Virus record (IMG/VR): IMGVR_UViG_3300009514_000019
Location: 3,845-67,844 of that record
From: a virus
Direction: 5' to 3' (one strand)
Length of the DNA stretch: 64,000 nucleotides
The notes below the pieces were generated by a model, which did no database searches, had not been told where the DNA came from, and was given only the letters and a program-made list of their open reading frames with translations. Shown piece after piece: positions 1 to 64,000 of the stretch; within the stretch, counting starts at the first letter, position 1; each line of letters opens with the position of its first letter. The position numbers and the translations under genes are program-made.

Positions 1-54
1 TAGGACAGTTAACCTTCCAAATACTTCGCCAACTAAACCTGTCATTACAATCAT
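1..54 (-). CDS. N-terminus of a probable HNH homing-endonuclease-family protein, cut by the window edge
   Basis: AAGGAGG RBS, then MIVMTGLVGEVFGRLTVL. The G..FGRL.V start resembles the HNH ORF at 3716-4330. Confidence 0.5.
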   Translation of the reverse strand, partial: MIVMTGLVGEVFGRLTVL

Positions 55-68
55 TTTAAAAATCCTCC

Positions 69-662
69 TTACTTAGTGCATACACTCGCACTATAGAGGT
101 CCGGTATAACCAGCCCACCGTTGGCCGCTCGCCAGTCATATCCTTGAACATGCTCACTTGCAAAGCATTCTTGCAATACACTGTGAAACGCTGGGTAAAT
201 ACTTTTCAAAACTGCTGGAACGATATTACTTGTGATTATTGTAGGTTTATTCATTGATACACGAACACGTATCAAATCCTCAACACAACTTTCTTGAAAC
301 TTAACTTCCTGCCGAGTTTGAAACTCATCAATCACTAATAAAGGAACCATTACTGCCCTGTCGTAGTAACTAATGTTATCCATCCACTCTGTGTGATTTA
401 TCACATATCCTGGTAACTGTTTTGCACTTACCCAAAAACCTATTGCATCATATTTTATTGCTTCCATTAATATAATTGCAGCTAATGCTGATTTACCTTG
501 TCCATACTCACCCCATAAGTACAATCCTTGTCGAGTTTTCAATAATTCAGGTAGTCGTTTAATATAGTTACTGACCAACTGTTTATGTGGACATTCTTTC
601 ACTTTATCTAAAGTACAACTTTTTAGTACTTCTGGAATATTCAGTAAATCAATTGCTTTCAC
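69..662 (-). CDS. DnaC/IstB-like AAA+ ATPase (helicase loader)
   Basis: Walker A GEYGQGKS, Walker B LLVIDE, TIITSN motif. Confidence 0.85.
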   Translation of the reverse strand: MKAIDLLNIPEVLKSCTLDKVKECPHKQLVSNYIKRLPELLKTRQGLYLWGEYGQGKSALAAIILMEAIKYDAIGFWVSAKQLPGYVINHTEWMDNISYYDRAVMVPLLVIDEFQTRQEVKFQESCVEDLIRVRVSMNKPTIITSNIVPAVLKSIYPAFHSVLQECFASEHVQGYDWRAANGGLVIPDLYSASVCTK

Positions 663-1522
663 TAATACCCCCTATCCGGTGCTGATTTTGCTGCACCCTC
701 ATCAAATCGTTGTCCAATGTTAAGGGATTTCACATAGTGCTCACCTTTTAATTCAAGTACTTTTGTAAAATATGCTTTAGTTGAAAATAAAGAAGCATTG
801 GGACCATTGCCTAACCAACCCAACTTAATTTTAATATCCTCCCATTCCTGGAATACCCAGTTAATGATTTCAATTAATTTTTCCTCATTATTGTTTGCAT
901 ACTGTAAGGCTCGATTCAGTAATCCAAGTTCTTTAGGAAAGGAAGGTGATCCGGTAACATTGTCAATGGCCATCTTATATGAAGTATTGAACTTATGAAT
1001 ATATAAGGACTTAATCGTATTCAAAATTCGCATACCAGGGGTAGTGGTTCTGGCTGTTTTTAGCTCAGTTAAAATTTTCGACCTTTCCAAAAAACCCAAT
1101 TTTTTTATTTTAGTTTCCACTGACTTGTGTTTGGACTCATTTACCAACCTCCTCAATTGTTCCGTGGCTGTTTCCCTACGTGGCTCACGTTCCTTCATGC
1201 TGCCAAGTTGTTTTGAACAATACCAATATTTCTTTTTATCCGGGGTCCACTCACCCAATACAATTCCATCCTCATCAAATTTTAACCAGCCTATTGACTC
1301 AAATTTTTTAAGGATTCGCTTAACTGTGCAATCCAACATATTGTATCGACTACAAATATCGTCATAGTCAATCCTACTAAATATTTTACCTTTGAATCGC
1401 TCATCTTTTTCCCTTTGTTCCTGTGAGTGAACTGAGTTAGCCATCAAATACACTAATATACAAGTCTCATCAGTTCCCAATGCTTTACTTTCACTTATTA
1501 TCCTAGCAACAGTTGCGTCCAT
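662..1522 (-). CDS. Putative replication initiation protein
   Basis: 286 aa with an N-terminal winged-helix-like segment; directly upstream of and overlapping the DnaC-like gene. Function inferred from position. Confidence 0.45.
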   Translation of the reverse strand: MDATVARIISESKALGTDETCILVYLMANSVHSQEQREKDERFKGKIFSRIDYDDICSRYNMLDCTVKRILKKFESIGWLKFDEDGIVLGEWTPDKKKYWYCSKQLGSMKEREPRRETATEQLRRLVNESKHKSVETKIKKLGFLERSKILTELKTARTTTPGMRILNTIKSLYIHKFNTSYKMAIDNVTGSPSFPKELGLLNRALQYANNNEEKLIEIINWVFQEWEDIKIKLGWLGNGPNASLFSTKAYFTKVLELKGEHYVKSLNIGQRFDEGAAKSAPDRGY

Positions 1523-1531
1523 TGTTTATCC

Positions 1532-1768
1532 TTAAATATTGTCACCACTCATTCCTATCAACAATTCCGCTTGCTCCTCCCTCCAATATTCAATACTACT
1601 TGGACACCATGTTATAGGAGTTCGATTATTCTTATCCCCATGCCAACAAATTTTTTCATTATCGAATTCCTGTCCGCTCCGCCATTTTCCTTTACCACCA
1701 CACACAGGACAACAATGTGCTGATAAACTGGCGTTTAACTTATGTGCTTGGGGAATATCATTATACAT
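1532..1768 (-). CDS. Small Cys-containing hypothetical protein
   Basis: CCPVCGG motif; GGAG RBS before ATG at 1768. Confidence 0.55.
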   Translation of the reverse strand: MYNDIPQAHKLNASLSAHCCPVCGGKGKWRSGQEFDNEKICWHGDKNNRTPITWCPSSIEYWREEQAELLIGMSGDNI

Positions 1769-1820
1769 ATTGCATACTCCGAATGAAAAATGTGCAAGTA
1801 CTTGCACTCAGTACTCACAC

Positions 1821-1849
1821 ATTATATCAAAGTTTTAACGATTTTTCAA
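1821..1849 (-). promoter_or_regulatory. Sigma70-type promoter
   Basis: TTGAAA-17 bp-TATAAT with extended TG; a palindrome copy lies 13 bp downstream of the -10. Confidence 0.7.
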
Positions 1850-1850
1850 G

Positions 1851-2306
1851 CTACAAATTCGTATAAATTGGTTCCTGTTTTTCAACTTGTTTTGTTACAG
1901 GATACTCATTAAGTATTTGTTGCCCACCCAGTGCCTTGCCAACTTTTTGAAACATTTTTGCAGCTTCTTTCATTGTTGACATACTTTGTGAGTAACTTTG
2001 CATACCTGTCACGATACTGGCCATTGTGGCATTACTTGTTGTGTTATTGTTTCCTACTTTATTTAATTCCTGCTTATGTTGATATAAGAGTTTTTGACAA
2101 ATCATTAATTGATTGTTGCAAAGTAAATCAACTTCGTCCAATCTAAAGTTTAGCATAGTGACCCATTTTTGATTATGCAATACTCCTTCAATATATATTA
2201 AGTATCCTTTACTCACATCATCATACTTAGTAGATAGTATTAGTTTATGCTTTGCTAAGTACTCATATACTTCTTTCATACTTTTAAAGGTCATAATCAG
2301 GCTCAC
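1851..2306 (-). CDS. Hypothetical protein ending EPIYTNL
   Basis: 151-aa ORF in tight operon context. Confidence 0.7.
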   Translation of the reverse strand: MSLIMTFKSMKEVYEYLAKHKLILSTKYDDVSKGYLIYIEGVLHNQKWVTMLNFRLDEVDLLCNNQLMICQKLLYQHKQELNKVGNNNTTSNATMASIVTGMQSYSQSMSTMKEAAKMFQKVGKALGGQQILNEYPVTKQVEKQEPIYTNL

Positions 2307-2324
2307 TTCGTTCGCCGGTGTTAC

Positions 2325-3047
2325 TTATGGGGCAACCCTACCATTTTTGATAAAAGCAGCATATGTGATAGGCCAACCTTCCGCAAATATTTTTTCACAA
2401 CTCCTAGCCGCCATGTCAATTTCCCACAAGGGGTAGCTTACAAAAGCGGCGTCAGGCTCATGTACCCTTAGCGAAAGGAACCCCATCAACGCCCTTGGAT
2501 TCAAGCTAACCCAACAACTACTATAGATACCCACAGGAAGGCAATCCCTGGCTAATCCAGGGTCAATGTTTAATGCAAGGTTTTTTTCATAAGTTTCATA
2601 GGCAACTGTGTAGGAACCTCGTAAATTATCACACAATGCAGCAAACACATAATCATCCTCACACCGCGTAAATTTAGGCCGACCCGGCTTCCATCCATCC
2701 ACCTTCATCATTGGTCGTTCCCGATCAGGAATGTAAAACACTGGGTCAAGTTGTTTATACCTACCGGATTCCTCATTATATGACGCAATACGATGCCTGT
2801 GCCATTCCCGCCAGACAAAAATTGGTGCCCTCACATAAAAAGTAAGGAAAGAGTGTTCAAATGGAGTACCATGCCTTTGTGCAACAAGATAATTAATAAG
2901 TCCTGCATTACCCTCTTCAGAACCAACCCCTGCAAATTGCAAACAAGCATCCCCACTATTAGACACCTTAGCACTGGCTACAACCATATGGTCCCCGCCA
3001 CACTTCTGAATCAATTGCACATCAATATCCGATTTAAATTCCATCAC
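2325..3047 (-). CDS. thyX: Flavin-dependent thymidylate synthase
   Basis: HGTPFEH and the RHRIASYNEESGRY ThyX signature. Confidence 0.95.
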   Translation of the reverse strand: MMEFKSDIDVQLIQKCGGDHMVVASAKVSNSGDACLQFAGVGSEEGNAGLINYLVAQRHGTPFEHSFLTFYVRAPIFVWREWHRHRIASYNEESGRYKQLDPVFYIPDRERPMMKVDGWKPGRPKFTRCEDDYVFAALCDNLRGSYTVAYETYEKNLALNIDPGLARDCLPVGIYSSCWVSLNPRALMGFLSLRVHEPDAAFVSYPLWEIDMAARSCEKIFAEGWPITYAAFIKNGRVAP

Positions 3048-3080
3048 TAATCTCCATGTTAAGTTATGTAAGTACTTGCA

Positions 3081-3689
3081 CTAGAAAGGACATGTGTATT
3101 CAAGTTCTTCGTTGCCGCCAGCCGCTTGTAGGTACTCCTGTTTTACCTCCCTCCAATATGGACTGTTAGGTGGCACTGTGCCATCCACCATTTTTACACT
3201 GAATTTATCCTTCACTTGCTCGTAGAAGTTACAATCAAGGTGCTCAAACCTGTGGCAATTATGCTTACTACGTTGAATATTCTTTTCAGTCAGTAAAGTG
3301 GGAGGGAACCTTAATGTTTTGGCTACTTCCTTAGTTACACAAACTCCCCCGCTCCTAATATGATTACTTGTTTCAGTTGACCAAAAAGTACCTACCAAAT
3401 CCGCTGTGTTGTACAATTGAAGTAAGTCAGGTCGTAGTGGGAAAAAATCATCAGGACACCAAAATAGCCTATCAAAATCGTTGTTGTCAATAAACCTTTT
3501 AACTACTCCTATATCCATTCCTATGTTAGGATAATACATGCATAAATCCACTTCCTTGTAACAAACATTTTTCCCACCCGTTATTCCAAACCTGAGTTGC
3601 CACCCTGTTGTATTCATTTTTTGCCACACATCATACCACTTTTTGAGGTTATGATATCTATTGTGGCATATCACCAGGCATATATTCAT
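3081..3689 (-). CDS. Putative GT-A-fold glycosyltransferase
   Basis: N-terminal beta-strand, NIGMDIG, and a WCPDD DxD-like motif; sugar-modification neighbourhood. Confidence 0.5.
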   Translation of the reverse strand: MNICLVICHNRYHNLKKWYDVWQKMNTTGWQLRFGITGGKNVCYKEVDLCMYYPNIGMDIGVVKRFIDNNDFDRLFWCPDDFFPLRPDLLQLYNTADLVGTFWSTETSNHIRSGGVCVTKEVAKTLRFPPTLLTEKNIQRSKHNCHRFEHLDCNFYEQVKDKFSVKMVDGTVPPNSPYWREVKQEYLQAAGGNEELEYTCPF

Positions 3690-3715
3690 ATTTCATCCTT
3701 ATGCAAGCACTTGCA

Positions 3716-4330
3716 CTAATTTGGAAATTTTTGTCTGGCAATTTCCTTAATTTTTGTTTTTGACAAACAACTATTTTTTAGCAAATATTGTATATATGCA
3801 ACACGTTCCTGGGGAATATTATTACTCCGATTATTTGCCTGTTGTTTTGCAGTTGCCCATTGTAAATTTCCAGGCTCATAATCCTTATTATTATCAATTC
3901 TGTCCAAACTCAATATAGGATTGTCACTTCCTGGGAGTGCTTTAACGTATTCAACAAAAGCAACAGGGTCCAACAACCAAGGTGTATGCAAAGTTATTCC
4001 CCTGCCACCATATTCAGTATACCTTGGATTATTTTTATTAAAACACCTACTTTTGATATCTTCCCATTTTTTGTACATCCTATCATTTGTTAGGCCATGA
4101 GTCCTCATTACATTTGAAACTACTTCTCGTTGCAAACACCCACAACTTTTTGTACGTCCTGTTACTAAGTTGCGTGACATTATTTTAACTATTGTTTTTT
4201 GAGGACAGGTGCAGTGACATTCCCAAACCACCTGCCCTGCTTTCCTTTGTAGCATAGGTATTTTTACAACTAATCTACCAAATTTTTTACCAGTTAAATC
4301 CACCATATTTGGCATAATATGTTTTTCCAC
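3716..4330 (-). CDS. HNH-family homing endonuclease
   Basis: DLTGKKFGRL, CxC...SCGC, YGGRGI, SLDRIDNNKDYEPGNLQWAT. Confidence 0.85.
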   Translation of the reverse strand: MEKHIMPNMVDLTGKKFGRLVVKIPMLQRKAGQVVWECHCTCPQKTIVKIMSRNLVTGRTKSCGCLQREVVSNVMRTHGLTNDRMYKKWEDIKSRCFNKNNPRYTEYGGRGITLHTPWLLDPVAFVEYVKALPGSDNPILSLDRIDNNKDYEPGNLQWATAKQQANNRSNNIPQERVAYIQYLLKNSCLSKTKIKEIARQKFPN

Positions 4331-4339
4331 TATTCAGGA

Positions 4340-5554
4340 TTACTCAGTGAGGTTGTGTGGGCTTATCCAAATAACTTTAGGATGCTTATTACTTTCATTA
4401 TTTACAATTTCTTTAAAGTGATTCCACGCCAGCACCAAAATAACATCAGGACTATACTCACTTATTTTTTCAGGGGGAATTACTAACTGATGTGTGCCAG
4501 GCATTAATTTGCCTTGCTTATCCAGGGTGCAATCAACCACAACGTGGAGTAGGTCAGTTCCGATGTTACAATAGTTAAGGAGGACCGCTGCTTTTGCAGC
4601 CGCACCATACCCAATAACTTTTTGCTCAGAAAATTGATACGAACTTAACCTACAAACTAAGTCATTTTTTAGTGTTAAAACATCCCCTTTAAACTTATTC
4701 CAATCCAACTTATTTTGTTGCTCCCTTTCAATATCCAACATTACTGATTTTGAATTTCCACCACTTGACTTGATGAAACACCGGATTGTTCCTCCATGTA
4801 CATCAATGTGCTCAATACAAGTAACATAGAGGCCATTTGCATTCATCAATTGCACTAGGTTCCTAATACTGAAATATGATAAATGTTCATGGTATATCGT
4901 TTCCAGGGCTAACCTTTTGTACAATTCTGTTAAGTAGGGTACTTCGATAATACAAGTACCTTTATCACTTAATAATGCTTTAATCCCTTGGCAAAAATCA
5001 TTCAAATTTGGCACATGTCCTAGCACATTGGCACAAAAAATTAAGTTTGCTTCCCCTTGTTTTTCAACAACCGCGTCAGCCACTTCCTTGCTAAAGAAGT
5101 CACAATATGTAGGAACCTGTCGATCCCATGCTTCCTCACATAAATTTTTGGATGGGTCAATCCCTAATAACCTGATATGGGAACCTTTATCCAAATGTTT
5201 CCTCACAGATTCCAAAACACTTCCATCATTGGAACCAACCTCCACCACTAGCCCACTTTGAGGTAAATTATTGAGTATTACTTGGCTAAAATGCTTAACC
5301 ATCCTTGGTGAGGATGCAGTGTGGAAATGGTACTCCTCAAATAATTCTTCTGGTGTAACTGTGTGCTTGAGTTGAACATGCCCACATTCCTCACACTGTG
5401 ATAAACATAATGGATACTTAACTTCCTCTAAATTTGGCCGACCTGCTAATTGTGGATACCTGAGTCCATTTGCTAAAGGTTGTTCACCTAAATCAAAAAT
5501 ATCAGTCAATAATGCACTGCCACAAATCCTGCAATCACTTATTTCAATAGTCAT
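4340..5554 (-). CDS. NDP-sugar C-methyltransferase-like SAM-dependent methyltransferase
   Basis: CRIC...CEEC zinc site, VEVGSNDG, IYHEHLSYFS, HGG, GYGAAAK. Confidence 0.9.
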   Translation of the reverse strand: MTIEISDCRICGSALLTDIFDLGEQPLANGLRYPQLAGRPNLEEVKYPLCLSQCEECGHVQLKHTVTPEELFEEYHFHTASSPRMVKHFSQVILNNLPQSGLVVEVGSNDGSVLESVRKHLDKGSHIRLLGIDPSKNLCEEAWDRQVPTYCDFFSKEVADAVVEKQGEANLIFCANVLGHVPNLNDFCQGIKALLSDKGTCIIEVPYLTELYKRLALETIYHEHLSYFSIRNLVQLMNANGLYVTCIEHIDVHGGTIRCFIKSSGGNSKSVMLDIEREQQNKLDWNKFKGDVLTLKNDLVCRLSSYQFSEQKVIGYGAAAKAAVLLNYCNIGTDLLHVVVDCTLDKQGKLMPGTHQLVIPPEKISEYSPDVILVLAWNHFKEIVNNESNKHPKVIWISPHNLTE

Positions 5555-5557
5555 TTT

Positions 5558-6202
5558 TTATCCTATGTTTGGGCCTGCTTCAAACCATGCCTTTGGGTCA
5601 CTTTTATCACCACCTGCTATACTATTTACCTCTGCCACATCTACTAATTGATACCCTGCCCTAATCAATTTAATAGAATGTTCTACGTCACTATATGCGT
5701 GTGGGTGCTTCCCTGTCCAAGGTACTTCCCTTAGTACTTTTGTCCTAGCTGCAAACACTGCTTGCTGCATATGGTTATGGTGTTTTGGTAATTTAGTCAT
5801 GTCCCCTGTAACAGTGTGGTAGTTACACTTCCTTACCGGCCCAGCCATTCCACAACGATTTGACACCAATGGATTAATGATCTTCCTGACCCACAAAGGA
5901 TTCCTAATAATCCCACGAGTTGCCAAAAAATGAATAAATACTTCACCTGTTGCTAATTCAACTGCTTTATTTATACCACCTGCCCACCAAATATTGTAAC
6001 CATCATTCCAATGGTATATGTCACAACTTATACACTTACCTGCCATACGACAACAAGTAGGTGAATTGTCTACAACTATTGTTTGTACGTTTCCTAATAC
6101 TTGTTTAACACTAGCAAATATGTTATTTGCATTTTCAATAACTTTTTCAGAAGGTTGATACACTACTGTAGCTATTGTGAAAGGGCCGTTTAATATACTC
6201 AT
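5558..6202 (-). CDS. Glycosyltransferase family 2-like protein
   Basis: IVVDNS, N..WAGGINKA, YSDVE motifs; start placed at ATG 6202 after the upstream stop. Confidence 0.7.
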   Translation of the reverse strand: MSILNGPFTIATVVYQPSEKVIENANNIFASVKQVLGNVQTIVVDNSPTCCRMAGKCISCDIYHWNDGYNIWWAGGINKAVELATGEVFIHFLATRGIIRNPLWVRKIINPLVSNRCGMAGPVRKCNYHTVTGDMTKLPKHHNHMQQAVFAARTKVLREVPWTGKHPHAYSDVEHSIKLIRAGYQLVDVAEVNSIAGGDKSDPKAWFEAGPNIG

Positions 6203-6203
6203 T

Positions 6204-6773
6204 TTATTCCTTGGTAAATATTCGTGTTCCACTTCCATATGAGTGAGTATCGTCAAATGTTTCACATTTCCAGGCTGTTCCCAATCTTTCGAGCATGTCG
6301 CCTGCACTCAAATTATAGTGACCTGGCCACAAACTAGGTGCTGCATAGTTATCCATAACAAGTGTTTTCAATGAGTGCAAGTACTTGCACAATAATAGTT
6401 CAAATATTTGTGAACGATTAAAACCCTCAATTGTGTCAACAGAAATTATTGTCACATTACTTTTATCCAATATTTCAAAGTATTTCAGTATATCCTGTTC
6501 CTGGGATAATATGTTATATGTGATATTTGTGATATCACTATGGATTAATTCATTTAACACTTTTGTTCCCCACTCATCACATGTTTCAACTGCTGTAACA
6601 TAGTGACACCTTTCAGCAAAAAATAATGTGCTGCCACCTGTTCCACATTCTACTACAATATCGTCCTTATTTATATATCTATCAAGTGTGTATACTGCTT
6701 CAGGGACTAACCAAGGAGTGTGGTTACTTAAACAGTGTTTACCTTCCCACCAATTTTCCTCAATTTTCAACAT
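6204..6773 (-). CDS. Class I SAM-dependent methyltransferase-like protein
   Basis: VVECGTGGST motif I, VTAVE, VMDN. Confidence 0.7.
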   Translation of the reverse strand: MLKIEENWWEGKHCLSNHTPWLVPEAVYTLDRYINKDDIVVECGTGGSTLFFAERCHYVTAVETCDEWGTKVLNELIHSDITNITYNILSQEQDILKYFEILDKSNVTIISVDTIEGFNRSQIFELLLCKYLHSLKTLVMDNYAAPSLWPGHYNLSAGDMLERLGTAWKCETFDDTHSYGSGTRIFTKE

Positions 6774-7290
6774 AATTGTCACGCCCACGATTAATTCCAG
6801 GATTGTATTTCTTATTCAATATTTTTCTAACTTCTTCAAAATCACACTCAGCGTTAATGCACTTTACGAAATTTAGCCAAAACCATTCCAAGTCCTCCAA
6901 ACGAACTGTTATTAAATTAGGAACAGTTGTAAGGTATTTATTGACACAATGATAGTACGCCATCGCTACTTTTTCTGTGACTCCATGAGTCAGGAATACT
7001 TGAAAAGCCCATGCCTTTAAATACTCTGGGCATTGCTCAAGCAAGGATTTTATACATGCTTCTTTTTCCCGTACTAAATGAACAAACCTTGCATCAGGAT
7101 ATTTATTTTGAAGCAGTGCAAGTGCTTGTACATTCTGCACCGCTACTTCAATATGGTTATCAGGGTACTCAAAATCATGCACTTGACCTGCAAATGTTTC
7201 ATGTCCACAGGTATAGTTTTTAATTGTTTTACATGCCTGATAAAAAGTACTAGAACCACACCGACCTGTTCCAACAACAAATACCCTCAT
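6760..7290 (-). CDS. Sulfotransferase-like protein
   Basis: VVGTGRCGSST (5'-PSB-like loop), HE, FVHLVR...S. Confidence 0.65.
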   Translation of the reverse strand: MRVFVVGTGRCGSSTFYQACKTIKNYTCGHETFAGQVHDFEYPDNHIEVAVQNVQALALLQNKYPDARFVHLVREKEACIKSLLEQCPEYLKAWAFQVFLTHGVTEKVAMAYYHCVNKYLTTVPNLITVRLEDLEWFWLNFVKCINAECDFEEVRKILNKKYNPGINRGRDNYVEN

Positions 7291-8018
7291 AATACTTCCT
7301 TCACATCTGTTGCCCCATTGTAATTTTCTTTTTTACTATAGGTCCAACTTATGGATTTGTTCATATGGTCAAAGTAATATTGATCTTCCTCACTCCAATC
7401 ACCTTTCCCTCTCTCCCAAGGTATGTGGTGGACCATGTAAGGTGCTCCTACTCGAAGTGCTTTTGCACTACAATCCCAATACTTTTGTTCAGATGCGTTA
7501 TAAATATTATACAGAGCAAATGTGGTATCTATGGGAGCTTCATAATAAATTTGACTATCCGAAAATAATTCAACAGGCCGTTCCCAGAATTGTTGCTCCC
7601 ACTCAATTACCTTCTCATGCCAATCCTGGTGAACATTGCTAATATCCAAGGACGGCCCACACTTATGAACACACCCAGAAATTAATCCACGCTTTAGTAC
7701 CTCAATTGTATCATCGGGCAATGTGCTTAACTCAAGGTCAGGGTCAGTGACAACATAATACTCTGTATTCCACTTTTCAATAAAATCATGCACATTAGTT
7801 AGTATGTGCTTCCATACATTCCTATGTGGGTAGGATTGTTGATATTGCTCACTTAGGAACACTTTTGAACAAGGGTACGTGTTATACCACTCAAGCAAAG
7901 GTGGGTATGTGCTAGCGTTGTCAACAATAACAGGGACAAGGTCAAGTCGCTGGCATTGCTCCACGGTATTTCGTATCATTGATAGCCTATCCTTGGCTAT
8001 GATATATGCAGGAATCAT
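7287..8018 (-). CDS. Glycosyltransferase family 2-like protein
   Basis: IVDNASTYP, VVTDPD (DxD), APIDTTFALY. Confidence 0.75.
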   Translation of the reverse strand: MIPAYIIAKDRLSMIRNTVEQCQRLDLVPVIVDNASTYPPLLEWYNTYPCSKVFLSEQYQQSYPHRNVWKHILTNVHDFIEKWNTEYYVVTDPDLELSTLPDDTIEVLKRGLISGCVHKCGPSLDISNVHQDWHEKVIEWEQQFWERPVELFSDSQIYYEAPIDTTFALYNIYNASEQKYWDCSAKALRVGAPYMVHHIPWERGKGDWSEEDQYYFDHMNKSISWTYSKKENYNGATDVKEVL

Positions 8019-8148
8019 ATTATTCCTTTATGCAAGTACTTGCACCGACAGGTCGGCCCCAAAATTTTTTAGGTATAGTTTAACCTAAGATTTGACTATT
8101 TGATATATCTTAGTTGTTTGTGCAACTTTGATGTGCAAGTACTTGCAC

Positions 8149-8231
8149 TACTCAGTTCGCTTCGCTCACGCAACCATCGTGCTCGCATCTGGCTGCATTC
8201 CGCACATCGTGTGCGGTGCTTACGCGAGTAT
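8149..8231 (-). other. GC-rich structured non-coding element (small RNA or origin candidate)
   Basis: Lies in the largest intergenic gap; nested stems; an extended -10 (TGTTATAAT, 8230-8238) directly upstream on the minus strand. Confidence 0.35.
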
Positions 8232-8403
8232 TATAACATATTGTTAAGTGACTTGCCTATTACTATTTGCAAGGATTATGAAAAAATTTCCTAATCCCTT
8301 CAACTATTGTTTTCCACCAACTAGGAACCCCGACCGGGGCTGATTTCCTGGGAGGTCAATAAGATAATTTACGTTTTTCATTACCTAGTTTCATAATGAT
8401 TTC

Positions 8404-8772
8404 CTATAAAATTGGAAAAGCGACAAATTCCACTAACTCATGTGCAAAAGGATTTTTATCCCAATCAAATTTTCCTATGTCATCACAAAAATGACTATAC
8501 CCGTTAATAATATAATTAGTTTCAAAATAAGGACTTAGTATATATTCCTGTACCCACTGAGTCCTTGACCCCTCGTTTCCTGGTGCTGTGGTGTCCCAAC
8601 CATGTTCCCTAAATATTGCACACAAATCAAACTTAACAACCTCCCCATGAATGTTACGATCGCATATTCCCACACCCGCACAGCAGCTAGAGAGAATATT
8701 TGATAATTCCGCAGCATCCCACAAGGTTGAATATAACTTACCACTTACTTTTAACACACCATTGTACTTCAT
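8404..8772 (-). CDS. Hypothetical protein, paralog of 8781-9182
   Basis: Shares MKYN...LWD..E...FxWDKxPFAxEL.E..AFPIL with its neighbour. Confidence 0.8.
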   Translation of the reverse strand: MKYNGVLKVSGKLYSTLWDAAELSNILSSCCAGVGICDRNIHGEVVKFDLCAIFREHGWDTTAPGNEGSRTQWVQEYILSPYFETNYIINGYSHFCDDIGKFDWDKNPFAHELVEFVAFPIL

Positions 8773-8780
8773 AATGTTTC

Positions 8781-9182
8781 CTATAAAATTGGAAAAGCAA
8801 TTATTTCAATCAACTCAGTTGCAAAAGGTGTTTTATCCCATTCAAATACACCTACTGGTACTCCTGTGTAACTTTCAATCACGTAATTATCACAAATGTA
8901 TGCTTCAAGTATGTTTATTTTAATCCATTGCCCCTTTTGTTCATAGGGAGGAACTTCGCCACTAAAGATAGTACCATTACGATTTAATTTCAATTCACTG
9001 AAAATTTGTTCCAAATCCCATTTTTGAATTCTTTGCTTAATACTTCTATCCAATATAGAAATACCAACACTAAATGCGGCTAAAACATACGCAAATTCGT
9101 CAGTATCCCAAAGGCAGGAAAGTAGCTTGGGCTGCTCTTGCCCACCGTCCACCTTGGTCATAAACGCAACATTATATTTCAT
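8781..9182 (-). CDS. Hypothetical protein, paralog of 8404-8772
   Basis: Same shared motifs. Confidence 0.8.
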   Translation of the reverse strand: MKYNVAFMTKVDGGQEQPKLLSCLWDTDEFAYVLAAFSVGISILDRSIKQRIQKWDLEQIFSELKLNRNGTIFSGEVPPYEQKGQWIKINILEAYICDNYVIESYTGVPVGVFEWDKTPFATELIEIIAFPIL

Positions 9183-10501
9183 AATGACTCCTCGAAACTT
9201 TCGATTGTGGCAGTTTGGATTTTAACAACACTATACCCCATGTTATCATAATCTTCCGACTTACCAATACCGCTACGACCTATGTTTTCAGCTAAATTTA
9301 CCTTGGGGTTTAATCGTATCCAACCCCGTTTATGTAAAACATTCAGCACACATCCTTCCTGGTTTGTTTGTATTGCATTCAGCGAACCCTTCAGTACAGA
9401 TAATTTATTATCGCTGACAGGGTATCCTTCACGTAACTCACAAATAGGAATTGAATCGTACCATTTAAAAATAGTCCTGTGTGGACGCTCATTATACCTG
9501 CTAAATAAATAATCACTTTCATATTTGTACACAATATCCTTTATGTCATCCCAACATTCCCTACTCATTGAGTACGCCCATAAGTTATCTATGTTTACTT
9601 CAACATAGCTACTTGGTGGTTCACTTACATTATACTGCCAACCTTGTACAATGCCAACATTATTTTTGTATTTATTTTTAACCAACCAACTCCACAGGTT
9701 AACCATCATACCCAGGTAATTTGGTGCAACTATAACATCATCTTCAATAATGAACACGTAATCAAAATGCAAATAATCAAATAGTTGCCTACGTGCATCA
9801 ATTATGTTTTTTCCTGCACCAAAATTGCAAGGTCGGCAAACGATATTAGCATTAGGTAAATATTGTTTTAGTATTACAATATGCTGGGCACTGTCTATAT
9901 CTTTGGAAATATCAGTAGGTTTATCCAAAAATAGGAACACTGGCCACTGTTTAGATTCTGGGTTTAGTGCAAGTGCTTGCACACACTTTGTAAAATATTC
10001 CAACCTATTACAAGCAATCAACGCAATACAACACTCAGGGTGAATTGTTTTACCAAAATCAGGAAAATCTTCCCTTATGTCATATTTCGGAACTACATAA
10101 TCTATTGGTATTTCATCAACATAGTTAACAGGTTTGACCTTACTAACACTTTCTTTCATAAGTTTCCTGGGGTTCCCCAATGTTTTCCACACAGGTACAT
10201 TGCTGCCAACCAATATTTGAACATACCCACTAATAAAACTCCTGCCAAACCAACGTAGCTTCTTATCATCGTATGTTAAAATTGCGAAAATTTTACCAGT
10301 GTCGGGTTCAAAGATATTAAGTACTAATTTATTCCTGAGTTTTTCAAAAACCAATGTATATGGGTAAAGTTGGTCTCCCACAACAATATGTGTTTCAGTA
10401 AACCCCACCTCGCCAGTATGTTCATTGGAAGTCCATTCCCAGCTAGTTGTAATAACTGTTTCTGCAAGTAATTGTTCAAACTCTTGAATTTCCATTTTCA
10501 T
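9179..10501 (-). CDS. Glycosyltransferase (GT-A fold) with an extra N-terminal domain
   Basis: IACNRLEY, FLFLD, NFG...NI, IIEDD, NIG..G. Confidence 0.75.
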   Translation of the reverse strand: MKMEIQEFEQLLAETVITTSWEWTSNEHTGEVGFTETHIVVGDQLYPYTLVFEKLRNKLVLNIFEPDTGKIFAILTYDDKKLRWFGRSFISGYVQILVGSNVPVWKTLGNPRKLMKESVSKVKPVNYVDEIPIDYVVPKYDIREDFPDFGKTIHPECCIALIACNRLEYFTKCVQALALNPESKQWPVFLFLDKPTDISKDIDSAQHIVILKQYLPNANIVCRPCNFGAGKNIIDARRQLFDYLHFDYVFIIEDDVIVAPNYLGMMVNLWSWLVKNKYKNNVGIVQGWQYNVSEPPSSYVEVNIDNLWAYSMSRECWDDIKDIVYKYESDYLFSRYNERPHRTIFKWYDSIPICELREGYPVSDNKLSVLKGSLNAIQTNQEGCVLNVLHKRGWIRLNPKVNLAENIGRSGIGKSEDYDNMGYSVVKIQTATIESFEESL

Positions 10502-10508
10502 AATCCTT

Positions 10509-12365
10509 TTATACTGTTATTGAGGTGGACAAGAAAGGCAAACTTAAAAACCATTCCCCTGAGTTGCAAGTAAAACGCAAATTTGACAAGTTTGCTAAAG
10601 GAGCATATACCAAAGTAGCTGTCCCGCTAGCTGTTAAAGTAGTGGATACACCACTAGATACATCGTCAATAGTAAAACTGCCTGTAGGGCTAATTAGTAT
10701 TAACTCGGCAGTGAATGTGAACACCTGGCCTATTTGAACAAACACAGGTTGATATACCACTCCACCAGCCTCGAATCCGAAGTAGCCAGATAATGCAAAT
10801 ACACCTCCATTTGAAATCCAGTTTACCTGGTTGATGCCACATAGTTCGGGGTAGATGAGTAAATTACCACTAACATAAGTACGACCAGCCAATTCTGTGA
10901 AACACTCAATTCCTATATCCATAAGCATCTCGCTAGTTTCAATATTAGCAACTGCGTGGATATCTGTTATGCGGCCAGTTAGTTCCTGTTCAGTGTTAGG
11001 GACTGTTATTGTAATTACATCATTAACTTCCAAAACAGGTAGGAACTTTGTAATTACTTTAAATTTGTTCCTGCCCATTAGGAATTCTTGTATTTTACGA
11101 ATTCCAATAAGGAATGCTCCGAACCCTGTGGAAATATACTGATTGTCCCACTCATCTGTTACTACACCAAATTCTGCTTGTAGTAATAAATCATTTACAA
11201 TCATTTCCAACTTATTTCGATCACCGGAATTTCCACCAAAACTAGGGTCTTTATTACCAATAGAAAAAATTCCTGGGGGAACACCTGCTAAACTTGATAG
11301 GGCTTTATCATGTGTTTTAACCCTATCTAAATGTGGCTTAATTTTATTTGTGTCATTTTCAAGTTCGCCTGTTGATTTATTCCTGCCAAATACTTGATAA
11401 ACAGTTTCAGAATCTGTCCCTGCGTCCAAGAATGTTGAATCCTTGGGAGTTGTATGTACTGTGGCTGTAGCATCCTTTAAATCTGCACTTTGCATAGAAT
11501 CAAATTGAAGGTCTCCCCCAAGTATGAAACTAGCATTAGTAAGATCACTTTTGGAACCTCCCAAATTCTTTAACACAAGGTCAGAGGAAGGTTCCCCTAG
11601 CCCATTTCGATAACACTTAGATTTAGTTAGGTTTGAAGGAGCTTTAGTAGGGTCGCCAGATAATAGCCGAGGTCCACAATCATACCTACTTACAGGACGT
11701 GCTCGAATCCTGATACGAGATGGGCCTTTTTCCGTATTGCGAACCCTAGTAACTTTTTCAATAGCTTCAGGTGGTAATACGTAATCCACAGCACTGTTAT
11801 GATCTTTCCAAGGTTCAATTACTAAATCACCACCTACTTGTACAAACATATCAGAATGACAACATTGAGCTAATTTTAGGCACTCTTCCCACACGTTGCT
11901 ACCTTGTACGACGCCTTGAATAATTGGAGCAACAGCCGCCGTTATAGAAAACAAAGTAACTGGGATACCACAGTAAACTTGTAACACATCTAACAACACT
12001 GTTCCAGCAGTTGTATCATAGTAGTGAGTGTTGATAGGTTTGTTATTCAATGTGCTGAAGAATGAGGCGATATTTGCAGTAAAGTACTTATTTGCAATTT
12101 CAACACCATCATCAATAGAATGAATAGTGCCCCTTAGCCAATTTGTAATACCTTCAAAAGCAGTGTCATCAGCTAAGTCGGAGGAAACAACAATTTCACT
12201 TGAGATAGAAAGTGTATTCCACCTTAAATCTGCACCATATTGTAAATCCTTGTTTACAAACTGAGCAACTCCAGACATGCCACTAAACAGTGAGTATGTT
12301 GCTTCCCAAGCATACAAATCTGATAAAGCCAATGGACTAGACATTAGATGCCTTCTTTCTGCCAT
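10509..12365 (-). CDS. Probable tail tip/baseplate-hub-like virion protein
   Basis: 618 aa, beta-rich; P.LEVNDVITI motif; downstream of the tail genes. Confidence 0.55.
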   Translation of the reverse strand: MAERRHLMSSPLALSDLYAWEATYSLFSGMSGVAQFVNKDLQYGADLRWNTLSISSEIVVSSDLADDTAFEGITNWLRGTIHSIDDGVEIANKYFTANIASFFSTLNNKPINTHYYDTTAGTVLLDVLQVYCGIPVTLFSITAAVAPIIQGVVQGSNVWEECLKLAQCCHSDMFVQVGGDLVIEPWKDHNSAVDYVLPPEAIEKVTRVRNTEKGPSRIRIRARPVSRYDCGPRLLSGDPTKAPSNLTKSKCYRNGLGEPSSDLVLKNLGGSKSDLTNASFILGGDLQFDSMQSADLKDATATVHTTPKDSTFLDAGTDSETVYQVFGRNKSTGELENDTNKIKPHLDRVKTHDKALSSLAGVPPGIFSIGNKDPSFGGNSGDRNKLEMIVNDLLLQAEFGVVTDEWDNQYISTGFGAFLIGIRKIQEFLMGRNKFKVITKFLPVLEVNDVITITVPNTEQELTGRITDIHAVANIETSEMLMDIGIECFTELAGRTYVSGNLLIYPELCGINQVNWISNGGVFALSGYFGFEAGGVVYQPVFVQIGQVFTFTAELILISPTGSFTIDDVSSGVSTTLTASGTATLVYAPLANLSNLRFTCNSGEWFLSLPFLSTSITV

Positions 12366-12676
12366 TTACTGCCGGAAGGGTACTTACATCCCCATAGTTT
12401 TTTCTTGCTTGTATCTTCTTCATATAAAGCGAGATTTAATAATAAGTGCCTATCAGAAATTGTACAACCACAAATCCCGCAAGCAAGTTGGTCAGTAGGG
12501 GTTATAACTACTTTTGGACAAGCACCACAAATTTCCAATCTTTTTTGTATTCGTTCATCACTAACCTTATCCGCTGTCGTAACCGCTAATGCAGCAGATA
12601 TCGTGTCCTTCAATAATTGTGGAGCACCTTTTATTTCCCACAACTTGCGAAGGAAGTACTCATAACGATTGCTCAT
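12344..12676 (-). CDS. Small Cys-rich protein
   Basis: RLEICGACP...CGICGC...C...KW. Confidence 0.7.
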   Translation of the reverse strand: MSNRYEYFLRKLWEIKGAPQLLKDTISAALAVTTADKVSDERIQKRLEICGACPKVVITPTDQLACGICGCTISDRHLLLNLALYEEDTSKKKLWGCKYPSGSKWQKEGI

Positions 12677-12681
12677 AATGA

Positions 12682-13329
12682 TTATCCAAAATTAGCCGTA
12701 GTGTTTAGTTCTGCATTATTTGTTTGTTTCCAAAAGAAACTAGCTAAAGCACACCTAGTACTTGCTTTTGGGTCAATAGGTGCAACAGAATGGTATGCTA
12801 CATTAGTTGGAACAAACAACACAAGCCTATTAAACAAAGGGGCTATGCCACTGTTAAAAGATTTGTCATCATTATGTAAAACAAACTCACCACCCCAATC
12901 TACTTTCCAACCAGGAGTAACATATAGTATTAAATTAACAACCCTGCTCCAATGCCGAAGTGGGTGTGAAAGGGCATCAATATGACAACCTAACTTACCG
13001 CCAGGTTGAATACAATGCAATCCGCCAGCATGGTATGAAAAATCTGGAAAAAAATCGCACTTACTAAGTCCAAGTGGTCCCAAGAAATCTTGCAATGGAA
13101 AAGCACTCATCATATCCAATAAAGTCAAAGAAGCGGGAGGGGCTTGCCGACCATCCTTGCTTCCATACTTTATGGAATTTTCATCATTATACCTGTGCCA
13201 GTTATCCCACTCCAAATGAGGCCAAGTGGCATGAGCAGCCAGCAACAAAGAGGTGGGAAACACATTATCAAATACTAATATCGGATAAGGTTTTGAAATA
13301 ACTTGTAAATCCGTCAAATTCATTTGCAT
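12682..13329 (-). CDS. 2OG-Fe(II) oxygenase
   Basis: HID...NLILY...GGE...FNRLV...H...R facial-triad pattern; AGGAG RBS before ATG 13329. Confidence 0.85.
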   Translation of the reverse strand: MQMNLTDLQVISKPYPILVFDNVFPTSLLLAAHATWPHLEWDNWHRYNDENSIKYGSKDGRQAPPASLTLLDMMSAFPLQDFLGPLGLSKCDFFPDFSYHAGGLHCIQPGGKLGCHIDALSHPLRHWSRVVNLILYVTPGWKVDWGGEFVLHNDDKSFNSGIAPLFNRLVLFVPTNVAYHSVAPIDPKASTRCALASFFWKQTNNAELNTTANFG

Positions 13330-13356
13330 ACTCCTGAGTGCAAGTGCTTGCACTGA

Positions 13357-13941
13357 CTAATGTGAGCACACCAACAATCCATCTTCATTTTCAAATATAG
13401 TACGTTCAATAACAGTATATCCACAAAGCATAAGCATTGAATAGAATGCAGGCACTGCAAATACAAACCTGTGTCCTGGCATATCCTTTTGTTTTGGCAA
13501 GTAAAACTCGACAACCCCCATTGGTTTTAGGTTATTTCGCAAATCTTTTAGGAACTTTTTTGGATTAATTAACCTTTGTAAATAGTCTCCAACATAAATA
13601 AAATCACAAGTTCCTTTAAACGTACTGTCCCCAAGGATATATGAAATACTGGATTTTGTAATAGTGTCAATAGCGTTTGTTAGTTGGCCTTGAATATCCA
13701 ATAAACTTGCTTTGCGAAGTTGTGTGCTTATTTGAACAAATCCAGCTTTTACAGGATTACGCAGGGCATTAAAATGTAATGTTGCCAAGTCCTCGCTGAG
13801 TTGAGGTACTTTTACATAAGGTGGTTTAAGTGGTTCATTGATTTCACTGCCACAGTATTCACACATACTTTCCATGTTAATATTAGGTTGTCCACACACT
13901 AAACAAATCATATTAGTTTCCTTAGAAAATACTTGGTACAC
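13357..13941 (-). CDS. Zinc-ribbon plus methyltransferase-like protein
   Basis: CLVC...CEYC at the N-terminus; DFI...L...NP...L...LKP.G pattern at the C-terminus. Confidence 0.5.
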   Translation of the reverse strand: MYQVFSKETNMICLVCGQPNINMESMCEYCGSEINEPLKPPYVKVPQLSEDLATLHFNALRNPVKAGFVQISTQLRKASLLDIQGQLTNAIDTITKSSISYILGDSTFKGTCDFIYVGDYLQRLINPKKFLKDLRNNLKPMGVVEFYLPKQKDMPGHRFVFAVPAFYSMLMLCGYTVIERTIFENEDGLLVCSH

Positions 13942-14815
13942 CTAGTGTTTTTAAATGAATTAGGTATTGTTCGGGATTTTTATCAAACATAACCTTACCT
14001 TCTAATTTGCTATGTCGCCACTCCTGCATACGTGCCTCATGTTTACTTTGACACATATTATACATAACTCCAATAGGTAAAGTGTGTGGAATATCCCAAA
14101 ACAAACAAGCGGCCTCTTGTGGCTTAAAGAGTAAGCCTGGCCAGGATTCAACACCAAAAAAGAACTGCTCAACGTCCTGCCAATTCCTTGCAAAAGCACT
14201 GGCCGAACGAAACCAGTAGAAAGTCCCGGAGTAGTGCCACCTGTGATTATTTTTTCGTTTAAATTCTCCATAACTCTTAAAACTACCAGCTATCCCGTAA
14301 TGTTGTAAAGCTAATTCAACCTGTTGCCAATTATTGAGCACTGTTTCATACATTGCATCTGACCACACATGGCACATAGAATCTTGTTTATGTGTTATGC
14401 CTTTACAATGCCCATAGAATACTACCTCACTGGGATTGAGTGATTGTACTTTTTGTAACATTGGCAAAAAGCTGACAACTTCCCGGAGTGATTTTTTATT
14501 CCTAAATAGCATAAAATCAATATCAGTTGCCCCATGTAGTTCAAATTCTTTGATAACATCGTCAGGACATGAATAGGGCTTTCGATCACCACCTCCAGGA
14601 GTAGCTATCGAAACTATACGCTTACCATTAAATTGACTTAACGAATCGCAAATATTTTTAACATGCTTTTTCCAGCACCACTCGTGCTCACCAGCTAGTG
14701 GCATAATATGGAATAACAAATGCCTAGTCGGACTAACAAAAGGTATCAAACATAGATCAGGTACTGCAATAGGCTCACTACGTTGTACATTTTTAGCACG
14801 TACTAACCTGCTCAT
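13922..14815 (-). CDS. Hypothetical protein, paralog of 14816-15649 (possible glycan-modifying enzyme)
   Basis: VFYGHCKG.TH, HRWHYSGTFYWFR, GVESWPG shared with its neighbour. Confidence 0.7.
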   Translation of the reverse strand: MSRLVRAKNVQRSEPIAVPDLCLIPFVSPTRHLLFHIMPLAGEHEWCWKKHVKNICDSLSQFNGKRIVSIATPGGGDRKPYSCPDDVIKEFELHGATDIDFMLFRNKKSLREVVSFLPMLQKVQSLNPSEVVFYGHCKGITHKQDSMCHVWSDAMYETVLNNWQQVELALQHYGIAGSFKSYGEFKRKNNHRWHYSGTFYWFRSASAFARNWQDVEQFFFGVESWPGLLFKPQEAACLFWDIPHTLPIGVMYNMCQSKHEARMQEWRHSKLEGKVMFDKNPEQYLIHLKTLGVPSIF

Positions 14816-15649
14816 TCATATACCCCTTGTGCAAGTACTTGCACTGATTTTTTGTGCTCGCCATTCCTGTAACTTGTCAATTAAATAATTTTTTGATACC
14901 TTATACAAATCCTTGGTATTATCATGGAATAAACAAGCAGCTTCTTCCGGCTTGAAAATTAGTCCCGGCCAAGATTCCACCCCATAGAATGCCTGGTCTA
15001 CTCTTTTCCAATTCCTTACAAATACACTGGCACATCGAAACCAATAAAAAGTACCTGAATAATGCCACCTATGATTTAAAGGAGTCCTGAAAGTACCATA
15101 CTTCTTAAAGCTACCACATATTCCACGATCCTGTAATGTACCCTTAACTTGTTCCCAATTATTATAAACAGTTTCATACATTACGTCCGCCCAGGTATGG
15201 CAAACTGACTCTGGGTTGGGATGTGTGACTCCTTTACAATGCCCATAGAAAACAACATGGTTAGGATCATCAGTCATAACCATGTTAAGCATTTTTAAAA
15301 AGCTAGTTACCTCACGTAGCCTCTTAACATTTTGAACAAATACAAACTCAATATCTTTACCACCAAAACGATCAAATTTATCAATCACATTATCTGGACA
15401 TATGAAAGGTTTTGTATCCCCATTACCAGCAGTGGCAATTGCCACGATCCTTTTACCATTGAATTGATCAATACTTTTACAAACCTTTTCAATATTCCTA
15501 TCCAACACCCACTCATGCTCCCAACCTAATGGGAGTACATGGTATAACAAATGTTTTACAACATTATCAAAAGGCAAATTACATAAATCAGGGTAATTGG
15601 CATGTGTTTTAAATTGTGACTTACGTACTGCTCCTATCACCCTACTCAT
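14816..15649 (-). CDS. Hypothetical protein, paralog of 13922-14815
   Basis: Same shared motifs. Confidence 0.7.
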   Translation of the reverse strand: MSRVIGAVRKSQFKTHANYPDLCNLPFDNVVKHLLYHVLPLGWEHEWVLDRNIEKVCKSIDQFNGKRIVAIATAGNGDTKPFICPDNVIDKFDRFGGKDIEFVFVQNVKRLREVTSFLKMLNMVMTDDPNHVVFYGHCKGVTHPNPESVCHTWADVMYETVYNNWEQVKGTLQDRGICGSFKKYGTFRTPLNHRWHYSGTFYWFRCASVFVRNWKRVDQAFYGVESWPGLIFKPEEAACLFHDNTKDLYKVSKNYLIDKLQEWRAQKISASTCTRGI

Positions 15650-16155
15650 GCTGTTTCCTTAACTGAGCTTATAGCTTTTTGCACTAATTCTTGTATTGCT
15701 AATTTACTCACGCCGGCTGGCAATAATTTTACTAACCACCTTATCCCAACTTGTTGCCACTTTAAAGCCCTACTGTATATATCATTAACTATATATTCCA
15801 TATTTTCAATACATCCTGTAACACCCCATTTATTCATTTTTTCAGCAAGTGTATAACATTCACTGCATCCTGCAAAACCCACACCCTTTAATATAGAAAT
15901 TAAATTAGTACCTGGACCAGTACTTGCTGGTGCAAGTGCTTGCACTTTAGTATTTCCACCACAGCACCCAACAGTTTTCGGCCTTGAAGTTTGTTGAAAA
16001 ACCACAGCAGTTTTATTTTGTGTGACTACCTTATTAGGTTGAATTTCGATATTACGTTTACTAACTTGTGTTTGATTGCGTGGTGGTAAATTACCTTCAT
16101 CACACAATTTACGAACCTTGCTGCCCACCACAAATTTAGTGCAATCCTCATTCAT
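15646..16155 (-). CDS. Cys-containing hypothetical protein
   Basis: GPGT.L...CSEC...MNKWG..GC; overlaps both neighbours. Confidence 0.7.
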   Translation of the reverse strand: MNEDCTKFVVGSKVRKLCDEGNLPPRNQTQVSKRNIEIQPNKVVTQNKTAVVFQQTSRPKTVGCCGGNTKVQALAPASTGPGTNLISILKGVGFAGCSECYTLAEKMNKWGVTGCIENMEYIVNDIYSRALKWQQVGIRWLVKLLPAGVSKLAIQELVQKAISSVKETA

Positions 16156-18040
16156 ATACCGTTACCTCAAATGTGTCCATATGTGTAGCACAACACCAAG
16201 GACACCAAATTCCAGCAGTACCGCTACCTTCCCAAAGTACTGGATCACAAGAAAGTGTTCCCATAGTCAGGTTATCACCATTTTGAAGCCTTTTCATGGG
16301 ATTCTCTAATGCTTCCCCAACAACAGTAAGAGTGGGGTCTCCTGTCCAATCTCCTGTGGGACCATACTTATCAAACACTGGCCCTGACAGGTAAGCTCGT
16401 TCAATGGTTGGATTTAATCCAAAATCATCTGCATATACTCGAATCCTGTAAATATCTTCTCCGCATGTTATTGGAGCAGAGTACCCCAAATACCCGCATT
16501 TAGGAATTCCACGAGTTGTTTCATCCCACCGTTGCCAATAATGAACCTCAACCGTTAAATCACAGAAAGTTTGAATACCAAAATCAGGGTCTTCTGGATC
16601 ATCTGGCCCATTATCAATACACCTTAAAAAGTAGTATAAAACTAACGGATTTGATCCACATTGATCTGGGCACATCCCACAAGTTGTGGTGGCACAAGAC
16701 CCACAAATACTGCTACTAACCCATAGCCAATTTTCCCGATCAATTAAAGGATTAGCATCGGTCCTTACTTCCATGTTTGCGGATAACTCAAAACCACAAC
16801 TAATAGGATCAGAATCTTCCGTCAATGCTGCCTGATCGCCACTCAATTCCCGTGCAAACAACACACAAGGTTTCACAGGATCGGTTGAGTATATTGTTAT
16901 TCCATCTGCATTAACAGTGCAAGCACCTTTTATTTTAATTAATATGTCAGGAGAGTCTTCCAACAACCATCCATAGTCGTTGCCTGTATCATAATACCAA
17001 GTCGCACGAGAGTTTATAAAAGTACCATCAATTTCACCAAATACACAAAGGTACGTTGGAACGCATCTACATGATCCACAAATATACTGATACTCAGCAC
17101 ACCTGCCACCAGTAATGGTTACAAAACGACTACCTGTACTTGAGGATTGTACAAACAATTCACAAGTACAGGTAGTAATTGCAGTCATCTTGGCAGTGTC
17201 ACCATCGCTTGTCGGCGGATTAGCCCAATCATTAGTTGTAGCTCCTGTTTGTTCAAAATCAAACTCTAGGTAACAATTACCATCATCATCACCACGGAGG
17301 TAGATAACTTCACTATGTAATGTGGGGTCTCCACAAGGAGGCAAATACTCCCAGCGATCCTGCAAATCTTCATTCCAAAGGAACTCAACTTGCTCTATTG
17401 GTCCATTGACATGCCTACGTCCATTAACACATAATTTTCCTGCCGCTGAGTAGCAACTGCAATCAGTGTTTGAAACTGGATAAGTATCTCGCTCACTCTC
17501 ATCAGTGGCCTGTCGATTGCTGAAAGGAATTTTTGAAGAAGCAAATTCACTAAACGTAACTGTTCCTGTAACAGTGCCAATTACAATACCTGTGATAGAT
17601 ACTTCTGGAAATTGCAAGCAAGTTATATTGACATGATCTATGTCATATGATTGATCTATACTGTGACTATCCGAAAAAAACCTCCAAACACTAGATAAAA
17701 CAGTGACCTGAATATCAAATCCAAAATCATATGAAACTGTACCAGGTACAATATCCTCACTAAAGGTAGGGAAAGCTACTGATTGAATAACCTTAGCACA
17801 AGGATCACTTCCAGGGTCGGGTGTAAATGTCGCACAAATTAACATAGGAACACATCGGCAAGAATATGCCGAAACATCAAAAGGTCCTCCTACTTCGTTA
17901 GGACGTGGGCGAATATATAAGCAAGGATCACAACAGCAACACCAATCTGGGTAGCCAGTGCGTACCCCCTCATGGTGGTCAGGACAACGTGGGCCACCCC
18001 TAAATTTCTCAGGCCCATGTGAAACAATTGGCAAAGTCAT
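16148..18040 (-). CDS. Very Cys-rich putative virion protein
   Basis: 630 aa; CCCCDPC and repeated C.C.P..LC units; located in the tail region. Confidence 0.65.
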   Translation of the reverse strand: MTLPIVSHGPEKFRGGPRCPDHHEGVRTGYPDWCCCCDPCLYIRPRPNEVGGPFDVSAYSCRCVPMLICATFTPDPGSDPCAKVIQSVAFPTFSEDIVPGTVSYDFGFDIQVTVLSSVWRFFSDSHSIDQSYDIDHVNITCLQFPEVSITGIVIGTVTGTVTFSEFASSKIPFSNRQATDESERDTYPVSNTDCSCYSAAGKLCVNGRRHVNGPIEQVEFLWNEDLQDRWEYLPPCGDPTLHSEVIYLRGDDDGNCYLEFDFEQTGATTNDWANPPTSDGDTAKMTAITTCTCELFVQSSSTGSRFVTITGGRCAEYQYICGSCRCVPTYLCVFGEIDGTFINSRATWYYDTGNDYGWLLEDSPDILIKIKGACTVNADGITIYSTDPVKPCVLFARELSGDQAALTEDSDPISCGFELSANMEVRTDANPLIDRENWLWVSSSICGSCATTTCGMCPDQCGSNPLVLYYFLRCIDNGPDDPEDPDFGIQTFCDLTVEVHYWQRWDETTRGIPKCGYLGYSAPITCGEDIYRIRVYADDFGLNPTIERAYLSGPVFDKYGPTGDWTGDPTLTVVGEALENPMKRLQNGDNLTMGTLSCDPVLWEGSGTAGIWCPWCCATHMDTFEVTVYE

Positions 18041-19162
18041 TTAGTAACTTTCCTCATAACAACAAAGGCTTGAGACTTTCCAATAACATCCTGACAAATC
18101 ATAAGTTTCTGCACAAAATATAACACTTTCACCTTGTCCTGCTGCTAAGTCCGCCCGGCCTTTCATTGTTGAAAGTAATTCAATCGGTACATTAAACCAA
18201 CATCCAAGGATATCCCATATCAAAACAGTGTCACCAATGTTGACGGATGTTTGACAAGATGTGCCCGTCACTTGTGCCCAAACAGCTTGAATACTACCAC
18301 TAGGTAGTGCAGGGCATAGTTGGTAAACACTAAAATCTATCCATTCGTTTCCGACTCCTCCGCCACCGACAGGAGTACCTTCAATCAATACTTTCTTACT
18401 AGCTTGGCACTCAAATAATCCAACACCTACTAACTCAAATATCACATGAGCAATTATCTCAAACCACTCCTCATCATATGCAGCAATATCTAGTTTAATG
18501 TAATCATTGGTATCTGTGTCAACCGTGACAGGTGCTTGGGCTGATTGCCTAATTTCCCAAATAACATCCTCAATCCTTACTTCATGTCCTTCAAATGAAT
18601 CACAATCATAGTTGACATTAAGTACCCAAGTACGATCACTGTCTGTTTTCCTAACCCAGCTCGGCCCACCTAGTTCAATATTAACTCCTGTGTTATCACA
18701 CATTTGGGGAGAAGCAATGTCAGCATAACTACTAGTTTCATTATTGAAACTGACTCCTTGTGTTTCAGGGCAAGCGATTTTAATGCTGCGTACTTCAGAC
18801 ATTACTGAAGCACCACCAGTTGCATTATATGCTGCCACCCTCCAAAAAAATTGATCCCCCACCCGCAAATGTTCTAAGTAATTTAATTCAAACTCAGTAT
18901 CAACAGTTTTTATGCCCCTAATATTTGGCCCAGAGAATGATTGGTTATCAGATATTTGTAACACATAAAAAGAAGCACCTGCAATGGTATTCCAGTACAG
19001 TGTTATCCCTGCTGAAAAACCATTAAGTAAGTAAACTTGTGGGCAAAACCTGACTTCATCCAAAGGAAAACGCAGTGTTGGCGTTTCCAATATGATATCA
19101 GACCTCCACACAATTGAAGGTTGATCGACCTCAAATTCAAATGTCTGGGCAATCTTACTCAT
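18041..19162 (-). CDS. Putative virion protein with an Fn3/Ig-like domain
   Basis: LYWN...ASFYVLQIS...F...FFWRVAAYN...S pattern. Confidence 0.6.
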   Translation of the reverse strand: MSKIAQTFEFEVDQPSIVWRSDIILETPTLRFPLDEVRFCPQVYLLNGFSAGITLYWNTIAGASFYVLQISDNQSFSGPNIRGIKTVDTEFELNYLEHLRVGDQFFWRVAAYNATGGASVMSEVRSIKIACPETQGVSFNNETSSYADIASPQMCDNTGVNIELGGPSWVRKTDSDRTWVLNVNYDCDSFEGHEVRIEDVIWEIRQSAQAPVTVDTDTNDYIKLDIAAYDEEWFEIIAHVIFELVGVGLFECQASKKVLIEGTPVGGGGVGNEWIDFSVYQLCPALPSGSIQAVWAQVTGTSCQTSVNIGDTVLIWDILGCWFNVPIELLSTMKGRADLAAGQGESVIFCAETYDLSGCYWKVSSLCCYEESY

Positions 19163-19193
19163 TCACTAACTCCAAGTGCAAGTGCTTGCACTA

Positions 19194-19613
19194 CTAATAT
19201 TCACAAGAAATTCCGGTATATGGTTCATATGCTCCAAGTATACTGAGTACCTGGAATTCACCACTAATACTAAAAAATCTACCAAATACTTTATCAATTT
19301 TCAGATCACTGAAATACACCTCAAGATTGTCGTTCCAATAGCCCGTAAAAGAGTATACTATTAGGTCAGCAGTATTATATAATACAAATATTTCCTCAAA
19401 TTCCTCCGGGTGGCAATCTTCAACTCGCCAACTAACTATACCATCACCATGCACAATTTGAGTAGGAGCAGCAGCTTGTGTGACAACTGAATTAGCTGTC
19501 TTCTTTACACTGTTCCGCTTCTTCGGCACATACGGCAGGTACTTAAAAGATACAGGTAAATCCAGATCAATGGATAACCCGATATTGCTGAGGTTACAAA
19601 CTGATAGAGTCAT
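19194..19613 (-). CDS. Putative distal tail protein
   Basis: 139 aa, beta-rich, first gene after the tape measure gene. Confidence 0.5.
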   Translation of the reverse strand: MTLSVCNLSNIGLSIDLDLPVSFKYLPYVPKKRNSVKKTANSVVTQAAAPTQIVHGDGIVSWRVEDCHPEEFEEIFVLYNTADLIVYSFTGYWNDNLEVYFSDLKIDKVFGRFFSISGEFQVLSILGAYEPYTGISCEY

Positions 19614-19660
19614 ATCATGTTCCTAAAGGTTGCCTATTGTAGCCTTTTACCACTGCTTTG

Positions 19661-22600
19661 TCAAACATTCAAAGCACTGAAACCTGTTTGAACAAGTGAT
19701 TGCTGTAGCATTTGTTGAAACCTATCAGCATCAATCTCATTTTTAACATCAATAGTCACTGTCCTGTTGTCAACAAGTGTATTCTCAGTTTTTGACAAAC
19801 TACCTGGATTAGTAGCACCTGATATATCTGGTGTCAAGTTCCTGCCAACATTACTGGCAAAATTCTCGTAACTAACACCACCAAATTTAGGTAAATTAAT
19901 CGTTAGTTGCTGAACTGCTTCTTTAAAAAATTGCAAGGGTTCAAATAAGTATTGGAAGGCTTTTTCAATATCACTAAGTGGTTGTGGTGCTGGTAACCCT
20001 GAAGGCTGCGGGACTGTTGATTGAACAGGTGACTCACTCTTAGGTACTAAATTAAGGGGTGTTTCAGTTGGTACAAATCTAGGAACTAAAGCACTTGCTC
20101 GCTCACTTTCCCTTTGTTTCCTGAATAAATCATCCTCAGCTTTGATCAATTTTTCCTCAAGCTGCTGTTGCTCTGCTTCCGACACAATACTACCGGGAAA
20201 TCGGGTAGCTGCTTCCTGAGCATTTGCTACCTCAATTTCAAGTAAATGTACTTTATGTTCTTGTAAATCAACTTCCTTTTGTGCTAATTTAGCAGATTCC
20301 CTGGCCCTGGCTGCTTTACTAGCTTCTTCCTGTTGATTTTGAAATTCATCATATGATTTATCAAGCGAATATTTCCTAAACTCTGCTTCTTGACTTTCCA
20401 CACGAGCTACTTCGCTGTTGGTTTCATTTTCACGACTTGATTGATTATCCCTATTTATTTCATCTTCTTCTAATTTAAGTTTACGGCCTATCTCTTCCTC
20501 GTCATAGTGGGCTTTCCAATCAGGATGAAAGTTTTCAGGATACTGCTTACGTTGTGTCCTATCCCATGCTTCCTTGGCTTCTGGACTGAGGAATCCAGGT
20601 TGTCCATCCTTTTTACGTTTTTCAACGGCAGCTTGGGATGCTTTTGCTTTATCACTTAATTCTGGTTTTTTAGCTTGTGGCCTGTTTTTGTATTCCTCCA
20701 GACGCTCACGAGCCTTGTCCATTTTATCATAGTTACTTATATCACCCTCAGTTTGCCACACTTTTTGAGCATCTTCATATTCTTTTTGCAACCTAGCACC
20801 TTTGCCCATAGTTTTTGGAGTAGCTTTTGGCTTTACTGGTGGTTTATCACGTTTTACTGTACCTGGAGGAACTGCTGCTTTATTAGTAACTGGTGGCATA
20901 GTTCCTGGAGGAGCAAATGGTGGTGGTGCAAGCACTTGCACTGGAGCAGCTTCAGGTATTGCAATTGGTTGAGGTACAACAACAGTTACTTTAGGCACAT
21001 TTGCCACATCATTGCAAGTACATTCACTAATCTTCTGTAGTAGCTCAACAACTTTCCTTTCGTACTCATTGTTGCCAACAACTAGCCCACCACCTGCGAA
21101 ATGAGTAGTACTTGATGTTTTTCCAGCAAATCCTGGTACACCAATGTCACCAAACACTTGTGTAGGATGCCTGCCTACTAGCTGGCCAAGGCGATCCTGC
21201 TGACCTTTGTTTAGTATTACTTCATTAGGATGTGCTACAATATGGACACCACTAGAATCACCGTGAACTACTCCACCTGTGTCATAAGCAGGGAAGCCTT
21301 TTTTAACTTTATCAATTAACTGAGGTGTTAGTGTGATACCGTGTCCTGGAATTACTTCACGAGATACTGTAGTTTGATTCCTAGTTACTGTTGGCAAACC
21401 ACGCATATACTGATCTGCTTCTTCCTGTGTGTGCTTTATAACTTGCCCATACTGCCTCCCCTCATTGTTGACTGTGGTTATCACATACTTCATTGACACA
21501 TCTTCCATGCCAACACTACCTTTGCCGGCATATTTTTGCATTAAATTAGGAATTTGTTCATCATATAGTTTTTCAAAGAACTCCTTACGAGGCATCGAAA
21601 CGCCCGAAGGATTCTTCTGCATCTTATTCCATAGCTTTTCAGCAAAATCCCTGTCAATTAACCTAGCATCACCAGCATTAGCTATAACATCTCGCACATC
21701 CTCCAATGAAGATACTCGCCGACCCATTTGATGTTGTATCAACCCTTGTATTAATCCTTCAGCTTCTCCTGGACCAACTTGCTGTTTGTAATCAAGTAGG
21801 TAACTAGGTGCTACTTCGCCTACTGGCGGACGATTTTTGAATGCATCTAGTGCTGCTTTAGTTTTAACTTCAGCAGAAACTTTATGTAGCTTATCAAAAT
21901 CTGGTCCCATAAAATTATCAGGAATTGCTGCTTTTTCTTGTGCATCACGGGCTAGTTGAATTTGCTCCCTAACTGCCTCGCGGCCTGGATTTGCTAATTT
22001 ATTACGATTAGCAAATAATTCAGCAACTTCTTTGGAATCCATTCCAACAGTATGTGCTTGATTTTTAATAAACCGCTCGTCCGCCCTTTCTTTTACCAAT
22101 TTATCTAGGTATTCATAATTTTCCCGCAAATCCTTGACTTTTTGTTTTATTGGAGCACGATTTGCCTTCCTTTGCATAGCAGGTGTTTGTTGTTCCCACT
22201 TAGCAAATTGACTACCCCATCGTTCAAATATTTCCTGACCTGTTGACCAAGTTGCTTTAAGGACACCTTCCTCCGCAGCTTTCTTCAAAAACTGCTTCAC
22301 CATTAGGTCATATTCTTTACCTTGTACATGTTGTGGCATTAACAAAGCATCTTCAGGTGTTGGAGCAATTTGTCCCTCATGCAAGTGCAATGAAGTGCCT
22401 TGTTTCCCCATATCAAATTTACTGGTCCTCATTTCAGTAATTGGATTTTCAATATCGCTAAATGCACTATGCTGGTCCTTCCAAGTATATTGACCACCTT
22501 TCAAAACATTCTCAGCAGTGTCAAAGTCAACTGCTGGGTACTTGGCCTTTAGTTGATTAGCAAGGACTTCCGCTTCTTCTTTACTATTTACCCACCCCAA

Positions 22601-25600
22601 GTTTTTTCCTGAAACAGTATCAAATACTTCAAACTTCCCAGGTAATTGTGTTTTAGGTAATCTTACAAATCCTTCCCTATATGTACCTGGAATACTACCT
22701 GGAGTAGTATATGATTCAAAGTGAGTAGGTTTTCCTAATGATCCTGAAATTGCGTATTGTTTAGCTTCTTCCAAATTATTGAAACTAGCATTACCTTTTC
22801 CTGGTGAAACAACATTAAATGACTCCTCATTGACTTTAATGATCCTAAACCCACCTCCTTCAGAAATAGAGTGCCCTTCCCATGTCCTGTAATCTGGGTT
22901 AAACTTACGAACTGTTTCCTCAGTGCTAAATTTTCCAGTAACGGGATTGGAAAACCCCTCAGACCAAGTCAAATCAGTAAGTGCTTTTGCAGGTTTGCCA
23001 AGTTCTTCATATGTTGGCAACACTGATTTATTGAGTGTATGTTCAAGCAACTCTTTCTTGGTGACATTTTCCTTGCCGGCCAAGAATTGTTCAATACCAA
23101 TGGCCTCAATTTCAGCTTTACTAGCACCTTTGCTAATCAAATCACGTACTCGTGCTATTCCATTTGGACCCTTGAAATTATCCTGCTTCAAATCAGCAAT
23201 AGTTTTTGCAAGTTGGCTATAATATCCAGCCTCATTTGGAGTAATTGCTTTTAGTGCAAGTGCTTCCACAATTTTCTTTTCAGCAGCCTGCCGAGCTATG
23301 GTGGCATTGATGCGTTCCATAGCTGTTGGTGCAAGTGCTTGCACTGGGAATCCATGTACATCGGCTAATGTAGGCAGTAATGCACGTTCAAGTCCTGTTG
23401 TACCCCTTGCAGTGTTAGCTAAGTCACCTAAATGTTGTATACCTGATAAACCCTTGCCTGCTCGCCCCACTCGCATGAAAGTTGCAGGCAGCCCTCCCGC
23501 AGCATTCAAAGGATCAATAAGTGCCTCAGTGATAAAACCAGATTTACCTTTTCCTGGCAGATCATCAACTTTTGGGGTGTATCCGTGAAATTGTCCATAA
23601 TGATCTTGAAATCCAACACTATGTAAAGATTGCCTAACTTTATCATCAACATTACCAAACAACTGTGTATTTACTTCACTGCCGGTAGCTCCTTCATCCT
23701 TTCCTACAATACCAGCACCCATGTCCTTACCAGCAATCCAATTACGAACAAACTGTGCAGGGGTACTCAAAATGTGCATCAACGTATCCGTAGCATGTTT
23801 TCCAGCAGGTGCTGCACGCATCTCCTTGCTAGTGTTGGCATCCACAAATTGTGACCATGCCTCCATATCCTGCTTACGTTTCCTATCTTGCTCCGCTGTA
23901 AGTATACGTTCGCCAGAGTTAGCACGAATGAGCACCTTATCACCACTTGTGCTATTACCTGGAACTACTCCACCTTTTTCAAAGGCTGGCAATCCCCCCA
24001 CCCCTGGTGGAGCAAGTGCCATTGCTTTCAATGCTTTTTCTTTATCATCCGGTGCAAGTGCTTGCACTTGTTTTCCACCCAAACGGGCATTGATAATATG
24101 TAATACACCTATTGTTTCATCAAACTTATTTGTCAGCACATTAACAACTGTGCCAAAACCTCCAATAAGTGTGCTTCCAATCACTTCTTGACCAATATCC
24201 TTATGCACACCGGCAATACCTGCATCAGTACTTGCTTTACCTGCAAATGCTGTGAAGATACTAGCACGTTGCTGTGCTTTTACAGCACCCATTTGCAAAC
24301 CCTGGTTATCTGGATTTGCGTCAGCCCTTTGCATCGCTAAAACAGCTTTGCGTTGTTCTGCTGCGGCTGCGTTTGCCCATATGAACGCCCTACGTTCTTG
24401 ATTCATACGAATCATATACATTACATTATACAACGCAATTAAATCTTGCACTGACTTAACTTGTTTAGCCAATGCTTGTGCTGCTTCCTCATGTACTTTC
24501 AATAATGGATTAGCTGCTTCTTTCAGCTTACCAAGTGACTCTTTCATCTTCTTTTCTTTGTCATCCTTCTCCGCCATTAGGTTTTTAGCATCCCTTGCTT
24601 CTTGTGCAGCTTTAATAGCACCTGCTTTGTACCTACCATTGGCATCGTTGTGAACATTGAAAATCTTGTTAGCTTGTTCAACTTCTTCCTCATATGCTTT
24701 TTGATTACTCAACTTAGCTGCTAGTAGGTCATCACCTCGTGCTTTTGCGGCACGAACTTGCTGATCCCGTAAGAATTCATCACGGGCTTTTATTTCAACT
24801 TGATATGCTTCTTGTAACCTTAGTGCAAGTTCCTTATGTACTTTGACATCCTTCTCCGTCCACTTAACTTTGTCTTTTGCCAAGTCCGATAGCTTTTGTT
24901 CAATTAGCTTAATAGCTTCTTTGACAGCTTCTATATTCTTTAGTTTGTTTTCATATAGTTCTGCTGTTTTCACATCAAACAGCCTTAAGTTATTATCCTT
25001 GTTAGCTCCAGCAACTTGCCCTTGTTCCACTTCTTTTCGCAGCTTTTCCCTCTCATCCTGAAATTTTTCTAATTCCAGCATATCTATAACTAGCTGCTTT
25101 TGCTTATTTCCTAACGTGACTTCAGCACCTTCGATATTTGCATCGGCTTTAGTTACCAACCCTGAGTAATACTCCGCCCATGTTTCAGTCAGTTTCTCAA
25201 CCGCATGTTTCTCTTTCTCCAGCCCGGTTAACCTCTTTTCAATAATCCGATAATACTCATCCTCAGCTTGTTTAACATAATCTTTACGATCTTCTGCTTG
25301 CTTTTTCAATTCATCATTCAATTTGATTTGCTCTTTGAGCTTGTTTATCCCAGTCCTATCTTGGTCAATAGTGTTTAGTTCAACACCTTCATTTTTCAAC
25401 TTTTGGATGATTTTAAGGTTTTCATCCAGCCGTTCTTTTTCTTGCGTAAGTTGCTGAAGTGTGAATGCCTTTGTATCCTCTTCTTTACTTCCTGGCTGTG
25501 CTGATGTATCTTTATCAACTTTGTTGTAGAAAGCAAGCAAGGTTTTTTGGGCACTGCGAATGTTATCTTCAATTTCCTCAAAAGTTTGTCCGAATTGCTC

Positions 25601-28600
25601 CTTGAGTTTCAACAATCGTTCACGATCTAAGGCACCCATACTTTCTGGGTTTTCATTAGACCTCTTTATTAGTCCAACCATTGTTACAAGGTCACTAGCA
25701 ATTCCCATTTGGAATTGAATAGCTTTTTGTGAGTTATTGAGGAATGCTCCAAATGCTTGTCCAGTTCCTTTTAATGTTTTTTCAACTTTGCCAAGTGTTC
25801 CATCTACACCGTGAATAGATTTTCGGAACTTTTCCATCTCCGCTACAGCTTTATCAAGGCTAAGCGTAGTAACCAATGTATACAGCCCGATGAACCCTAA
25901 CAACACCTTTTCAATTATCCAAGAAACTGATTTCAACACCACTACTAATATCAATAAAGCAGCGACTACAGCACCTATTCCAGCAGTCCCCACAAGGTCT
26001 ACTAATGCCAATCCTAATTTATATATAAAACCCAATAACCAAACAAAAATAGGGTTATAGAAAGTAGCCACAAACTCCGCGTAAGCATCCAAAACTGCCC
26101 GCCAAGCTGCTTCTAAGAAAAAAAGTGCTTGTGTTATGAGTGGTACAGAAGTTTTTTGTTCCTCAGTAGTCCCCATTGCGTTATTAGGATTACTAGCATC
26201 TTTAGGAGCTTCCCGCATGTGCTTAGTAGCACGTTGTTTATTCAACTCTTTCATTGCTTCTGTAGCATCTTTAATAACTTGCACATATACTTGCATTACC
26301 TTAACACCACTGCCAATACTGTCCTCCATACCTTCAATTGGTTTCCATGCTTTCACAAATCCATACACAGCGATAGCAGCAAGTGTGATTGCAGCAGCCA
26401 GCCAACCAACTATGCCTAAAGCGTGTCGCAGCAATACACCTACTTCTGTTAAACCCCTTGCAACACTTCCCCATAAAGTAGGATTGATTGCACCTACTTG
26501 AGCATTTAACACTGTGGAAGATGTTATAAGTGTGGCATTTGACGCGGCTGCTTGCCTTGCATAATTCCGTAATGCTTGTCCAGCCAAACCTTGTGCCACA
26601 CCCATTTGAAGCAAGGCACGAGTATTTAGTGTGGCTGCACCTGCTGCGTGTGTTAATTGTGCAGAGGCTGCTTGAGCACTTAATGCGAGGCTACTCCACT
26701 GAGTTATTGAACCACCTACAACTGCAAGCATAGTGCCTAACGCAGCAGAAACTGTGCCAAACACAACTAGTATGGCAGATAACGCAGTTGTTAAATAGAT
26801 TACTGATCTAGCTGTGTCCGTGAATACGGGGTTTTTCAGTAACTCAAGTATTTGATCCAAAAATCCTACTAATGTGACAACAACTCGCCTGATATCCTCT
26901 TCAACCTTCTTAAATACTTGAATTTTGATTGATTCAACACGAGACTTGAATTCAACCAAAGCACCACTGAGGTTTTGCCAACGCAGTGAGGCTTGTCGTA
27001 GTCCCTCACCAAAACTATTGTTAATAGCATCGGAAATCTCATTTATTTTACTGACAGGGGCATTCATCAATGCCAACATTGCCCTGCCAGCACGTTCCCC
27101 AAACTGATCCAAAACATCTGCCGCAGATACACCAACTAATTTGAATTCTTTGATGATGTCAATAACACTAACAATTTGAGGGTTAACAGCTTCAAAGCTA
27201 GAACCATACCGTTCCATCAACTTACTAGTTTTATCAACGTCCCGCACTAGTCCTGACAGGATTTGAGCAAGGCCAGTGCCGGCACGGCTGGCCTTAATAC
27301 CACTGTTAGAAAGTATGGATAAAGCAGCAGCCGTGTCTTCAATAGTTTGGCCCATTGAAGCTGCAACAGGTGCAGCGAAGCTAAAAGCATTTGCCAACTG
27401 GAGGAGTGTGGTGTTAGCGACAACTTCGCCCTTGGTGAGGATATCTACAACCCTAGTGACTTCAATACCACTAAGTTGAAAGGCATTCATAAAGTCAGCA
27501 GCAATTTCTGCTGACCTACCAAGTTCAACGAAACCAGCCATTGATAAGTTAAGGACAGCAGGCAGTGCTGCCATAGTTTCCTTAGCGGACAAACCAGCTT
27601 GCCCAAGAAAACGAGCACCTTCCGCTACTTCAACCGCTGTGAATTTAGTAGTGGCAGCTAATTTCAGGACTGTTGTTTCAAGGCTCTTAAATAACTGGTT
27701 TGCTTCATTAGTACCAGTATTCATATTACTAATAACAGACCTAGCAGTATCCATTGATTGCTGATAGGCCGCACCAGTGGTTATGATGTTCTTACCAAGT
27801 AGTAAGAAACCTACTCCGATTGCAGTGGCAGCTACACCGAGCCTTTGAAGTTGCCCTCCAATTTGTGAAAGCAAACTACCTGTAGTAATCAAAGACTGTA
27901 AGTTGGCCCTAATTAGTGCTTGTGAGTTTTCCCATGTTGCACGATTTGCTTTATCTAATGCATTTGTAGCATCTGTATTAGCTTTTTTCTCATTAGTAAT
28001 TTGCTGAATTAATTGACCCTCACGAGCCATCATTTCTTGCAGTGCCCTGTGAACTGAGGGGTCTCCTGCCAATGTCTGCTGCTGTGTCCTCATAGCATTC
28101 ATACGGACCATTACTGCGGCTTCCTCAGCACGTAGATTGGCCATATGCTGTGCTGCCGTCATGCCAGTAGGACGTGGTGCAGCAGCACCTAATCGTATTT
28201 GATCCTGTAATCGTCGTAATTCCCTACCAGCATTTATAATATCCTGTTGCAAACTTCCAAAAGTCCGAACATTCTGCATGTCCGTGAGTCGTGCTCGAAA
28301 ATTTGTTAACTGTGTAGTCGCTGTAGCAATCTGTGTACTCAGTGTCCACTGTTCTGCTGAACCGGCAGGTGTCCTGCTCATCAATGAGCGAGCTTGTGCA
28401 ACCTGCCTTGTTAACTGCCGTATCTGTACCTCAGTTTCACGAATACTGTTCCTAACAGCAGCAAATACTGTATTATTAATATCACCAGTATGCATTGCCC
28501 TGCGAAATTCTTGAAGCCTGTGCTGGGCAGCTTGTATACGATTATTGAGTTGTGTATCAATACCTTGAGACAGTAATTTAACCTGTTGAGTAACGCCATT

Positions 28601-28693
28601 AAAGGCAGTTTGAACTTGATTCAAACCACCAATAAAGCCATCAACTCTGGCAACAAATTCGAGCAAATAAGTACCGAATATGATACACCTCAA
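19661..28693 (-). CDS. Tail tape measure protein (TP901-like core) with a large C-terminal extension
   Basis: TKFTAVEVAEGA..LGQAG, L.NSGIKASRAGT.L, hydrophobic helices and coiled coils; follows the chaperone pair. Exact start codon uncertain. Confidence 0.92.
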   Translation of the reverse strand: MRCIIFGTYLLEFVARVDGFIGGLNQVQTAFNGVTQQVKLLSQGIDTQLNNRIQAAQHRLQEFRRAMHTGDINNTVFAAVRNSIRETEVQIRQLTRQVAQARSLMSRTPAGSAEQWTLSTQIATATTQLTNFRARLTDMQNVRTFGSLQQDIINAGRELRRLQDQIRLGAAAPRPTGMTAAQHMANLRAEEAAVMVRMNAMRTQQQTLAGDPSVHRALQEMMAREGQLIQQITNEKKANTDATNALDKANRATWENSQALIRANLQSLITTGSLLSQIGGQLQRLGVAATAIGVGFLLLGKNIITTGAAYQQSMDTARSVISNMNTGTNEANQLFKSLETTVLKLAATTKFTAVEVAEGARFLGQAGLSAKETMAALPAVLNLSMAGFVELGRSAEIAADFMNAFQLSGIEVTRVVDILTKGEVVANTTLLQLANAFSFAAPVAASMGQTIEDTAAALSILSNSGIKASRAGTGLAQILSGLVRDVDKTSKLMERYGSSFEAVNPQIVSVIDIIKEFKLVGVSAADVLDQFGERAGRAMLALMNAPVSKINEISDAINNSFGEGLRQASLRWQNLSGALVEFKSRVESIKIQVFKKVEEDIRRVVVTLVGFLDQILELLKNPVFTDTARSVIYLTTALSAILVVFGTVSAALGTMLAVVGGSITQWSSLALSAQAASAQLTHAAGAATLNTRALLQMGVAQGLAGQALRNYARQAAASNATLITSSTVLNAQVGAINPTLWGSVARGLTEVGVLLRHALGIVGWLAAAITLAAIAVYGFVKAWKPIEGMEDSIGSGVKVMQVYVQVIKDATEAMKELNKQRATKHMREAPKDASNPNNAMGTTEEQKTSVPLITQALFFLEAAWRAVLDAYAEFVATFYNPIFVWLLGFIYKLGLALVDLVGTAGIGAVVAALLILVVVLKSVSWIIEKVLLGFIGLYTLVTTLSLDKAVAEMEKFRKSIHGVDGTLGKVEKTLKGTGQAFGAFLNNSQKAIQFQMGIASDLVTMVGLIKRSNENPESMGALDRERLLKLKEQFGQTFEEIEDNIRSAQKTLLAFYNKVDKDTSAQPGSKEEDTKAFTLQQLTQEKERLDENLKIIQKLKNEGVELNTIDQDRTGINKLKEQIKLNDELKKQAEDRKDYVKQAEDEYYRIIEKRLTGLEKEKHAVEKLTETWAEYYSGLVTKADANIEGAEVTLGNKQKQLVIDMLELEKFQDEREKLRKEVEQGQVAGANKDNNLRLFDVKTAELYENKLKNIEAVKEAIKLIEQKLSDLAKDKVKWTEKDVKVHKELALRLQEAYQVEIKARDEFLRDQQVRAAKARGDDLLAAKLSNQKAYEEEVEQANKIFNVHNDANGRYKAGAIKAAQEARDAKNLMAEKDDKEKKMKESLGKLKEAANPLLKVHEEAAQALAKQVKSVQDLIALYNVMYMIRMNQERRAFIWANAAAAEQRKAVLAMQRADANPDNQGLQMGAVKAQQRASIFTAFAGKASTDAGIAGVHKDIGQEVIGSTLIGGFGTVVNVLTNKFDETIGVLHIINARLGGKQVQALAPDDKEKALKAMALAPPGVGGLPAFEKGGVVPGNSTSGDKVLIRANSGERILTAEQDRKRKQDMEAWSQFVDANTSKEMRAAPAGKHATDTLMHILSTPAQFVRNWIAGKDMGAGIVGKDEGATGSEVNTQLFGNVDDKVRQSLHSVGFQDHYGQFHGYTPKVDDLPGKGKSGFITEALIDPLNAAGGLPATFMRVGRAGKGLSGIQHLGDLANTARGTTGLERALLPTLADVHGFPVQALAPTAMERINATIARQAAEKKIVEALALKAITPNEAGYYSQLAKTIADLKQDNFKGPNGIARVRDLISKGASKAEIEAIGIEQFLAGKENVTKKELLEHTLNKSVLPTYEELGKPAKALTDLTWSEGFSNPVTGKFSTEETVRKFNPDYRTWEGHSISEGGGFRIIKVNEESFNVVSPGKGNASFNNLEEAKQYAISGSLGKPTHFESYTTPGSIPGTYREGFVRLPKTQLPGKFEVFDTVSGKNLGWVNSKEEAEVLANQLKAKYPAVDFDTAENVLKGGQYTWKDQHSAFSDIENPITEMRTSKFDMGKQGTSLHLHEGQIAPTPEDALLMPQHVQGKEYDLMVKQFLKKAAEEGVLKATWSTGQEIFERWGSQFAKWEQQTPAMQRKANRAPIKQKVKDLRENYEYLDKLVKERADERFIKNQAHTVGMDSKEVAELFANRNKLANPGREAVREQIQLARDAQEKAAIPDNFMGPDFDKLHKVSAEVKTKAALDAFKNRPPVGEVAPSYLLDYKQQVGPGEAEGLIQGLIQHQMGRRVSSLEDVRDVIANAGDARLIDRDFAEKLWNKMQKNPSGVSMPRKEFFEKLYDEQIPNLMQKYAGKGSVGMEDVSMKYVITTVNNEGRQYGQVIKHTQEEADQYMRGLPTVTRNQTTVSREVIPGHGITLTPQLIDKVKKGFPAYDTGGVVHGDSSGVHIVAHPNEVILNKGQQDRLGQLVGRHPTQVFGDIGVPGFAGKTSSTTHFAGGGLVVGNNEYERKVVELLQKISECTCNDVANVPKVTVVVPQPIAIPEAAPVQVLAPPPFAPPGTMPPVTNKAAVPPGTVKRDKPPVKPKATPKTMGKGARLQKEYEDAQKVWQTEGDISNYDKMDKARERLEEYKNRPQAKKPELSDKAKASQAAVEKRKKDGQPGFLSPEAKEAWDRTQRKQYPENFHPDWKAHYDEEEIGRKLKLEEDEINRDNQSSRENETNSEVARVESQEAEFRKYSLDKSYDEFQNQQEEASKAARARESAKLAQKEVDLQEHKVHLLEIEVANAQEAATRFPGSIVSEAEQQQLEEKLIKAEDDLFRKQRESERASALVPRFVPTETPLNLVPKSESPVQSTVPQPSGLPAPQPLSDIEKAFQYLFEPLQFFKEAVQQLTINLPKFGGVSYENFASNVGRNLTPDISGATNPGSLSKTENTLVDNRTVTIDVKNEIDADRFQQMLQQSLVQTGFSALNV

Positions 28694-28717
28694 CTTATCT
28701 CAAGAAATACACCTATG

Positions 28718-28751
28718 AAAAAAGTTCAGTAACAAAAGTGCTACTGAACTT
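28718..28751 (-). terminator. Probable intrinsic terminator/attenuator upstream of the tape measure gene
   Basis: AAGTTCAGTA...TACTGAACTT stem followed by a T-run on the minus strand. Confidence 0.55.
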
Positions 28752-28758
28752 CAAAAAT

Positions 28759-29154
28759 TCAATCCTTTTTAATATACGAAAATCCTGATAAATCCATTGC
28801 TTCAAAAGCAACAGTGCTATCCTCCCGTACCGACTTAGTAGTATTTGCTATTTTAGGTTTTAACTGCTCAAAGAATTTCTCAACTTGCTGTTGATCACCA
28901 CCTTGGGCTAAATTATATAACCTAAATAGCTTAATACTTTCCATATACTCACGCAACTTGACGGCATTCAGGAGTTCTTTCAATGCTGTGTATGGCTGAT
29001 CTAATATATACTCAATAGTCCAGTGATATATATTAGCTAATGTGTCTACTAACCTTCCAACGGGATCAATTGAACTCACTAATTCGGTGAGGTCGTTTGA
29101 TTGTTCAACATTGTCGGAAGGACTTTGCGAAAAAGCTCCTTGAGTACCTCCCAA
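28759..29154 (-). CDS. Tail assembly chaperone, frameshift extension (gpT-like)
   Basis: Overlaps the upstream chaperone ORF in the -1 frame; no convincing RBS or ATG of its own; directly before the TMP. Confidence 0.7.
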   Translation of the reverse strand: MGGTQGAFSQSPSDNVEQSNDLTELVSSIDPVGRLVDTLANIYHWTIEYILDQPYTALKELLNAVKLREYMESIKLFRLYNLAQGGDQQQVEKFFEQLKPKIANTTKSVREDSTVAFEAMDLSGFSYIKKD

Positions 29155-29501
29155 TTAATGGCTGTTCGCATTTTATCCAATAATTGAGCGGCCTCTCCTA
29201 ATGAAATTCCATCAACTTCGTCAGTACCTTCAAAAAATTCAACTGACTTGCTAGTGCAAGCACTTGCACAACTACAAAATGTTTTGAATACTTCTGGATC
29301 GGCAAGCAATTCCGCCAAATTACCGATTGAATCGACACCTTCACCAGTGCCTAATGTCGTAAGTTTAAGTAACATTGATTTTGCATCACGCAGCATAATC
29401 AATGTTTTTTTCAAAGAAGGGTCTTTGACAATTACAACTTCATTCTTAATAGTAATTTCATGCACTGGGGGAACAAAAACATCTGACATGGTAATCTCCA
29501 T
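29079..29501 (-). CDS. Tail assembly chaperone (gpG-like)
   Basis: Lies between tail tube and TMP; CTT-TTT-C slippery run near the 3' end. Confidence 0.7.
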   Translation of the reverse strand: MEITMSDVFVPPVHEITIKNEVVIVKDPSLKKTLIMLRDAKSMLLKLTTLGTGEGVDSIGNLAELLADPEVFKTFCSCASACTSKSVEFFEGTDEVDGISLGEAAQLLDKMRTAINWEVLKELFRKVLPTMLNNQTTSPN

Positions 29502-29527
29502 TGTTAAATGTACATTAAATCTTTTAA

Positions 29528-29821
29528 TTAGTTTCTCTGGCTATGAATGAGGTCTTTAAGCCGTCCTTGAGCCGATGTGAATTCCTTTGGCTCCACTTGA
29601 CAAGCACCATTATAATAGCTCATTACTAATGTATTAACCTCCTCCTTTGTTGCTGGTAAGAGGAACGTGAAATAGAGCACTGCTTTGCTATTTCCTTCTT
29701 GAATAGTATCATACTTTGAAAGTTGTGCTTTTTTGTCATCCTTCTTAAATGACCACAAAAATGCTGCTAAATTAAAATCTTTAGTAGTAAACGAAGAAGG
29801 AATTTCCATATTGATGTCCAT
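29528..29821 (-). CDS. DUF5659-like phage protein
   Basis: FTTKDFNLAAFL...F.F...VEP..F...LK pattern, recognised from memory. Confidence 0.55.
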   Translation of the reverse strand: MDINMEIPSSFTTKDFNLAAFLWSFKKDDKKAQLSKYDTIQEGNSKAVLYFTFLLPATKEEVNTLVMSYYNGACQVEPKEFTSAQGRLKDLIHSQRN

Positions 29822-29837
29822 TTTTAATCTCCTTTAA

Positions 29838-30200
29838 TTACACAATATCAAGGTAAGGTATGCCGCAAACAATAGTATCCTCTACATCAAGTCCATAAAC
29901 TGATGTGAGTTCAATCTGCCCATACTTGCTACCATACACCCAGGTAAAATTGGGGAAGCCATCACCAGGGTAACGGGTGTCTTCACCAGTTACCGCTGCG
30001 TCGCCATTGTCATCCAAAGTAGCTCGGTTATCATCAAGAAACTGTTGGATAGCGTCTTTCAAAATAGCTTGAATCAACCGAATTTGTGTGACTCGATTCG
30101 CATCATCTTGCAATGTGAACCGAACAATAGTGCCGGAAGGATTACTGACTTCAACATCGAAGTCACCAAATCCGCCAACATCTGTATAACTCTGTCCCAT
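29838..30200 (-). CDS. Hypothetical tail-region protein
   Basis: 120-aa ORF with AAAGGA RBS. Confidence 0.7.
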   Translation of the reverse strand: MGQSYTDVGGFGDFDVEVSNPSGTIVRFTLQDDANRVTQIRLIQAILKDAIQQFLDDNRATLDDNGDAAVTGEDTRYPGDGFPNFTWVYGSKYGQIELTSVYGLDVEDTIVCGIPYLDIV

Positions 30201-30250
30201 GTCATTTTCCTTTCAAAGGTAGTCAAAAATACCATATTAGCAAAGTGTGC

Positions 30251-30739
30251 TTAGGAATCCACAACGGTTCCGAAGTTTCCTGAGGTATCTTTCAAAACCT
30301 CAAATTCCATCTCGAACATGACTTCCTGATCACGTTTCATTTCATACATACGTTCTGCATCCGTGATAACGCATGTCGGAAAGTTCCAGGTACGCACACC
30401 ACAATCGGGACCGGACCCCACTAACTCAATTTCCACCTCGTCCGTGAAGCAAGCGTCGTTGTAGCCCAACACCAAGGTAGTATAAGGTGCAACAAGGTTA
30501 CTCGTCGGTTGCATCATGGCAATACGCAACTGCTCCAAACTAACTTCCAATAGCGTAAACCTAACGAACATGGATTCCTGAGAACGGCCCTTTCGCACCG
30601 TTCCGTTTGCCTGATCGGCCACGACTGTTACGAATTCTGGCTTGTACCGAACGGTTTGGCCGTTCTTAGTATAACCAAGGTCAGCACCATTGATATAAAC
30701 AACGGCTGCACCAATAATGATATTATCAGCATTAGGCAT
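30251..30739 (-). CDS. Major tail tube protein
   Basis: NIIIGA..YING.DLGYT..G, ADQ, TLLE...L pattern; position in the tail operon. Confidence 0.8.
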   Translation of the reverse strand: MPNADNIIIGAAVVYINGADLGYTKNGQTVRYKPEFVTVVADQANGTVRKGRSQESMFVRFTLLEVSLEQLRIAMMQPTSNLVAPYTTLVLGYNDACFTDEVEIELVGSGPDCGVRTWNFPTCVITDAERMYEMKRDQEVMFEMEFEVLKDTSGNFGTVVDS

Positions 30740-30787
30740 TTCAAACTCTCTTTCTTGTAAACAATCTCACTAGTGCAAGTACTTGCA

Positions 30788-31249
30788 CTATGAGCAGCCT
30801 TGAAAAGGATTCGCGATTATTTCAATAAGGTTCTCATCACAATATACATCTAAATCATCGTCTTTTTTTGCCTTTATACGGCCTTTCCATAGTGCTGAAT
30901 ATATTTTTACATCTTCATTTGTAAAATCAAAATAGCTATTATTGTCCTCATTCATTTTGTGAAATAGTACTTCAACCCTGTCACTTATTTGAATAGCTGT
31001 TATGTCCTTACCTGCAAAAGCTATGATTGAAACTAAATACCTTTTAATAAAAGTGTGATCTTTCACTAAAGGGGTGCTAGGATATTCACATACACCAAGG
31101 AAAGGTGTTGTCCCTAATTTTGGTGGCCTGCCCCGAAGTATTCGAGGATTAGGTGTAGTGTGCCCTGTTAACGCCACTAATGAACCTGCACCCACATCAG
31201 CTTGTAATGCTGTGACCAGTGCTTCAAGGAATGTGGCATCACCTGGCAT
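30788..31249 (-). CDS. Tail terminator/completion protein
   Basis: Size and position between neck and tail tube genes. Confidence 0.55.
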   Translation of the reverse strand: MPGDATFLEALVTALQADVGAGSLVALTGHTTPNPRILRGRPPKLGTTPFLGVCEYPSTPLVKDHTFIKRYLVSIIAFAGKDITAIQISDRVEVLFHKMNEDNNSYFDFTNEDVKIYSALWKGRIKAKKDDDLDVYCDENLIEIIANPFQGCS

Positions 31250-31250
31250 A

Positions 31251-31793
31251 TTATGGCCTTAAAACTGCACCTAATCGTTGTTTCACAATATCTTGCACTA
31301 CTGGCATCATTAACTGCAAGGCAGGTTCGATATAGGGATGTGGGACATTACCTTTTTTCTCAATACGCCTAATCACATGTTGTGCCACAGCCTTGCCAGT
31401 TTCCTCATCAACACGACGCTTATAAATAACCCACCGAATTATATTACCTTCTTCCCTGGGATCAATTTGGCGAGGTTTTGAACCCCTTTCCAAAATCAGT
31501 GCATAGTGCTGGGCTGGTCCAGCATCCAGCACCACCCTCCCAGGGCCATCGCTTGAGAACTTCAAACTATTATGAAGTGTTGAAGTAAATATAGAATTAT
31601 TTGAAACTAAGTTCCTTTGAATGGCGGGTAAAACAATATCATTCAAAGATTCTTCAACTACCTCATCAATTTCTCGTACCAACGCAACCCGTATGTTGGT
31701 CCTTCCAACTTGTGTAGTAATAGAGTCGAATAGTTCCTTTAGGTATTTCTTATTACTTTGTAGCAATTTATTTGTTGAAAGTTTAAATAACAT
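31251..31793 (-). CDS. HK97 gp10-like neck/tail-completion protein
   Basis: T..L..S, YA..LE.G, P.PYIEPA. Confidence 0.7.
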   Translation of the reverse strand: MLFKLSTNKLLQSNKKYLKELFDSITTQVGRTNIRVALVREIDEVVEESLNDIVLPAIQRNLVSNNSIFTSTLHNSLKFSSDGPGRVVLDAGPAQHYALILERGSKPRQIDPREEGNIIRWVIYKRRVDEETGKAVAQHVIRRIEKKGNVPHPYIEPALQLMMPVVQDIVKQRLGAVLRP

Positions 31794-32179
31794 TATTCTT
31801 CCGCCGATTCATCTTTTTCAATGGCCAAAGAAGTATGATGGAAAACATTGGACTCATTACGTTGATGCCGACTTTCAATAATCCTAAATATTTCACCTTG
31901 ATTGACCACACTAGTAGGGCTGGCTACATTTAGTGTAATGTAGTATTCACCAACATTGTCTAGCAACCTTGAGTATTGTAGTAAGACTTTCCACAACTTT
32001 TTGCCAGAGAAACCAAACCATTCCAATTGGGTCTTGGCGTCCATTATGGATATTCTAGCATATATGTTTTGATAAAGATAGTCCTTTGTATCCTGAACAA
32101 GGCCACCGGCCCCATCGCTTACCAGGGTATATGTGAATATGTCAACTTTATCTGTCATTCCACCTATAGACATTGTCAA
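31793..32179 (-). CDS. Head-closure/head-tail adaptor
   Basis: SDGAGG motif, size and position. Confidence 0.65.
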   Translation of the reverse strand: MTMSIGGMTDKVDIFTYTLVSDGAGGLVQDTKDYLYQNIYARISIMDAKTQLEWFGFSGKKLWKVLLQYSRLLDNVGEYYITLNVASPTSVVNQGEIFRIIESRHQRNESNVFHHTSLAIEKDESAEE

Positions 32180-32185
32180 CCCTTA

Positions 32186-32899
32186 TTAAACAATGCCCAG
32201 GATGTTTTGATCAAAATTTGGCAAATGGCTTTCACAAGTTAAAAACATATCAGGCCTAAACCTCCATTTATCTAACAACCTATCTACCAAGTCAAATCCA
32301 GTTGAATCAGATGGTTCAGGAGGATTTTGACTTAGTCCCCTAAATTGGACTTTATAATCGTCCCACTCCTGTCTAGCTATAGTATTACTAGCTAATCCAG
32401 ATGATCCTGGTATACTAATTTCTGCTGCTAATAAAAGCGTAGCTCGTTTAACTTCGACTGGCACATCCGAATACCCCCAAGTACCTGTAACTTTTATATT
32501 CCTACAACCCCTTGGCCAAGTTGGTCCAGTTGATCCACTGGCTACCCTAAATGATAGCCTATTCCAGTTTTTTGACAAGTACCAAGGTTTTATTACAAAA
32601 TCAACACCTTCGGTGTACGTCCAAAGCACTATGTCATTTTCATCAACCTCGGTGCAAACACTTGCACTTATGATTGGGTAGTTTAACAAAGGTGCAATAT
32701 AAAGGTTTTGGTTCCCATTCCCACTAAAATATATTGATTGCTCAATTTCATAGAAAATCGTGTTCACATAGGATTCAACAATACTTTCCGCAATATCAAG
32801 GTTATCCTGTAATTCGTATGAGTTATATACCGATAGGTCAATAGTAGCTCCAGCTACTTTGAAATCTTGTAACTCATCAATTGTTGCATAGTTGGACAT
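32186..32899 (-). CDS. Head-tail connector protein
   Basis: YATIDEL, NIKVTGTWGY..VP.EVKRA. Confidence 0.7.
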   Translation of the reverse strand: MSNYATIDELQDFKVAGATIDLSVYNSYELQDNLDIAESIVESYVNTIFYEIEQSIYFSGNGNQNLYIAPLLNYPIISASVCTEVDENDIVLWTYTEGVDFVIKPWYLSKNWNRLSFRVASGSTGPTWPRGCRNIKVTGTWGYSDVPVEVKRATLLLAAEISIPGSSGLASNTIARQEWDDYKVQFRGLSQNPPEPSDSTGFDLVDRLLDKWRFRPDMFLTCESHLPNFDQNILGIV

Positions 32900-32903
32900 T
32901 TAA

Positions 32904-33188
32904 TTACCTATAACTGCGAGAGATTATTCCAAATCGTATATCCGCATCTCCTCCATCACCTTTTACAAATGCTGCACGAATGCCCCCATGATTTAACCTA
33001 AAATCAGCTAACTCCCCAGGGGCAAGTGGGAAAAATTCACCAGCATCATGCAATCCTGGGATATTGACTAGTGCATTGTTACCAGATTCACTATCACATA
33101 CCACCCTAAATATGGAGCAGCCCCCTGTGGCTTGAAACACATATTCCCCTGTGCTATCAACTGTGGCTGAACCTGCTGTTTGACTCAT
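32904..33188 (-). CDS. Hypothetical protein
   Basis: AAGGAG RBS directly after a palindrome, ATG at 33188. Confidence 0.7.
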   Translation of the reverse strand: MSQTAGSATVDSTGEYVFQATGGCSIFRVVCDSESGNNALVNIPGLHDAGEFFPLAPGELADFRLNHGGIRAAFVKGDGGDADIRFGIISRSYR

Positions 33189-33215
33189 TATACACTCCTT
33201 GTGCAAGTACTTGCA

Positions 33216-33344
33216 CTACATTACCATTATTGGATTTAATGCAAATTGATTAAACGCTGCTCCACTGGGAGGAGTAATTTCGGGTTGCTCCATAAATAGG
33301 TCACTTTGGATATACCACATTACTAACCATCTATTTGGTGGCAT
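33216..33344 (-). CDS. 42-aa hypothetical protein (below the ORF-track cutoff)
   Basis: MPPNRWLVMW...NPIMVM fills the gap exactly; its TAG overlaps the palindrome. Confidence 0.5.
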   Translation of the reverse strand: MPPNRWLVMWYIQSDLFMEQPEITPPSGAAFNQFALNPIMVM

Positions 33345-33346
33345 AA

Positions 33347-35926
33347 TTAAGCATCCCTGTTAATAAGTTTTGAAAAAGTCCTTGAACCACCAGCAATAGT
33401 GGCAACTACCAACACTAAGTATGTTTCACCTAACGTAGTAACAGTAGCACTGTTTAACTTATATGAACCTGTGCTACCAATTTCAGTCATTGCACTTGCT
33501 GCAATTAAATCGGTCCCATCACTACGTTTAACCACTTGAAGTGTGGGAACAGTAATACCGGATGCTTGGCGAACGCCATTCTTAAACCAAGTTGCTGTAT
33601 ATTCATCATTAGCACCATCTTGGTTAAATTGAATATCAGCATGGTAAATATCAAGGCTACTGTCCAATGTTTTAGGAGCGGAAACATTCTCATCAATCAT
33701 TGCGAGTTCTATGGCCAATTCTGTTCTCGTTGCACTCGCAACCGCTGCGTTTCCAGTGGAGGATAGCTCGCGAACAATGATTGCATGGCTGATAAGAATT
33801 TGATCGACATACAGAGTTGCGGATGTCAGCGTGTTGGAAAAGTAGCGGATTCGCACCTTGCCGACGTTGCCGCCAGTTCCGACGTGAGCGATTCGCAGGT
33901 CGTGGTTATTTGTGCTGTTCGTGCTGCCGCCAGTGCCGGCGCGTGTGCCAATCTGCTCCCACTGCGAGAGCGTCCAGTCCCACGCATAAACGGTGAGCGT
34001 GTCATTCGATCCATTGAGTCGCCCGATCATCTTTACGTTCGATGGGACACCCTCGCTGCCGATTTCGAACTGGTAATAGCAGTCCAGCGTGCCCGCTGTG
34101 TCGGTCAGTTGATGCGCAACCCCATCAACTCCAGTTGTGTCGGTGTAGGTTCCGCTCGATTGCGTTCCGGTCGTCAGCGTGAAAGATTCCGCCGCCTTGA
34201 AGACTGCCGAGCCTGCCACGCCGATTAGATCGACTGAGGCTTGGACCGTATCGACACTCGCTTGAGTCGCAAGAGTCGTCAGCGTTGAACCGGTTCCAAG
34301 AGCCGTCACAACGTCAGACGCCGCGATATTGTTGAGCGCGGCAATCGCGTCGATGATGACTGTCTGATTTGCTTCTGTCGCATCTCCACCGCCACCCCCG
34401 CCTGATGGTGCTTGCTCCAGTGCGTTTGTGGTGAAGCGGTATGTGCCACCATCATCTTCCAGCGTGTCGTCGAGCTTCACGACGGTAGCGAGTTCGGTTG
34501 TGAGTTCCGTTCGGACAGCTTCGGCAGAGCTGGCATCGCCGAAGCTGCCGTAGGTCGTGCCGTTGAAGATGAGTTTTGTGGTGGCATTGCTAGTAACCAA
34601 GCAAAGCACGGACTCATCGGTTATCGTAATTGTTCCACCGACTAGGTTGGTTATGCTGACACCAAGACTACTAGCCTCTGCATATACAGACACGGTCCCA
34701 GTGTGTAATGCGCCTGTTGGCACAATACTGCCAGTTGAATTGCATAACACAACACCTGTGTACGTTAGCGACGTGCCGATCATGTTTATAGAAACAGAAT
34801 GGATGCACTGACAGACTGACACCGTTGAAGAATGGCAGAGAAAAGATACCGATGCGGCAAGCAAAGCAAAATTCAGCTTTGAGATTGCTAAATACGGCGC
34901 TGCGAAGTTTACTGCGGCGGAATTAGTTATGGACTGAACCAACCACGTCTGTCCCGTCTGAGTTGTCATGTCCGTCCGGTTCCAACCGCCTGATATCGTG
35001 AGCGTCTGCGTATCGGTTCCGCCTGCCGTCCATTGTAAATCAGCCGTCGCAACGCTCGTCGGAACATAAGACGGAAACAGTGAGTAAGCCGTTACGGTCT
35101 CGCTCGTGCCCCAATAACGCCCGTTTGTCGTGCTGCCCGCGTTGCTGCTGTTGAGCAGGTCGAGTGTGATGGTCGTTCCTTCAATGGCTCGAATCGCGTA
35201 CCACGTCTCGGAATCGTCGCCACCCGCACCGAGTGACTTTTGTTTCCCGATCAGGGTCTTGTGCGTCAGTTCGCCAGTGCCAGGAGCTTTGCAAGCCACC
35301 ATGTTGTCGATCAAATACGTCTGTGCTCCGCTGTCGGTCGTGACATAGAACGCGACGGATTGAATCGAGCTTCCCATTGCGGAGCCGAGATTGATGGTGA
35401 CGCGGTTCCATCCGTTAGTAATGACTGCCGCCGGAATGCTAAACGTATCGACCGGGGTTGCACCTGCCGCATCCGAACAGAGCTTGATGTCGAATCCACC
35501 GAGCGTGCCTGACGTTTGCATGAACCAAAACGAAATCTGCTGATAGGCAGAGAAGTTGGTCGAGCCGAAATCCTTGTACGCCGCCAGCCCGGTCGTGAAA
35601 CCAGACGCAATCGCAATGCTCGCCGATGTGGCCCCTTGCTTGCGAGTTGTGTTCGTCGTGCAGGTCACGTTGGCTGACGCCGTCCAGGCGGACTCGCCAG
35701 TGTCGATCGCTGCGTTCTGAGCCGCTGCCAGCGTGATCGTTGTGGAGCCTTTGGCAAACGTGCCGTCAACGCCCAAGCTGTTCGGCGTCGTGCTGGCCAT
35801 GATCCGCACGGTATCGCCAGGATTCGCAATGGCGGATGCACCCGCAAGCGTCTTCTTGCGGTTGGCGAACGTGGTTCCGTCATTGGAGTCGTTGCCGTTT
35901 TCGAGGTCGAGATAAAGCGTTGCCAT
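33347..35926 (-). CDS. Large Thr/Ser/Gly-rich virion-associated protein (fibre/decoration-like), mostly GC-rich
   Basis: LYLDLENGNDSNDG...KTL..A...GDTVRI start typical of beta-helix/adhesin-like proteins; two RTEL..ELA repeats. Confidence 0.65.
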   Translation of the reverse strand: MATLYLDLENGNDSNDGTTFANRKKTLAGASAIANPGDTVRIMASTTPNSLGVDGTFAKGSTTITLAAAQNAAIDTGESAWTASANVTCTTNTTRKQGATSASIAIASGFTTGLAAYKDFGSTNFSAYQQISFWFMQTSGTLGGFDIKLCSDAAGATPVDTFSIPAAVITNGWNRVTINLGSAMGSSIQSVAFYVTTDSGAQTYLIDNMVACKAPGTGELTHKTLIGKQKSLGAGGDDSETWYAIRAIEGTTITLDLLNSSNAGSTTNGRYWGTSETVTAYSLFPSYVPTSVATADLQWTAGGTDTQTLTISGGWNRTDMTTQTGQTWLVQSITNSAAVNFAAPYLAISKLNFALLAASVSFLCHSSTVSVCQCIHSVSINMIGTSLTYTGVVLCNSTGSIVPTGALHTGTVSVYAEASSLGVSITNLVGGTITITDESVLCLVTSNATTKLIFNGTTYGSFGDASSAEAVRTELTTELATVVKLDDTLEDDGGTYRFTTNALEQAPSGGGGGGDATEANQTVIIDAIAALNNIAASDVVTALGTGSTLTTLATQASVDTVQASVDLIGVAGSAVFKAAESFTLTTGTQSSGTYTDTTGVDGVAHQLTDTAGTLDCYYQFEIGSEGVPSNVKMIGRLNGSNDTLTVYAWDWTLSQWEQIGTRAGTGGSTNSTNNHDLRIAHVGTGGNVGKVRIRYFSNTLTSATLYVDQILISHAIIVRELSSTGNAAVASATRTELAIELAMIDENVSAPKTLDSSLDIYHADIQFNQDGANDEYTATWFKNGVRQASGITVPTLQVVKRSDGTDLIAASAMTEIGSTGSYKLNSATVTTLGETYLVLVVATIAGGSRTFSKLINRDA

Positions 35927-35935
35927 CGTGTCTCC

Positions 35936-36202
35936 CTACTTGGCCAATGCGGCCTTGAGTCGTTTCAGTTGTCCGGGCGGAAGTGATTCAATCGCTGCGA
36001 TCAGCAATTCGCTTTCGGGCGTCGCGGATTCTGCTGTTGCTTGAAAACGTGGAGGCGGTGAATCGTTGAAAGCTGCGAGTGCAGCAACCATGTCGGGCTT
36101 CTCTAACCCAACGCAAATCGTGCCTCGTCGGTCGTGGTATCGCACAGCTTTGGGGCTAATGACTTCTTCAATGATTTCTCGACCGTATTTGTCTTGAGGC
36201 AC
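35936..36202 (-). CDS. Hypothetical protein (GC-rich island)
   Basis: AAAGGAGG RBS, GTG start. Confidence 0.7.
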   Translation of the reverse strand: MPQDKYGREIIEEVISPKAVRYHDRRGTICVGLEKPDMVAALAAFNDSPPPRFQATAESATPESELLIAAIESLPPGQLKRLKAALAK

Positions 36203-36230
36203 AGTATCCTCCTTTGTGCAAGTACTTGCA

Positions 36231-36500
36231 CTAATTCAAAAGGTCCGGGTTTGCTTTTATTGCGGCTTTCAAATGTTCAATTGCTTTACTTGTGTCAACT
36301 TCTGGAGGTAATTTAGCTTGTTCCTCAACTACCTGTTTAGCTTTGCCGAAATCTTCTAATCCAAAAGCACCTAACACCGTCATTCCAATAGCTAGTATTT
36401 TAGTTGCTAATTCTGGGTTATTCATTAAATCCGAAGTAATCATTGCAACAGCAGTGACTAGTCCTACCCACATTTTTTTCCGTAAATACCAAGGTGTCAT
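36231..36500 (-). CDS. Holin-like membrane protein
   Basis: RKKMW followed by two hydrophobic helices and a charged tail. Confidence 0.5.
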   Translation of the reverse strand: MTPWYLRKKMWVGLVTAVAMITSDLMNNPELATKILAIGMTVLGAFGLEDFGKAKQVVEEQAKLPPEVDTSKAIEHLKAAIKANPDLLN

Positions 36501-36673
36501 TATTATTACCTCCCAAACAAAAACTTAGTTATTTCCACCCATCTCCAACCCACGCCTTGTAATTTTATTATTGGGGACAGTAGGATTCGCAATGTTTCCA
36601 ACAATATGTGAGCCAGTGTCACTAATATACGAAGGTAAGCATTTGCAAACATCCTTAATCCCTTAAATAAGGA

Positions 36674-37018
36674 CTACTTCTTTTTCTTACGTTTGTGCTC
36701 AATAGGTTCATTTCCAATTACTACACCAGTAGGACAGGGCATCAATACTTTTACTACTCGGCCTGGAGTTTGTTCCCAATAACATTGACGTGTTGCCTTA
36801 CGATGCCATTCATTCCCACATAAGTACCAAGGTCCATACACCCATTCGGAACAAACTTTTTGTAATTCACCTGGTTTATATTTTGTAATCCAACACCTAT
36901 TAGTTGTGATTGGATCAAGATTACTAATTGGGTCGGGTTGTGGCCAAAGGTGAATTGGAGTAGGCTCGTGTGCAAAAACAGTAGTACAGCAACAGAGTAC
37001 TAACAATACTTTGTACAT
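36674..37018 (-). CDS. Hypothetical secreted protein
   Basis: Signal-peptide-like N-terminus, basic C-terminus. Confidence 0.55.
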   Translation of the reverse strand: MYKVLLVLCCCTTVFAHEPTPIHLWPQPDPISNLDPITTNRCWITKYKPGELQKVCSEWVYGPWYLCGNEWHRKATRQCYWEQTPGRVVKVLMPCPTGVVIGNEPIEHKRKKKK

Positions 37019-37020
37019 AG

Positions 37021-37353
37021 TTACTTTCCCTCAAGTTGATTGATTTTAACTTTATTCAAACCTACTTGCCTACCAATATCAGAGAGATGTGCGTCAATTT
37101 CATTTAATAGTTGTGTTTGAACTGCATAGTTCGTAGCAAACGTACTTAGGCATTCATCCTGTGATTTTTGAGATATCCTACGAGCTTCCGTATCCGGCCT
37201 AACAATATAGTAAAAGTGTATTAGAATGAATGCCACAACTGACATTAACACAAATAGCAACACATATGCTTCAAATCCAAATTCTGCTGCTTTATCTAGC
37301 TGACGTTGAGCAATGTCTGCTGCTTCTTTGATTTGTGCTAAAATCATTTCCAA
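37021..37353 (-). CDS. Single-pass membrane protein (possible lysis accessory)
   Basis: One TM helix followed by a coiled coil; AGGAGG RBS. Confidence 0.55.
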   Translation of the reverse strand: MEMILAQIKEAADIAQRQLDKAAEFGFEAYVLLFVLMSVVAFILIHFYYIVRPDTEARRISQKSQDECLSTFATNYAVQTQLLNEIDAHLSDIGRQVGLNKVKINQLEGK

Positions 37354-37387
37354 TTACCCTCCTAGTATTAATATGCAAGTACTTGCA

Positions 37388-38056
37388 CTACCTTAAAAAT
37401 GAATTACCACACCTTTTCTTTTCCTGATTAATGGGTGTAGTTAATGCTCGATGAATATCCCACCCTGTTCGTAGTCGTTTATTAAGTGATGTGGAATTTA
37501 TTCCATATTGCTCCGCCCACTCAATTAGTGGTTTTGTTTCACCTTTGTACGTTATAAAATGAGTGCTACGTCGATTCCTACATTGTTTTTTCCGAACTTC
37601 CCATTTACAATTTTCAAGGCAGTAACCTAATTCATTATCAATTCGTTCAATTGAGTATTCCGGTCCTGGCCTATCACCCATATCCTCATAAAAGTTTTGA
37701 AAACTATCAATCCAATCCTGACAAACAGTAATTCCTCTGCCACCATAATCAGGATATTGAGTATGCTTAGTATTTAAACACCTTCCTTTTAATTGCCTCC
37801 AACATTCATACTCAGGTGTCCCATACATACCATGCTTACTGTTGGCACAACTAACACATCCTTTTGCTTTACCTGTTACTAAATTTTCACCACGAACTTT
37901 TTGAACCCTACCACATTCACATTTACATAAGTATAGCGGTTTCGTAGAAGTGTTACTAATATAGTAATCCACAGGATCACTAACTTGAACTTCCCACAAA
38001 TTAAACCTATCCCCGACTCTAATTTGCTTTATTAACTCAGCAACTGTTTTTTGCAT
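37388..38056 (-). CDS. Free-standing HNH-family homing endonuclease
   Basis: CKCECG, YGGRGITVC..W, SIERIDNELGYCLENCKW; C-terminal HTH-like segment (EWAEQYGI...RL..GW). Confidence 0.88.
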   Translation of the reverse strand: MQKTVAELIKQIRVGDRFNLWEVQVSDPVDYYISNTSTKPLYLCKCECGRVQKVRGENLVTGKAKGCVSCANSKHGMYGTPEYECWRQLKGRCLNTKHTQYPDYGGRGITVCQDWIDSFQNFYEDMGDRPGPEYSIERIDNELGYCLENCKWEVRKKQCRNRRSTHFITYKGETKPLIEWAEQYGINSTSLNKRLRTGWDIHRALTTPINQEKKRCGNSFLR

Positions 38057-38123
38057 AACTAAACCCTTGTGATAAATACAACCTTGTAGTTACGAGTGCA
38101 AGCACTTGCACTTTCAAGATTGT

Positions 38124-38152
38124 ATTATATCACAAAGATTAGTTTAGGTCAA
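38124..38152 (-). promoter_or_regulatory. Sigma70-type promoter of the HNH gene, embedded in an RBS-sequestering hairpin
   Basis: TTGACC-17 bp-TATAAT with extended TG. Confidence 0.75.
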
Positions 38153-38175
38153 CACTTGGGAATATTTAGTAAACA

Positions 38176-39476
38176 CTACGGAGAGGAATAATCTGCCCCT
38201 GACATTGCGACATTTTTAGCAATTACGCAAAGCAATGGGTTCTCAATTTCAAAATCGCATCTCCAGTGACCAACTGTTACTAAGGTAATTTGCGATTTTA
38301 CCTTTTGACTTACTTTTTACAGTAAGCGGGGAAGCCTCTTCGGACCTCCCTCTCCCCTTTAGTATTTCAGAATTATGGGGGAGAGCAGACTTTCGCATCG
38401 CCTAGTTTGGCGTCTCTTCGTTAAGTCGTTCACGGTGCGTAAGATTCGTCATCTTTTTGCTTCCGCCCTGTCGGCCCTTCTGCTGGCCTTCCAAGTCAAT
38501 TAGAAGAGATTTTAGTACGACTCAATTAAGCTGCCAACAAGGCAACACTATTGTTTTCAATCGTACACTCCCAAAGGTCTTGTCGTGGTTTACGATCAAA
38601 TTCAATCGTAATCTCGCGTTGCACAAACCAAATGAGGTTTTCATATGGCGTAAGCCAAATGAAACTACCATCAGTCTTTGCAACTGACCCACTTGTAGTA
38701 AATGACAAGTTCTCAGGGAACAGTGGCACTTCCAGCATAGGCACGCCCCAAGGACCGGGGGCTTCACCTGTCCGTAGTGCGGTGTCACCACCGACCGTCT
38801 CACGAACAGCCCAATCCTTTGACCACTTATCCGCAGGACCGGAGGGGACGATCCAGCGATACATGGGTTTTGCAACACGATAACGAGCAGGAACTTTCCT
38901 ACGCATATCATAATACAAATCAGAAGAAGGGGCCGCTCCATCCGCATCCACAATTTGATCTGCCGGCACGTTGGCCAACAAAATCTTCTGGAACCCGTCA
39001 TTCACACCCAACAGATTGTTTTCTGCTGATTGTGCATCACCGACGGGCAGGCTATCATCACCCTCAATTGATGCCATTTCGGCGTCGATTGCCATTGCCT
39101 TGGTAAACATGCTCAGCACTTTATCACGAACCGACTCCTTTTCGATGTTATCTTCAAGGAAGTCCTTCCGCAAATCAAAGGCTGATCGGTACTTCACCAT
39201 GTCATAGGTAACAACCGCTTCAGTTGGCACTGAAGTACGTGCCTTAGAGGTGGCATTTGCACCTTCAGTTACAATCGTACCCAAATCGAGCTTATTGATT
39301 TCGCCCTTTGGATGATCTTTCTTCATCTTTCGAGCGACCTTCAGTAAAACTGAAGTATCTTCCAGCAAATCAATAAAACGGTCGGACTGCTGGCGATTTA
39401 ACAAACTATTGGGAAGGCTGTTGCCGTCAATAGCTGTTTTCATAACATCTTCAACAAAATCAGGGATACTTGGCAT
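38176..39476 (-). CDS. Major capsid protein (HK97 fold), two exons: 39476-38560 and 38269-38176; 336 aa spliced
   Basis: Follows the protease/scaffold gene. Splicing joins ...DLWECTI to HWRCDFEIENPLLCVIAKNV...SSP*, giving a plausible capsid C-terminus. Confidence 0.88.
38270..38559 (-). mobile_element. Group I self-splicing intron, 290 nt, no ORF
   Basis: P1: exon GUACGAU pairs with IGS GUCGUAC, with the U.G wobble at the splice site. P3 UCUCUUC/GAAGAGA; P7 GACU/AGUC; terminal G at 38270; reading frame restored on splicing. Confidence 0.88.
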
Positions 39477-39521
39477 ACCAAAACTCTCCTTAAAGTGAAA
39501 TTATTCAACAATTTAATAAGG

Positions 39522-40895
39522 TTACGACTTGATTCCAAACAAGCCGTTGAAACAATCATTCTTGCCCGCTGGCTTTGGCGTAGGTGTGCCTTCGGTGCGT
39601 GCAGGAACAACTGGAGTAATTCCAGCCACACTCTTCTTAACTGTTTCCAACACGCCCGCAAGTTCTGATAATTGTTTTTGAACAATCATCGGAACTTCGG
39701 GTGTTGGTTCAACCACAGGAGGGGTAACAGGGGCCGTCATTTTAGTAACAAACTCCCCGAAATTTTGTGCAAGTGCTTGCACTTGTCCAGTCAAGGTTTC
39801 CAAAGTAGGTGTAACTTTCGCCATAATTGCTTCAGTGGCTTTAGTCACAACCTCGTCCATGTTAAGAACAGGAGGAGTTGCTTCCGGGGTAGCCGGAGGA
39901 GTTACAACAGGAGCGACTTCTGGGGTCACATCCTTTGTAACTGGAGTTGTTGGAGTATCAACAACTGTCGTAGGGGTAGCGGGATCGGGCATTGTAGTCT
40001 CCTTTGATTTGGCTACAGTTTGTAAGAAAACATCTTTCTCATCCTCAGATAAAGTTAACGTAGCCGAGGATTGTTGAGGCTTTCCTAAAACTAAGTTTGC
40101 CCCGTCGGCCATTTTAACTACTAATAATCCATCCTCATCTAATTCTCTCATACTATCATACGCATATATTGTAGATTCGCTTTCAACAATAGTAAAATTA
40201 TCCACCTTATCCCTAGTTAACTGCTCCTCAACATCCTTTTGCTCATACTTTGCTTTATCAAATTGGTATGAATGGATTGCATCTTTAGCAACAATAAAGG
40301 AACTCCCAACATTATTAGGAGCAGTTACTAAAGATATTTCTACAAGGTCTATATATGAATAACTCTTGTATGTTGATTTAGTTTTCTCATCATAAGTATA
40401 GGAGGGCCGAGACATCCCCCTCCATGAAAAACCAGAAAGCTCACCAGACTTAACCATGCTTATCACATCTGGATCACTGATCCGTATGAAAGCATATAAG
40501 CCTCGTGAGCCTGTGCCTAGGTTGGGGTTACGTTCTTTTGGAAACGTATCAATTTCTTTCTTAGCATTTACATCCCACACTGACCACATTCCTGGTTTAT
40601 CTGAAGTTTTCAATTTAACTTCATGTAAACCAAGCGGCACTCCTACCCCCACCCTGTTACCCATCTTATTAACCCATAAAGCATGGTTAACAAGTATGGC
40701 AGGTTGTGCCATATATGATGGAATATCAAAGGCGGAGGGACTTACTAGTTCTTTATCCCTGTCTGCAATTTGAACAGAAACAAAGCCTTTAATGATGAAA
40801 TTTTCATCTGTGTTTTTTGGTGTGGCAATAAAGAACTTATTACTAGGTTGATAATTTACGAGATCAATTAAATCTGTAGGCATATTTTCCTCCAT
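39522..40895 (-). CDS. Prohead protease fused to a scaffold domain
   Basis: DRDKE, NH, SGELSGFS, EISLV..PNN; Pro/Thr-rich linker and helical C-terminus. Confidence 0.85.
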   Translation of the reverse strand: MEENMPTDLIDLVNYQPSNKFFIATPKNTDENFIIKGFVSVQIADRDKELVSPSAFDIPSYMAQPAILVNHALWVNKMGNRVGVGVPLGLHEVKLKTSDKPGMWSVWDVNAKKEIDTFPKERNPNLGTGSRGLYAFIRISDPDVISMVKSGELSGFSWRGMSRPSYTYDEKTKSTYKSYSYIDLVEISLVTAPNNVGSSFIVAKDAIHSYQFDKAKYEQKDVEEQLTRDKVDNFTIVESESTIYAYDSMRELDEDGLLVVKMADGANLVLGKPQQSSATLTLSEDEKDVFLQTVAKSKETTMPDPATPTTVVDTPTTPVTKDVTPEVAPVVTPPATPEATPPVLNMDEVVTKATEAIMAKVTPTLETLTGQVQALAQNFGEFVTKMTAPVTPPVVEPTPEVPMIVQKQLSELAGVLETVKKSVAGITPVVPARTEGTPTPKPAGKNDCFNGLFGIKS

Positions 40896-40908
40896 AAGAA
40901 AGTAAGGT

Positions 40909-40937
40909 ATTATACTCTATTCTCCTAGGTGAGTCAA
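40909..40937 (-). promoter_or_regulatory. Sigma70-type promoter upstream of the protease/capsid genes
   Basis: TTGACT-17 bp-TATAAT. Confidence 0.7.
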
Positions 40938-40965
40938 GGGTACTGAAAATTTTGTTAAAAATATA

Positions 40966-41154
40966 TTAAATTATTTTCACAGGTGGTTTAATTACCTTAC
41001 TTTTTGCAGCATCAATTGCAAGGGCTACTGTTTTATGTGTCAATGTCCAGGAACTGCTGTGTGTCCCTGTTTTTAAATCAAATACCTGTATTTCACAAAA
41101 ATACTCAGCACCATCACTGTATACTTCAATCCTGTGTGTCAACATTTTACTCAT
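40966..41154 (-). CDS. Small hypothetical protein
   Basis: TAAGGA RBS after a palindrome, ATG at 41154. Confidence 0.55.
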   Translation of the reverse strand: MSKMLTHRIEVYSDGAEYFCEIQVFDLKTGTHSSSWTLTHKTVALAIDAAKSKVIKPPVKII

Positions 41155-41182
41155 ACTTATTTCCTTAGTGCAAGCACTTGCA

Positions 41183-42973
41183 CTATGCTTGCGGGCCACG
41201 TTGAATTGTTTGAATTGCTGTGTTTTCAGGGGCATTTGCTGGTGGCTTATTTTTGAAGTCACCCCCAGCTTTCTGCTTGGCTTCTGCATTTACTTTAGCT
41301 AACTCCATTGGATCAGCTAAGGTAGATTTCATGCCGTCCATTTCATCCACAAATAATATGGCGTTACCTACCTTAATGAATGCCCTGTCCCCACCTTTAA
41401 TGGGGCTTCCCAGGCCGCCAGCGGCCCGGACCTGGTTAATAGTGACTATACCCCTATCGAAATAACCACTAAATACTCGCATCTTCGTTTCATTGTCACG
41501 AGTATCTATTTCTTCAAACACCACACAAATTAAGTGCAACCCTCGGCCCACACTTAATATATTATTAAGTATTGCTGACCACCTTTGTTGGCTAGGGATA
41601 ACTATACGATCTTTGTAAATCTCAGCTTGTGACAACCCTTTGCCTGATCCGAGGCTTGCTGTTTCAGACTGGCCAATGATTGCCGCTGTCACACCATGCG
41701 AAATACGAATAGAGTCTGCGTTGTCCTTGTATTGCTCACGGAACCACCCATCCTGGTTATCCGCATCCAATTTTTGAAACACTACTTCCACGTTACCTCG
41801 ACCTGTTGGCAACGGTAATATGAGTGTTTTGTGGGCACGTCCTTTAACTTCGGTTTGAAAATATTTTAATATTGCATCCTTGACAGCATTGTCTAGTTTT
41901 GCACCTTTAATAATAATAACATATCGAGGAATAGTGTTATGTTCAAAAAATTGCAAGGAGTATTGATTTATGTTCAAGTTAATCAATATTTTAGGAAGGA
42001 TAGGAACAACATCACTAATCCCATAATATAGTGTGGCAGGATGGTGCTTCACAATCCAAATAATTTCATTGGCCGAACTAAGGAAGTTATCCGTGGGCCT
42101 CCCCTCTGCCCAGTCAATCATGTTAAATTCGGCATTTTCCGCTGTTAATTCACCATCTAAATCAGGTGAGTACGGGTATCCTTTGTTAGTCATGGGGTCA
42201 ATGCGTTTTTTACTCAGTACTTTCTGACCGAAAGGTTGATAAAATACTTTTTTCCCACCTTCCCTTAATTCAAGGAAGCCTTTCCAACCTTCCACAACTC
42301 GAAATTTGTCTGCGGGTGCATAATCTAAGCTATGAACCTTCATATCAGCAGACCTAATTACTTCGATTGCACACCAACCGATACTCTCTAAATCCATAGC
42401 TGCTTTGAGCAGCACCCCTTCCAACCCAAATACTTGATTACAATTAGTGAAGAATGAGGTTGCTTCTTGAATTTGTATTGTAGCTTGTTTCAACTTTTCC
42501 GCATCAACAATGTCTTCCTCGTCAAAATTACCAGGTGTAGACTTTATTGACTTCTCGACTTCCAATGTCCATGCCCTGCCAACTGCATCCTGTGCTTTTG
42601 CAGCTATACACCTAGTATTTGTTTCATCTTTTTGTGAAAATAACTTAATCAATTCTGGCGAGTAAGGTGGTTCGATTATTTTTAACTGATTAAGCGGGAG
42701 TCCTTGTTTCTCTTTGGACAATGTGCTATCTTGCCGACTTCCATCAACGGATTTTAATGTGTCCTGAAGTGCCTCAACTTCAGTGGTAACTTGATCTTTG
42801 TTAATCCCTTTAAGGGTAACTTGATCCATTATCCCGCTAAGTACACTGTGGCCATCCACAATGCTGGGATTATCCTCATCCCCCACTAAATAGTATTCAC
42901 TAATAGTAGGTTCTTCTTCAATTTCATTAAAACCAGGAGATGCAATAGCATCGTAAGTAGCAACTGTCATCAT
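41183..42973 (-). CDS. Portal protein (PBSX-like)
   Basis: EII......P...YYGISD, FFEH..IP, GIVTINQVR...G; between TerL and protease; RBS-supported start at 42973. Confidence 0.88.
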   Translation of the reverse strand: MMTVATYDAIASPGFNEIEEEPTISEYYLVGDEDNPSIVDGHSVLSGIMDQVTLKGINKDQVTTEVEALQDTLKSVDGSRQDSTLSKEKQGLPLNQLKIIEPPYSPELIKLFSQKDETNTRCIAAKAQDAVGRAWTLEVEKSIKSTPGNFDEEDIVDAEKLKQATIQIQEATSFFTNCNQVFGLEGVLLKAAMDLESIGWCAIEVIRSADMKVHSLDYAPADKFRVVEGWKGFLELREGGKKVFYQPFGQKVLSKKRIDPMTNKGYPYSPDLDGELTAENAEFNMIDWAEGRPTDNFLSSANEIIWIVKHHPATLYYGISDVVPILPKILINLNINQYSLQFFEHNTIPRYVIIIKGAKLDNAVKDAILKYFQTEVKGRAHKTLILPLPTGRGNVEVVFQKLDADNQDGWFREQYKDNADSIRISHGVTAAIIGQSETASLGSGKGLSQAEIYKDRIVIPSQQRWSAILNNILSVGRGLHLICVVFEEIDTRDNETKMRVFSGYFDRGIVTINQVRAAGGLGSPIKGGDRAFIKVGNAILFVDEMDGMKSTLADPMELAKVNAEAKQKAGGDFKNKPPANAPENTAIQTIQRGPQA

Positions 42974-42998
42974 ATGCTCCTTTGTGCAAGTACTTGCA

Positions 42999-45803
42999 CT
43001 AACCCACAATACATTCTAATTTACCATCAACAAGTAATTCTGCTGCTAACCTATCGAAGTTATCAGCATGGAACTGGTGATCTTTTGTTTTTGTCCAAAT
43101 ATTACGTCGCCGACCCTTTGCATCCTCAGTAGTCTCTCGCACGGATGAGCACATTTCAAACACATACTCACCATTAAGTAAGTCTCTAAAATTCTCTGGC
43201 AAAAGATTACGTTTCCTTTTCAATGCACTAAACGTATTATCCAGTGCTTCTGTGCGATCCACATGTATTGATAGGTCTGATTCGTGTATTAACTGTGATG
43301 TTGTGAGTCCTTCACTGTACCTATACTTGCATAACCAAACTGCCACACCTTTTGAGTTTCCAACATCCTGTACTTCACGAGAGATGGCTGCTTCCGGCTC
43401 CGAGTCCATAACAGCTACTTGGACATTGTACCGATCCATTGCCTCATATAAGTCATCTTGGTGTTTCATCTTTCCAACATAAACACATTGCCTGGTCCCC
43501 CTGTTAGTTAAGTAGGATATGCGGACATCGAAAGATGATCCAACATCTATCCCCATACTACATGGGCCAATATGGCAGTCATCTTTAATGTGGGCACAAT
43601 CATCTTTGATAACAAACTTATAATTAGGTATTACACAAGATTGTAATACACTATCTGTTAATTTATTACCAACTGTTGCAAAAGGTATCCCCAATTCAGA
43701 CGTAACGAAGTGCTTTAACTTAACTAAGTCACCTTGGGCACTTTGAAAGCGACCCCACATGCCTTCAATTTCATTATACAAATTGCATACTTTGGATAAA
43801 TGATATCCAACTTTATCCATATCTTTTTTCTTAGGAACCCAAATACCTTTTTTACTATGCCTGTGTAATATCCCACCACACCCAGGGCAGATCATATGCA
43901 CATCCCGCTTTATCCCAGGACGCCACGCTGTATCTCTCAATGCATAATCAACTACCTCACCTTGCTTATCCCTAACTTCCTTGACTATTGTTTTATACCA
44001 ATTAGCCTCATAGTATTTACCACAAGATAAACAAGGGACAAACCACTCACGTTGGTCGGTTTCCAAAAATTTTCCATGAATACCGAGATTTGGTTGGTCA
44101 GGATTCCCCAAGTATCGAACAAATTGATAAGGTGACGCCCCCACACGGTCAATAGCATATTGGAGGTTCACTTGATTACATTCATCCACTTCGTCCACGT
44201 ACACCATGTCAGCAGGGTACTCACGGAAATCGCTCAAGGAATTTGAACCAACATATTTAATAGTCCCTTTACCGAAGGACTTCAAAAAAACAGAATTAAA
44301 AAAACCTTCTCCTACAATAGATTTGTAATAAGGAACCATTTCCACACATTTGTTTATACGATTTTGTACATAAGTTGTGCGTGATTCCACTTTAGGAATA
44401 ACAAAGAACACTGATAACCCAATGTACGCCGCTGCCAGGTGTTCTGTTATGACCATTTCGGTGTTATGTGTGACAACATAATTATCCATTAAATAAAGGT
44501 GGTGCGGGTCATCCACCACAATACACTGAGCTTCCTCATCCTTGGAATATTCACATCCTAGTACCTTAGCCCCTAGTGTCCTTATTCGACGGTGTGTTTC
44601 TGATACATTATCCTTCTTCCTACTTAGCCTAAAACATTGCTTCGGATGGGGCATAGAGATGTTTAAAATATAACAATCCTTAGCCTCAATTTTTTGTCCA
44701 AATTCGACATAGTAAGAACTTCTACCAGCATATTTTGCACACCCTCCCAATGACCATACTATTTCTTGAATATCTTTAATCAATTGTTCTGAAGTTAGCC
44801 TAATAGTCACCCCACCATGTTTACACCCAGAACCGTCCGTATCTAATAATCCTTGCAGGATAGCAAAACGCTGCTCAACTGATCCTTCTTTATAGCATTG
44901 TGGGATAAACTTAGTGTGGCTGTATGTATCCAATAAACCTAAGGATTTGAATAAATCCTTAATTCGACGAACTCCATCACTAGCTTCAAAAATACCCTCA
45001 TGTTTTTTGAAAAATGAAGTAACTGGGTCAACCTTGTCCGGCTGTAATATTAATCCAAATTTTGCAACATATTTGTTAACCGCATTCAATAGCTCCTTAT
45101 CCAAGCTAGAAAAGCGTAAGTTAGCTTCCCTAATTTCACCATCCCCCAACATCATGCCAACAAAATAGGGGTCTAATGGTAGCTCCTGTTCCGGTTTTTC
45201 CACAGGAGCAGTGGGTACTGGGATTGTGAACCTTTGATTAAGGTATTTTGTAGCTACTAAAATTTGCTTAGTGGTTAATACTTCAAAATGCTTACTAACA
45301 CGCCAAATACGATTTTTCCTGCCTTTTGGAGTTTTTTTACTTTGTTTACCCCTCAGCACAACCCAACGATGGTCGCATGTGGTTTCAACTTCCCTACCAT
45401 CATCCAAATAAAATTTGTAAAGTTTTTGCACACCTTGTGGTTGAAGTTGGCTTACTTTAGCTACAACACCACGCGGGGTAGAAATATCATCCCCTACCTG
45501 TAAATCACCCATCCTTTTCCAACCAGTGGGAGTATGTACAAAACTGTTCACACTTTGGGCTTTGAAAGATTGGGTCGAACCGATCAAAACAAGGTGGGGG
45601 GCACAAGTTTCATAAATTTCCCTAATGTGAGGAAAACGTACAAAATTCATTAAATCACCACGAGTATTTATGTGATGATCTAATGCGAAAGTCAACCTAG
45701 TGTTTTTCAACTCAAGCAGCTTACTCCATTTTTGTAGGGATAAGTCATCCTCATTCTTGAAGTAACTAGTTAAATCAGGTGCTTCCATTACTGCTGACAT
45801 CAT
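42999..45803 (-). CDS. terL: Terminase large subunit (lambda gpA-like) interrupted by an intein
   Basis: Walker A STQSFK|TE, Walker B YVDEVD, CxxC...CxxC, nuclease GIDVG and DHQFHAD. Confidence 0.9.
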   Translation of the reverse strand: MMSAVMEAPDLTSYFKNEDDLSLQKWSKLLELKNTRLTFALDHHINTRGDLMNFVRFPHIREIYETCAPHLVLIGSTQSFKAQSVNSFVHTPTGWKRMGDLQVGDDISTPRGVVAKVSQLQPQGVQKLYKFYLDDGREVETTCDHRWVVLRGKQSKKTPKGRKNRIWRVSKHFEVLTTKQILVATKYLNQRFTIPVPTAPVEKPEQELPLDPYFVGMMLGDGEIREANLRFSSLDKELLNAVNKYVAKFGLILQPDKVDPVTSFFKKHEGIFEASDGVRRIKDLFKSLGLLDTYSHTKFIPQCYKEGSVEQRFAILQGLLDTDGSGCKHGGVTIRLTSEQLIKDIQEIVWSLGGCAKYAGRSSYYVEFGQKIEAKDCYILNISMPHPKQCFRLSRKKDNVSETHRRIRTLGAKVLGCEYSKDEEAQCIVVDDPHHLYLMDNYVVTHNTEMVITEHLAAAYIGLSVFFVIPKVESRTTYVQNRINKCVEMVPYYKSIVGEGFFNSVFLKSFGKGTIKYVGSNSLSDFREYPADMVYVDEVDECNQVNLQYAIDRVGASPYQFVRYLGNPDQPNLGIHGKFLETDQREWFVPCLSCGKYYEANWYKTIVKEVRDKQGEVVDYALRDTAWRPGIKRDVHMICPGCGGILHRHSKKGIWVPKKKDMDKVGYHLSKVCNLYNEIEGMWGRFQSAQGDLVKLKHFVTSELGIPFATVGNKLTDSVLQSCVIPNYKFVIKDDCAHIKDDCHIGPCSMGIDVGSSFDVRISYLTNRGTRQCVYVGKMKHQDDLYEAMDRYNVQVAVMDSEPEAAISREVQDVGNSKGVAVWLCKYRYSEGLTTSQLIHESDLSIHVDRTEALDNTFSALKRKRNLLPENFRDLLNGEYVFEMCSSVRETTEDAKGRRRNIWTKTKDHQFHADNFDRLAAELLVDGKLECIVG
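44463..45560 (-). mobile_element. Intein (366 aa, Ala1 start, class 3 WCT signature) with a LAGLIDADG endonuclease
   Basis: AQSVNSFVHTPTGWKRMGDL start; block B TCDHRW; block F AQCI; ends VVTHN|T; GMMLGDG and GLLDTDG motifs. Confidence 0.92.
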
Positions 45804-46444
45804 TTAGCCTCTTCTTGTATTACAATCACATCTTTCATTTCCTCTATTTTTGGCATAGTCCGTCCACCTGAGATTAGTTCAGTAATATGTGAAATCATCT
45901 CATCTTTAGTCCTAGTGGGCGTGTTAGAAATTTTTTTATCTGTTGGTTGAGTTTCCTGAAGTGAATAATGGATTTCCTTCACAGCACTTGGTAATACGCC
46001 TGTTTTCTGAAGCATTTCAAATGATTTACTCTCCGCATCCAATGCTAACTTTAAGAATGTACCTTTTGACTTTAAATCAATATTCTCTATGTTATTTACA
46101 ACTGAACCATCCGGCATTACCTTCAAACCCATGACATCAATTGCATGTACTTGACTCATTGCTGAGTCTCGCACTGCTCTAATAAACCTAATCATATCCA
46201 GCAATAGTTCAGAACGTGGCTTATTAGTTAATGTTTTATCAAATTCCTGTTTATATTTATCAATCCACCGATAAACAGTCGCTTGAGAGATTTTAAAAGA
46301 TTGTGCGATATTCTGAATTGGGACTTTCTTTAACCAAAGTTCATACACTTTCGATAACTTATCTTCGGGTATGGGAGTATTATCTTCCTCCACTGGTTGC
46401 ATACCTGCATTAACTTTATCCAAAACCGCTAGTAAGTTACTCAT
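45800..46444 (-). CDS. Probable terminase small subunit (HTH)
   Basis: IQNIAQSFKISQATVYRW helix-turn-helix; directly upstream of TerL. Confidence 0.65.
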   Translation of the reverse strand: MSNLLAVLDKVNAGMQPVEEDNTPIPEDKLSKVYELWLKKVPIQNIAQSFKISQATVYRWIDKYKQEFDKTLTNKPRSELLLDMIRFIRAVRDSAMSQVHAIDVMGLKVMPDGSVVNNIENIDLKSKGTFLKLALDAESKSFEMLQKTGVLPSAVKEIHYSLQETQPTDKKISNTPTRTKDEMISHITELISGGRTMPKIEEMKDVIVIQEEAK

Positions 46445-46839
46445 ATTGTGTCCTTACTAAATTCCTCATCAAGTTTGCTTGTCATGCCTTCCAAATACTT
46501 CTGTGCATCTAATGCAATTTGGAGGAAGTGTGCTTGTGCCGGATAATCACAGCAAATGTCCTTTTGAGTAGTGCCGTCAGGTAGTATTGTTACTTTATTT
46601 AAATCAATTTCATGAAATTTAGCTAATGCCATGTTCCGTAATGTACCTAAACCAAGGTAATGGTCAAATGTAAACTCCTCAATAGTTTTAGCATGTAAGC
46701 ATTGCTTGACTTCCTGTTTGAATTGATTTACTAATTTATTAACTTCTTCATTACTTTTTAATTGAAATGCTTTTGCAATGTTCTCATTCGTCACACCACG
46801 AAACTTCATTTCGTATGCTCGTTGAGATAAATCACTCAT
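46441..46839 (-). CDS. Shorter paralog of the TerS-like protein
   Basis: YE...NIA..F, ID...PDG, FL..ALDA shared with 45800-46444. Confidence 0.65.
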   Translation of the reverse strand: MSDLSQRAYEMKFRGVTNENIAKAFQLKSNEEVNKLVNQFKQEVKQCLHAKTIEEFTFDHYLGLGTLRNMALAKFHEIDLNKVTILPDGTTQKDICCDYPAQAHFLQIALDAQKYLEGMTSKLDEEFSKDTI

Positions 46840-46840
46840 A

Positions 46841-47428
46841 TTACTTTACTCCTAATAGGCTAAAGAATTCTGCTTTTGCAGTACCTTCCTTAAACGCTCC
46901 GATAACACTGCTTGTCACCATCTCACCAGTGGATCGAATTCCCCTGCACCTCATGCAACTATGTGTAGCTTTTACAACCACTATAACACCTAATGGATCG
47001 AGTACTTCGTTTATTGTGTCCCGTATTTGTTGGGTGAGTCGCTCTTGTATTTGGAGTCGATGTGCAAGTACTTGCACTGTCCGAGGAAATTTACTTAGTC
47101 CCGCCACCTTTCCATTCGGAATATACCCAATATCAACTGACCCCCAAAAAGGCATTAAATGGTGCTCACATAAGCTACTAAAAGGAATGTTCCGAATAAT
47201 AACAAGGTCATCCGAGGCTGCTTCAAATGTGACTTTAAGTGGTGCTTTTGGGTCTTGTAAGTACCCTTCGGTTAATTCACGAAGTGCTTTCAAGAAACGC
47301 AGCGGTGTTTTTTCAATATCTGGACTATCTTTCAGCCCTAGTGATTGAAAAAACTTTTTAAATACACTAGTGAAATAAAACTCAAACGAGCTATCTTTAC
47401 CTAGCGAAGGTGAAGCATCTTGTGCCAT
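46841..47428 (-). CDS. folE: GTP cyclohydrolase I
   Basis: SLCEHHLMPF, GLSK..R, RLQIQERLT, HSCM..RG. Confidence 0.95.
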   Translation of the reverse strand: MAQDASPSLGKDSSFEFYFTSVFKKFFQSLGLKDSPDIEKTPLRFLKALRELTEGYLQDPKAPLKVTFEAASDDLVIIRNIPFSSLCEHHLMPFWGSVDIGYIPNGKVAGLSKFPRTVQVLAHRLQIQERLTQQIRDTINEVLDPLGVIVVVKATHSCMRCRGIRSTGEMVTSSVIGAFKEGTAKAEFFSLLGVK

Positions 47429-48003
47429 TGTACACTCAACTTCCATTTAGGGTTTTCCATAATTAATTTAATACACCAAGCAAGTGACTTTTGATCTACC
47501 GTCCAATCAGGGTTGAATACAGGACTGAGATAATAATGGTCCGCTTGTATGGAAGGTTTTGGTAATGCCCTGCCATCCGCTAAAACATACCTTAGTTCAT
47601 GGCACTTGCTAAGTCGTATTGTATGTTCCGCTGTCTTGGGACTACAAGACACCCAGTCCAATGTTAATTTATCCAGGTTATGCGTACCATTTGTTTCCAC
47701 GGCAAGGAAGTAGTGTTTTTCCCATAAATCCCTTGTAAGGTCAAAATCCAGTTGGAGGGCAGGCTCCCCTCCTGTGAAAATAATGTTTGGACAAATTCCA
47801 CCAACTTCTTCAATTTTTTCAATTAACCCTTGTTTTGTATACTCAATTGAGCCGCTATAGTCTGTGTCACAATCGAAACCATGCTCTGCTAGGTTACACT
47901 TCAAATTGCAGTGAGCAAACCTGACTAACACATTGGCTATGCCAGATCGCTGTCCTTCCCCTTGAATTGATAGGAATATTTCATTAACATGGTACTTCTT
48001 CAT
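47401..48003 (-). CDS. queE: 7-carboxy-7-deazaguanine synthase (radical SAM)
   Basis: EIFLSIQGEG, CNLKC...CDT, TGGEP, ETNG, SPK, LSVQWHK. Confidence 0.92.
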   Translation of the reverse strand: MKKYHVNEIFLSIQGEGQRSGIANVLVRFAHCNLKCNLAEHGFDCDTDYSGSIEYTKQGLIEKIEEVGGICPNIIFTGGEPALQLDFDLTRDLWEKHYFLAVETNGTHNLDKLTLDWVSCSPKTAEHTIRLSKCHELRYVLADGRALPKPSIQADHYYLSPVFNPDWTVDQKSLAWCIKLIMENPKWKLSVQWHKMLHLR

Positions 48004-48028
48004 ATTTACCTTCATACCTATGTAGGTG

Positions 48029-48064
48029 AAAAAAGGTCAGTGAATATAAATCCACTAACCTTTT
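48029..48064 (-). terminator. Probable intrinsic terminator/attenuator between queD and queE
   Basis: GGTTAGTGGAT-TTAT-ATTCACTGACC followed by T6 on the minus strand. Confidence 0.55.
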
Positions 48065-48066
48065 AA

Positions 48067-48513
48067 TTATCCTTCCCAAGATGCAAAACAATTGTCCGTT
48101 TCATGCACAACAACCTTGATGACTTTTACTTTATATTGTGCAAGTGCTTGCACAAACTCATCATATGTTCCAAGAAATTTAGCAATATTCTCAGCCGTGG
48201 GATTTTCGTGCATCAAGTAAACTTTTTGAACAACTTCCTTAGTGTGTTCAGTAAAGTGCAATAACGCATCTTTCGCTGATTTATCTTGCCAATTCAATAT
48301 AAATCCATGATCGAAGTTTTTTTGAATCCAAGGATCGTATACTTGTTTAATTACACTGAAATCAACAACCCTACCAATTTCATCTAAGTGCCCGTATGTT
48401 TGTGCAGTTATTTCAACATTATAATTATGCCCATGCAGATGGGAGCACTTTGATTCATGCCCCATCAGGCGATGGCCTGCACTAAAATGTAGCTTCCTCG
48501 TGCAAGTTATCAT
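48067..48513 (-). CDS. queD: 6-carboxy-tetrahydropterin synthase
   Basis: FSAGHRL, C..LHGHNY, VDF, DH, PTAENIA, ET. Confidence 0.93.
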   Translation of the reverse strand: MITCTRKLHFSAGHRLMGHESKCSHLHGHNYNVEITAQTYGHLDEIGRVVDFSVIKQVYDPWIQKNFDHGFILNWQDKSAKDALLHFTEHTKEVVQKVYLMHENPTAENIAKFLGTYDEFVQALAQYKVKVIKVVVHETDNCFASWEG

Positions 48514-48531
48514 ACTTCATCTCCATTAAGT

Positions 48532-48560
48532 ATTATATATCATTGGGTAGCCTGTGTCAA
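48532..48560 (-). promoter_or_regulatory. Consensus sigma70-type promoter upstream of queD
   Basis: TTGACA-17 bp-TATAAT. Confidence 0.8.
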
Positions 48561-48572
48561 GGTATTCACAAA

Positions 48573-48836
48573 TTATAAATTTACCCAAATAGGTTCTAGT
48601 TGTGATTCAACTTTTGGTGGTACTTTTCCTGCTAACTTAATATGCGGATAACATTTCTTTTGGAACACTTTCCACTGATCTGTGTCAAGCCATCTACTTA
48701 TGTTATTTAAGTCATGCTCATAGCAAATCATTTCAATACCTGTGAATCCATGTTCATTTAGAATAGTTATTACTTGTTTCCATACAATAATTTCATCTCT
48801 CGTCAAATTAATACTTGGTAACTCAATAAATAACAT
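48573..48836 (-). CDS. Hypothetical protein ending EPIWVNL
   Basis: 87-aa ORF. Confidence 0.65.
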   Translation of the reverse strand: MLFIELPSINLTRDEIIVWKQVITILNEHGFTGIEMICYEHDLNNISRWLDTDQWKVFQKKCYPHIKLAGKVPPKVESQLEPIWVNL

Positions 48837-49011
48837 GTTATGCTACGTTTACCTTGTTTTCAAACTAACTTCCACGCACCACACTTAGGGCAACCTAGCT
48901 TTTCCCTAAAATCATATGGGCTAGTATATTCAATCCAAATATGTTTGCACTTAAACCTACCCTTATAACTTGTTTTTTGTGGTTTTGGAACTCCTTTTCG
49001 CATTTTACTCC

Positions 49012-49305
49012 CTATGTTACTTGGGCGACAGGACTATGAGCGTACTTCATTTCAATGCCTCGAAAAGAATCAATGCAAAATTTAATTTGAGTGTATCCAA
49101 TCCTTTTAGCAATTTCCACTTCACCCATCATAATACTTGAGGAACTTCCCCAGATATGACAGCCATTTAGTGCTGTCACTTCCTCGAAATCACTATCCGC
49201 ATCAAATGTTAATACTGATTGTCCTCGGTCAGGTCCAGTTAACTCAAGCCGCCCACCACCATTTTCATTTAAAATAACTGCCCTAACTGTTGCATCAATT
49301 GACAT
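49012..49305 (-). CDS. Hypothetical protein
   Basis: 97-aa ORF overlapping the stop of the AsnB-like gene. Confidence 0.65.
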   Translation of the reverse strand: MSIDATVRAVILNENGGGRLELTGPDRGQSVLTFDADSDFEEVTALNGCHIWGSSSSIMMGEVEIAKRIGYTQIKFCIDSFRGIEMKYAHSPVAQVT

Positions 49306-50602
49306 TCCACATTCCTTTTGCTACTTGGAAAATTTCCCCAAAAAGTTGTTCGTCATTTCCATATTTAGGTCGATTAATGATATAATCAGGTACGCATACT
49401 ATTTCCGCTAGTTTTTTAAGTGTGGCTTTCTCCGACTCAACTACACAACTCATTACATATTTAGCAAACTGATAACCCAAGTAAGGCATACGATACTCTT
49501 TGCCGAACGCCATTCCGCCCCTATCAACTCGGTCAAGGTTAATTGCCCGCATGGACTTAATACAGGATTGTCGTTCCACTCCCCTTGAAATAGAACTTAA
49601 ACCTCTGAATTGTGGGTATCCTGCAAATAGCTCATCAGCCCCTTCACCGGAAATGATTACTTTTGATTTTGCAAACTGTGCAACATACCAATTCCTGATG
49701 TATCCCCGGAACTTTACTTCATTTGGTATTGGGTCTTCCAAATGATATAACATCTTTGGCAAATCCTTTAGTATTTGCTCCTTGCTTACAACCCATATTT
49801 CATGCTTGATGTTATTTTCTTTTGCAAATTTTGCTGCATACCAAAGGTCATCCCCTCCAACAAAACTTACAGTATGTGCATTTATTTTTAACCCCAAATC
49901 CTTCATCATTTTTACTAAAACACTACTATCTAAACCCCCACTTAATGCAACATCATACCCTACCTCAGTGTGTGAACACCTACTTTTCACACTATCCCTT
50001 AGCAATGCCCAAGCAACTTCCTCATTAAAAAGTCCTGAGTTTATTGATAACTCCCTACCTGTGTCCGAACTTATGCTATCATATTTACCATCCAATGCAA
50101 ATACTTTCACTTGATTTGGAAATAATTCAATAGCTTTGCAGCCTTGTGCAAGTGCTTGCACTCGTTTTTCCGAACTAATAATCAATCGGTATTTTGAGTC
50201 CCACCCATAGTACAACGGACAGATTCCCCATTGATCTCGTAACATTGTAACACAATTCTTTTGTGTGTCAATGATTACTATTGCATACTGACCTTCTAAT
50301 AGGTGTTGAAAGTTCCTACCAGTTTTATATGCCGCTACAATGAAGTCAAGTTCTTTATCGAAGCCATTTGCCTTTGTATTGTATATTTCACCGTTAAACA
50401 ATACTATTAAATTGTCCTTGACAAAGGGCTGGTTTGAGTATTCAGACAGGTCATTGATAGCCAATCGGCAATGCCCTGCTGCAAACTTTTTAGTAATGTA
50501 GGTAGCATGGTAATCTGGCCCCCTATGTTTTATTGAAGCAAGGAGGGTATCAATTTCAATATTATTTGTTGTTTCCCCGATAATACATACTATTCCACAC
50601 AT
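49295..50602 (-). CDS. Asparagine-synthetase-B-like glutamine amidotransferase
   Basis: MCGI, HRGPD, RLAI, QP, NGEIYN, LSGGLDSS, SGEGADELFAGY. Confidence 0.88.
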   Translation of the reverse strand: MCGIVCIIGETTNNIEIDTLLASIKHRGPDYHATYITKKFAAGHCRLAINDLSEYSNQPFVKDNLIVLFNGEIYNTKANGFDKELDFIVAAYKTGRNFQHLLEGQYAIVIIDTQKNCVTMLRDQWGICPLYYGWDSKYRLIISSEKRVQALAQGCKAIELFPNQVKVFALDGKYDSISSDTGRELSINSGLFNEEVAWALLRDSVKSRCSHTEVGYDVALSGGLDSSVLVKMMKDLGLKINAHTVSFVGGDDLWYAAKFAKENNIKHEIWVVSKEQILKDLPKMLYHLEDPIPNEVKFRGYIRNWYVAQFAKSKVIISGEGADELFAGYPQFRGLSSISRGVERQSCIKSMRAINLDRVDRGGMAFGKEYRMPYLGYQFAKYVMSCVVESEKATLKKLAEIVCVPDYIINRPKYGNDEQLFGEIFQVAKGMWNVN

Positions 50603-50603
50603 G

Positions 50604-51230
50604 TTATTTAATCCTTAATTTTTTCATCATTTTCATCTTTTTCTTACAATGCACGCAGACACCACATTGTTCCTTACCACCTTCGTAACATGTCCAAGAT
50701 TTGCTAATGACTTCTGGGTCTACAGCATGGTAACTTACTAGTATGTCCTCCCTACTCATATCACTAAATGGGCACGTTAGCCGAATGCCTTTATATTTAT
50801 CCTGTAAATAGGAGTCCACATAGTTATTAAAGGCGTCAACAAATGTTTGTTTAGCATCTTCAAATTTTGAGCCAACAGGTTCCTTGTGAAATCCTGTGTA
50901 AATCCATTTTGCCCCTATTGTACAAGCATATGTGACCGCCATAGAAATAAAAATAGCATTCCGACCCTCTAGTACATTTTTATTAGCATGAACGCTTACT
51001 GAGTTACCTTTCAGTATTGCACAATTAGCCAGTGACCCAATGTCAACCTTTACTACTTTCAGTGGTACGTTGTATTTATTACAAAAGTAACTACAACTCC
51101 TTAATTCTCCTTCAACAGCTTTTTGACCATAATTAAAGAAAAGTGCATTTAGTGGCACTCTGTGTGTAGCCAACCTGGCTAGTAAATATGTGGAATCTAG
51201 TCCACCACCTAACAAAATAATTGATTTCAT
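50604..51230 (-). CDS. queC: 7-cyano-7-deazaguanine synthase
   Basis: GGGLDS PP-loop, YGQ, GRN, TCY...CGVCVHC zinc site. Confidence 0.85.
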   Translation of the reverse strand: MKSIILLGGGLDSTYLLARLATHRVPLNALFFNYGQKAVEGELRSCSYFCNKYNVPLKVVKVDIGSLANCAILKGNSVSVHANKNVLEGRNAIFISMAVTYACTIGAKWIYTGFHKEPVGSKFEDAKQTFVDAFNNYVDSYLQDKYKGIRLTCPFSDMSREDILVSYHAVDPEVISKSWTCYEGGKEQCGVCVHCKKKMKMMKKLRIK

Positions 51231-51357
51231 CGTATTTTCATCCAAATTGTGTAAAACACTTTATATAAGATTATGGATAGCTCAACTACTTGTGCAAATG
51301 TTTCCAATATAACCTGCATGTTAAACTCCTTTATATGTGCAAGTACTTGCACTAACC

Positions 51358-51831
51358 CTATTTGCGTGTCCTATAGTTTATGACTGAAAAAGTACCTACT
51401 TTTGCTTGCTCACCAAATATGAGTATGCAGATTGGCAACCACACACCACGCAATGCCTCGTTGAAATTTACTTCTCCATTAATAAACCGAATTTCTGCAT
51501 CCACACATACCTCAGCCCACCATTTTGTATTGCTCCTCACCGGGATTAAGCATACTTTTGTCCCACCACGCAACTTACTTTCCTTGTGTGCTTTGAGCAC
51601 CCATTTTCCTATATCACTGCAAAATGGAGGATTCATCCAACAATTTCCAAACCAATACCGAGGTAATGCATCATCATGCTTTGTCCAATACTTAGGGCAC
51701 TTATGATTTAATTTACTTGCACAAACATCCCAAATAAGGTCAAACTCCTGTATTAGTGGCCTCACTAAAACTAAAGGTGTGGAATATTCAATACTATTAC
51801 TCTTGAATTCATTTTGTGCTCCAATTCCCAT
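51358..51831 (-). CDS. Phage DNA N6-adenine methyltransferase (Dam-type family)
   Basis: TP...DVCAS...WMNPPF...LIP.R..T.WW...IRFI.G...F. Confidence 0.85.
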   Translation of the reverse strand: MGIGAQNEFKSNSIEYSTPLVLVRPLIQEFDLIWDVCASKLNHKCPKYWTKHDDALPRYWFGNCWMNPPFCSDIGKWVLKAHKESKLRGGTKVCLIPVRSNTKWWAEVCVDAEIRFINGEVNFNEALRGVWLPICILIFGEQAKVGTFSVINYRTRK

Positions 51832-51867
51832 ACCATTCCCTACATTAACGTGATGCAAGTACTTGCA

Positions 51868-52269
51868 CTATTCAAGTGTGCCAAAAATACGATTTACCTG
51901 CTGACGTGTGTATAATACTGGTGCAGGTTCTTCAATTGTTACTTCAATTCCACCAATACTCATTTCCTGTACACTACAATAATCCAAATTACAATTATCA
52001 ATCAACAGTTGAGCTAGGTCAATGCAGCTATTTCGCTCAAGGTTAAAAAATCCATATTTATGGTCAGTGAAATAATCCTTTATGAATGTTTCACAATCCT
52101 CACGAAAATTATGGGCTGACCAACTAACTGGCACTTGAGTTAACTTACGCTTACACTTGAATAAGAATGTGTGGCAATGTTCAACACACTCTATGTCCGC
52201 AGTAAGCGGCGGTGTGGGGTTACTATGCACACCTTTTATTTCAAATTCACACACCTCATACATATTCAT
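51868..52269 (-). CDS. QueD-like (T-fold-like) protein
   Basis: FEIKGVH...HCHTF...SC..LA...V.E pattern loosely parallels QueD; inside the modification cluster. Confidence 0.4.
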   Translation of the reverse strand: MNMYEVCEFEIKGVHSNPTPPLTADIECVEHCHTFLFKCKRKLTQVPVSWSAHNFREDCETFIKDYFTDHKYGFFNLERNSCIDLAQLLIDNCNLDYCSVQEMSIGGIEVTIEEPAPVLYTRQQVNRIFGTLE

Positions 52270-52274
52270 ATTTT

Positions 52275-53033
52275 TCACACCTTTATTTTGTAATTTGGAT
52301 CGCGTATACGTTCCAACTCTTTCCTCCAAATCCACTCACTGTATCGCTCACGTTTTTGATGTTCAACAACCTCCACCCACAAATCACTGTCGACACCTTT
52401 CCTCATTTTACTTTTCAAGTGAACTTGTGACCCTGTGTACCCACAAAATTGTCCAAAACGTCCGGGAGCAGTGGCCCAACTACTTGCATCCACACTATCA
52501 AAAGGGGCTGCTGCAAGCATCTTTGCAGAAGCCATTGCTAATCCGTGTATTTTTATCCCTCCATATTTTTTCCATATATATGCAAATGTTTGTTGTACCC
52601 ATCCTACTCGGTCTTTGCTTGTGCAAGCTACTGCAATTTTTTTACAAGGGGTGTGCTCTACACACCAATGTAAATAACTAACAGGCTCCCCCGCATGGTA
52701 AATAGGCATCACAGGAACACCCGCTGCCCATATTTTTAATGTGTTTTCTTGGGATTTCCTCCAATTACCTATCTCATCCAAGCTAAATATCTCTGCTGTT
52801 GGATTTTGTTTACCTACTTGAATGAATTTATTTATATCTATTGTTTTACCACTGCGAAAAACTGAAAAAGCACCACTATCTATTTGAAGGTTGCTTATGT
52901 TAATTCCGGGTTTACTTACTAAAAATTGATCCCATATTGCATAGGATGCCAATAAATTAACAGGAGCATCCTTTACATGCTTGTGTAACGTGGCAACTCC
53001 TGCTGAACTCCAAGCTAAGTATACAAGGGCCAC
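52275..53033 (-). CDS. TGT-fold DpdA-like deazaguanine DNA transglycosylase candidate
   Basis: IDSGAFS, LDEIG, PIYH.GE, IHGLA, FDSVDASSW; adjacent to the preQ0 genes. Confidence 0.7.
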   Translation of the reverse strand: MALVYLAWSSAGVATLHKHVKDAPVNLLASYAIWDQFLVSKPGINISNLQIDSGAFSVFRSGKTIDINKFIQVGKQNPTAEIFSLDEIGNWRKSQENTLKIWAAGVPVMPIYHAGEPVSYLHWCVEHTPCKKIAVACTSKDRVGWVQQTFAYIWKKYGGIKIHGLAMASAKMLAAAPFDSVDASSWATAPGRFGQFCGYTGSQVHLKSKMRKGVDSDLWVEVVEHQKRERYSEWIWRKELERIRDPNYKIKV

Positions 53034-53037
53034 AAAT

Positions 53038-53184
53038 TTATTCCTTAGTGCAAGTGCTTGCACACGCAGTTTTGAGCCAAGTTAAAATACGAACGAGGAG
53101 GCTGGGGATTTCCTGGAATGTGAAATCTTTTGGAACCTCTACAGTAACGAACCTTAATTTACCTAAAGGTATGTGAACTTTCAT
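53038..53184 (-). CDS. 48-aa hypothetical protein (below the ORF-track cutoff)
   Basis: MKVHIPLG...CASTCTKE fills the gap between the ParB-like and DpdA-like genes. Confidence 0.45.
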   Translation of the reverse strand: MKVHIPLGKLRFVTVEVPKDFTFQEIPSLLVRILTWLKTACASTCTKE

Positions 53185-53187
53185 AGC

Positions 53188-53868
53188 TCATTCTTCCTGG
53201 TCCATATTATTATTTGTAAATTTTTCACAAATAATTGCTAAACACTCTGCCGGTGCAATACTAAAGTCAGACATTTCAGTTCGTAGCTTATTTAATGCCT
53301 GATCTATAAATGGTTTTTGTGATAGATTAAATTGTAGGGTCAATCCACGGCTGTCTAAGTCTTTGTCACCTTTTGCTTTTTCTGGTGGCGTGCCTAGTGC
53401 ATTGTCATCCGCTTCTGGTAAATGCATCTCTGCTGACAGCAAGGGGGCTAATTCATGCTCCTGGAATCCTGTTAAAGCTAGTAAATTACTATCTTCAGCG
53501 TATTGTAATTCCTGCAAAGCTAATGTTAATTTACTGTAGTCAAAATCAGACAACCTACCTGTTTTGTTAAGTGTGATCGCAAGTGCTTTTACCTGATCCT
53601 CATCACCTTCTACGGCATGTGCCCAAAATGTGGACCAACCCTTTTCTTTCATTTTACGAAGGCGACCATTGCCTCCAATCACCTTCTTATTCTTCAAATC
53701 CACCACAAGTGTTTCGACTTGCCCAAATTGGTCTAAACTATTGCCTGTTGCTGTTAAATCTACCTCACTATGTGCATTTACATTATCCTCATCCTCAACA
53801 AAGTCAGCAACATTAAATTGCTGCGGGTCATGTACCTTAAATCCGGGTAAACTAGGTAAACCTTTCAT
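53188..53868 (-). CDS. ParB/Srx N-terminal-domain protein
   Basis: N.N.H, SL.QFGQVE.LVV, VIGGNGRL, LALTGF..EL. Confidence 0.8.
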   Translation of the reverse strand: MKGLPSLPGFKVHDPQQFNVADFVEDEDNVNAHSEVDLTATGNSLDQFGQVETLVVDLKNKKVIGGNGRLRKMKEKGWSTFWAHAVEGDEDQVKALAITLNKTGRLSDFDYSKLTLALQELQYAEDSNLLALTGFQEHELAPLLSAEMHLPEADDNALGTPPEKAKGDKDLDSRGLTLQFNLSQKPFIDQALNKLRTEMSDFSIAPAECLAIICEKFTNNNMDQEE

Positions 53869-53869
53869 A

Positions 53870-54409
53870 TTACTGTACTCTCCAATTCCATTGTGATGCC
53901 CACCACTCTTCCAACGTCATTAATTTTAATGTGGTAGGCGTGTGGTAAATTAGCTGTGAACTTGTTCCCTGTATGGCGGTTGTCACCAAAGGGCGGATAC
54001 TTTGTTGTAATAATTGTACTTCAAATTCCTCCGATTTTAATTCGCTGAATATCAATACCTTGAGTTTGTATGTAACTACGTTATTCAACAAATAAATATA
54101 GGATAATACATGCTCCTTCAGCAAGTCAATAAAATCATAAGATAGCCCCAATCCACTGTGTTTTACGTCCATGTTGGGTATGCAGAAATAAACATGCGTA
54201 AATACTTTTTCCTTTATTTCAGGTAAATACTGTAACAGCAGTTTGGCTTCATCCACTTCATCCTTAAATTCATACCAAGTGCTTAAACAACATTCAAATA
54301 TTGGACCCTCATACTGAGGACTAATTTGAATCAACTCGCCAGGATAGTTTGCATTTATTTTATTTGCCAAAAAATTGTAATACGTCCCACTACCTAATAG
54401 TAGTTCCAT
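53870..54409 (-). CDS. Hypothetical protein
   Basis: 179-aa ORF, tightly packed. Confidence 0.7.
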   Translation of the reverse strand: MELLLGSGTYYNFLANKINANYPGELIQISPQYEGPIFECCLSTWYEFKDEVDEAKLLLQYLPEIKEKVFTHVYFCIPNMDVKHSGLGLSYDFIDLLKEHVLSYIYLLNNVVTYKLKVLIFSELKSEEFEVQLLQQSIRPLVTTAIQGTSSQLIYHTPTTLKLMTLEEWWASQWNWRVQ

Positions 54410-54816
54410 TATAGTGGCCTCGTTATTTTTTGTTGCACACCCGTTCCTGGCAATATGATTTTAGATTGTTCTTGTTTTTGTGATTGCTGCAATGCACCTA
54501 TAATATTGTCGGTGTGCTCCTCAAGTCCTTTGTGCAAGTACTTGCACAAACCTTCCTTCCATTGCCACAAAGCATCGGGCCGATCCAGCCTTGGAATTGG
54601 CTTAGGATGTTCTGCAAGGAACTCCCACATTTGAGTTAATTTGAATATTTCTAAATCCATTTGTACCTGCATAACACGTTGTGTTACCGCAAGTTGTGCT
54701 ATAAATGCAGGGTTTACTACTCCTTGTTGATTTGCTGGTAACTTTACATTTGCTAATAGAGGTACAATTTTTTCCATACAGGCATCAACAATGTTATCCA
54801 TTTCCATACTAATCAT
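54409..54816 (-). CDS. Hypothetical protein
   Basis: 135-aa ORF, tightly packed. Confidence 0.7.
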   Translation of the reverse strand: MISMEMDNIVDACMEKIVPLLANVKLPANQQGVVNPAFIAQLAVTQRVMQVQMDLEIFKLTQMWEFLAEHPKPIPRLDRPDALWQWKEGLCKYLHKGLEEHTDNIIGALQQSQKQEQSKIILPGTGVQQKITRPL

Positions 54817-55148
54817 CCTTTATCAAGTACTTTGCAGAGTTCAGGATTACTTGCTTTTATTCCTTCAATAGCAATTGCGGAAAGCCCTTTTAACCACTTC
54901 TCGCCTTCCTCCAATGCAATTTTTTCACGTTCTGGAGCACCTGCTTCATCAATAAGGATATGATAACAATTAGTTGACCTTTTTACAAGTGCTTTCAATA
55001 CTGGAACCCTGCCATCAAAGTCCGCACCGGCAAATACTTGCATTAGTTGCCCTATTAGTGGCTTTAGGGATTCCTCAAACTTCACTACTGCTTGACTTAT
55101 GTAGAGTTCTTTTTGTCGTTTATTGAAATCCTCAAAGTGTTTTGACAT
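54813..55148 (-). CDS. Hypothetical protein
   Basis: 111-aa ORF, tightly packed. Confidence 0.7.
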   Translation of the reverse strand: MSKHFEDFNKRQKELYISQAVVKFEESLKPLIGQLMQVFAGADFDGRVPVLKALVKRSTNCYHILIDEAGAPEREKIALEEGEKWLKGLSAIAIEGIKASNPELCKVLDKG

Positions 55149-55149
55149 A

Positions 55150-55743
55150 TTATTGTCCTAGTGTTTTATTCATATCCTTTATAAATTCATCACAAAATGC
55201 CTCAAGTGCTCCATTAAAATTGTCATCAAAATAATTAGTAACTGAGTAATCAGCTAACCTAGTTACTAGTCCATCACTTTCCCTAAAAACACCTTTGTTT
55301 GAATTGATTTTGAGTGTGCTTACGTGACCTTCAAACACATTGTGAATGTATTCATATTCACAATCGAATCTATAATCACTTATTACCGGAACATACAAGG
55401 CGTGTCCATAACTGCCTTGAACAATGTCATCACAACATTGTTTAATCCAAAAAGTTGGTTTCAATGTCCTAAAAAATTCACCAACTTTAATCCATAAGTC
55501 AACAACATTCCCTACCCCGACTAAAGGAAGTGCTTCATCCCTCAATTCAGGATGTATTTCATACTCCAGTCCTGACCTTGTGTTAAAGTACTTCCTACAA
55601 AATACTTTAAGGGGAAGTGCTATCGAAAATTGTTGTGCTTTAATACCTTTTTGTGCAAGTACTTGCACTATTTTTTGGGCTGCATAGTCCTTTCCCACGC
55701 GGGATTTATCTGCATGTATCATCAAAGGCCATGTAATATTCAT
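55150..55743 (-). CDS. Deoxynucleoside monophosphate kinase-like protein
   Basis: KSRVGKD P-loop, A.PLK, VISDYRF..E. Confidence 0.75.
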   Translation of the reverse strand: MNITWPLMIHADKSRVGKDYAAQKIVQVLAQKGIKAQQFSIALPLKVFCRKYFNTRSGLEYEIHPELRDEALPLVGVGNVVDLWIKVGEFFRTLKPTFWIKQCCDDIVQGSYGHALYVPVISDYRFDCEYEYIHNVFEGHVSTLKINSNKGVFRESDGLVTRLADYSVTNYFDDNFNGALEAFCDEFIKDMNKTLGQ

Positions 55744-56306
55744 TAAGCACCTTTCCTACTAATAAGGTCGTCTGCAACTTCCAAGTACTTTCGTAGATTT
55801 AAAACATGATAAAACACATCGAAGGTACTTGGGAATTTGTTATCCTTAACAAAATTATCATATACTTGTCGTAGTGACCTCAGTAAAGTTTCATAGTGTT
55901 CCAAGTACTTAATATTCTTTTTACTCATCCCTGCGGAATATTTATCAACTTCAAGTTTATCCGCTTGTCCTTGATAATATACTCGTAGCTTCTTAGTTGC
56001 ATCATTGTCATTTACTAATGTAGCTACTTTGGCCTTCAATGCATCAATTTGCATTTGAATTTGAGCTTGCTTAGTTTTCGCTTCTTGCTCATTGGTTTCA
56101 ACTGATTCCAACCTAATTGATTTTTCAACAATGCTTAACTCTACAACACAAGTTACTAATCGAACTAAAATATCCTCGACTTCTGGGAATTCCCTTAAAG
56201 TTAGTGCAATCTCTAGTTTTGCTTCTTCTCTCTTCAGTTTATTTAAGTATTTCTTAACATCATCCAAAGAATCATTTGCTACATCTAGTACTGCTTTTTT
56301 TGCCAT
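55743..56306 (-). CDS. Coiled-coil hypothetical protein
   Basis: 187-aa helical ORF with AAGGA RBS. Confidence 0.7.
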   Translation of the reverse strand: MAKKAVLDVANDSLDDVKKYLNKLKREEAKLEIALTLREFPEVEDILVRLVTCVVELSIVEKSIRLESVETNEQEAKTKQAQIQMQIDALKAKVATLVNDNDATKKLRVYYQGQADKLEVDKYSAGMSKKNIKYLEHYETLLRSLRQVYDNFVKDNKFPSTFDVFYHVLNLRKYLEVADDLISRKGA

Positions 56307-56307
56307 G

Positions 56308-56784
56308 TTAATTTTCCTTTGTTTTAACAGTCTTTATGAATTTACTCGTCATGTGCAACACATTTTTACTACTATTCCACTCTAACCATTGTTTTGTGTC
56401 CCCCCATTTTTCTTTATATTTTAGGAACCCTTTTGCTTTTGTAATGTTACTTGGGCATATGAAATCAATTGGCCTAATTGCTGGGTACAGCACATGTGCT
56501 GTAAAAAAATAACAGCGTATAGGTGGTTCAAAAATTTTATCATCACCTGTAAACAGGTGGAAATTTGAACCGTTATTTGGGGACAGCAGCAATCCTTTAC
56601 TATTTTCACTATCCCTGTAATAAAATACCCCAAGGCTTTGCAATAATTCCCTTGCTTTGTGTGCCGCTATTCCTTCAACACTGGTTTCATTAAAAAAGTA
56701 AGGATCATATCCCAGGCAAAATTGCTTCCTCAACCCATTGTCCCAGGAGTTCAGACTATACATTTCAATGTGTCGAGTACTCAT
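56308..56784 (-). CDS. Hypothetical protein
   Basis: 158-aa ORF. Confidence 0.65.
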   Translation of the reverse strand: MSTRHIEMYSLNSWDNGLRKQFCLGYDPYFFNETSVEGIAAHKARELLQSLGVFYYRDSENSKGLLLSPNNGSNFHLFTGDDKIFEPPIRCYFFTAHVLYPAIRPIDFICPSNITKAKGFLKYKEKWGDTKQWLEWNSSKNVLHMTSKFIKTVKTKEN

Positions 56785-57416
56785 TTTTTTCCTAGTTCAT
56801 TAAATAAAGACCTAGCAACGACTCCCCAAACTTTTCCAACTAACTTGCCTGCTTCAAAAAAGGGTGCTCCAGATACACCATATTGGGCACACATTTGATC
56901 TAGCTTTATGTCCAATTCACCAAGTTTATCAACTAATACTATCTCCCGATACAAGTAGCTTAGTATATTAGGTTTGTTCTTAGCTACATTATCCATGTAT
57001 TTACTACGCTTGCCGGCTACCTCAAATACCTGCTCAATGATACTGAATTGTTTGTTCCGAAGGTCGAGGAAATTTTCATTTTGTCGAATACTAATGTATG
57101 CTTGCGTTATTTGAATGCTCTGCCTAATGTTGTTTAAGTATTGCTCAATATGTTTTTTATCTACAATACTGTTCATTCGCAACTCGTCCACTACCTCATA
57201 TACCTTACTTCCAATTATTTGGTTACGTCGTTCCCTAATTATTCGAGTATTTTTTGGCAACCTTGTTGTGCAAGTACTTGCACTAATTTTATCTGCCCCA
57301 TTTACAATTATGTAAGGTTTTTTCCTAAGTTGTTCACATACCTGGTATAAGATATGCTTAGTTGTTTTTTGTTGTATTCCTACAACTACCATTATTTGTA
57401 TCCTTTCAAACTTCAA
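56781..57416 (-). CDS. Hypothetical basic protein
   Basis: 211-aa ORF. Confidence 0.65.
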   Translation of the reverse strand: MKFERIQIMVVVGIQQKTTKHILYQVCEQLRKKPYIIVNGADKISASTCTTRLPKNTRIIRERRNQIIGSKVYEVVDELRMNSIVDKKHIEQYLNNIRQSIQITQAYISIRQNENFLDLRNKQFSIIEQVFEVAGKRSKYMDNVAKNKPNILSYLYREIVLVDKLGELDIKLDQMCAQYGVSGAPFFEAGKLVGKVWGVVARSLFNELGKK

Positions 57417-57966
57417 ACAAGGAGTACTCTTCCTCTTTTACAGGTATGCTTTCTTGCTTCATTTCAATTAGTTGTAATAGTCGTTGACACCTTACTAAAG
57501 GCCGTTCCAAACCTATTGTTGAGATAGTGTACTTTTCAAGTACCTTTTTTAAATCCCTTGACAACACTTCCCCATATTTGCCTGATAAGTAACTTCGCAT
57601 ATCTAATTTGTACGCCCAATACAATGCCTCCATATGTTTACTCTGATTTAATCCCAACTGAACTGCGTACATTATATTATGCCCTGACCATCCGGTCAAG
57701 TCAGCCTGTTGGCAAAATTGTGATAACCCTGCGAATACTTCAAATAGCCCTGGGGCTACTTCGACCTCGACTTTCTCAATTCCATAATCCTTCCAAGTTG
57801 CTTCCGGCCAACTATCTATTTCACTTAACCTAACTATTGACTCATGTTTACCTATCAACATGTTTTTATTATTTAGCCTGATTGCCCCCACTTCTATAAT
57901 CCCAATAGGATTAAGTGGGTTTCCAACTAAATTTACATCCATTACTACCCAATCACCTTTAAACAT
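57406..57966 (-). CDS. DnaQ/DEDDh exonuclease-fold protein with a degenerate active site
   Basis: VVMD....G...IIEVGAI, GI......AP...V, LD; ExoI Glu, ExoII Asp and ExoIII His/Asp not evident. Confidence 0.6.
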   Translation of the reverse strand: MFKGDWVVMDVNLVGNPLNPIGIIEVGAIRLNNKNMLIGKHESIVRLSEIDSWPEATWKDYGIEKVEVEVAPGLFEVFAGLSQFCQQADLTGWSGHNIMYAVQLGLNQSKHMEALYWAYKLDMRSYLSGKYGEVLSRDLKKVLEKYTISTIGLERPLVRCQRLLQLIEMKQESIPVKEEEYSLFEV

Positions 57967-57976
57967 ATTAGTTACC

Positions 57977-58252
57977 TTAAATTATTTTCTTTGCAGCATC
58001 ATATACACCACGGCTAACTACAAACATGTGGTCTAGTAATTGGTCATTAGGTATTAACGTAATCCCTGCTTTTAGTAATGTTTCAGCAACTTTAATACGA
58101 TGTTCTTTGATTAATTTTTGACCTGTTAATGCACTCACTTCCAAAGAAGCCTTAAATGCCCTTTCCAAAGTGTCCGCACCAATTGTCCTGTCAACAGTGT
58201 TTAATGGCATGTTATTTCCTTTTTTAAAACCTACTTCGTAATTGAACTGCAA
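57977..58252 (-). CDS. Hypothetical protein
   Basis: ORF in operon; true start probably the internal MPLN. Confidence 0.55.
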   Translation of the reverse strand: MQFNYEVGFKKGNNMPLNTVDRTIGADTLERAFKASLEVSALTGQKLIKEHRIKVAETLLKAGITLIPNDQLLDHMFVVSRGVYDAAKKII

Positions 58253-58706
58253 AATTTACAATTAATTGGTCAGGGACTTCTACGCCCACAACTTTGTATT
58301 TTGTAACTTCAATTTTTCCCCAATGTCGATCATCTACAAGGATTTTTGTAATTAGCTCTTGTTTGAATCCTCCATCGGTGTGTGCAAGTAAATCCTTACT
58401 AAATGATGTGTATACAGTAAATTGTACTGTTTTTTCCTTATGTAACTTAGTAGCTAGTTCTAACCAAGGGATTGGTGGGGTTACGGGGTATCCTGGCATT
58501 TGATGTAAACATTCCCTAGCATAGTAATCTTCATAGTCGATATTTTTAGTAAAAGCCTCGACTTTTTGTGGCCGTGTTCCTAGCCATGTCGTGATTTTGA
58601 TATGTGTTCCATCAACTTGGCTAATCCTAATTGGTTTTGGATTTTTTTGATATTCCTTTGCGGGAACATCCACGAAGTACTTCAAATTTCTATACCTAAA
58701 ATACAT
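58224..58706 (-). CDS. Hypothetical protein
   Basis: 160 aa, GAGGAGG RBS. Confidence 0.7.
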   Translation of the reverse strand: MYFRYRNLKYFVDVPAKEYQKNPKPIRISQVDGTHIKITTWLGTRPQKVEAFTKNIDYEDYYARECLHQMPGYPVTPPIPWLELATKLHKEKTVQFTVYTSFSKDLLAHTDGGFKQELITKILVDDRHWGKIEVTKYKVVGVEVPDQLIVNFAVQLRSRF

Positions 58707-59506
58707 GGTTCCTCCTCACTCATTATTTCATGTAATACATTTCCATAAATCAATAAACCAGGTGTGTATCCCACTAGTACTCCTGGACAAATTACTTTAA
58801 CATCCCACATATATTTGAGGAAATAAGTATTGTTGATCCTATACTTGGTTACTGTTGTGTTCCCTTTATGTTTAACACTCCTTTGCTTTACCAACAATTT
58901 TAGCAACATATTAATTTCTGTATTTATTATTTCAATAAAATTTTGACCTAAATATAGTTTCGCTAACTTTAGGTCAATGTAATATGTTAGCCAAGTAGTG
59001 GGAAAAAGCCTTTGAACAGATTGAATGTAGTGATCGTATCCAGTTAATCCAGGGTCAACTGACATATTGCAAAATACATCTTCCTGCGGCAACTGTGCTG
59101 CAACATAGGTACTCAGGTCATTGAAGTTCCTGTGCTTGCATAATAGCATGAAATTACAATATTGCTGTGCAAAAGTATTTGCTAATTTAAACTCCATATA
59201 ATCTATGTTAGGATGCTTTGTAGGAGTATTTTCATACTTCCTTAAAGTGAATTTACAAGTACCTTGGGTGTACATGCATCCGAACACAGGGCATTCAACC
59301 TCTTTTCGGCATTCTTCAATAGTATGTGATTCATCATAATCACCTGTTACAAAATTAGTTAGGTCATACTCAGTTGTTGAATATTGTTTCAACCCTAACA
59401 ATGAGAAATAACTATTTGGTAAAGGAAGTCCCCCTATGTCGAAATTGCCTAACAAGCATTGTTCTTTAAACTTATTTTTTAACTCCATCCAATCACCATG
59501 CATCAT
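58682..59506 (-). CDS. Hypothetical protein
   Basis: 274-aa ORF. Confidence 0.7.
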   Translation of the reverse strand: MMHGDWMELKNKFKEQCLLGNFDIGGLPLPNSYFSLLGLKQYSTTEYDLTNFVTGDYDESHTIEECRKEVECPVFGCMYTQGTCKFTLRKYENTPTKHPNIDYMEFKLANTFAQQYCNFMLLCKHRNFNDLSTYVAAQLPQEDVFCNMSVDPGLTGYDHYIQSVQRLFPTTWLTYYIDLKLAKLYLGQNFIEIINTEINMLLKLLVKQRSVKHKGNTTVTKYRINNTYFLKYMWDVKVICPGVLVGYTPGLLIYGNVLHEIMSEEEPCILGIEI

Positions 59507-59985
59507 ATAGCACTTCCTTGTTTCATCAGGGCAGTTGCATTTTTGTCACATATCTCATTCCAATATACTCCTTGATGCCCTCGTACATGGACCACTTGTA
59601 TGTTAGGTGTCCACCATTTTAGTAATTCAATCCACAAATCAATATTGCATACTTTCTTTCCAGTAGAGTTTTTCCATCCATTTTGCCTCCAAGTATTACT
59701 CCAATCAGTTAATCCTTTTTGAACATATTGGGAGTCTGTTACAATAAATTTAGGAGTAACATCCTTTTGACTACATGTTTTCAAACCCTCAAGCACTGCC
59801 ATCATTTCCATGATATTGTTACTAACATCATTATGTAATCCTGCTTTACCAAATAGTAATGTACCATGTTTTAAAGTATGTTTTATTGAAGTTACTTCAA
59901 TTTCAACACAAACAAATGCGTAAGCTCCTTTTCGATCAGTGTTGTTATTACAACCACCATCAGTGTAAAGTGCAAGTACTTGCAT
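59503..59985 (-). CDS. rnhA: Ribonuclease HI
   Basis: YTDGG, NNIMEM, TDSQYV, W..NGWK, N.DLW, HVRGH, NEICD; TAATG overlap start inside a palindrome. Confidence 0.92.
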   Translation of the reverse strand: MQVLALYTDGGCNNNTDRKGAYAFVCVEIEVTSIKHTLKHGTLLFGKAGLHNDVSNNIMEMMAVLEGLKTCSQKDVTPKFIVTDSQYVQKGLTDWSNTWRQNGWKNSTGKKVCNIDLWIELLKWWTPNIQVVHVRGHQGVYWNEICDKNATALMKQGSAI

Positions 59986-60185
59986 TATCTCCATGCCCAT
60001 TTTTGTCGTTGAGTTATTGTACGTTTTTGAAAACATTTCCTACATGTACTGTTTTTACTTTGATTTAATTTACCTATTGTTGTTATTTTAGTATATGACT
60101 TGCAACAATTACATCGTACTTCGACAATACCTGATTTAACTAATTGTATCACCTCCCAATTTCCCACAGTATAAGGTACTTGCAT
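59985..60185 (-). CDS. Small Zn-binding protein resembling the N-terminal module of the HNH proteins
   Basis: G.W.V...CNCC...L...S.CRKC. Confidence 0.45.
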   Translation of the reverse strand: MQVPYTVGNWEVIQLVKSGIVEVRCNCCKSYTKITTIGKLNQSKNSTCRKCFQKRTITQRQKWAWR

Positions 60186-61129
60186 TATTCCTCCAATGAA
60201 AATATCCCATTACTCACCATTGAGTAAAAGGGACTAGCTTGCAACATATTACAATCAGGGCATCCTAAATACAAGTTTTTCCTGTTCAATGAACATTCGT
60301 TTTTTCCCAACATCCTGAAATCCTTTAGCATGGTTTCAAAATTTCCTTCATACACACTCATGTCATTTAAATGACTTTGTGTTACACTATCGCAGGCGAC
60401 ATCTGGCCAAATACTCCACATGTCAACACAGTCACCTAACCATATGTAAAAATCAATATTGTTACAAAGGTCCACTAATAGTAGCAACCTTTGTAGTACA
60501 TCCATTGTAGTAACACAAGTATGTTTCTCAGCTAATAATTCATTTATTTCAGTTATTGGCCACCTTTTTTTAGCACATTTTTCATATGCTTTATTTATAT
60601 TGCTCCTACTAACATGCCAATGATAGTTATTGCCATCATATATTTTTGAAACTACTTGCCCATCATTGGCACTCTGTGTTTCGTGGTATCCTTTTATATA
60701 AAGCTGGTGTCCTTGTGTCAAAACTGGAATAGTAAGGAATTGTCCAACACCTATACTTTGCTCTAAGCTAATTGTATTCTTATACTTTGTTCCCACTATT
60801 ACTAATACTGAAGGTTTTTTTCCATGTTCAATTGCTGTTGTGTTAATCCGAAATATGTTACTGAACCAAGGATCGTCTATTGTTACATTATTTGTAGTAA
60901 ATGTTTCCTCATATATGTCCTCTTTTGGCTCAAGTACATTATATATGTATGGTAGGTAAATAGCATCAAAATAGCTTAGTTGAAGATTGGTTAATTTCCA
61001 AAATCCATCAGCACATTTCCAGGAGTCACAACAATTTTCAAATTTTTCCACTAATGCCTTTCGGTGCTCATATCCTAACTCACTTTCAAATATCCCTGGA
61101 AATACTTCATGGTCCCCACAGTCATCCAT
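60185..61129 (-). CDS. Hypothetical protein
   Basis: 314-aa ORF. Confidence 0.7.
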   Translation of the reverse strand: MDDCGDHEVFPGIFESELGYEHRKALVEKFENCCDSWKCADGFWKLTNLQLSYFDAIYLPYIYNVLEPKEDIYEETFTTNNVTIDDPWFSNIFRINTTAIEHGKKPSVLVIVGTKYKNTISLEQSIGVGQFLTIPVLTQGHQLYIKGYHETQSANDGQVVSKIYDGNNYHWHVSRSNINKAYEKCAKKRWPITEINELLAEKHTCVTTMDVLQRLLLLVDLCNNIDFYIWLGDCVDMWSIWPDVACDSVTQSHLNDMSVYEGNFETMLKDFRMLGKNECSLNRKNLYLGCPDCNMLQASPFYSMVSNGIFSLEE

Positions 61130-61487
61130 GATATTTCTTTCTATAATGCTTACTTCTCAAATACCTTTTCAGGTCCGTTGCAAAACTATTTTCCGCTATC
61201 CAAGGTAAATATTCATTGTCACGTTTTGCTATGTTTCCTACCTGTATTCCAGCATACTTTCCATATGGCATTTCAGTTTTCTCAAATGCAAGTGCTTGCA
61301 CCTCCATCATTTCATCCACATTGTCAACTACATGCTTATTTATTTTCTCAGCCGCGTAGTCAGCAATTACCTGCCAAAACCTACTACTGTCCATTAAGGT
61401 AATGTCAAATGACTCTTGAGCTAAATCAAGTACTGCTTCTGCTTCTTTCCGTGCTCTTATGTTCCTTTGTATTTGTTCACTTGTCAT
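61122..61487 (-). CDS. Hypothetical protein with an MPYGKY.G...YL.W motif
   Basis: Motif of the small MPFGKY domain. Confidence 0.6.
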   Translation of the reverse strand: MTSEQIQRNIRARKEAEAVLDLAQESFDITLMDSSRFWQVIADYAAEKINKHVVDNVDEMMEVQALAFEKTEMPYGKYAGIQVGNIAKRDNEYLPWIAENSFATDLKRYLRSKHYRKKYHG

Positions 61488-61831
61488 GTTATTACCTCAT
61501 ATACAAATACTTTTAATCCTTCTCTTTTAGCAATATCAATCATATGTTTAGTCCCTTTGCTTTTTCCATTCCAAACAGCTATTAACGCTTCGGCATTTTT
61601 AGCCATTTCCTCATTCCTTTTATATCCGGCTGATTTTCCATAGGTGTCCCATTGAGCTAAAAATACTTCACAAGGTATATTTAATTCATCAGCTAATGCT
61701 TCCCCATGCCTATCCACTCCCCTTGCCCCACCACTGATTATACAGGTAATATTCCAACCAGCATACTTCACAGCTTGTTTTACATCTTTATATGTTATCC
61801 CATCCCTGCTGCCAGCTATTATTGTCCTCAT
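61484..61831 (-). CDS. YspA/SLOG-family nucleotide-binding protein
   Basis: IIAGSR, ISGGARGVD, AGYKRN..MA, WNG.S.GT..MI. Confidence 0.85.
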   Translation of the reverse strand: MRTIIAGSRDGITYKDVKQAVKYAGWNITCIISGGARGVDRHGEALADELNIPCEVFLAQWDTYGKSAGYKRNEEMAKNAEALIAVWNGKSKGTKHMIDIAKREGLKVFVYEVIT

Positions 61832-62142
61832 TTACATTTCCTAGTTACTGTTGTACTAAGTTTGAAACTTCTTCCTTGATCTATTACTTTATTACGTGCT
61901 ATATCAGCATTTATTTTATCAACCAAATCCTGTTTGTTCCTATACAATGTCATAGGCCGGCCATTTATCATTATAGTAACAAATTTACTGCTTGGCCTAC
62001 TGCTTGTCCTACTGCTTATGTTTGGCCTAGTAGGTGTACATATTCCGTTACATGCTTTTTCAACATCGGTTCGTTTAATAGCTACTTTCAAGTCAGCTTG
62101 GCACACACTACTAAGTGCAAGTACTAGCACAAACGCTTTCAT
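61828..62142 (-). CDS. Hypothetical secreted protein
   Basis: Signal-peptide-like MKAFVLVLALSSVCQA. Confidence 0.6.
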   Translation of the reverse strand: MKAFVLVLALSSVCQADLKVAIKRTDVEKACNGICTPTRPNISSRTSSRPSSKFVTIMINGRPMTLYRNKQDLVDKINADIARNKVIDQGRSFKLSTTVTRKCK

Positions 62143-62318
62143 TTTGTTTCTCCTTTTGGAATTTTACGAACTACTACATGAAACTCCGCATCAAGTGTTT
62201 GTAGATGCCCTAATATGTAACTAGCTACTGAACTCATTCCAGCAGTAGGTCCATTTGTATACCGAACAACGATTTCTTGATCAGCCGCTTCAGTATCAAT
62301 TTCATCTGTTTCATTCAT
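62139..62318 (-). CDS. Small hypothetical protein
   Basis: GGAGG RBS, ATG at 62318. Confidence 0.55.
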   Translation of the reverse strand: MNETDEIDTEAADQEIVVRYTNGPTAGMSSVASYILGHLQTLDAEFHVVVRKIPKGETK

Positions 62319-62488
62319 CGTTCTTCCTCCCATATGCAAGTACTAGCACTACTGATAAGTATTTCATATTTGCTTCCAATGCTTCAGGAAATTACTACAC
62401 CAAAGTTGTCCAATTTTAACAATCCCTATCAATAAAATCAACTAAATAAACAATTTAACTACGCTTTTAGCCGCAAATAGATAATTAG

Positions 62489-62770
62489 TCATAAATTAAC
62501 CCAAATCTCCTGAATTTTTGAACTTTCTGGCTTCAATAACATTAAATTCTTATTATGTTCATTTACATAGTATTCACATAATTCAGGAGTATCATATTCA
62601 TATACTAACAACCACTTATTGTCCTTATCATATACATAGTATGCTCGTTTCCTTTCAACATAACTAGCATTATCCCTTACCGCAACACTCCACCTCCTAT
62701 TACCTTCTGTATTTAATAAACATCCTTGCACCCATTTAACACCTTTAAACTTTTCCCTATTATCTACCAT
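62489..62770 (-). CDS. Hypothetical protein ending EIWVNL
   Basis: 93-aa ORF. Confidence 0.65.
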   Translation of the reverse strand: MVDNREKFKGVKWVQGCLLNTEGNRRWSVAVRDNASYVERKRAYYVYDKDNKWLLVYEYDTPELCEYYVNEHNKNLMLLKPESSKIQEIWVNL

Positions 62771-63003
62771 ATTTTCATTCCGTATGTGTCGTTAAACATC
62801 CTACTGAATTCACCAGTACCAATAGGTAAACTTAGTAGTTTATCTAGCTTACTAAACTCGTTGACTTTTGGTACAGGATCACCATCAACAAACCTAGCTA
62901 ACTCTTTATTTATTTTACGTTTACTTCTATTTGTATCAACCCCGACCACTTTATTTTCTTTTTTAATGTATTTACTCATAGATTTACCCAAATTGTGTTC
63001 CAA
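62764..63003 (-). CDS. Small hypothetical protein
   Basis: ORF overlapping both neighbours; likely start MSKYI. Confidence 0.55.
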   Translation of the reverse strand: MEHNLGKSMSKYIKKENKVVGVDTNRSKRKINKELARFVDGDPVPKVNEFSKLDKLLSLPIGTGEFSRMFNDTYGMKIW

Positions 63004-63302
63004 ATATTTATTTGTTCAACACATTCAAACACACTGCTGAACACAGTTACCTTTTCATGTACTTTCCCGCCCACTATATTCCTTTCAAATACTACCTCAT
63101 CATTTTGAATGTATAACGCTTTATTGTTTTTAACCAAACAATATGCATTTCCACACTCATGTATATTCACATCAAAATGTGTTATTATTTGCTTTCCTAT
63201 CCACATAGTTTGCTCCGGTGCAAGTACTTGCACTGCCCCGCTATCGTTACACGCGAAGCATCCGTGTCCCTCACAATTTTCACATATTTTATAATGTGCC
63301 AT
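62976..63302 (-). CDS. Zn-ribbon hypothetical protein ending TIWVNL
   Basis: CENCEG.GC..C..SG; start placed at MAHY. Confidence 0.6.
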   Translation of the reverse strand: MAHYKICENCEGHGCFACNDSGAVQVLAPEQTMWIGKQIITHFDVNIHECGNAYCLVKNNKALYIQNDEVVFERNIVGGKVHEKVTVFSSVFECVEQINIWNTIWVNL

Positions 63303-63487
63303 TTGTTGCCCCTGTGTGCCCCGCATATCCCTTGTGTAGTTTGTGCCCCTCTTTGCCCCACATACTTTAATGCAAGTACTTGCACTCATTGCTATTTTGT
63401 GTTCATCACTTGCCCCCCATTTTGCCTCACATACAAAAAAATTAAAAATAAAAATATATCAAAGTTTGCAGTACACCCACAGCACAT

Positions 63488-63516
63488 ATTATATATGGTC
63501 ATGGGGGTGGGGTCAA
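63488..63516 (-). promoter_or_regulatory. Sigma70-type promoter heading the AT-rich operon
   Basis: TTGACC-17 bp-TATAAT. Confidence 0.7.
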
Positions 63517-63541
63517 TAATATTATAATATATGATATACTT

Positions 63542-63578
63542 AAAAATTCCCATAGCATCACAGCGATGCTATGGGAAT
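63542..63578 (-). terminator. Intrinsic terminator
   Basis: Perfect 14-bp stem (63546-63559 / 63565-63578) followed by a T-run on the minus strand, just after a stop codon. Confidence 0.8.
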
Positions 63579-63584
63579 GACATA

Positions 63585-63749
63585 CTAACGACCAGTTTGC
63601 TCAGCACGTTTCACGCGAGCGAGTGCAAACCCCGCCAACATCAATGGGCAATCCAATTGCTGAGCGACTGCTTGTGGTGTCGGCCAGCGTCCGGTTGTTT
63701 GCCGATACTCGGCCACTGTTTGACAAGCTGACTTGAGTTGTTGTGACAT
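63585..63749 (-). CDS. Small HTH-like protein in the GC-rich terminal segment
   Basis: GGAG RBS; GRWPTPQAVAQQLDC. Confidence 0.55.
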   Translation of the reverse strand: MSQQLKSACQTVAEYRQTTGRWPTPQAVAQQLDCPLMLAGFALARVKRAEQTGR

Positions 63750-63820
63750 AGTAATTGCTCCAATGTTTGAATGATGTGGGCGGGGTTGTCCCGCCCACGA
63801 TTCCCGCACTAGCACATCGA

Positions 63821-64000
63821 CTACACTTCACACACTTCACCACTCGACAGCAATTGCTTGGGTTGTCGCGTTCCGGCAAAGTAATTGGCCACGAATGGAT
63901 TCACCACAAGCAAACTGATGCCGTGTGCTGCTTGTCCGGCGTTGGCAAGTGCCGTTCGGAGCGATCCCCAAGCGGGGTTATGGTTACTGCCGAATTGCTT
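63821..64000 (-). CDS. C-terminal part of a hypothetical protein cut by the window edge
   Basis: Open frame of 59 codons ending ...SGEVCEV*. Confidence 0.4.
   Translation of the reverse strand, partial: KQFGSNHNPAWGSLRTALANAGQAAHGISLLVVNPFVANYFAGTRQPKQLLSSGEVCEV

Follow-up and report, generated by a model that had tools for sequence, protein, structure and literature searches.

A dispersed palindrome in an uncultured phage looks like the binding site of a bacterial sugar repressor

Within genes, cre sites, the operators of CcpA, act as roadblocks. In the stoperators of mycobacteriophage L5 and Cluster A, some 25 to 35 repressor sites, mostly in short intergenic gaps, are spread over a genome of about 50 kb and silence transcription by blocking elongation. 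Each stoperator is asymmetric and points along transcription; the reader is an immunity repressor that the phage itself encodes and whose specificity differs from one subcluster to the next. Dispersed palindromic sites of 13 to 16 bp also characterize KorB-OB (12 sites in RK2), Noc-NBS (about 70 sites) and parS, where the ParB-fold reader can spread. The closest precedent for the sites described here is a 17-bp dyad of Cluster O mycobacteriophages (TGTTCGG-NNN-CCGAACA), so the remark in the initial annotation that no such dense long palindrome was known in a phage no longer stands. This repeat has more than 30 invariant inverted copies per genome of about 70 kb, with a variable spacer; about 14 are intergenic, 10 lie near 5' ends and 10 or 11 in genes. 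It is kept among relatives and is thought to be bound by a dimeric protein, its function being left unexplained there (PMC4351075).

The window, 64,000 nucleotides of an uncultured phage (IMG/VR record IMGVR_UViG_3300009514_000019, positions 3,845 to 67,844; G000 below) with all genes on the minus strand, contains 35 exact copies of TGCAAGYRCTTGCA, which lie where the initial annotation had placed them, 6 copies with one mismatch and 5 with two; the whole record (67,844 bp) has 37 exact copies. None arose in 100 dinucleotide shuffles, which bears out the earlier claim that the palindrome is non-random. The unit first proposed, TGCAAG-YR-CTTGCA, describes a core that is the same in all exact copies, but it is preceded by G in 42 of 43 copies and followed by C in 35 of 43, the full unit being the 16-bp G-TGCAAG-YR-CTTGCA-C, at a density of about one per 1.8 kb. 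CTTGCA outside the sites is not enriched (65 in total, about 43 of them within sites, 50 expected). When the codons of 81 ORFs were shuffled synonymously 300 times, a check suggested earlier, the mean was 0.45 copies and the maximum 3, against 22 observed inside longest-start ORFs. This supports the view that selection acts on nucleic acid. The readings V-Q-(V/A)-L-A, C-K-Y-L-H and A-S-(T/A)-C-T were found as previously described, as were the genes that carry sites (tape measure three times, scaffold/protease, FolE, QueD, AsnB-like and dNMP kinase).

About 40% of the sites fill gaps between a stop codon and a Shine-Dalgarno (SD) sequence, and many of those near an SD and start codon adjoin the upstream TAG stop. 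The looser pattern TGCAA-N3-4-TTGCA has 38 matching sites in the record, and 16 of these lie 3 to 35 nt upstream of an SD and start codon, compared with 4.8 for random positions. The initial annotation had overlooked this placement. The TA-centred site at 1793-1806 is intercistronic and is followed on the minus strand, after about 27 nt, by SD GGAG and ATG; 3702-3715 adjoins the TAG of ORF 3716-4330, the ATG of 3081-3689 following 12 nt on. Similarly, 8031-8044 has the ATG of 7287-8018 12 nt on, while 8134-8147 lies in the non-coding gap 8019-8403. The stop of 13357-13941 comes 4 nt before 13339-13352, which has an SD and ATG downstream, and 19177-19190 occupies the junction of 19194-19613 and 18041-19162, the same junction as in G001. 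Three sites adjoin the stop of one gene and precede the start of the next: 30774-30787 (TAG of 30788-31249; start of 30251-30739 34 nt downstream), 36217-36230 (stop of 36231-36500; start of 35936-36202 14 nt on) and 37374-37387 (TAG of 37388-38056; next start 20 nt on). The site at 33202-33215 stands immediately before the SD and ATG of 32904-33206, 38097-38110 is non-coding, downstream of the capsid gene and with the start of 37388-38056 40 nt on, 41169-41182 adjoins the TAG that ends the portal gene, and 42985-42998 lies between the TerL stop and the portal start. Further on, 51338-51351 has the stop of the methyltransferase ORF 6 nt before it and an SD and ATG downstream, 51854-51867 adjoins the TAG of 51868-52335 and precedes methyltransferase ORF 51358-51858, and 53049-53062 precedes the DpdA-like gene, the stop of the ParB-like gene being 125 nt before. 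One single-mismatch copy, at 3067-3080, is intercistronic.

The other exact sites lie in genes or candidate genes: 6376-6389 (ORF 6204-6788, frame 0, CKYLH; gene call uncertain), 9968-9981 (gene 9179-10501, residues 174-178, VQALA; same position in G001), 14830-14843 (final codons of 14816-15649, frame 2; ATG of 13922-14815 14 nt on), 15931-15944 (gene 15646-16155, frame 1), 20927-20940, 23330-23343 and 24053-24066 (tape-measure gene 19661-28693, all frame 1), 29255-29268 (gene 29079-29501, CASACT; same position in G002), 39768-39781 (protease/scaffold gene 39522-40895, residues 372-376, VQALA), 47063-47076 (FolE, residues 124-128, VQVLA), 48139-48152 (QueD, residues 121-125), 50147-50160 (asparagine-synthase-like gene 49295-50602), 54533-54546 (gene 54409-54816, frame 0, CKYLH), 55654-55667 (dNMP kinase, residues 26-30), 57269-57282 (ORF 56781-57416, frame 2; true start uncertain), 59971-59984 (RNase H, residues 18-22, adjoining the TAA of the upstream ORF), 61287-61300 (gene 61122-61487, frame 1), 63219-63232 (ORF 62976-63389, or ahead of an internal SD and ATG) and 63371-63384 (5' end of the same ORF). 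The remaining one-mismatch copies are at 7117-7130 (gene 6760-7290), 23255-23268 (tape-measure gene), 32653-32666 (gene 32186-32899), 62116-62129 and 62335-62348.

How such sites are gained can be read from orthologues. The FolE site, kept at the same position in three phages (G001 and G002 besides the present one) and in contig L009, aligns without gaps to FolE proteins in the PDB, as the initial annotation had argued. The orthologue alignments suggested there gave the same picture: QueD (gap-free in G001 and G002, with different residues), QueC, three scaffold sites (including 39768-39781) and gene 29079-29501 align gap-free with orthologues that have no site. Neither a transposase nor the signature of a MITE was seen. 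The alignments indicate that sites arise by substitution, not insertion. Once present, they are under purifying selection, also inside genes, as judged from their conservation: the site at the TerL/portal junction is kept in five phages, the same junction carrying it in G001, G002, G004, G006 and L009, and both sites shared by L009 and G001 are identical at 16 of 16 positions against a background of 70.7% nucleotide identity over 5.3 kb, which by our arithmetic has a chance of 0.707^32, about 1.5e-5.

The search of related phages proposed earlier showed that this motif, for the most part CG-centred, is present in 7 to 56 copies each in at least 10 other distinct IMG/VR phage contigs (G001 to G008, G011, G013, G014 and G015; G012 and G008 are one phage). 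These contigs, from several metagenomes, form two or three lineages and have GC contents of 39 to 60%. Structural genes apart, what the lineages have in common is limited to a ParB-N domain, a DnaG-like primase and a DnaB-like helicase. Gaps between sites are more even than random placement would give in all nine genomes analysed (coefficient of variation 0.45 to 0.73 compared with 0.87 to 0.98; P<=0.03 for each, Fisher combined P 1e-16), the spacing being about 1.8 to 2.4 kb in six of them and 3 to 6 kb in the other three. In the complete related phage G006, the half-sites are one base nearer to each other (13 bp) in 30 of the 56 sites, with any base at the centre. Centres in the record, read on the coding strand, are TA 23, CA 14, TG 6 and CG 0, counted over 43 copies that have no more than one mismatch; the lack of CG noted initially is therefore real, and is explained by genome-wide avoidance of GCGC (5 observed versus 55 expected in G000, 1 versus 31 in G002, which also has no CG centres). 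Conversely, G001, G004 and G005 have no TA centres, and AGTACT occurs 0, 1 and 0 times for 10.7, 11.4 and 14.4 expected. The centre bases thus follow restriction avoidance.

The palindrome is still best read as a symmetric protein-binding site. It was initially said to match no known sequence; in fact it looks like the site of a bacterial sugar repressor, and its CG form in bacteria is, by sequence, a LacI/GalR-type operator, cre-like. A LacI-family ORF lies within 1.2 kb of the exact 16-mer in 29 of 119 bacterial loci, mostly with the site at the ORF 5' end, compared with 6.4% of control positions in the same loci, a rough base rate only; Pfam confirmed two of the family members. Near-identical sequences are bound by CcpA in vivo, the bound sites of a published ChIP table including some that contain GCAAGCGCTTGCA and TGCAATCGCTTGCA (PMC8359418). 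We tentatively favour a genome-wide array of putative operator-type sites whose reader would most likely be a LacI-family regulator of the host, since the motif phages themselves encode no LacI-type domain. Each copy would be a high-affinity, two-fold-symmetric site on double-stranded DNA, whose two half-sites, each centred on TGCA, are separated by about one helical turn. Selection maintains an even spread of sites, about one every 1.8 kb, in tiny intergenic gaps where possible and otherwise within tolerant codons. The array would act genome-wide, either through roadblocks and silencing like stoperators or as a sink titrating the protein, and probably not as promoter operators; the best sigma-70-like promoters do not coincide with sites. 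If a host LacI-family regulator does read the array, the phage programme would be tied to the sugar or catabolite state of the host. Several points count against this proposal. LacI-family operators normally carry a central CG, which sites in the window never do, and the 13-bp sites of G006 suit a rigid LacI-type dimer poorly. A single shared host regulator is an assumption, because phage GC ranges so widely. Finally, the sites are biased in orientation on the coding strand (TCGC 17 versus GCGA 3 in G007 and G008, centre T 17 versus A 6 in G006, CA 25 versus TG 10 among the looser matches in G000 to G002), which suggests that they may be read directionally or as single strands.

The main rival also invokes protein-binding DNA sites, read by the phage's own ParB-like protein (53188-53868, minus strand), one of the partners first suggested; we consider it rather unlikely. 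The protein matches the PHROG ParB-like profile (E 1e-24), and its full-length model (pLDDT 84.6) predicts a ParB/Srx-like NTPase-fold N-domain, which resembles pNOB8 ParB-N, ParB-CDP, Noc and KorB (Foldseek E 6e-6 to 4e-3), followed by a disordered linker and by a strand-helix-helix C-tail that may form a ribbon-helix-helix-like dimer. For the C-terminal 61 residues the homodimer score was 0.51 (best control 0.00), a mark that 20 of 30 solved homodimers reached in the calibration, as did 1 of 23 single chains, though a pass may reflect resemblance to solved folds; at least 88% of contacts were common to three runs, partner pLDDT was at least 70, and strand 174-181 self-paired antiparallel. 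Two tail dimers could occupy the pair of TGCA subsites in the manner of CopG, whose operator is a pseudosymmetric 13-bp element that covers two TGCA motifs and has GCAC as its contacted core (PMC3413123). The TGCA-N5/6-TGCA layout is that of CopG and accommodates the mixture of 13- and 14-bp sites in G006. The ParB-like heads might then close into a clamp, spread from the sites and coat the genome, as KorB or Noc do. The ParB-like gene is located upstream of the terminase genes. G001, G002 and G006 encode homologues with a similar tail, and so, judging from the sequences, do G004 and G005. However, the tail alone retrieved no fold at E<1 (top TM 0.53-0.54 for TCP domains, 0.49 for ParD2) and no Pfam or PDB sequence match. 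The protein tracks only its own lineage: its profile matched none of five other motif records (G007, G008, which is 85% complete, G011, G013 and G015), hhalign found no similar domain family in other lineages (probability <=4%), and of 28 IMG/VR loci that encode relatives of ParB-N, G002 itself is the only one to carry the motif. Such fast protein divergence is hard to reconcile with a 12-base core that is invariant across lineages. Two further proposed partners, the Dam-type methyltransferase and the DpdA-like enzyme, are unlikely, the latter because the complete 93-kb motif phage G005 has no match to this lineage's DpdA or queuosine-gene profiles; nor were such families among the matches listed for G005, which cover 25 of 42 Pfam families.

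The orientation bias would be expected if the site worked as an RNA or single-stranded-DNA hairpin, an intercistronic stem-loop beside the ribosome-binding site, read by an RNA-binding protein or nuclease in mRNA processing, stability or translation control. We find this improbable. The position 3 to 35 nt before an SD and start is also frequent in G001 and G002 (10 of 26 and 6 of 14 sites, random 3.8 and 2.0), where, as in G000, at most one opposite-strand start lies near sites; the stem is invariant around a variable 3-4 nt centre, G006 13-bp forms included, and a 6-bp stem with tetraloop folds at -7.1 kcal/mol. Yet the junction preference is absent in G006 (11/56 versus 7.3), G007 (3/12 versus 3.0) and G008 (1/19 versus 3.3), the G006 hairpin is weak (-3.8 kcal/mol), and in-gene sites are kept at orthologous codons. 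Moreover, site-specific complementarity ends at ±1 and is depleted at ±2, and half-site variants in G005 are uncompensated (ACGC 11, GCGT 10, ACGT 0).

Even spacing could also mark a DNA transaction, the sites serving as recombination, module-exchange, priming or packaging signals for the replication or packaging machinery. A DnaG-like primase and/or DnaB-like helicase is encoded by G000, G001, G005, G006, G007, G008 and G011, and portal, capsid and tape-measure genes recur across lineages; these enzymes are, however, generic among large siphoviruses, and isolated half-sites are not enriched. We know of no replication or packaging machine that reads 14-16-bp palindromes, and give this explanation only a small chance. 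Cluster O repeats do adjoin indels (PMC4351075). As for a mobile miniature element, gene conversion or an assembly or adapter artefact, the identical core of exact copies is what such origins would give, but we discard them as wholly implausible: all informative coding sites align gap-free, flanking repeats are absent beyond ±1, the motif occurs in at least 11 distinct contigs from several metagenomes, the 12 records other than that of the window including two from one phage, and an independently assembled IMG/VR contig (L016) matches with 100% identity across 5,766 bp, sites included.

The favoured operator-type array can now be set beside the known systems. With LacI/GalR operators, including cre, it shares a 14-16-bp palindrome of the form TG..AA..CG..TT..CA; it differs in having dozens of near-identical copies on one small phage genome with no cognate regulator gene, in lacking the central CG in the window and in the 13-bp spacing of a relative. 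The CopG operator has the same layout (GTGCA...TGCAC) but is a single operator at a single promoter, and the ribbon-helix-helix of the phage protein is only predicted. As in ParB multi-site systems, the window encodes a protein with a ParB fold; here, however, site density is far higher, the protein model has no helix-turn-helix DNA-binding domain, and protein and motif do not co-occur outside this lineage. Symmetry and conservation across lineages set the site apart from stoperators. With respect to Cluster O, sequence and phage group are unrelated, and the present motif spans unrelated lineages and GC classes, corresponds to a bacterial operator class, has a centre that follows restriction avoidance, and is demonstrably evenly spaced.

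The initial annotation had reported 35 exact copies of TGCAAGYRCTTGCA in the window. All were recovered at their positions, against none in 100 dinucleotide-preserving shuffles; a further 6 copies carry one mismatch and 5 carry two, and the whole 67,844-bp record (CheckV completeness 56%), of which the window covers bases 3845-67844, holds 37 exact copies. The long ORFs of the window are all encoded by the minus strand, with a strongly negative GC skew. In the coding-strand orientation 16 bp form the conserved unit: position -1 is G in 42 of 43 copies and position +1 is C in 35 of 43; an A stands at -2 in 31 copies and has no mirror counterpart downstream. The coding sites proved real, in the tape-measure gene (three times) and in the protease/scaffold, FolE, QueD, asparagine-synthase-like and dNMP kinase genes, besides RNase H and others, most of them being read in the frame V-Q-(V/A)-L-A. 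The k-mer check proposed in the initial annotation was run as a synonymous-codon shuffle of 81 ORFs that kept the proteins: 22 copies were observed, against a mean of 0.45 (maximum 3 in 300 shuffles). The constraint therefore bears on nucleotides rather than on the peptide, as had been proposed. The tape-measure ORF itself (19661-28693) is unusually long, at 3,010 aa, and only parts of it are matched by relatives. Another ORF of the tail or late region (4340-5554) has C-methyltransferase domains (Methyltransf_13/14/23), which are typical of sugar-modifying enzymes.

Sixteen of the record's 38 sites of the looser form TGCAA-N3-4-TTGCA are followed at 3-35 nt by a Shine-Dalgarno sequence and start codon (4.8 for random positions), and none of the 38 has this placement on the opposite strand. 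The palindrome often abuts the TAG stop of the upstream gene, so that the site itself forms the intercistronic spacer. Two other motif-bearing phage records have the same preference, G001 (10/26 against 3.8) and G002 (6/14 against 2.0 at random); it is absent in G006 (11/56 against 7.3), G007 (3/12 against 3.0) and G008 (1/19 against 3.3), and is therefore not a defining property of the motif. In this otherwise packed genome there are two unusually long non-coding stretches, one with two palindrome sites (8019-8403) and one following the capsid gene (38111-38525). A perfect TTGACA-17-TATAAT match upstream of QueD (48532-48560), two 11/12 matches (63488-63516 and 57671-57699), all on the minus strand, and a terminator-like hairpin with a 15-bp stem and T run (63578-63546, minus) were also noted, none of them coinciding with a palindrome site.

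A search of related phages had been suggested, and exact-pattern scans of IMG/VR with follow-up counts found the motif in many further records among the matches listed. G001 (58.5 kb) has 26 sites, G002 (33 kb) 14, G003 (59.5 kb, GC 60%) 10, G004 (50 kb) 13 exact sites and 27 with at most one mismatch, G005 (93 kb, complete, GC 55%) 31, G006 (101 kb, complete, with terminal repeats) 56 of the form TGCAA-N3-4-TTGCA, G007 (27 kb) 12, G008 (98 kb; G012 is the same phage, at 99.9% identity) 19, G011 (60 kb) 15, and the partial records G013, G014 and G015 have 7, 3 and 4. G001, G002, G004 and G006 are syntenic yet distant relatives of the window's phage (25-71% amino-acid identity); structural genes aside, the other motif records have only a ParB-N domain, a DnaG-like primase and a DnaB-like helicase in common with it. 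Cultured relatives were not found by megablast of 12 kb, and the best capsid matches by tblastn were below 30% identity. In each of the nine genomes tested, sites are spaced more regularly than expected by chance (coefficient of variation of the gaps 0.45-0.73 against 0.87-0.98; P<=0.03 in each, combined P 1e-16). Among the 119 bacterial stretches listed, none pointed to a multi-copy bacterial host. A Tannerellaceae MAG contains tandem arrays with a 23-bp period (24 copies at L343:5175-5723, similar ones on at least 10 contigs), whose unit contains AGCAAGCGCTTGCA, the same palindrome core in a clustered arrangement unlike the dispersed one of the phages.

Individual sites can be conserved. A further IMG/VR contig, L009, shares 70.7% identity with G001 over 5.3 kb, and both sites there, at the TerL/portal junction and in FolE, are kept at 16/16 positions while their flanks have diverged; by our own arithmetic, both would stay intact by chance with a probability of about 1.5e-5. 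Five phages have the TerL/portal junction site, and the FolE site is found in three phages and L009. Other sites turn over between phages.

The lack of CG centres noticed in the initial annotation holds for the window's record, where all 43 centres are pyrimidine-purine steps (TA 23, CA 14, TG 6, CG 0). In contrast, CG is the centre in the majority of the phages, and the CG-centred form TGCAAGCGCTTGCA dominates in G001 (22/26), G003 (11/11), G004 (24/27) and G005 (31/31); centres in G002 are CA or TG only. Many six-base restriction palindromes are missing from these phages. GCGC is avoided genome-wide in the window's record (5 observed, 55 expected) and in G002 (1 against 31), and AGTACT is avoided in G001 (0 against 10.7), G004 (1 against 11.4) and G005 (0 against 14.4). 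It follows that restriction avoidance determines the centre, whereas the twelve bases around it stay constant, which is itself evidence that the site matters. Avoidance is extreme in the window for GTGCAC, AAGCTT and AACGTT (0 each, against 22, 14 and 13 expected); GGATCC is near-absent in seven of nine phages tested, G003 showing no avoidance and the expectation in G008 being uninformative, and CTAG occurs twice in G008 against 196 expected. Half-sites in G006 are one or two bases apart, with any base between them; a 13-bp form, TTGCAAG-N-CTTGCAA, with any centre base (L301-L306), is as frequent there as the 14-bp form. One inner base varies, uncompensated, in G005, G007, G008 and G011. What stays constant across phages is a pair of TGCA-centred subsites 9-10 bp apart.

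LacI/GalR (cre-like) operators are palindromes of 14-16 bp with the consensus TG-N-AA-N-CG-N-TT-N-CA. The motif had been said to match nothing known; instead it fits this form, fully so in the CG-centred phage copies, whereas the window's 43 sites lack the central CpG. The exact CG-centred 16-mer occurs as single copies in many bacterial genomes, and a LacI-family ORF lies within 1.2 kb of it in 29 of the 119 bacterial loci listed, against 6.4% for control positions in the same loci. The 16-mer is then usually at the 5' end of the ORF, and Pfam confirms a LacI HTH and a periplasmic-binding-like domain (Peripla_BP) in two of these neighbour proteins. A table of CcpA ChIP-seq results includes bound sites containing GCAAGCGCTTGCA and TGCAATCGCTTGCA (PMC8359418, consulted in part), the latter being the motif variant of G007, G008 and G011. 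Literature searches gave no match for the 14-mer, that study alone for the 12-mer (PMC8359418), and none for CcpA, cre sites and a phage genome together, a comparison on which full cre lists may bear. From the lacI-family neighbourhood and the near-identical CcpA-bound sequences, the motif is, as a sequence, a LacI/GalR-type operator, that is, a predicted binding site.

At E<=1 the LacI-type HTH model PF00356 found no match in five phage records, with controls matching in 14 of 14 genomes, so a LacI-type reader would be a host protein. Our leading interpretation, held tentatively and at somewhat less than even chances, is that the sites form a genome-wide array of candidate operator-type binding sites, probably read by a host LacI-family regulator, with a ParB-like phage protein as second candidate. 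The missing central CG in the window's sites and the poor fit of the 13-bp spacing in G006 both speak against a host LacI-family reader. We consider rather unlikely the fuller scenario in which several large-siphovirus lineages would have written an evenly spaced array of host LacI-family operators into their genomes, even within codons. A sugar or catabolite repressor of the host might then gate the whole phage programme by multi-site roadblocks, imposing a nutrient-dependent pause; alternatively, replicating phage DNA might soak up the repressor and so derepress host carbon catabolism, with no phage gene needed. In either case each phage would have adjusted the centre so as to escape local restriction enzymes.

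That the sites are read by the ParB-like protein encoded at 53188-53868 (minus strand) is improbable, though it comes next. The initial annotation had listed this protein, a member of a 24-protein family, as a possible partner; its N-domain does match ParB-fold structures, but co-occurrence with the motif outside the lineage was not borne out (0 of 5 records, 1 of 28 loci). For its C-terminal 61 residues, an intertwined homodimer with a self-paired N-terminal strand is predicted (score 0.51 against 0.00 for the best control; in calibration, 20 of 30 solved homodimers attained this mark, as did 1 of 23 single chains; runs agree in no fewer than 88% of contacts, and pLDDT is at least 70). This predicted arrangement is the topology of ribbon-helix-helix (RHH) proteins, a weak fold assignment. 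The RHH repressor CopG binds a 13-bp pseudosymmetric element spanning two TGCA motifs, and in layout, the one feature compared, TGCA-N6-TGCA in the window and TGCA-N5/N6-TGCA in G006 resemble that operator as described in the part of the source consulted (PMC3413123). Against an RHH tail, no Foldseek match with E<1 and no sequence match was obtained for it. The structure model has no visible HTH, and hmmsearch with hhalign found nothing significant resembling the tail in other lineages; the CopG-family model PF01402 found no match in 5 records, but is insensitive, as it also misses the G006 protein. In that protein, a G replaces the Q that is invariant in other homologues, in the predicted DNA-facing strand.

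The ParB-like gene lies directly upstream of a DpdA-like gene, followed by an unassigned ORF, a methyltransferase fragment, QueC-like and AsnB-like genes, three small unannotated ORFs, QueD, QueE and FolE, and then by two TerS-like genes and the putatively intein-bearing TerL. The 7-deazaguanine cluster (DpdA-like, QueC-like, AsnB-like amidotransferase, QueD, QueE, FolE) thus starts right after the ParB-fold gene (46841-53868 in all), an arrangement reminiscent of the DpdB-DpdA pair of bacteria. In G006 the ParB-like gene is close upstream of TerS, and 7-deazaguanine-gene homologues were not found there. The DpdA, FolE, QueC, QueD and QueE families were found only in the window's record, G001 and G002. 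Partnership of the motif with the DpdA-like enzyme or the methyltransferase, as first suggested, is unlikely, since no match to the lineage's deazaguanine profiles was obtained in the complete G005 at E<0.01; nor do these families appear in the Pfam results for its 139 ORFs, as far as the 25 families listed out of 42 go. The Salmonella DpdA/B target within a 12-bp palindrome is an analogy only, as far as the part of the source consulted goes (PMC10164549). TerL (42999-45803, minus) encodes 934 aa with a LAGLIDADG-type domain (Pfam E 3e-7), against about 560 aa for the G001 and G004 orthologues, so that an intein or homing-endonuclease insertion is likely.

The palindrome could also act as an RNA hairpin, which we consider unlikely. 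The junction sites, the variable centre and the coding-strand orientation bias would fit such a role, but the conserved coding sites do not, the junction preference is missing in three genomes (G006, G007 and G008), stems are weak, the G005 variants are uncompensated, and no excess pairing occurs at +-2 to +-6 of the sites. A signal for replication, recombination or packaging has an equally low likelihood.

Gain of sites by substitution rather than insertion, as first proposed, is supported by FolE, whose VQVLA segment matches GTP cyclohydrolases of known structure without a gap. Nor is there a gap in QueD, in QueC, at three scaffold positions or in the gene at 29079-29501 relative to site-less orthologues, which have other residues there; the dNMP kinase alignment is ambiguous. 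At the gap-free coding sites, the motif was therefore written by substitution. These alignments contradict a MITE or REP element, with its insertion, target duplication and gain in length, and the absence of flank pairing beyond +-1 of the sites also argues against one. A 6-residue gap near the QueD site against PDB entries, in a very weak alignment, was set aside, close orthologues being gap-free. An assembly artefact is excluded because the first 5,766 bp of the record, together with their sites, recur at 100% identity in an independent IMG/VR contig, L016; positions 1-4146 of L016 extend the left end of the record by 4,146 bp, with two further sites.

Several known systems invite comparison. 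The stoperators of Cluster A mycobacteriophages are asymmetric, lie in one orientation with respect to transcription and are read by the phage immunity repressor, whereas the window's site is a palindrome; neither repressor nor integrase was found among about 47 of roughly 85 window ORFs scanned with Pfam or PHROGs (contig 56% complete). In ParB-parS, KorB-OB and Noc-NBS, sites are read by a ParB-family protein with a sequence-specific DNA-binding domain; the window's protein has a ParB-fold N-domain, no HTH in its model and a tail predicted to be RHH-like. The cyanobacterial HIP1 octamer GCGATCGC is abundant genome-wide, and the motif had rightly been distinguished from it: HIP1 is absent from the window's record and from 7 of 8 other phages, with 5 copies in G003.

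If a host regulator reads the sites, a virus would have a new way to sense or rewire host metabolism through DNA sites alone; if the ParB-like/RHH protein does, they would belong to a new kind of phage chromosome-coating system. The centre offers an example of a functional site retuned by restriction avoidance. No dense long palindrome had been known in a phage to the initial annotation, but Cluster O mycobacteriophages are a close precedent: in the part of the source consulted, Corndog-like phages have 34 copies of a 17-bp dyad repeat, intergenic and coding, whose function is unexplained (PMC4351075). In both cases over 30 inverted repeats, invariant but for a variable spacer, stand between and inside genes and are kept among relatives; the two differ in the motif sequence itself, a comparison on which the Corndog site tables may bear. 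Dispersed phage palindromes have thus been seen before and never explained, and the present motif provides handles that the Cluster O case lacks, being common to unrelated phages and bearing signatures of purifying selection and even spacing. Because its sequence is that of a canonical operator of bacterial repressors, it also points to a definite class of reader that can be tested. What is new with respect to Cluster O is a motif found across lineages, with measurable selection and spacing, a centre tuned by restriction and sequence identity with a bacterial operator class.
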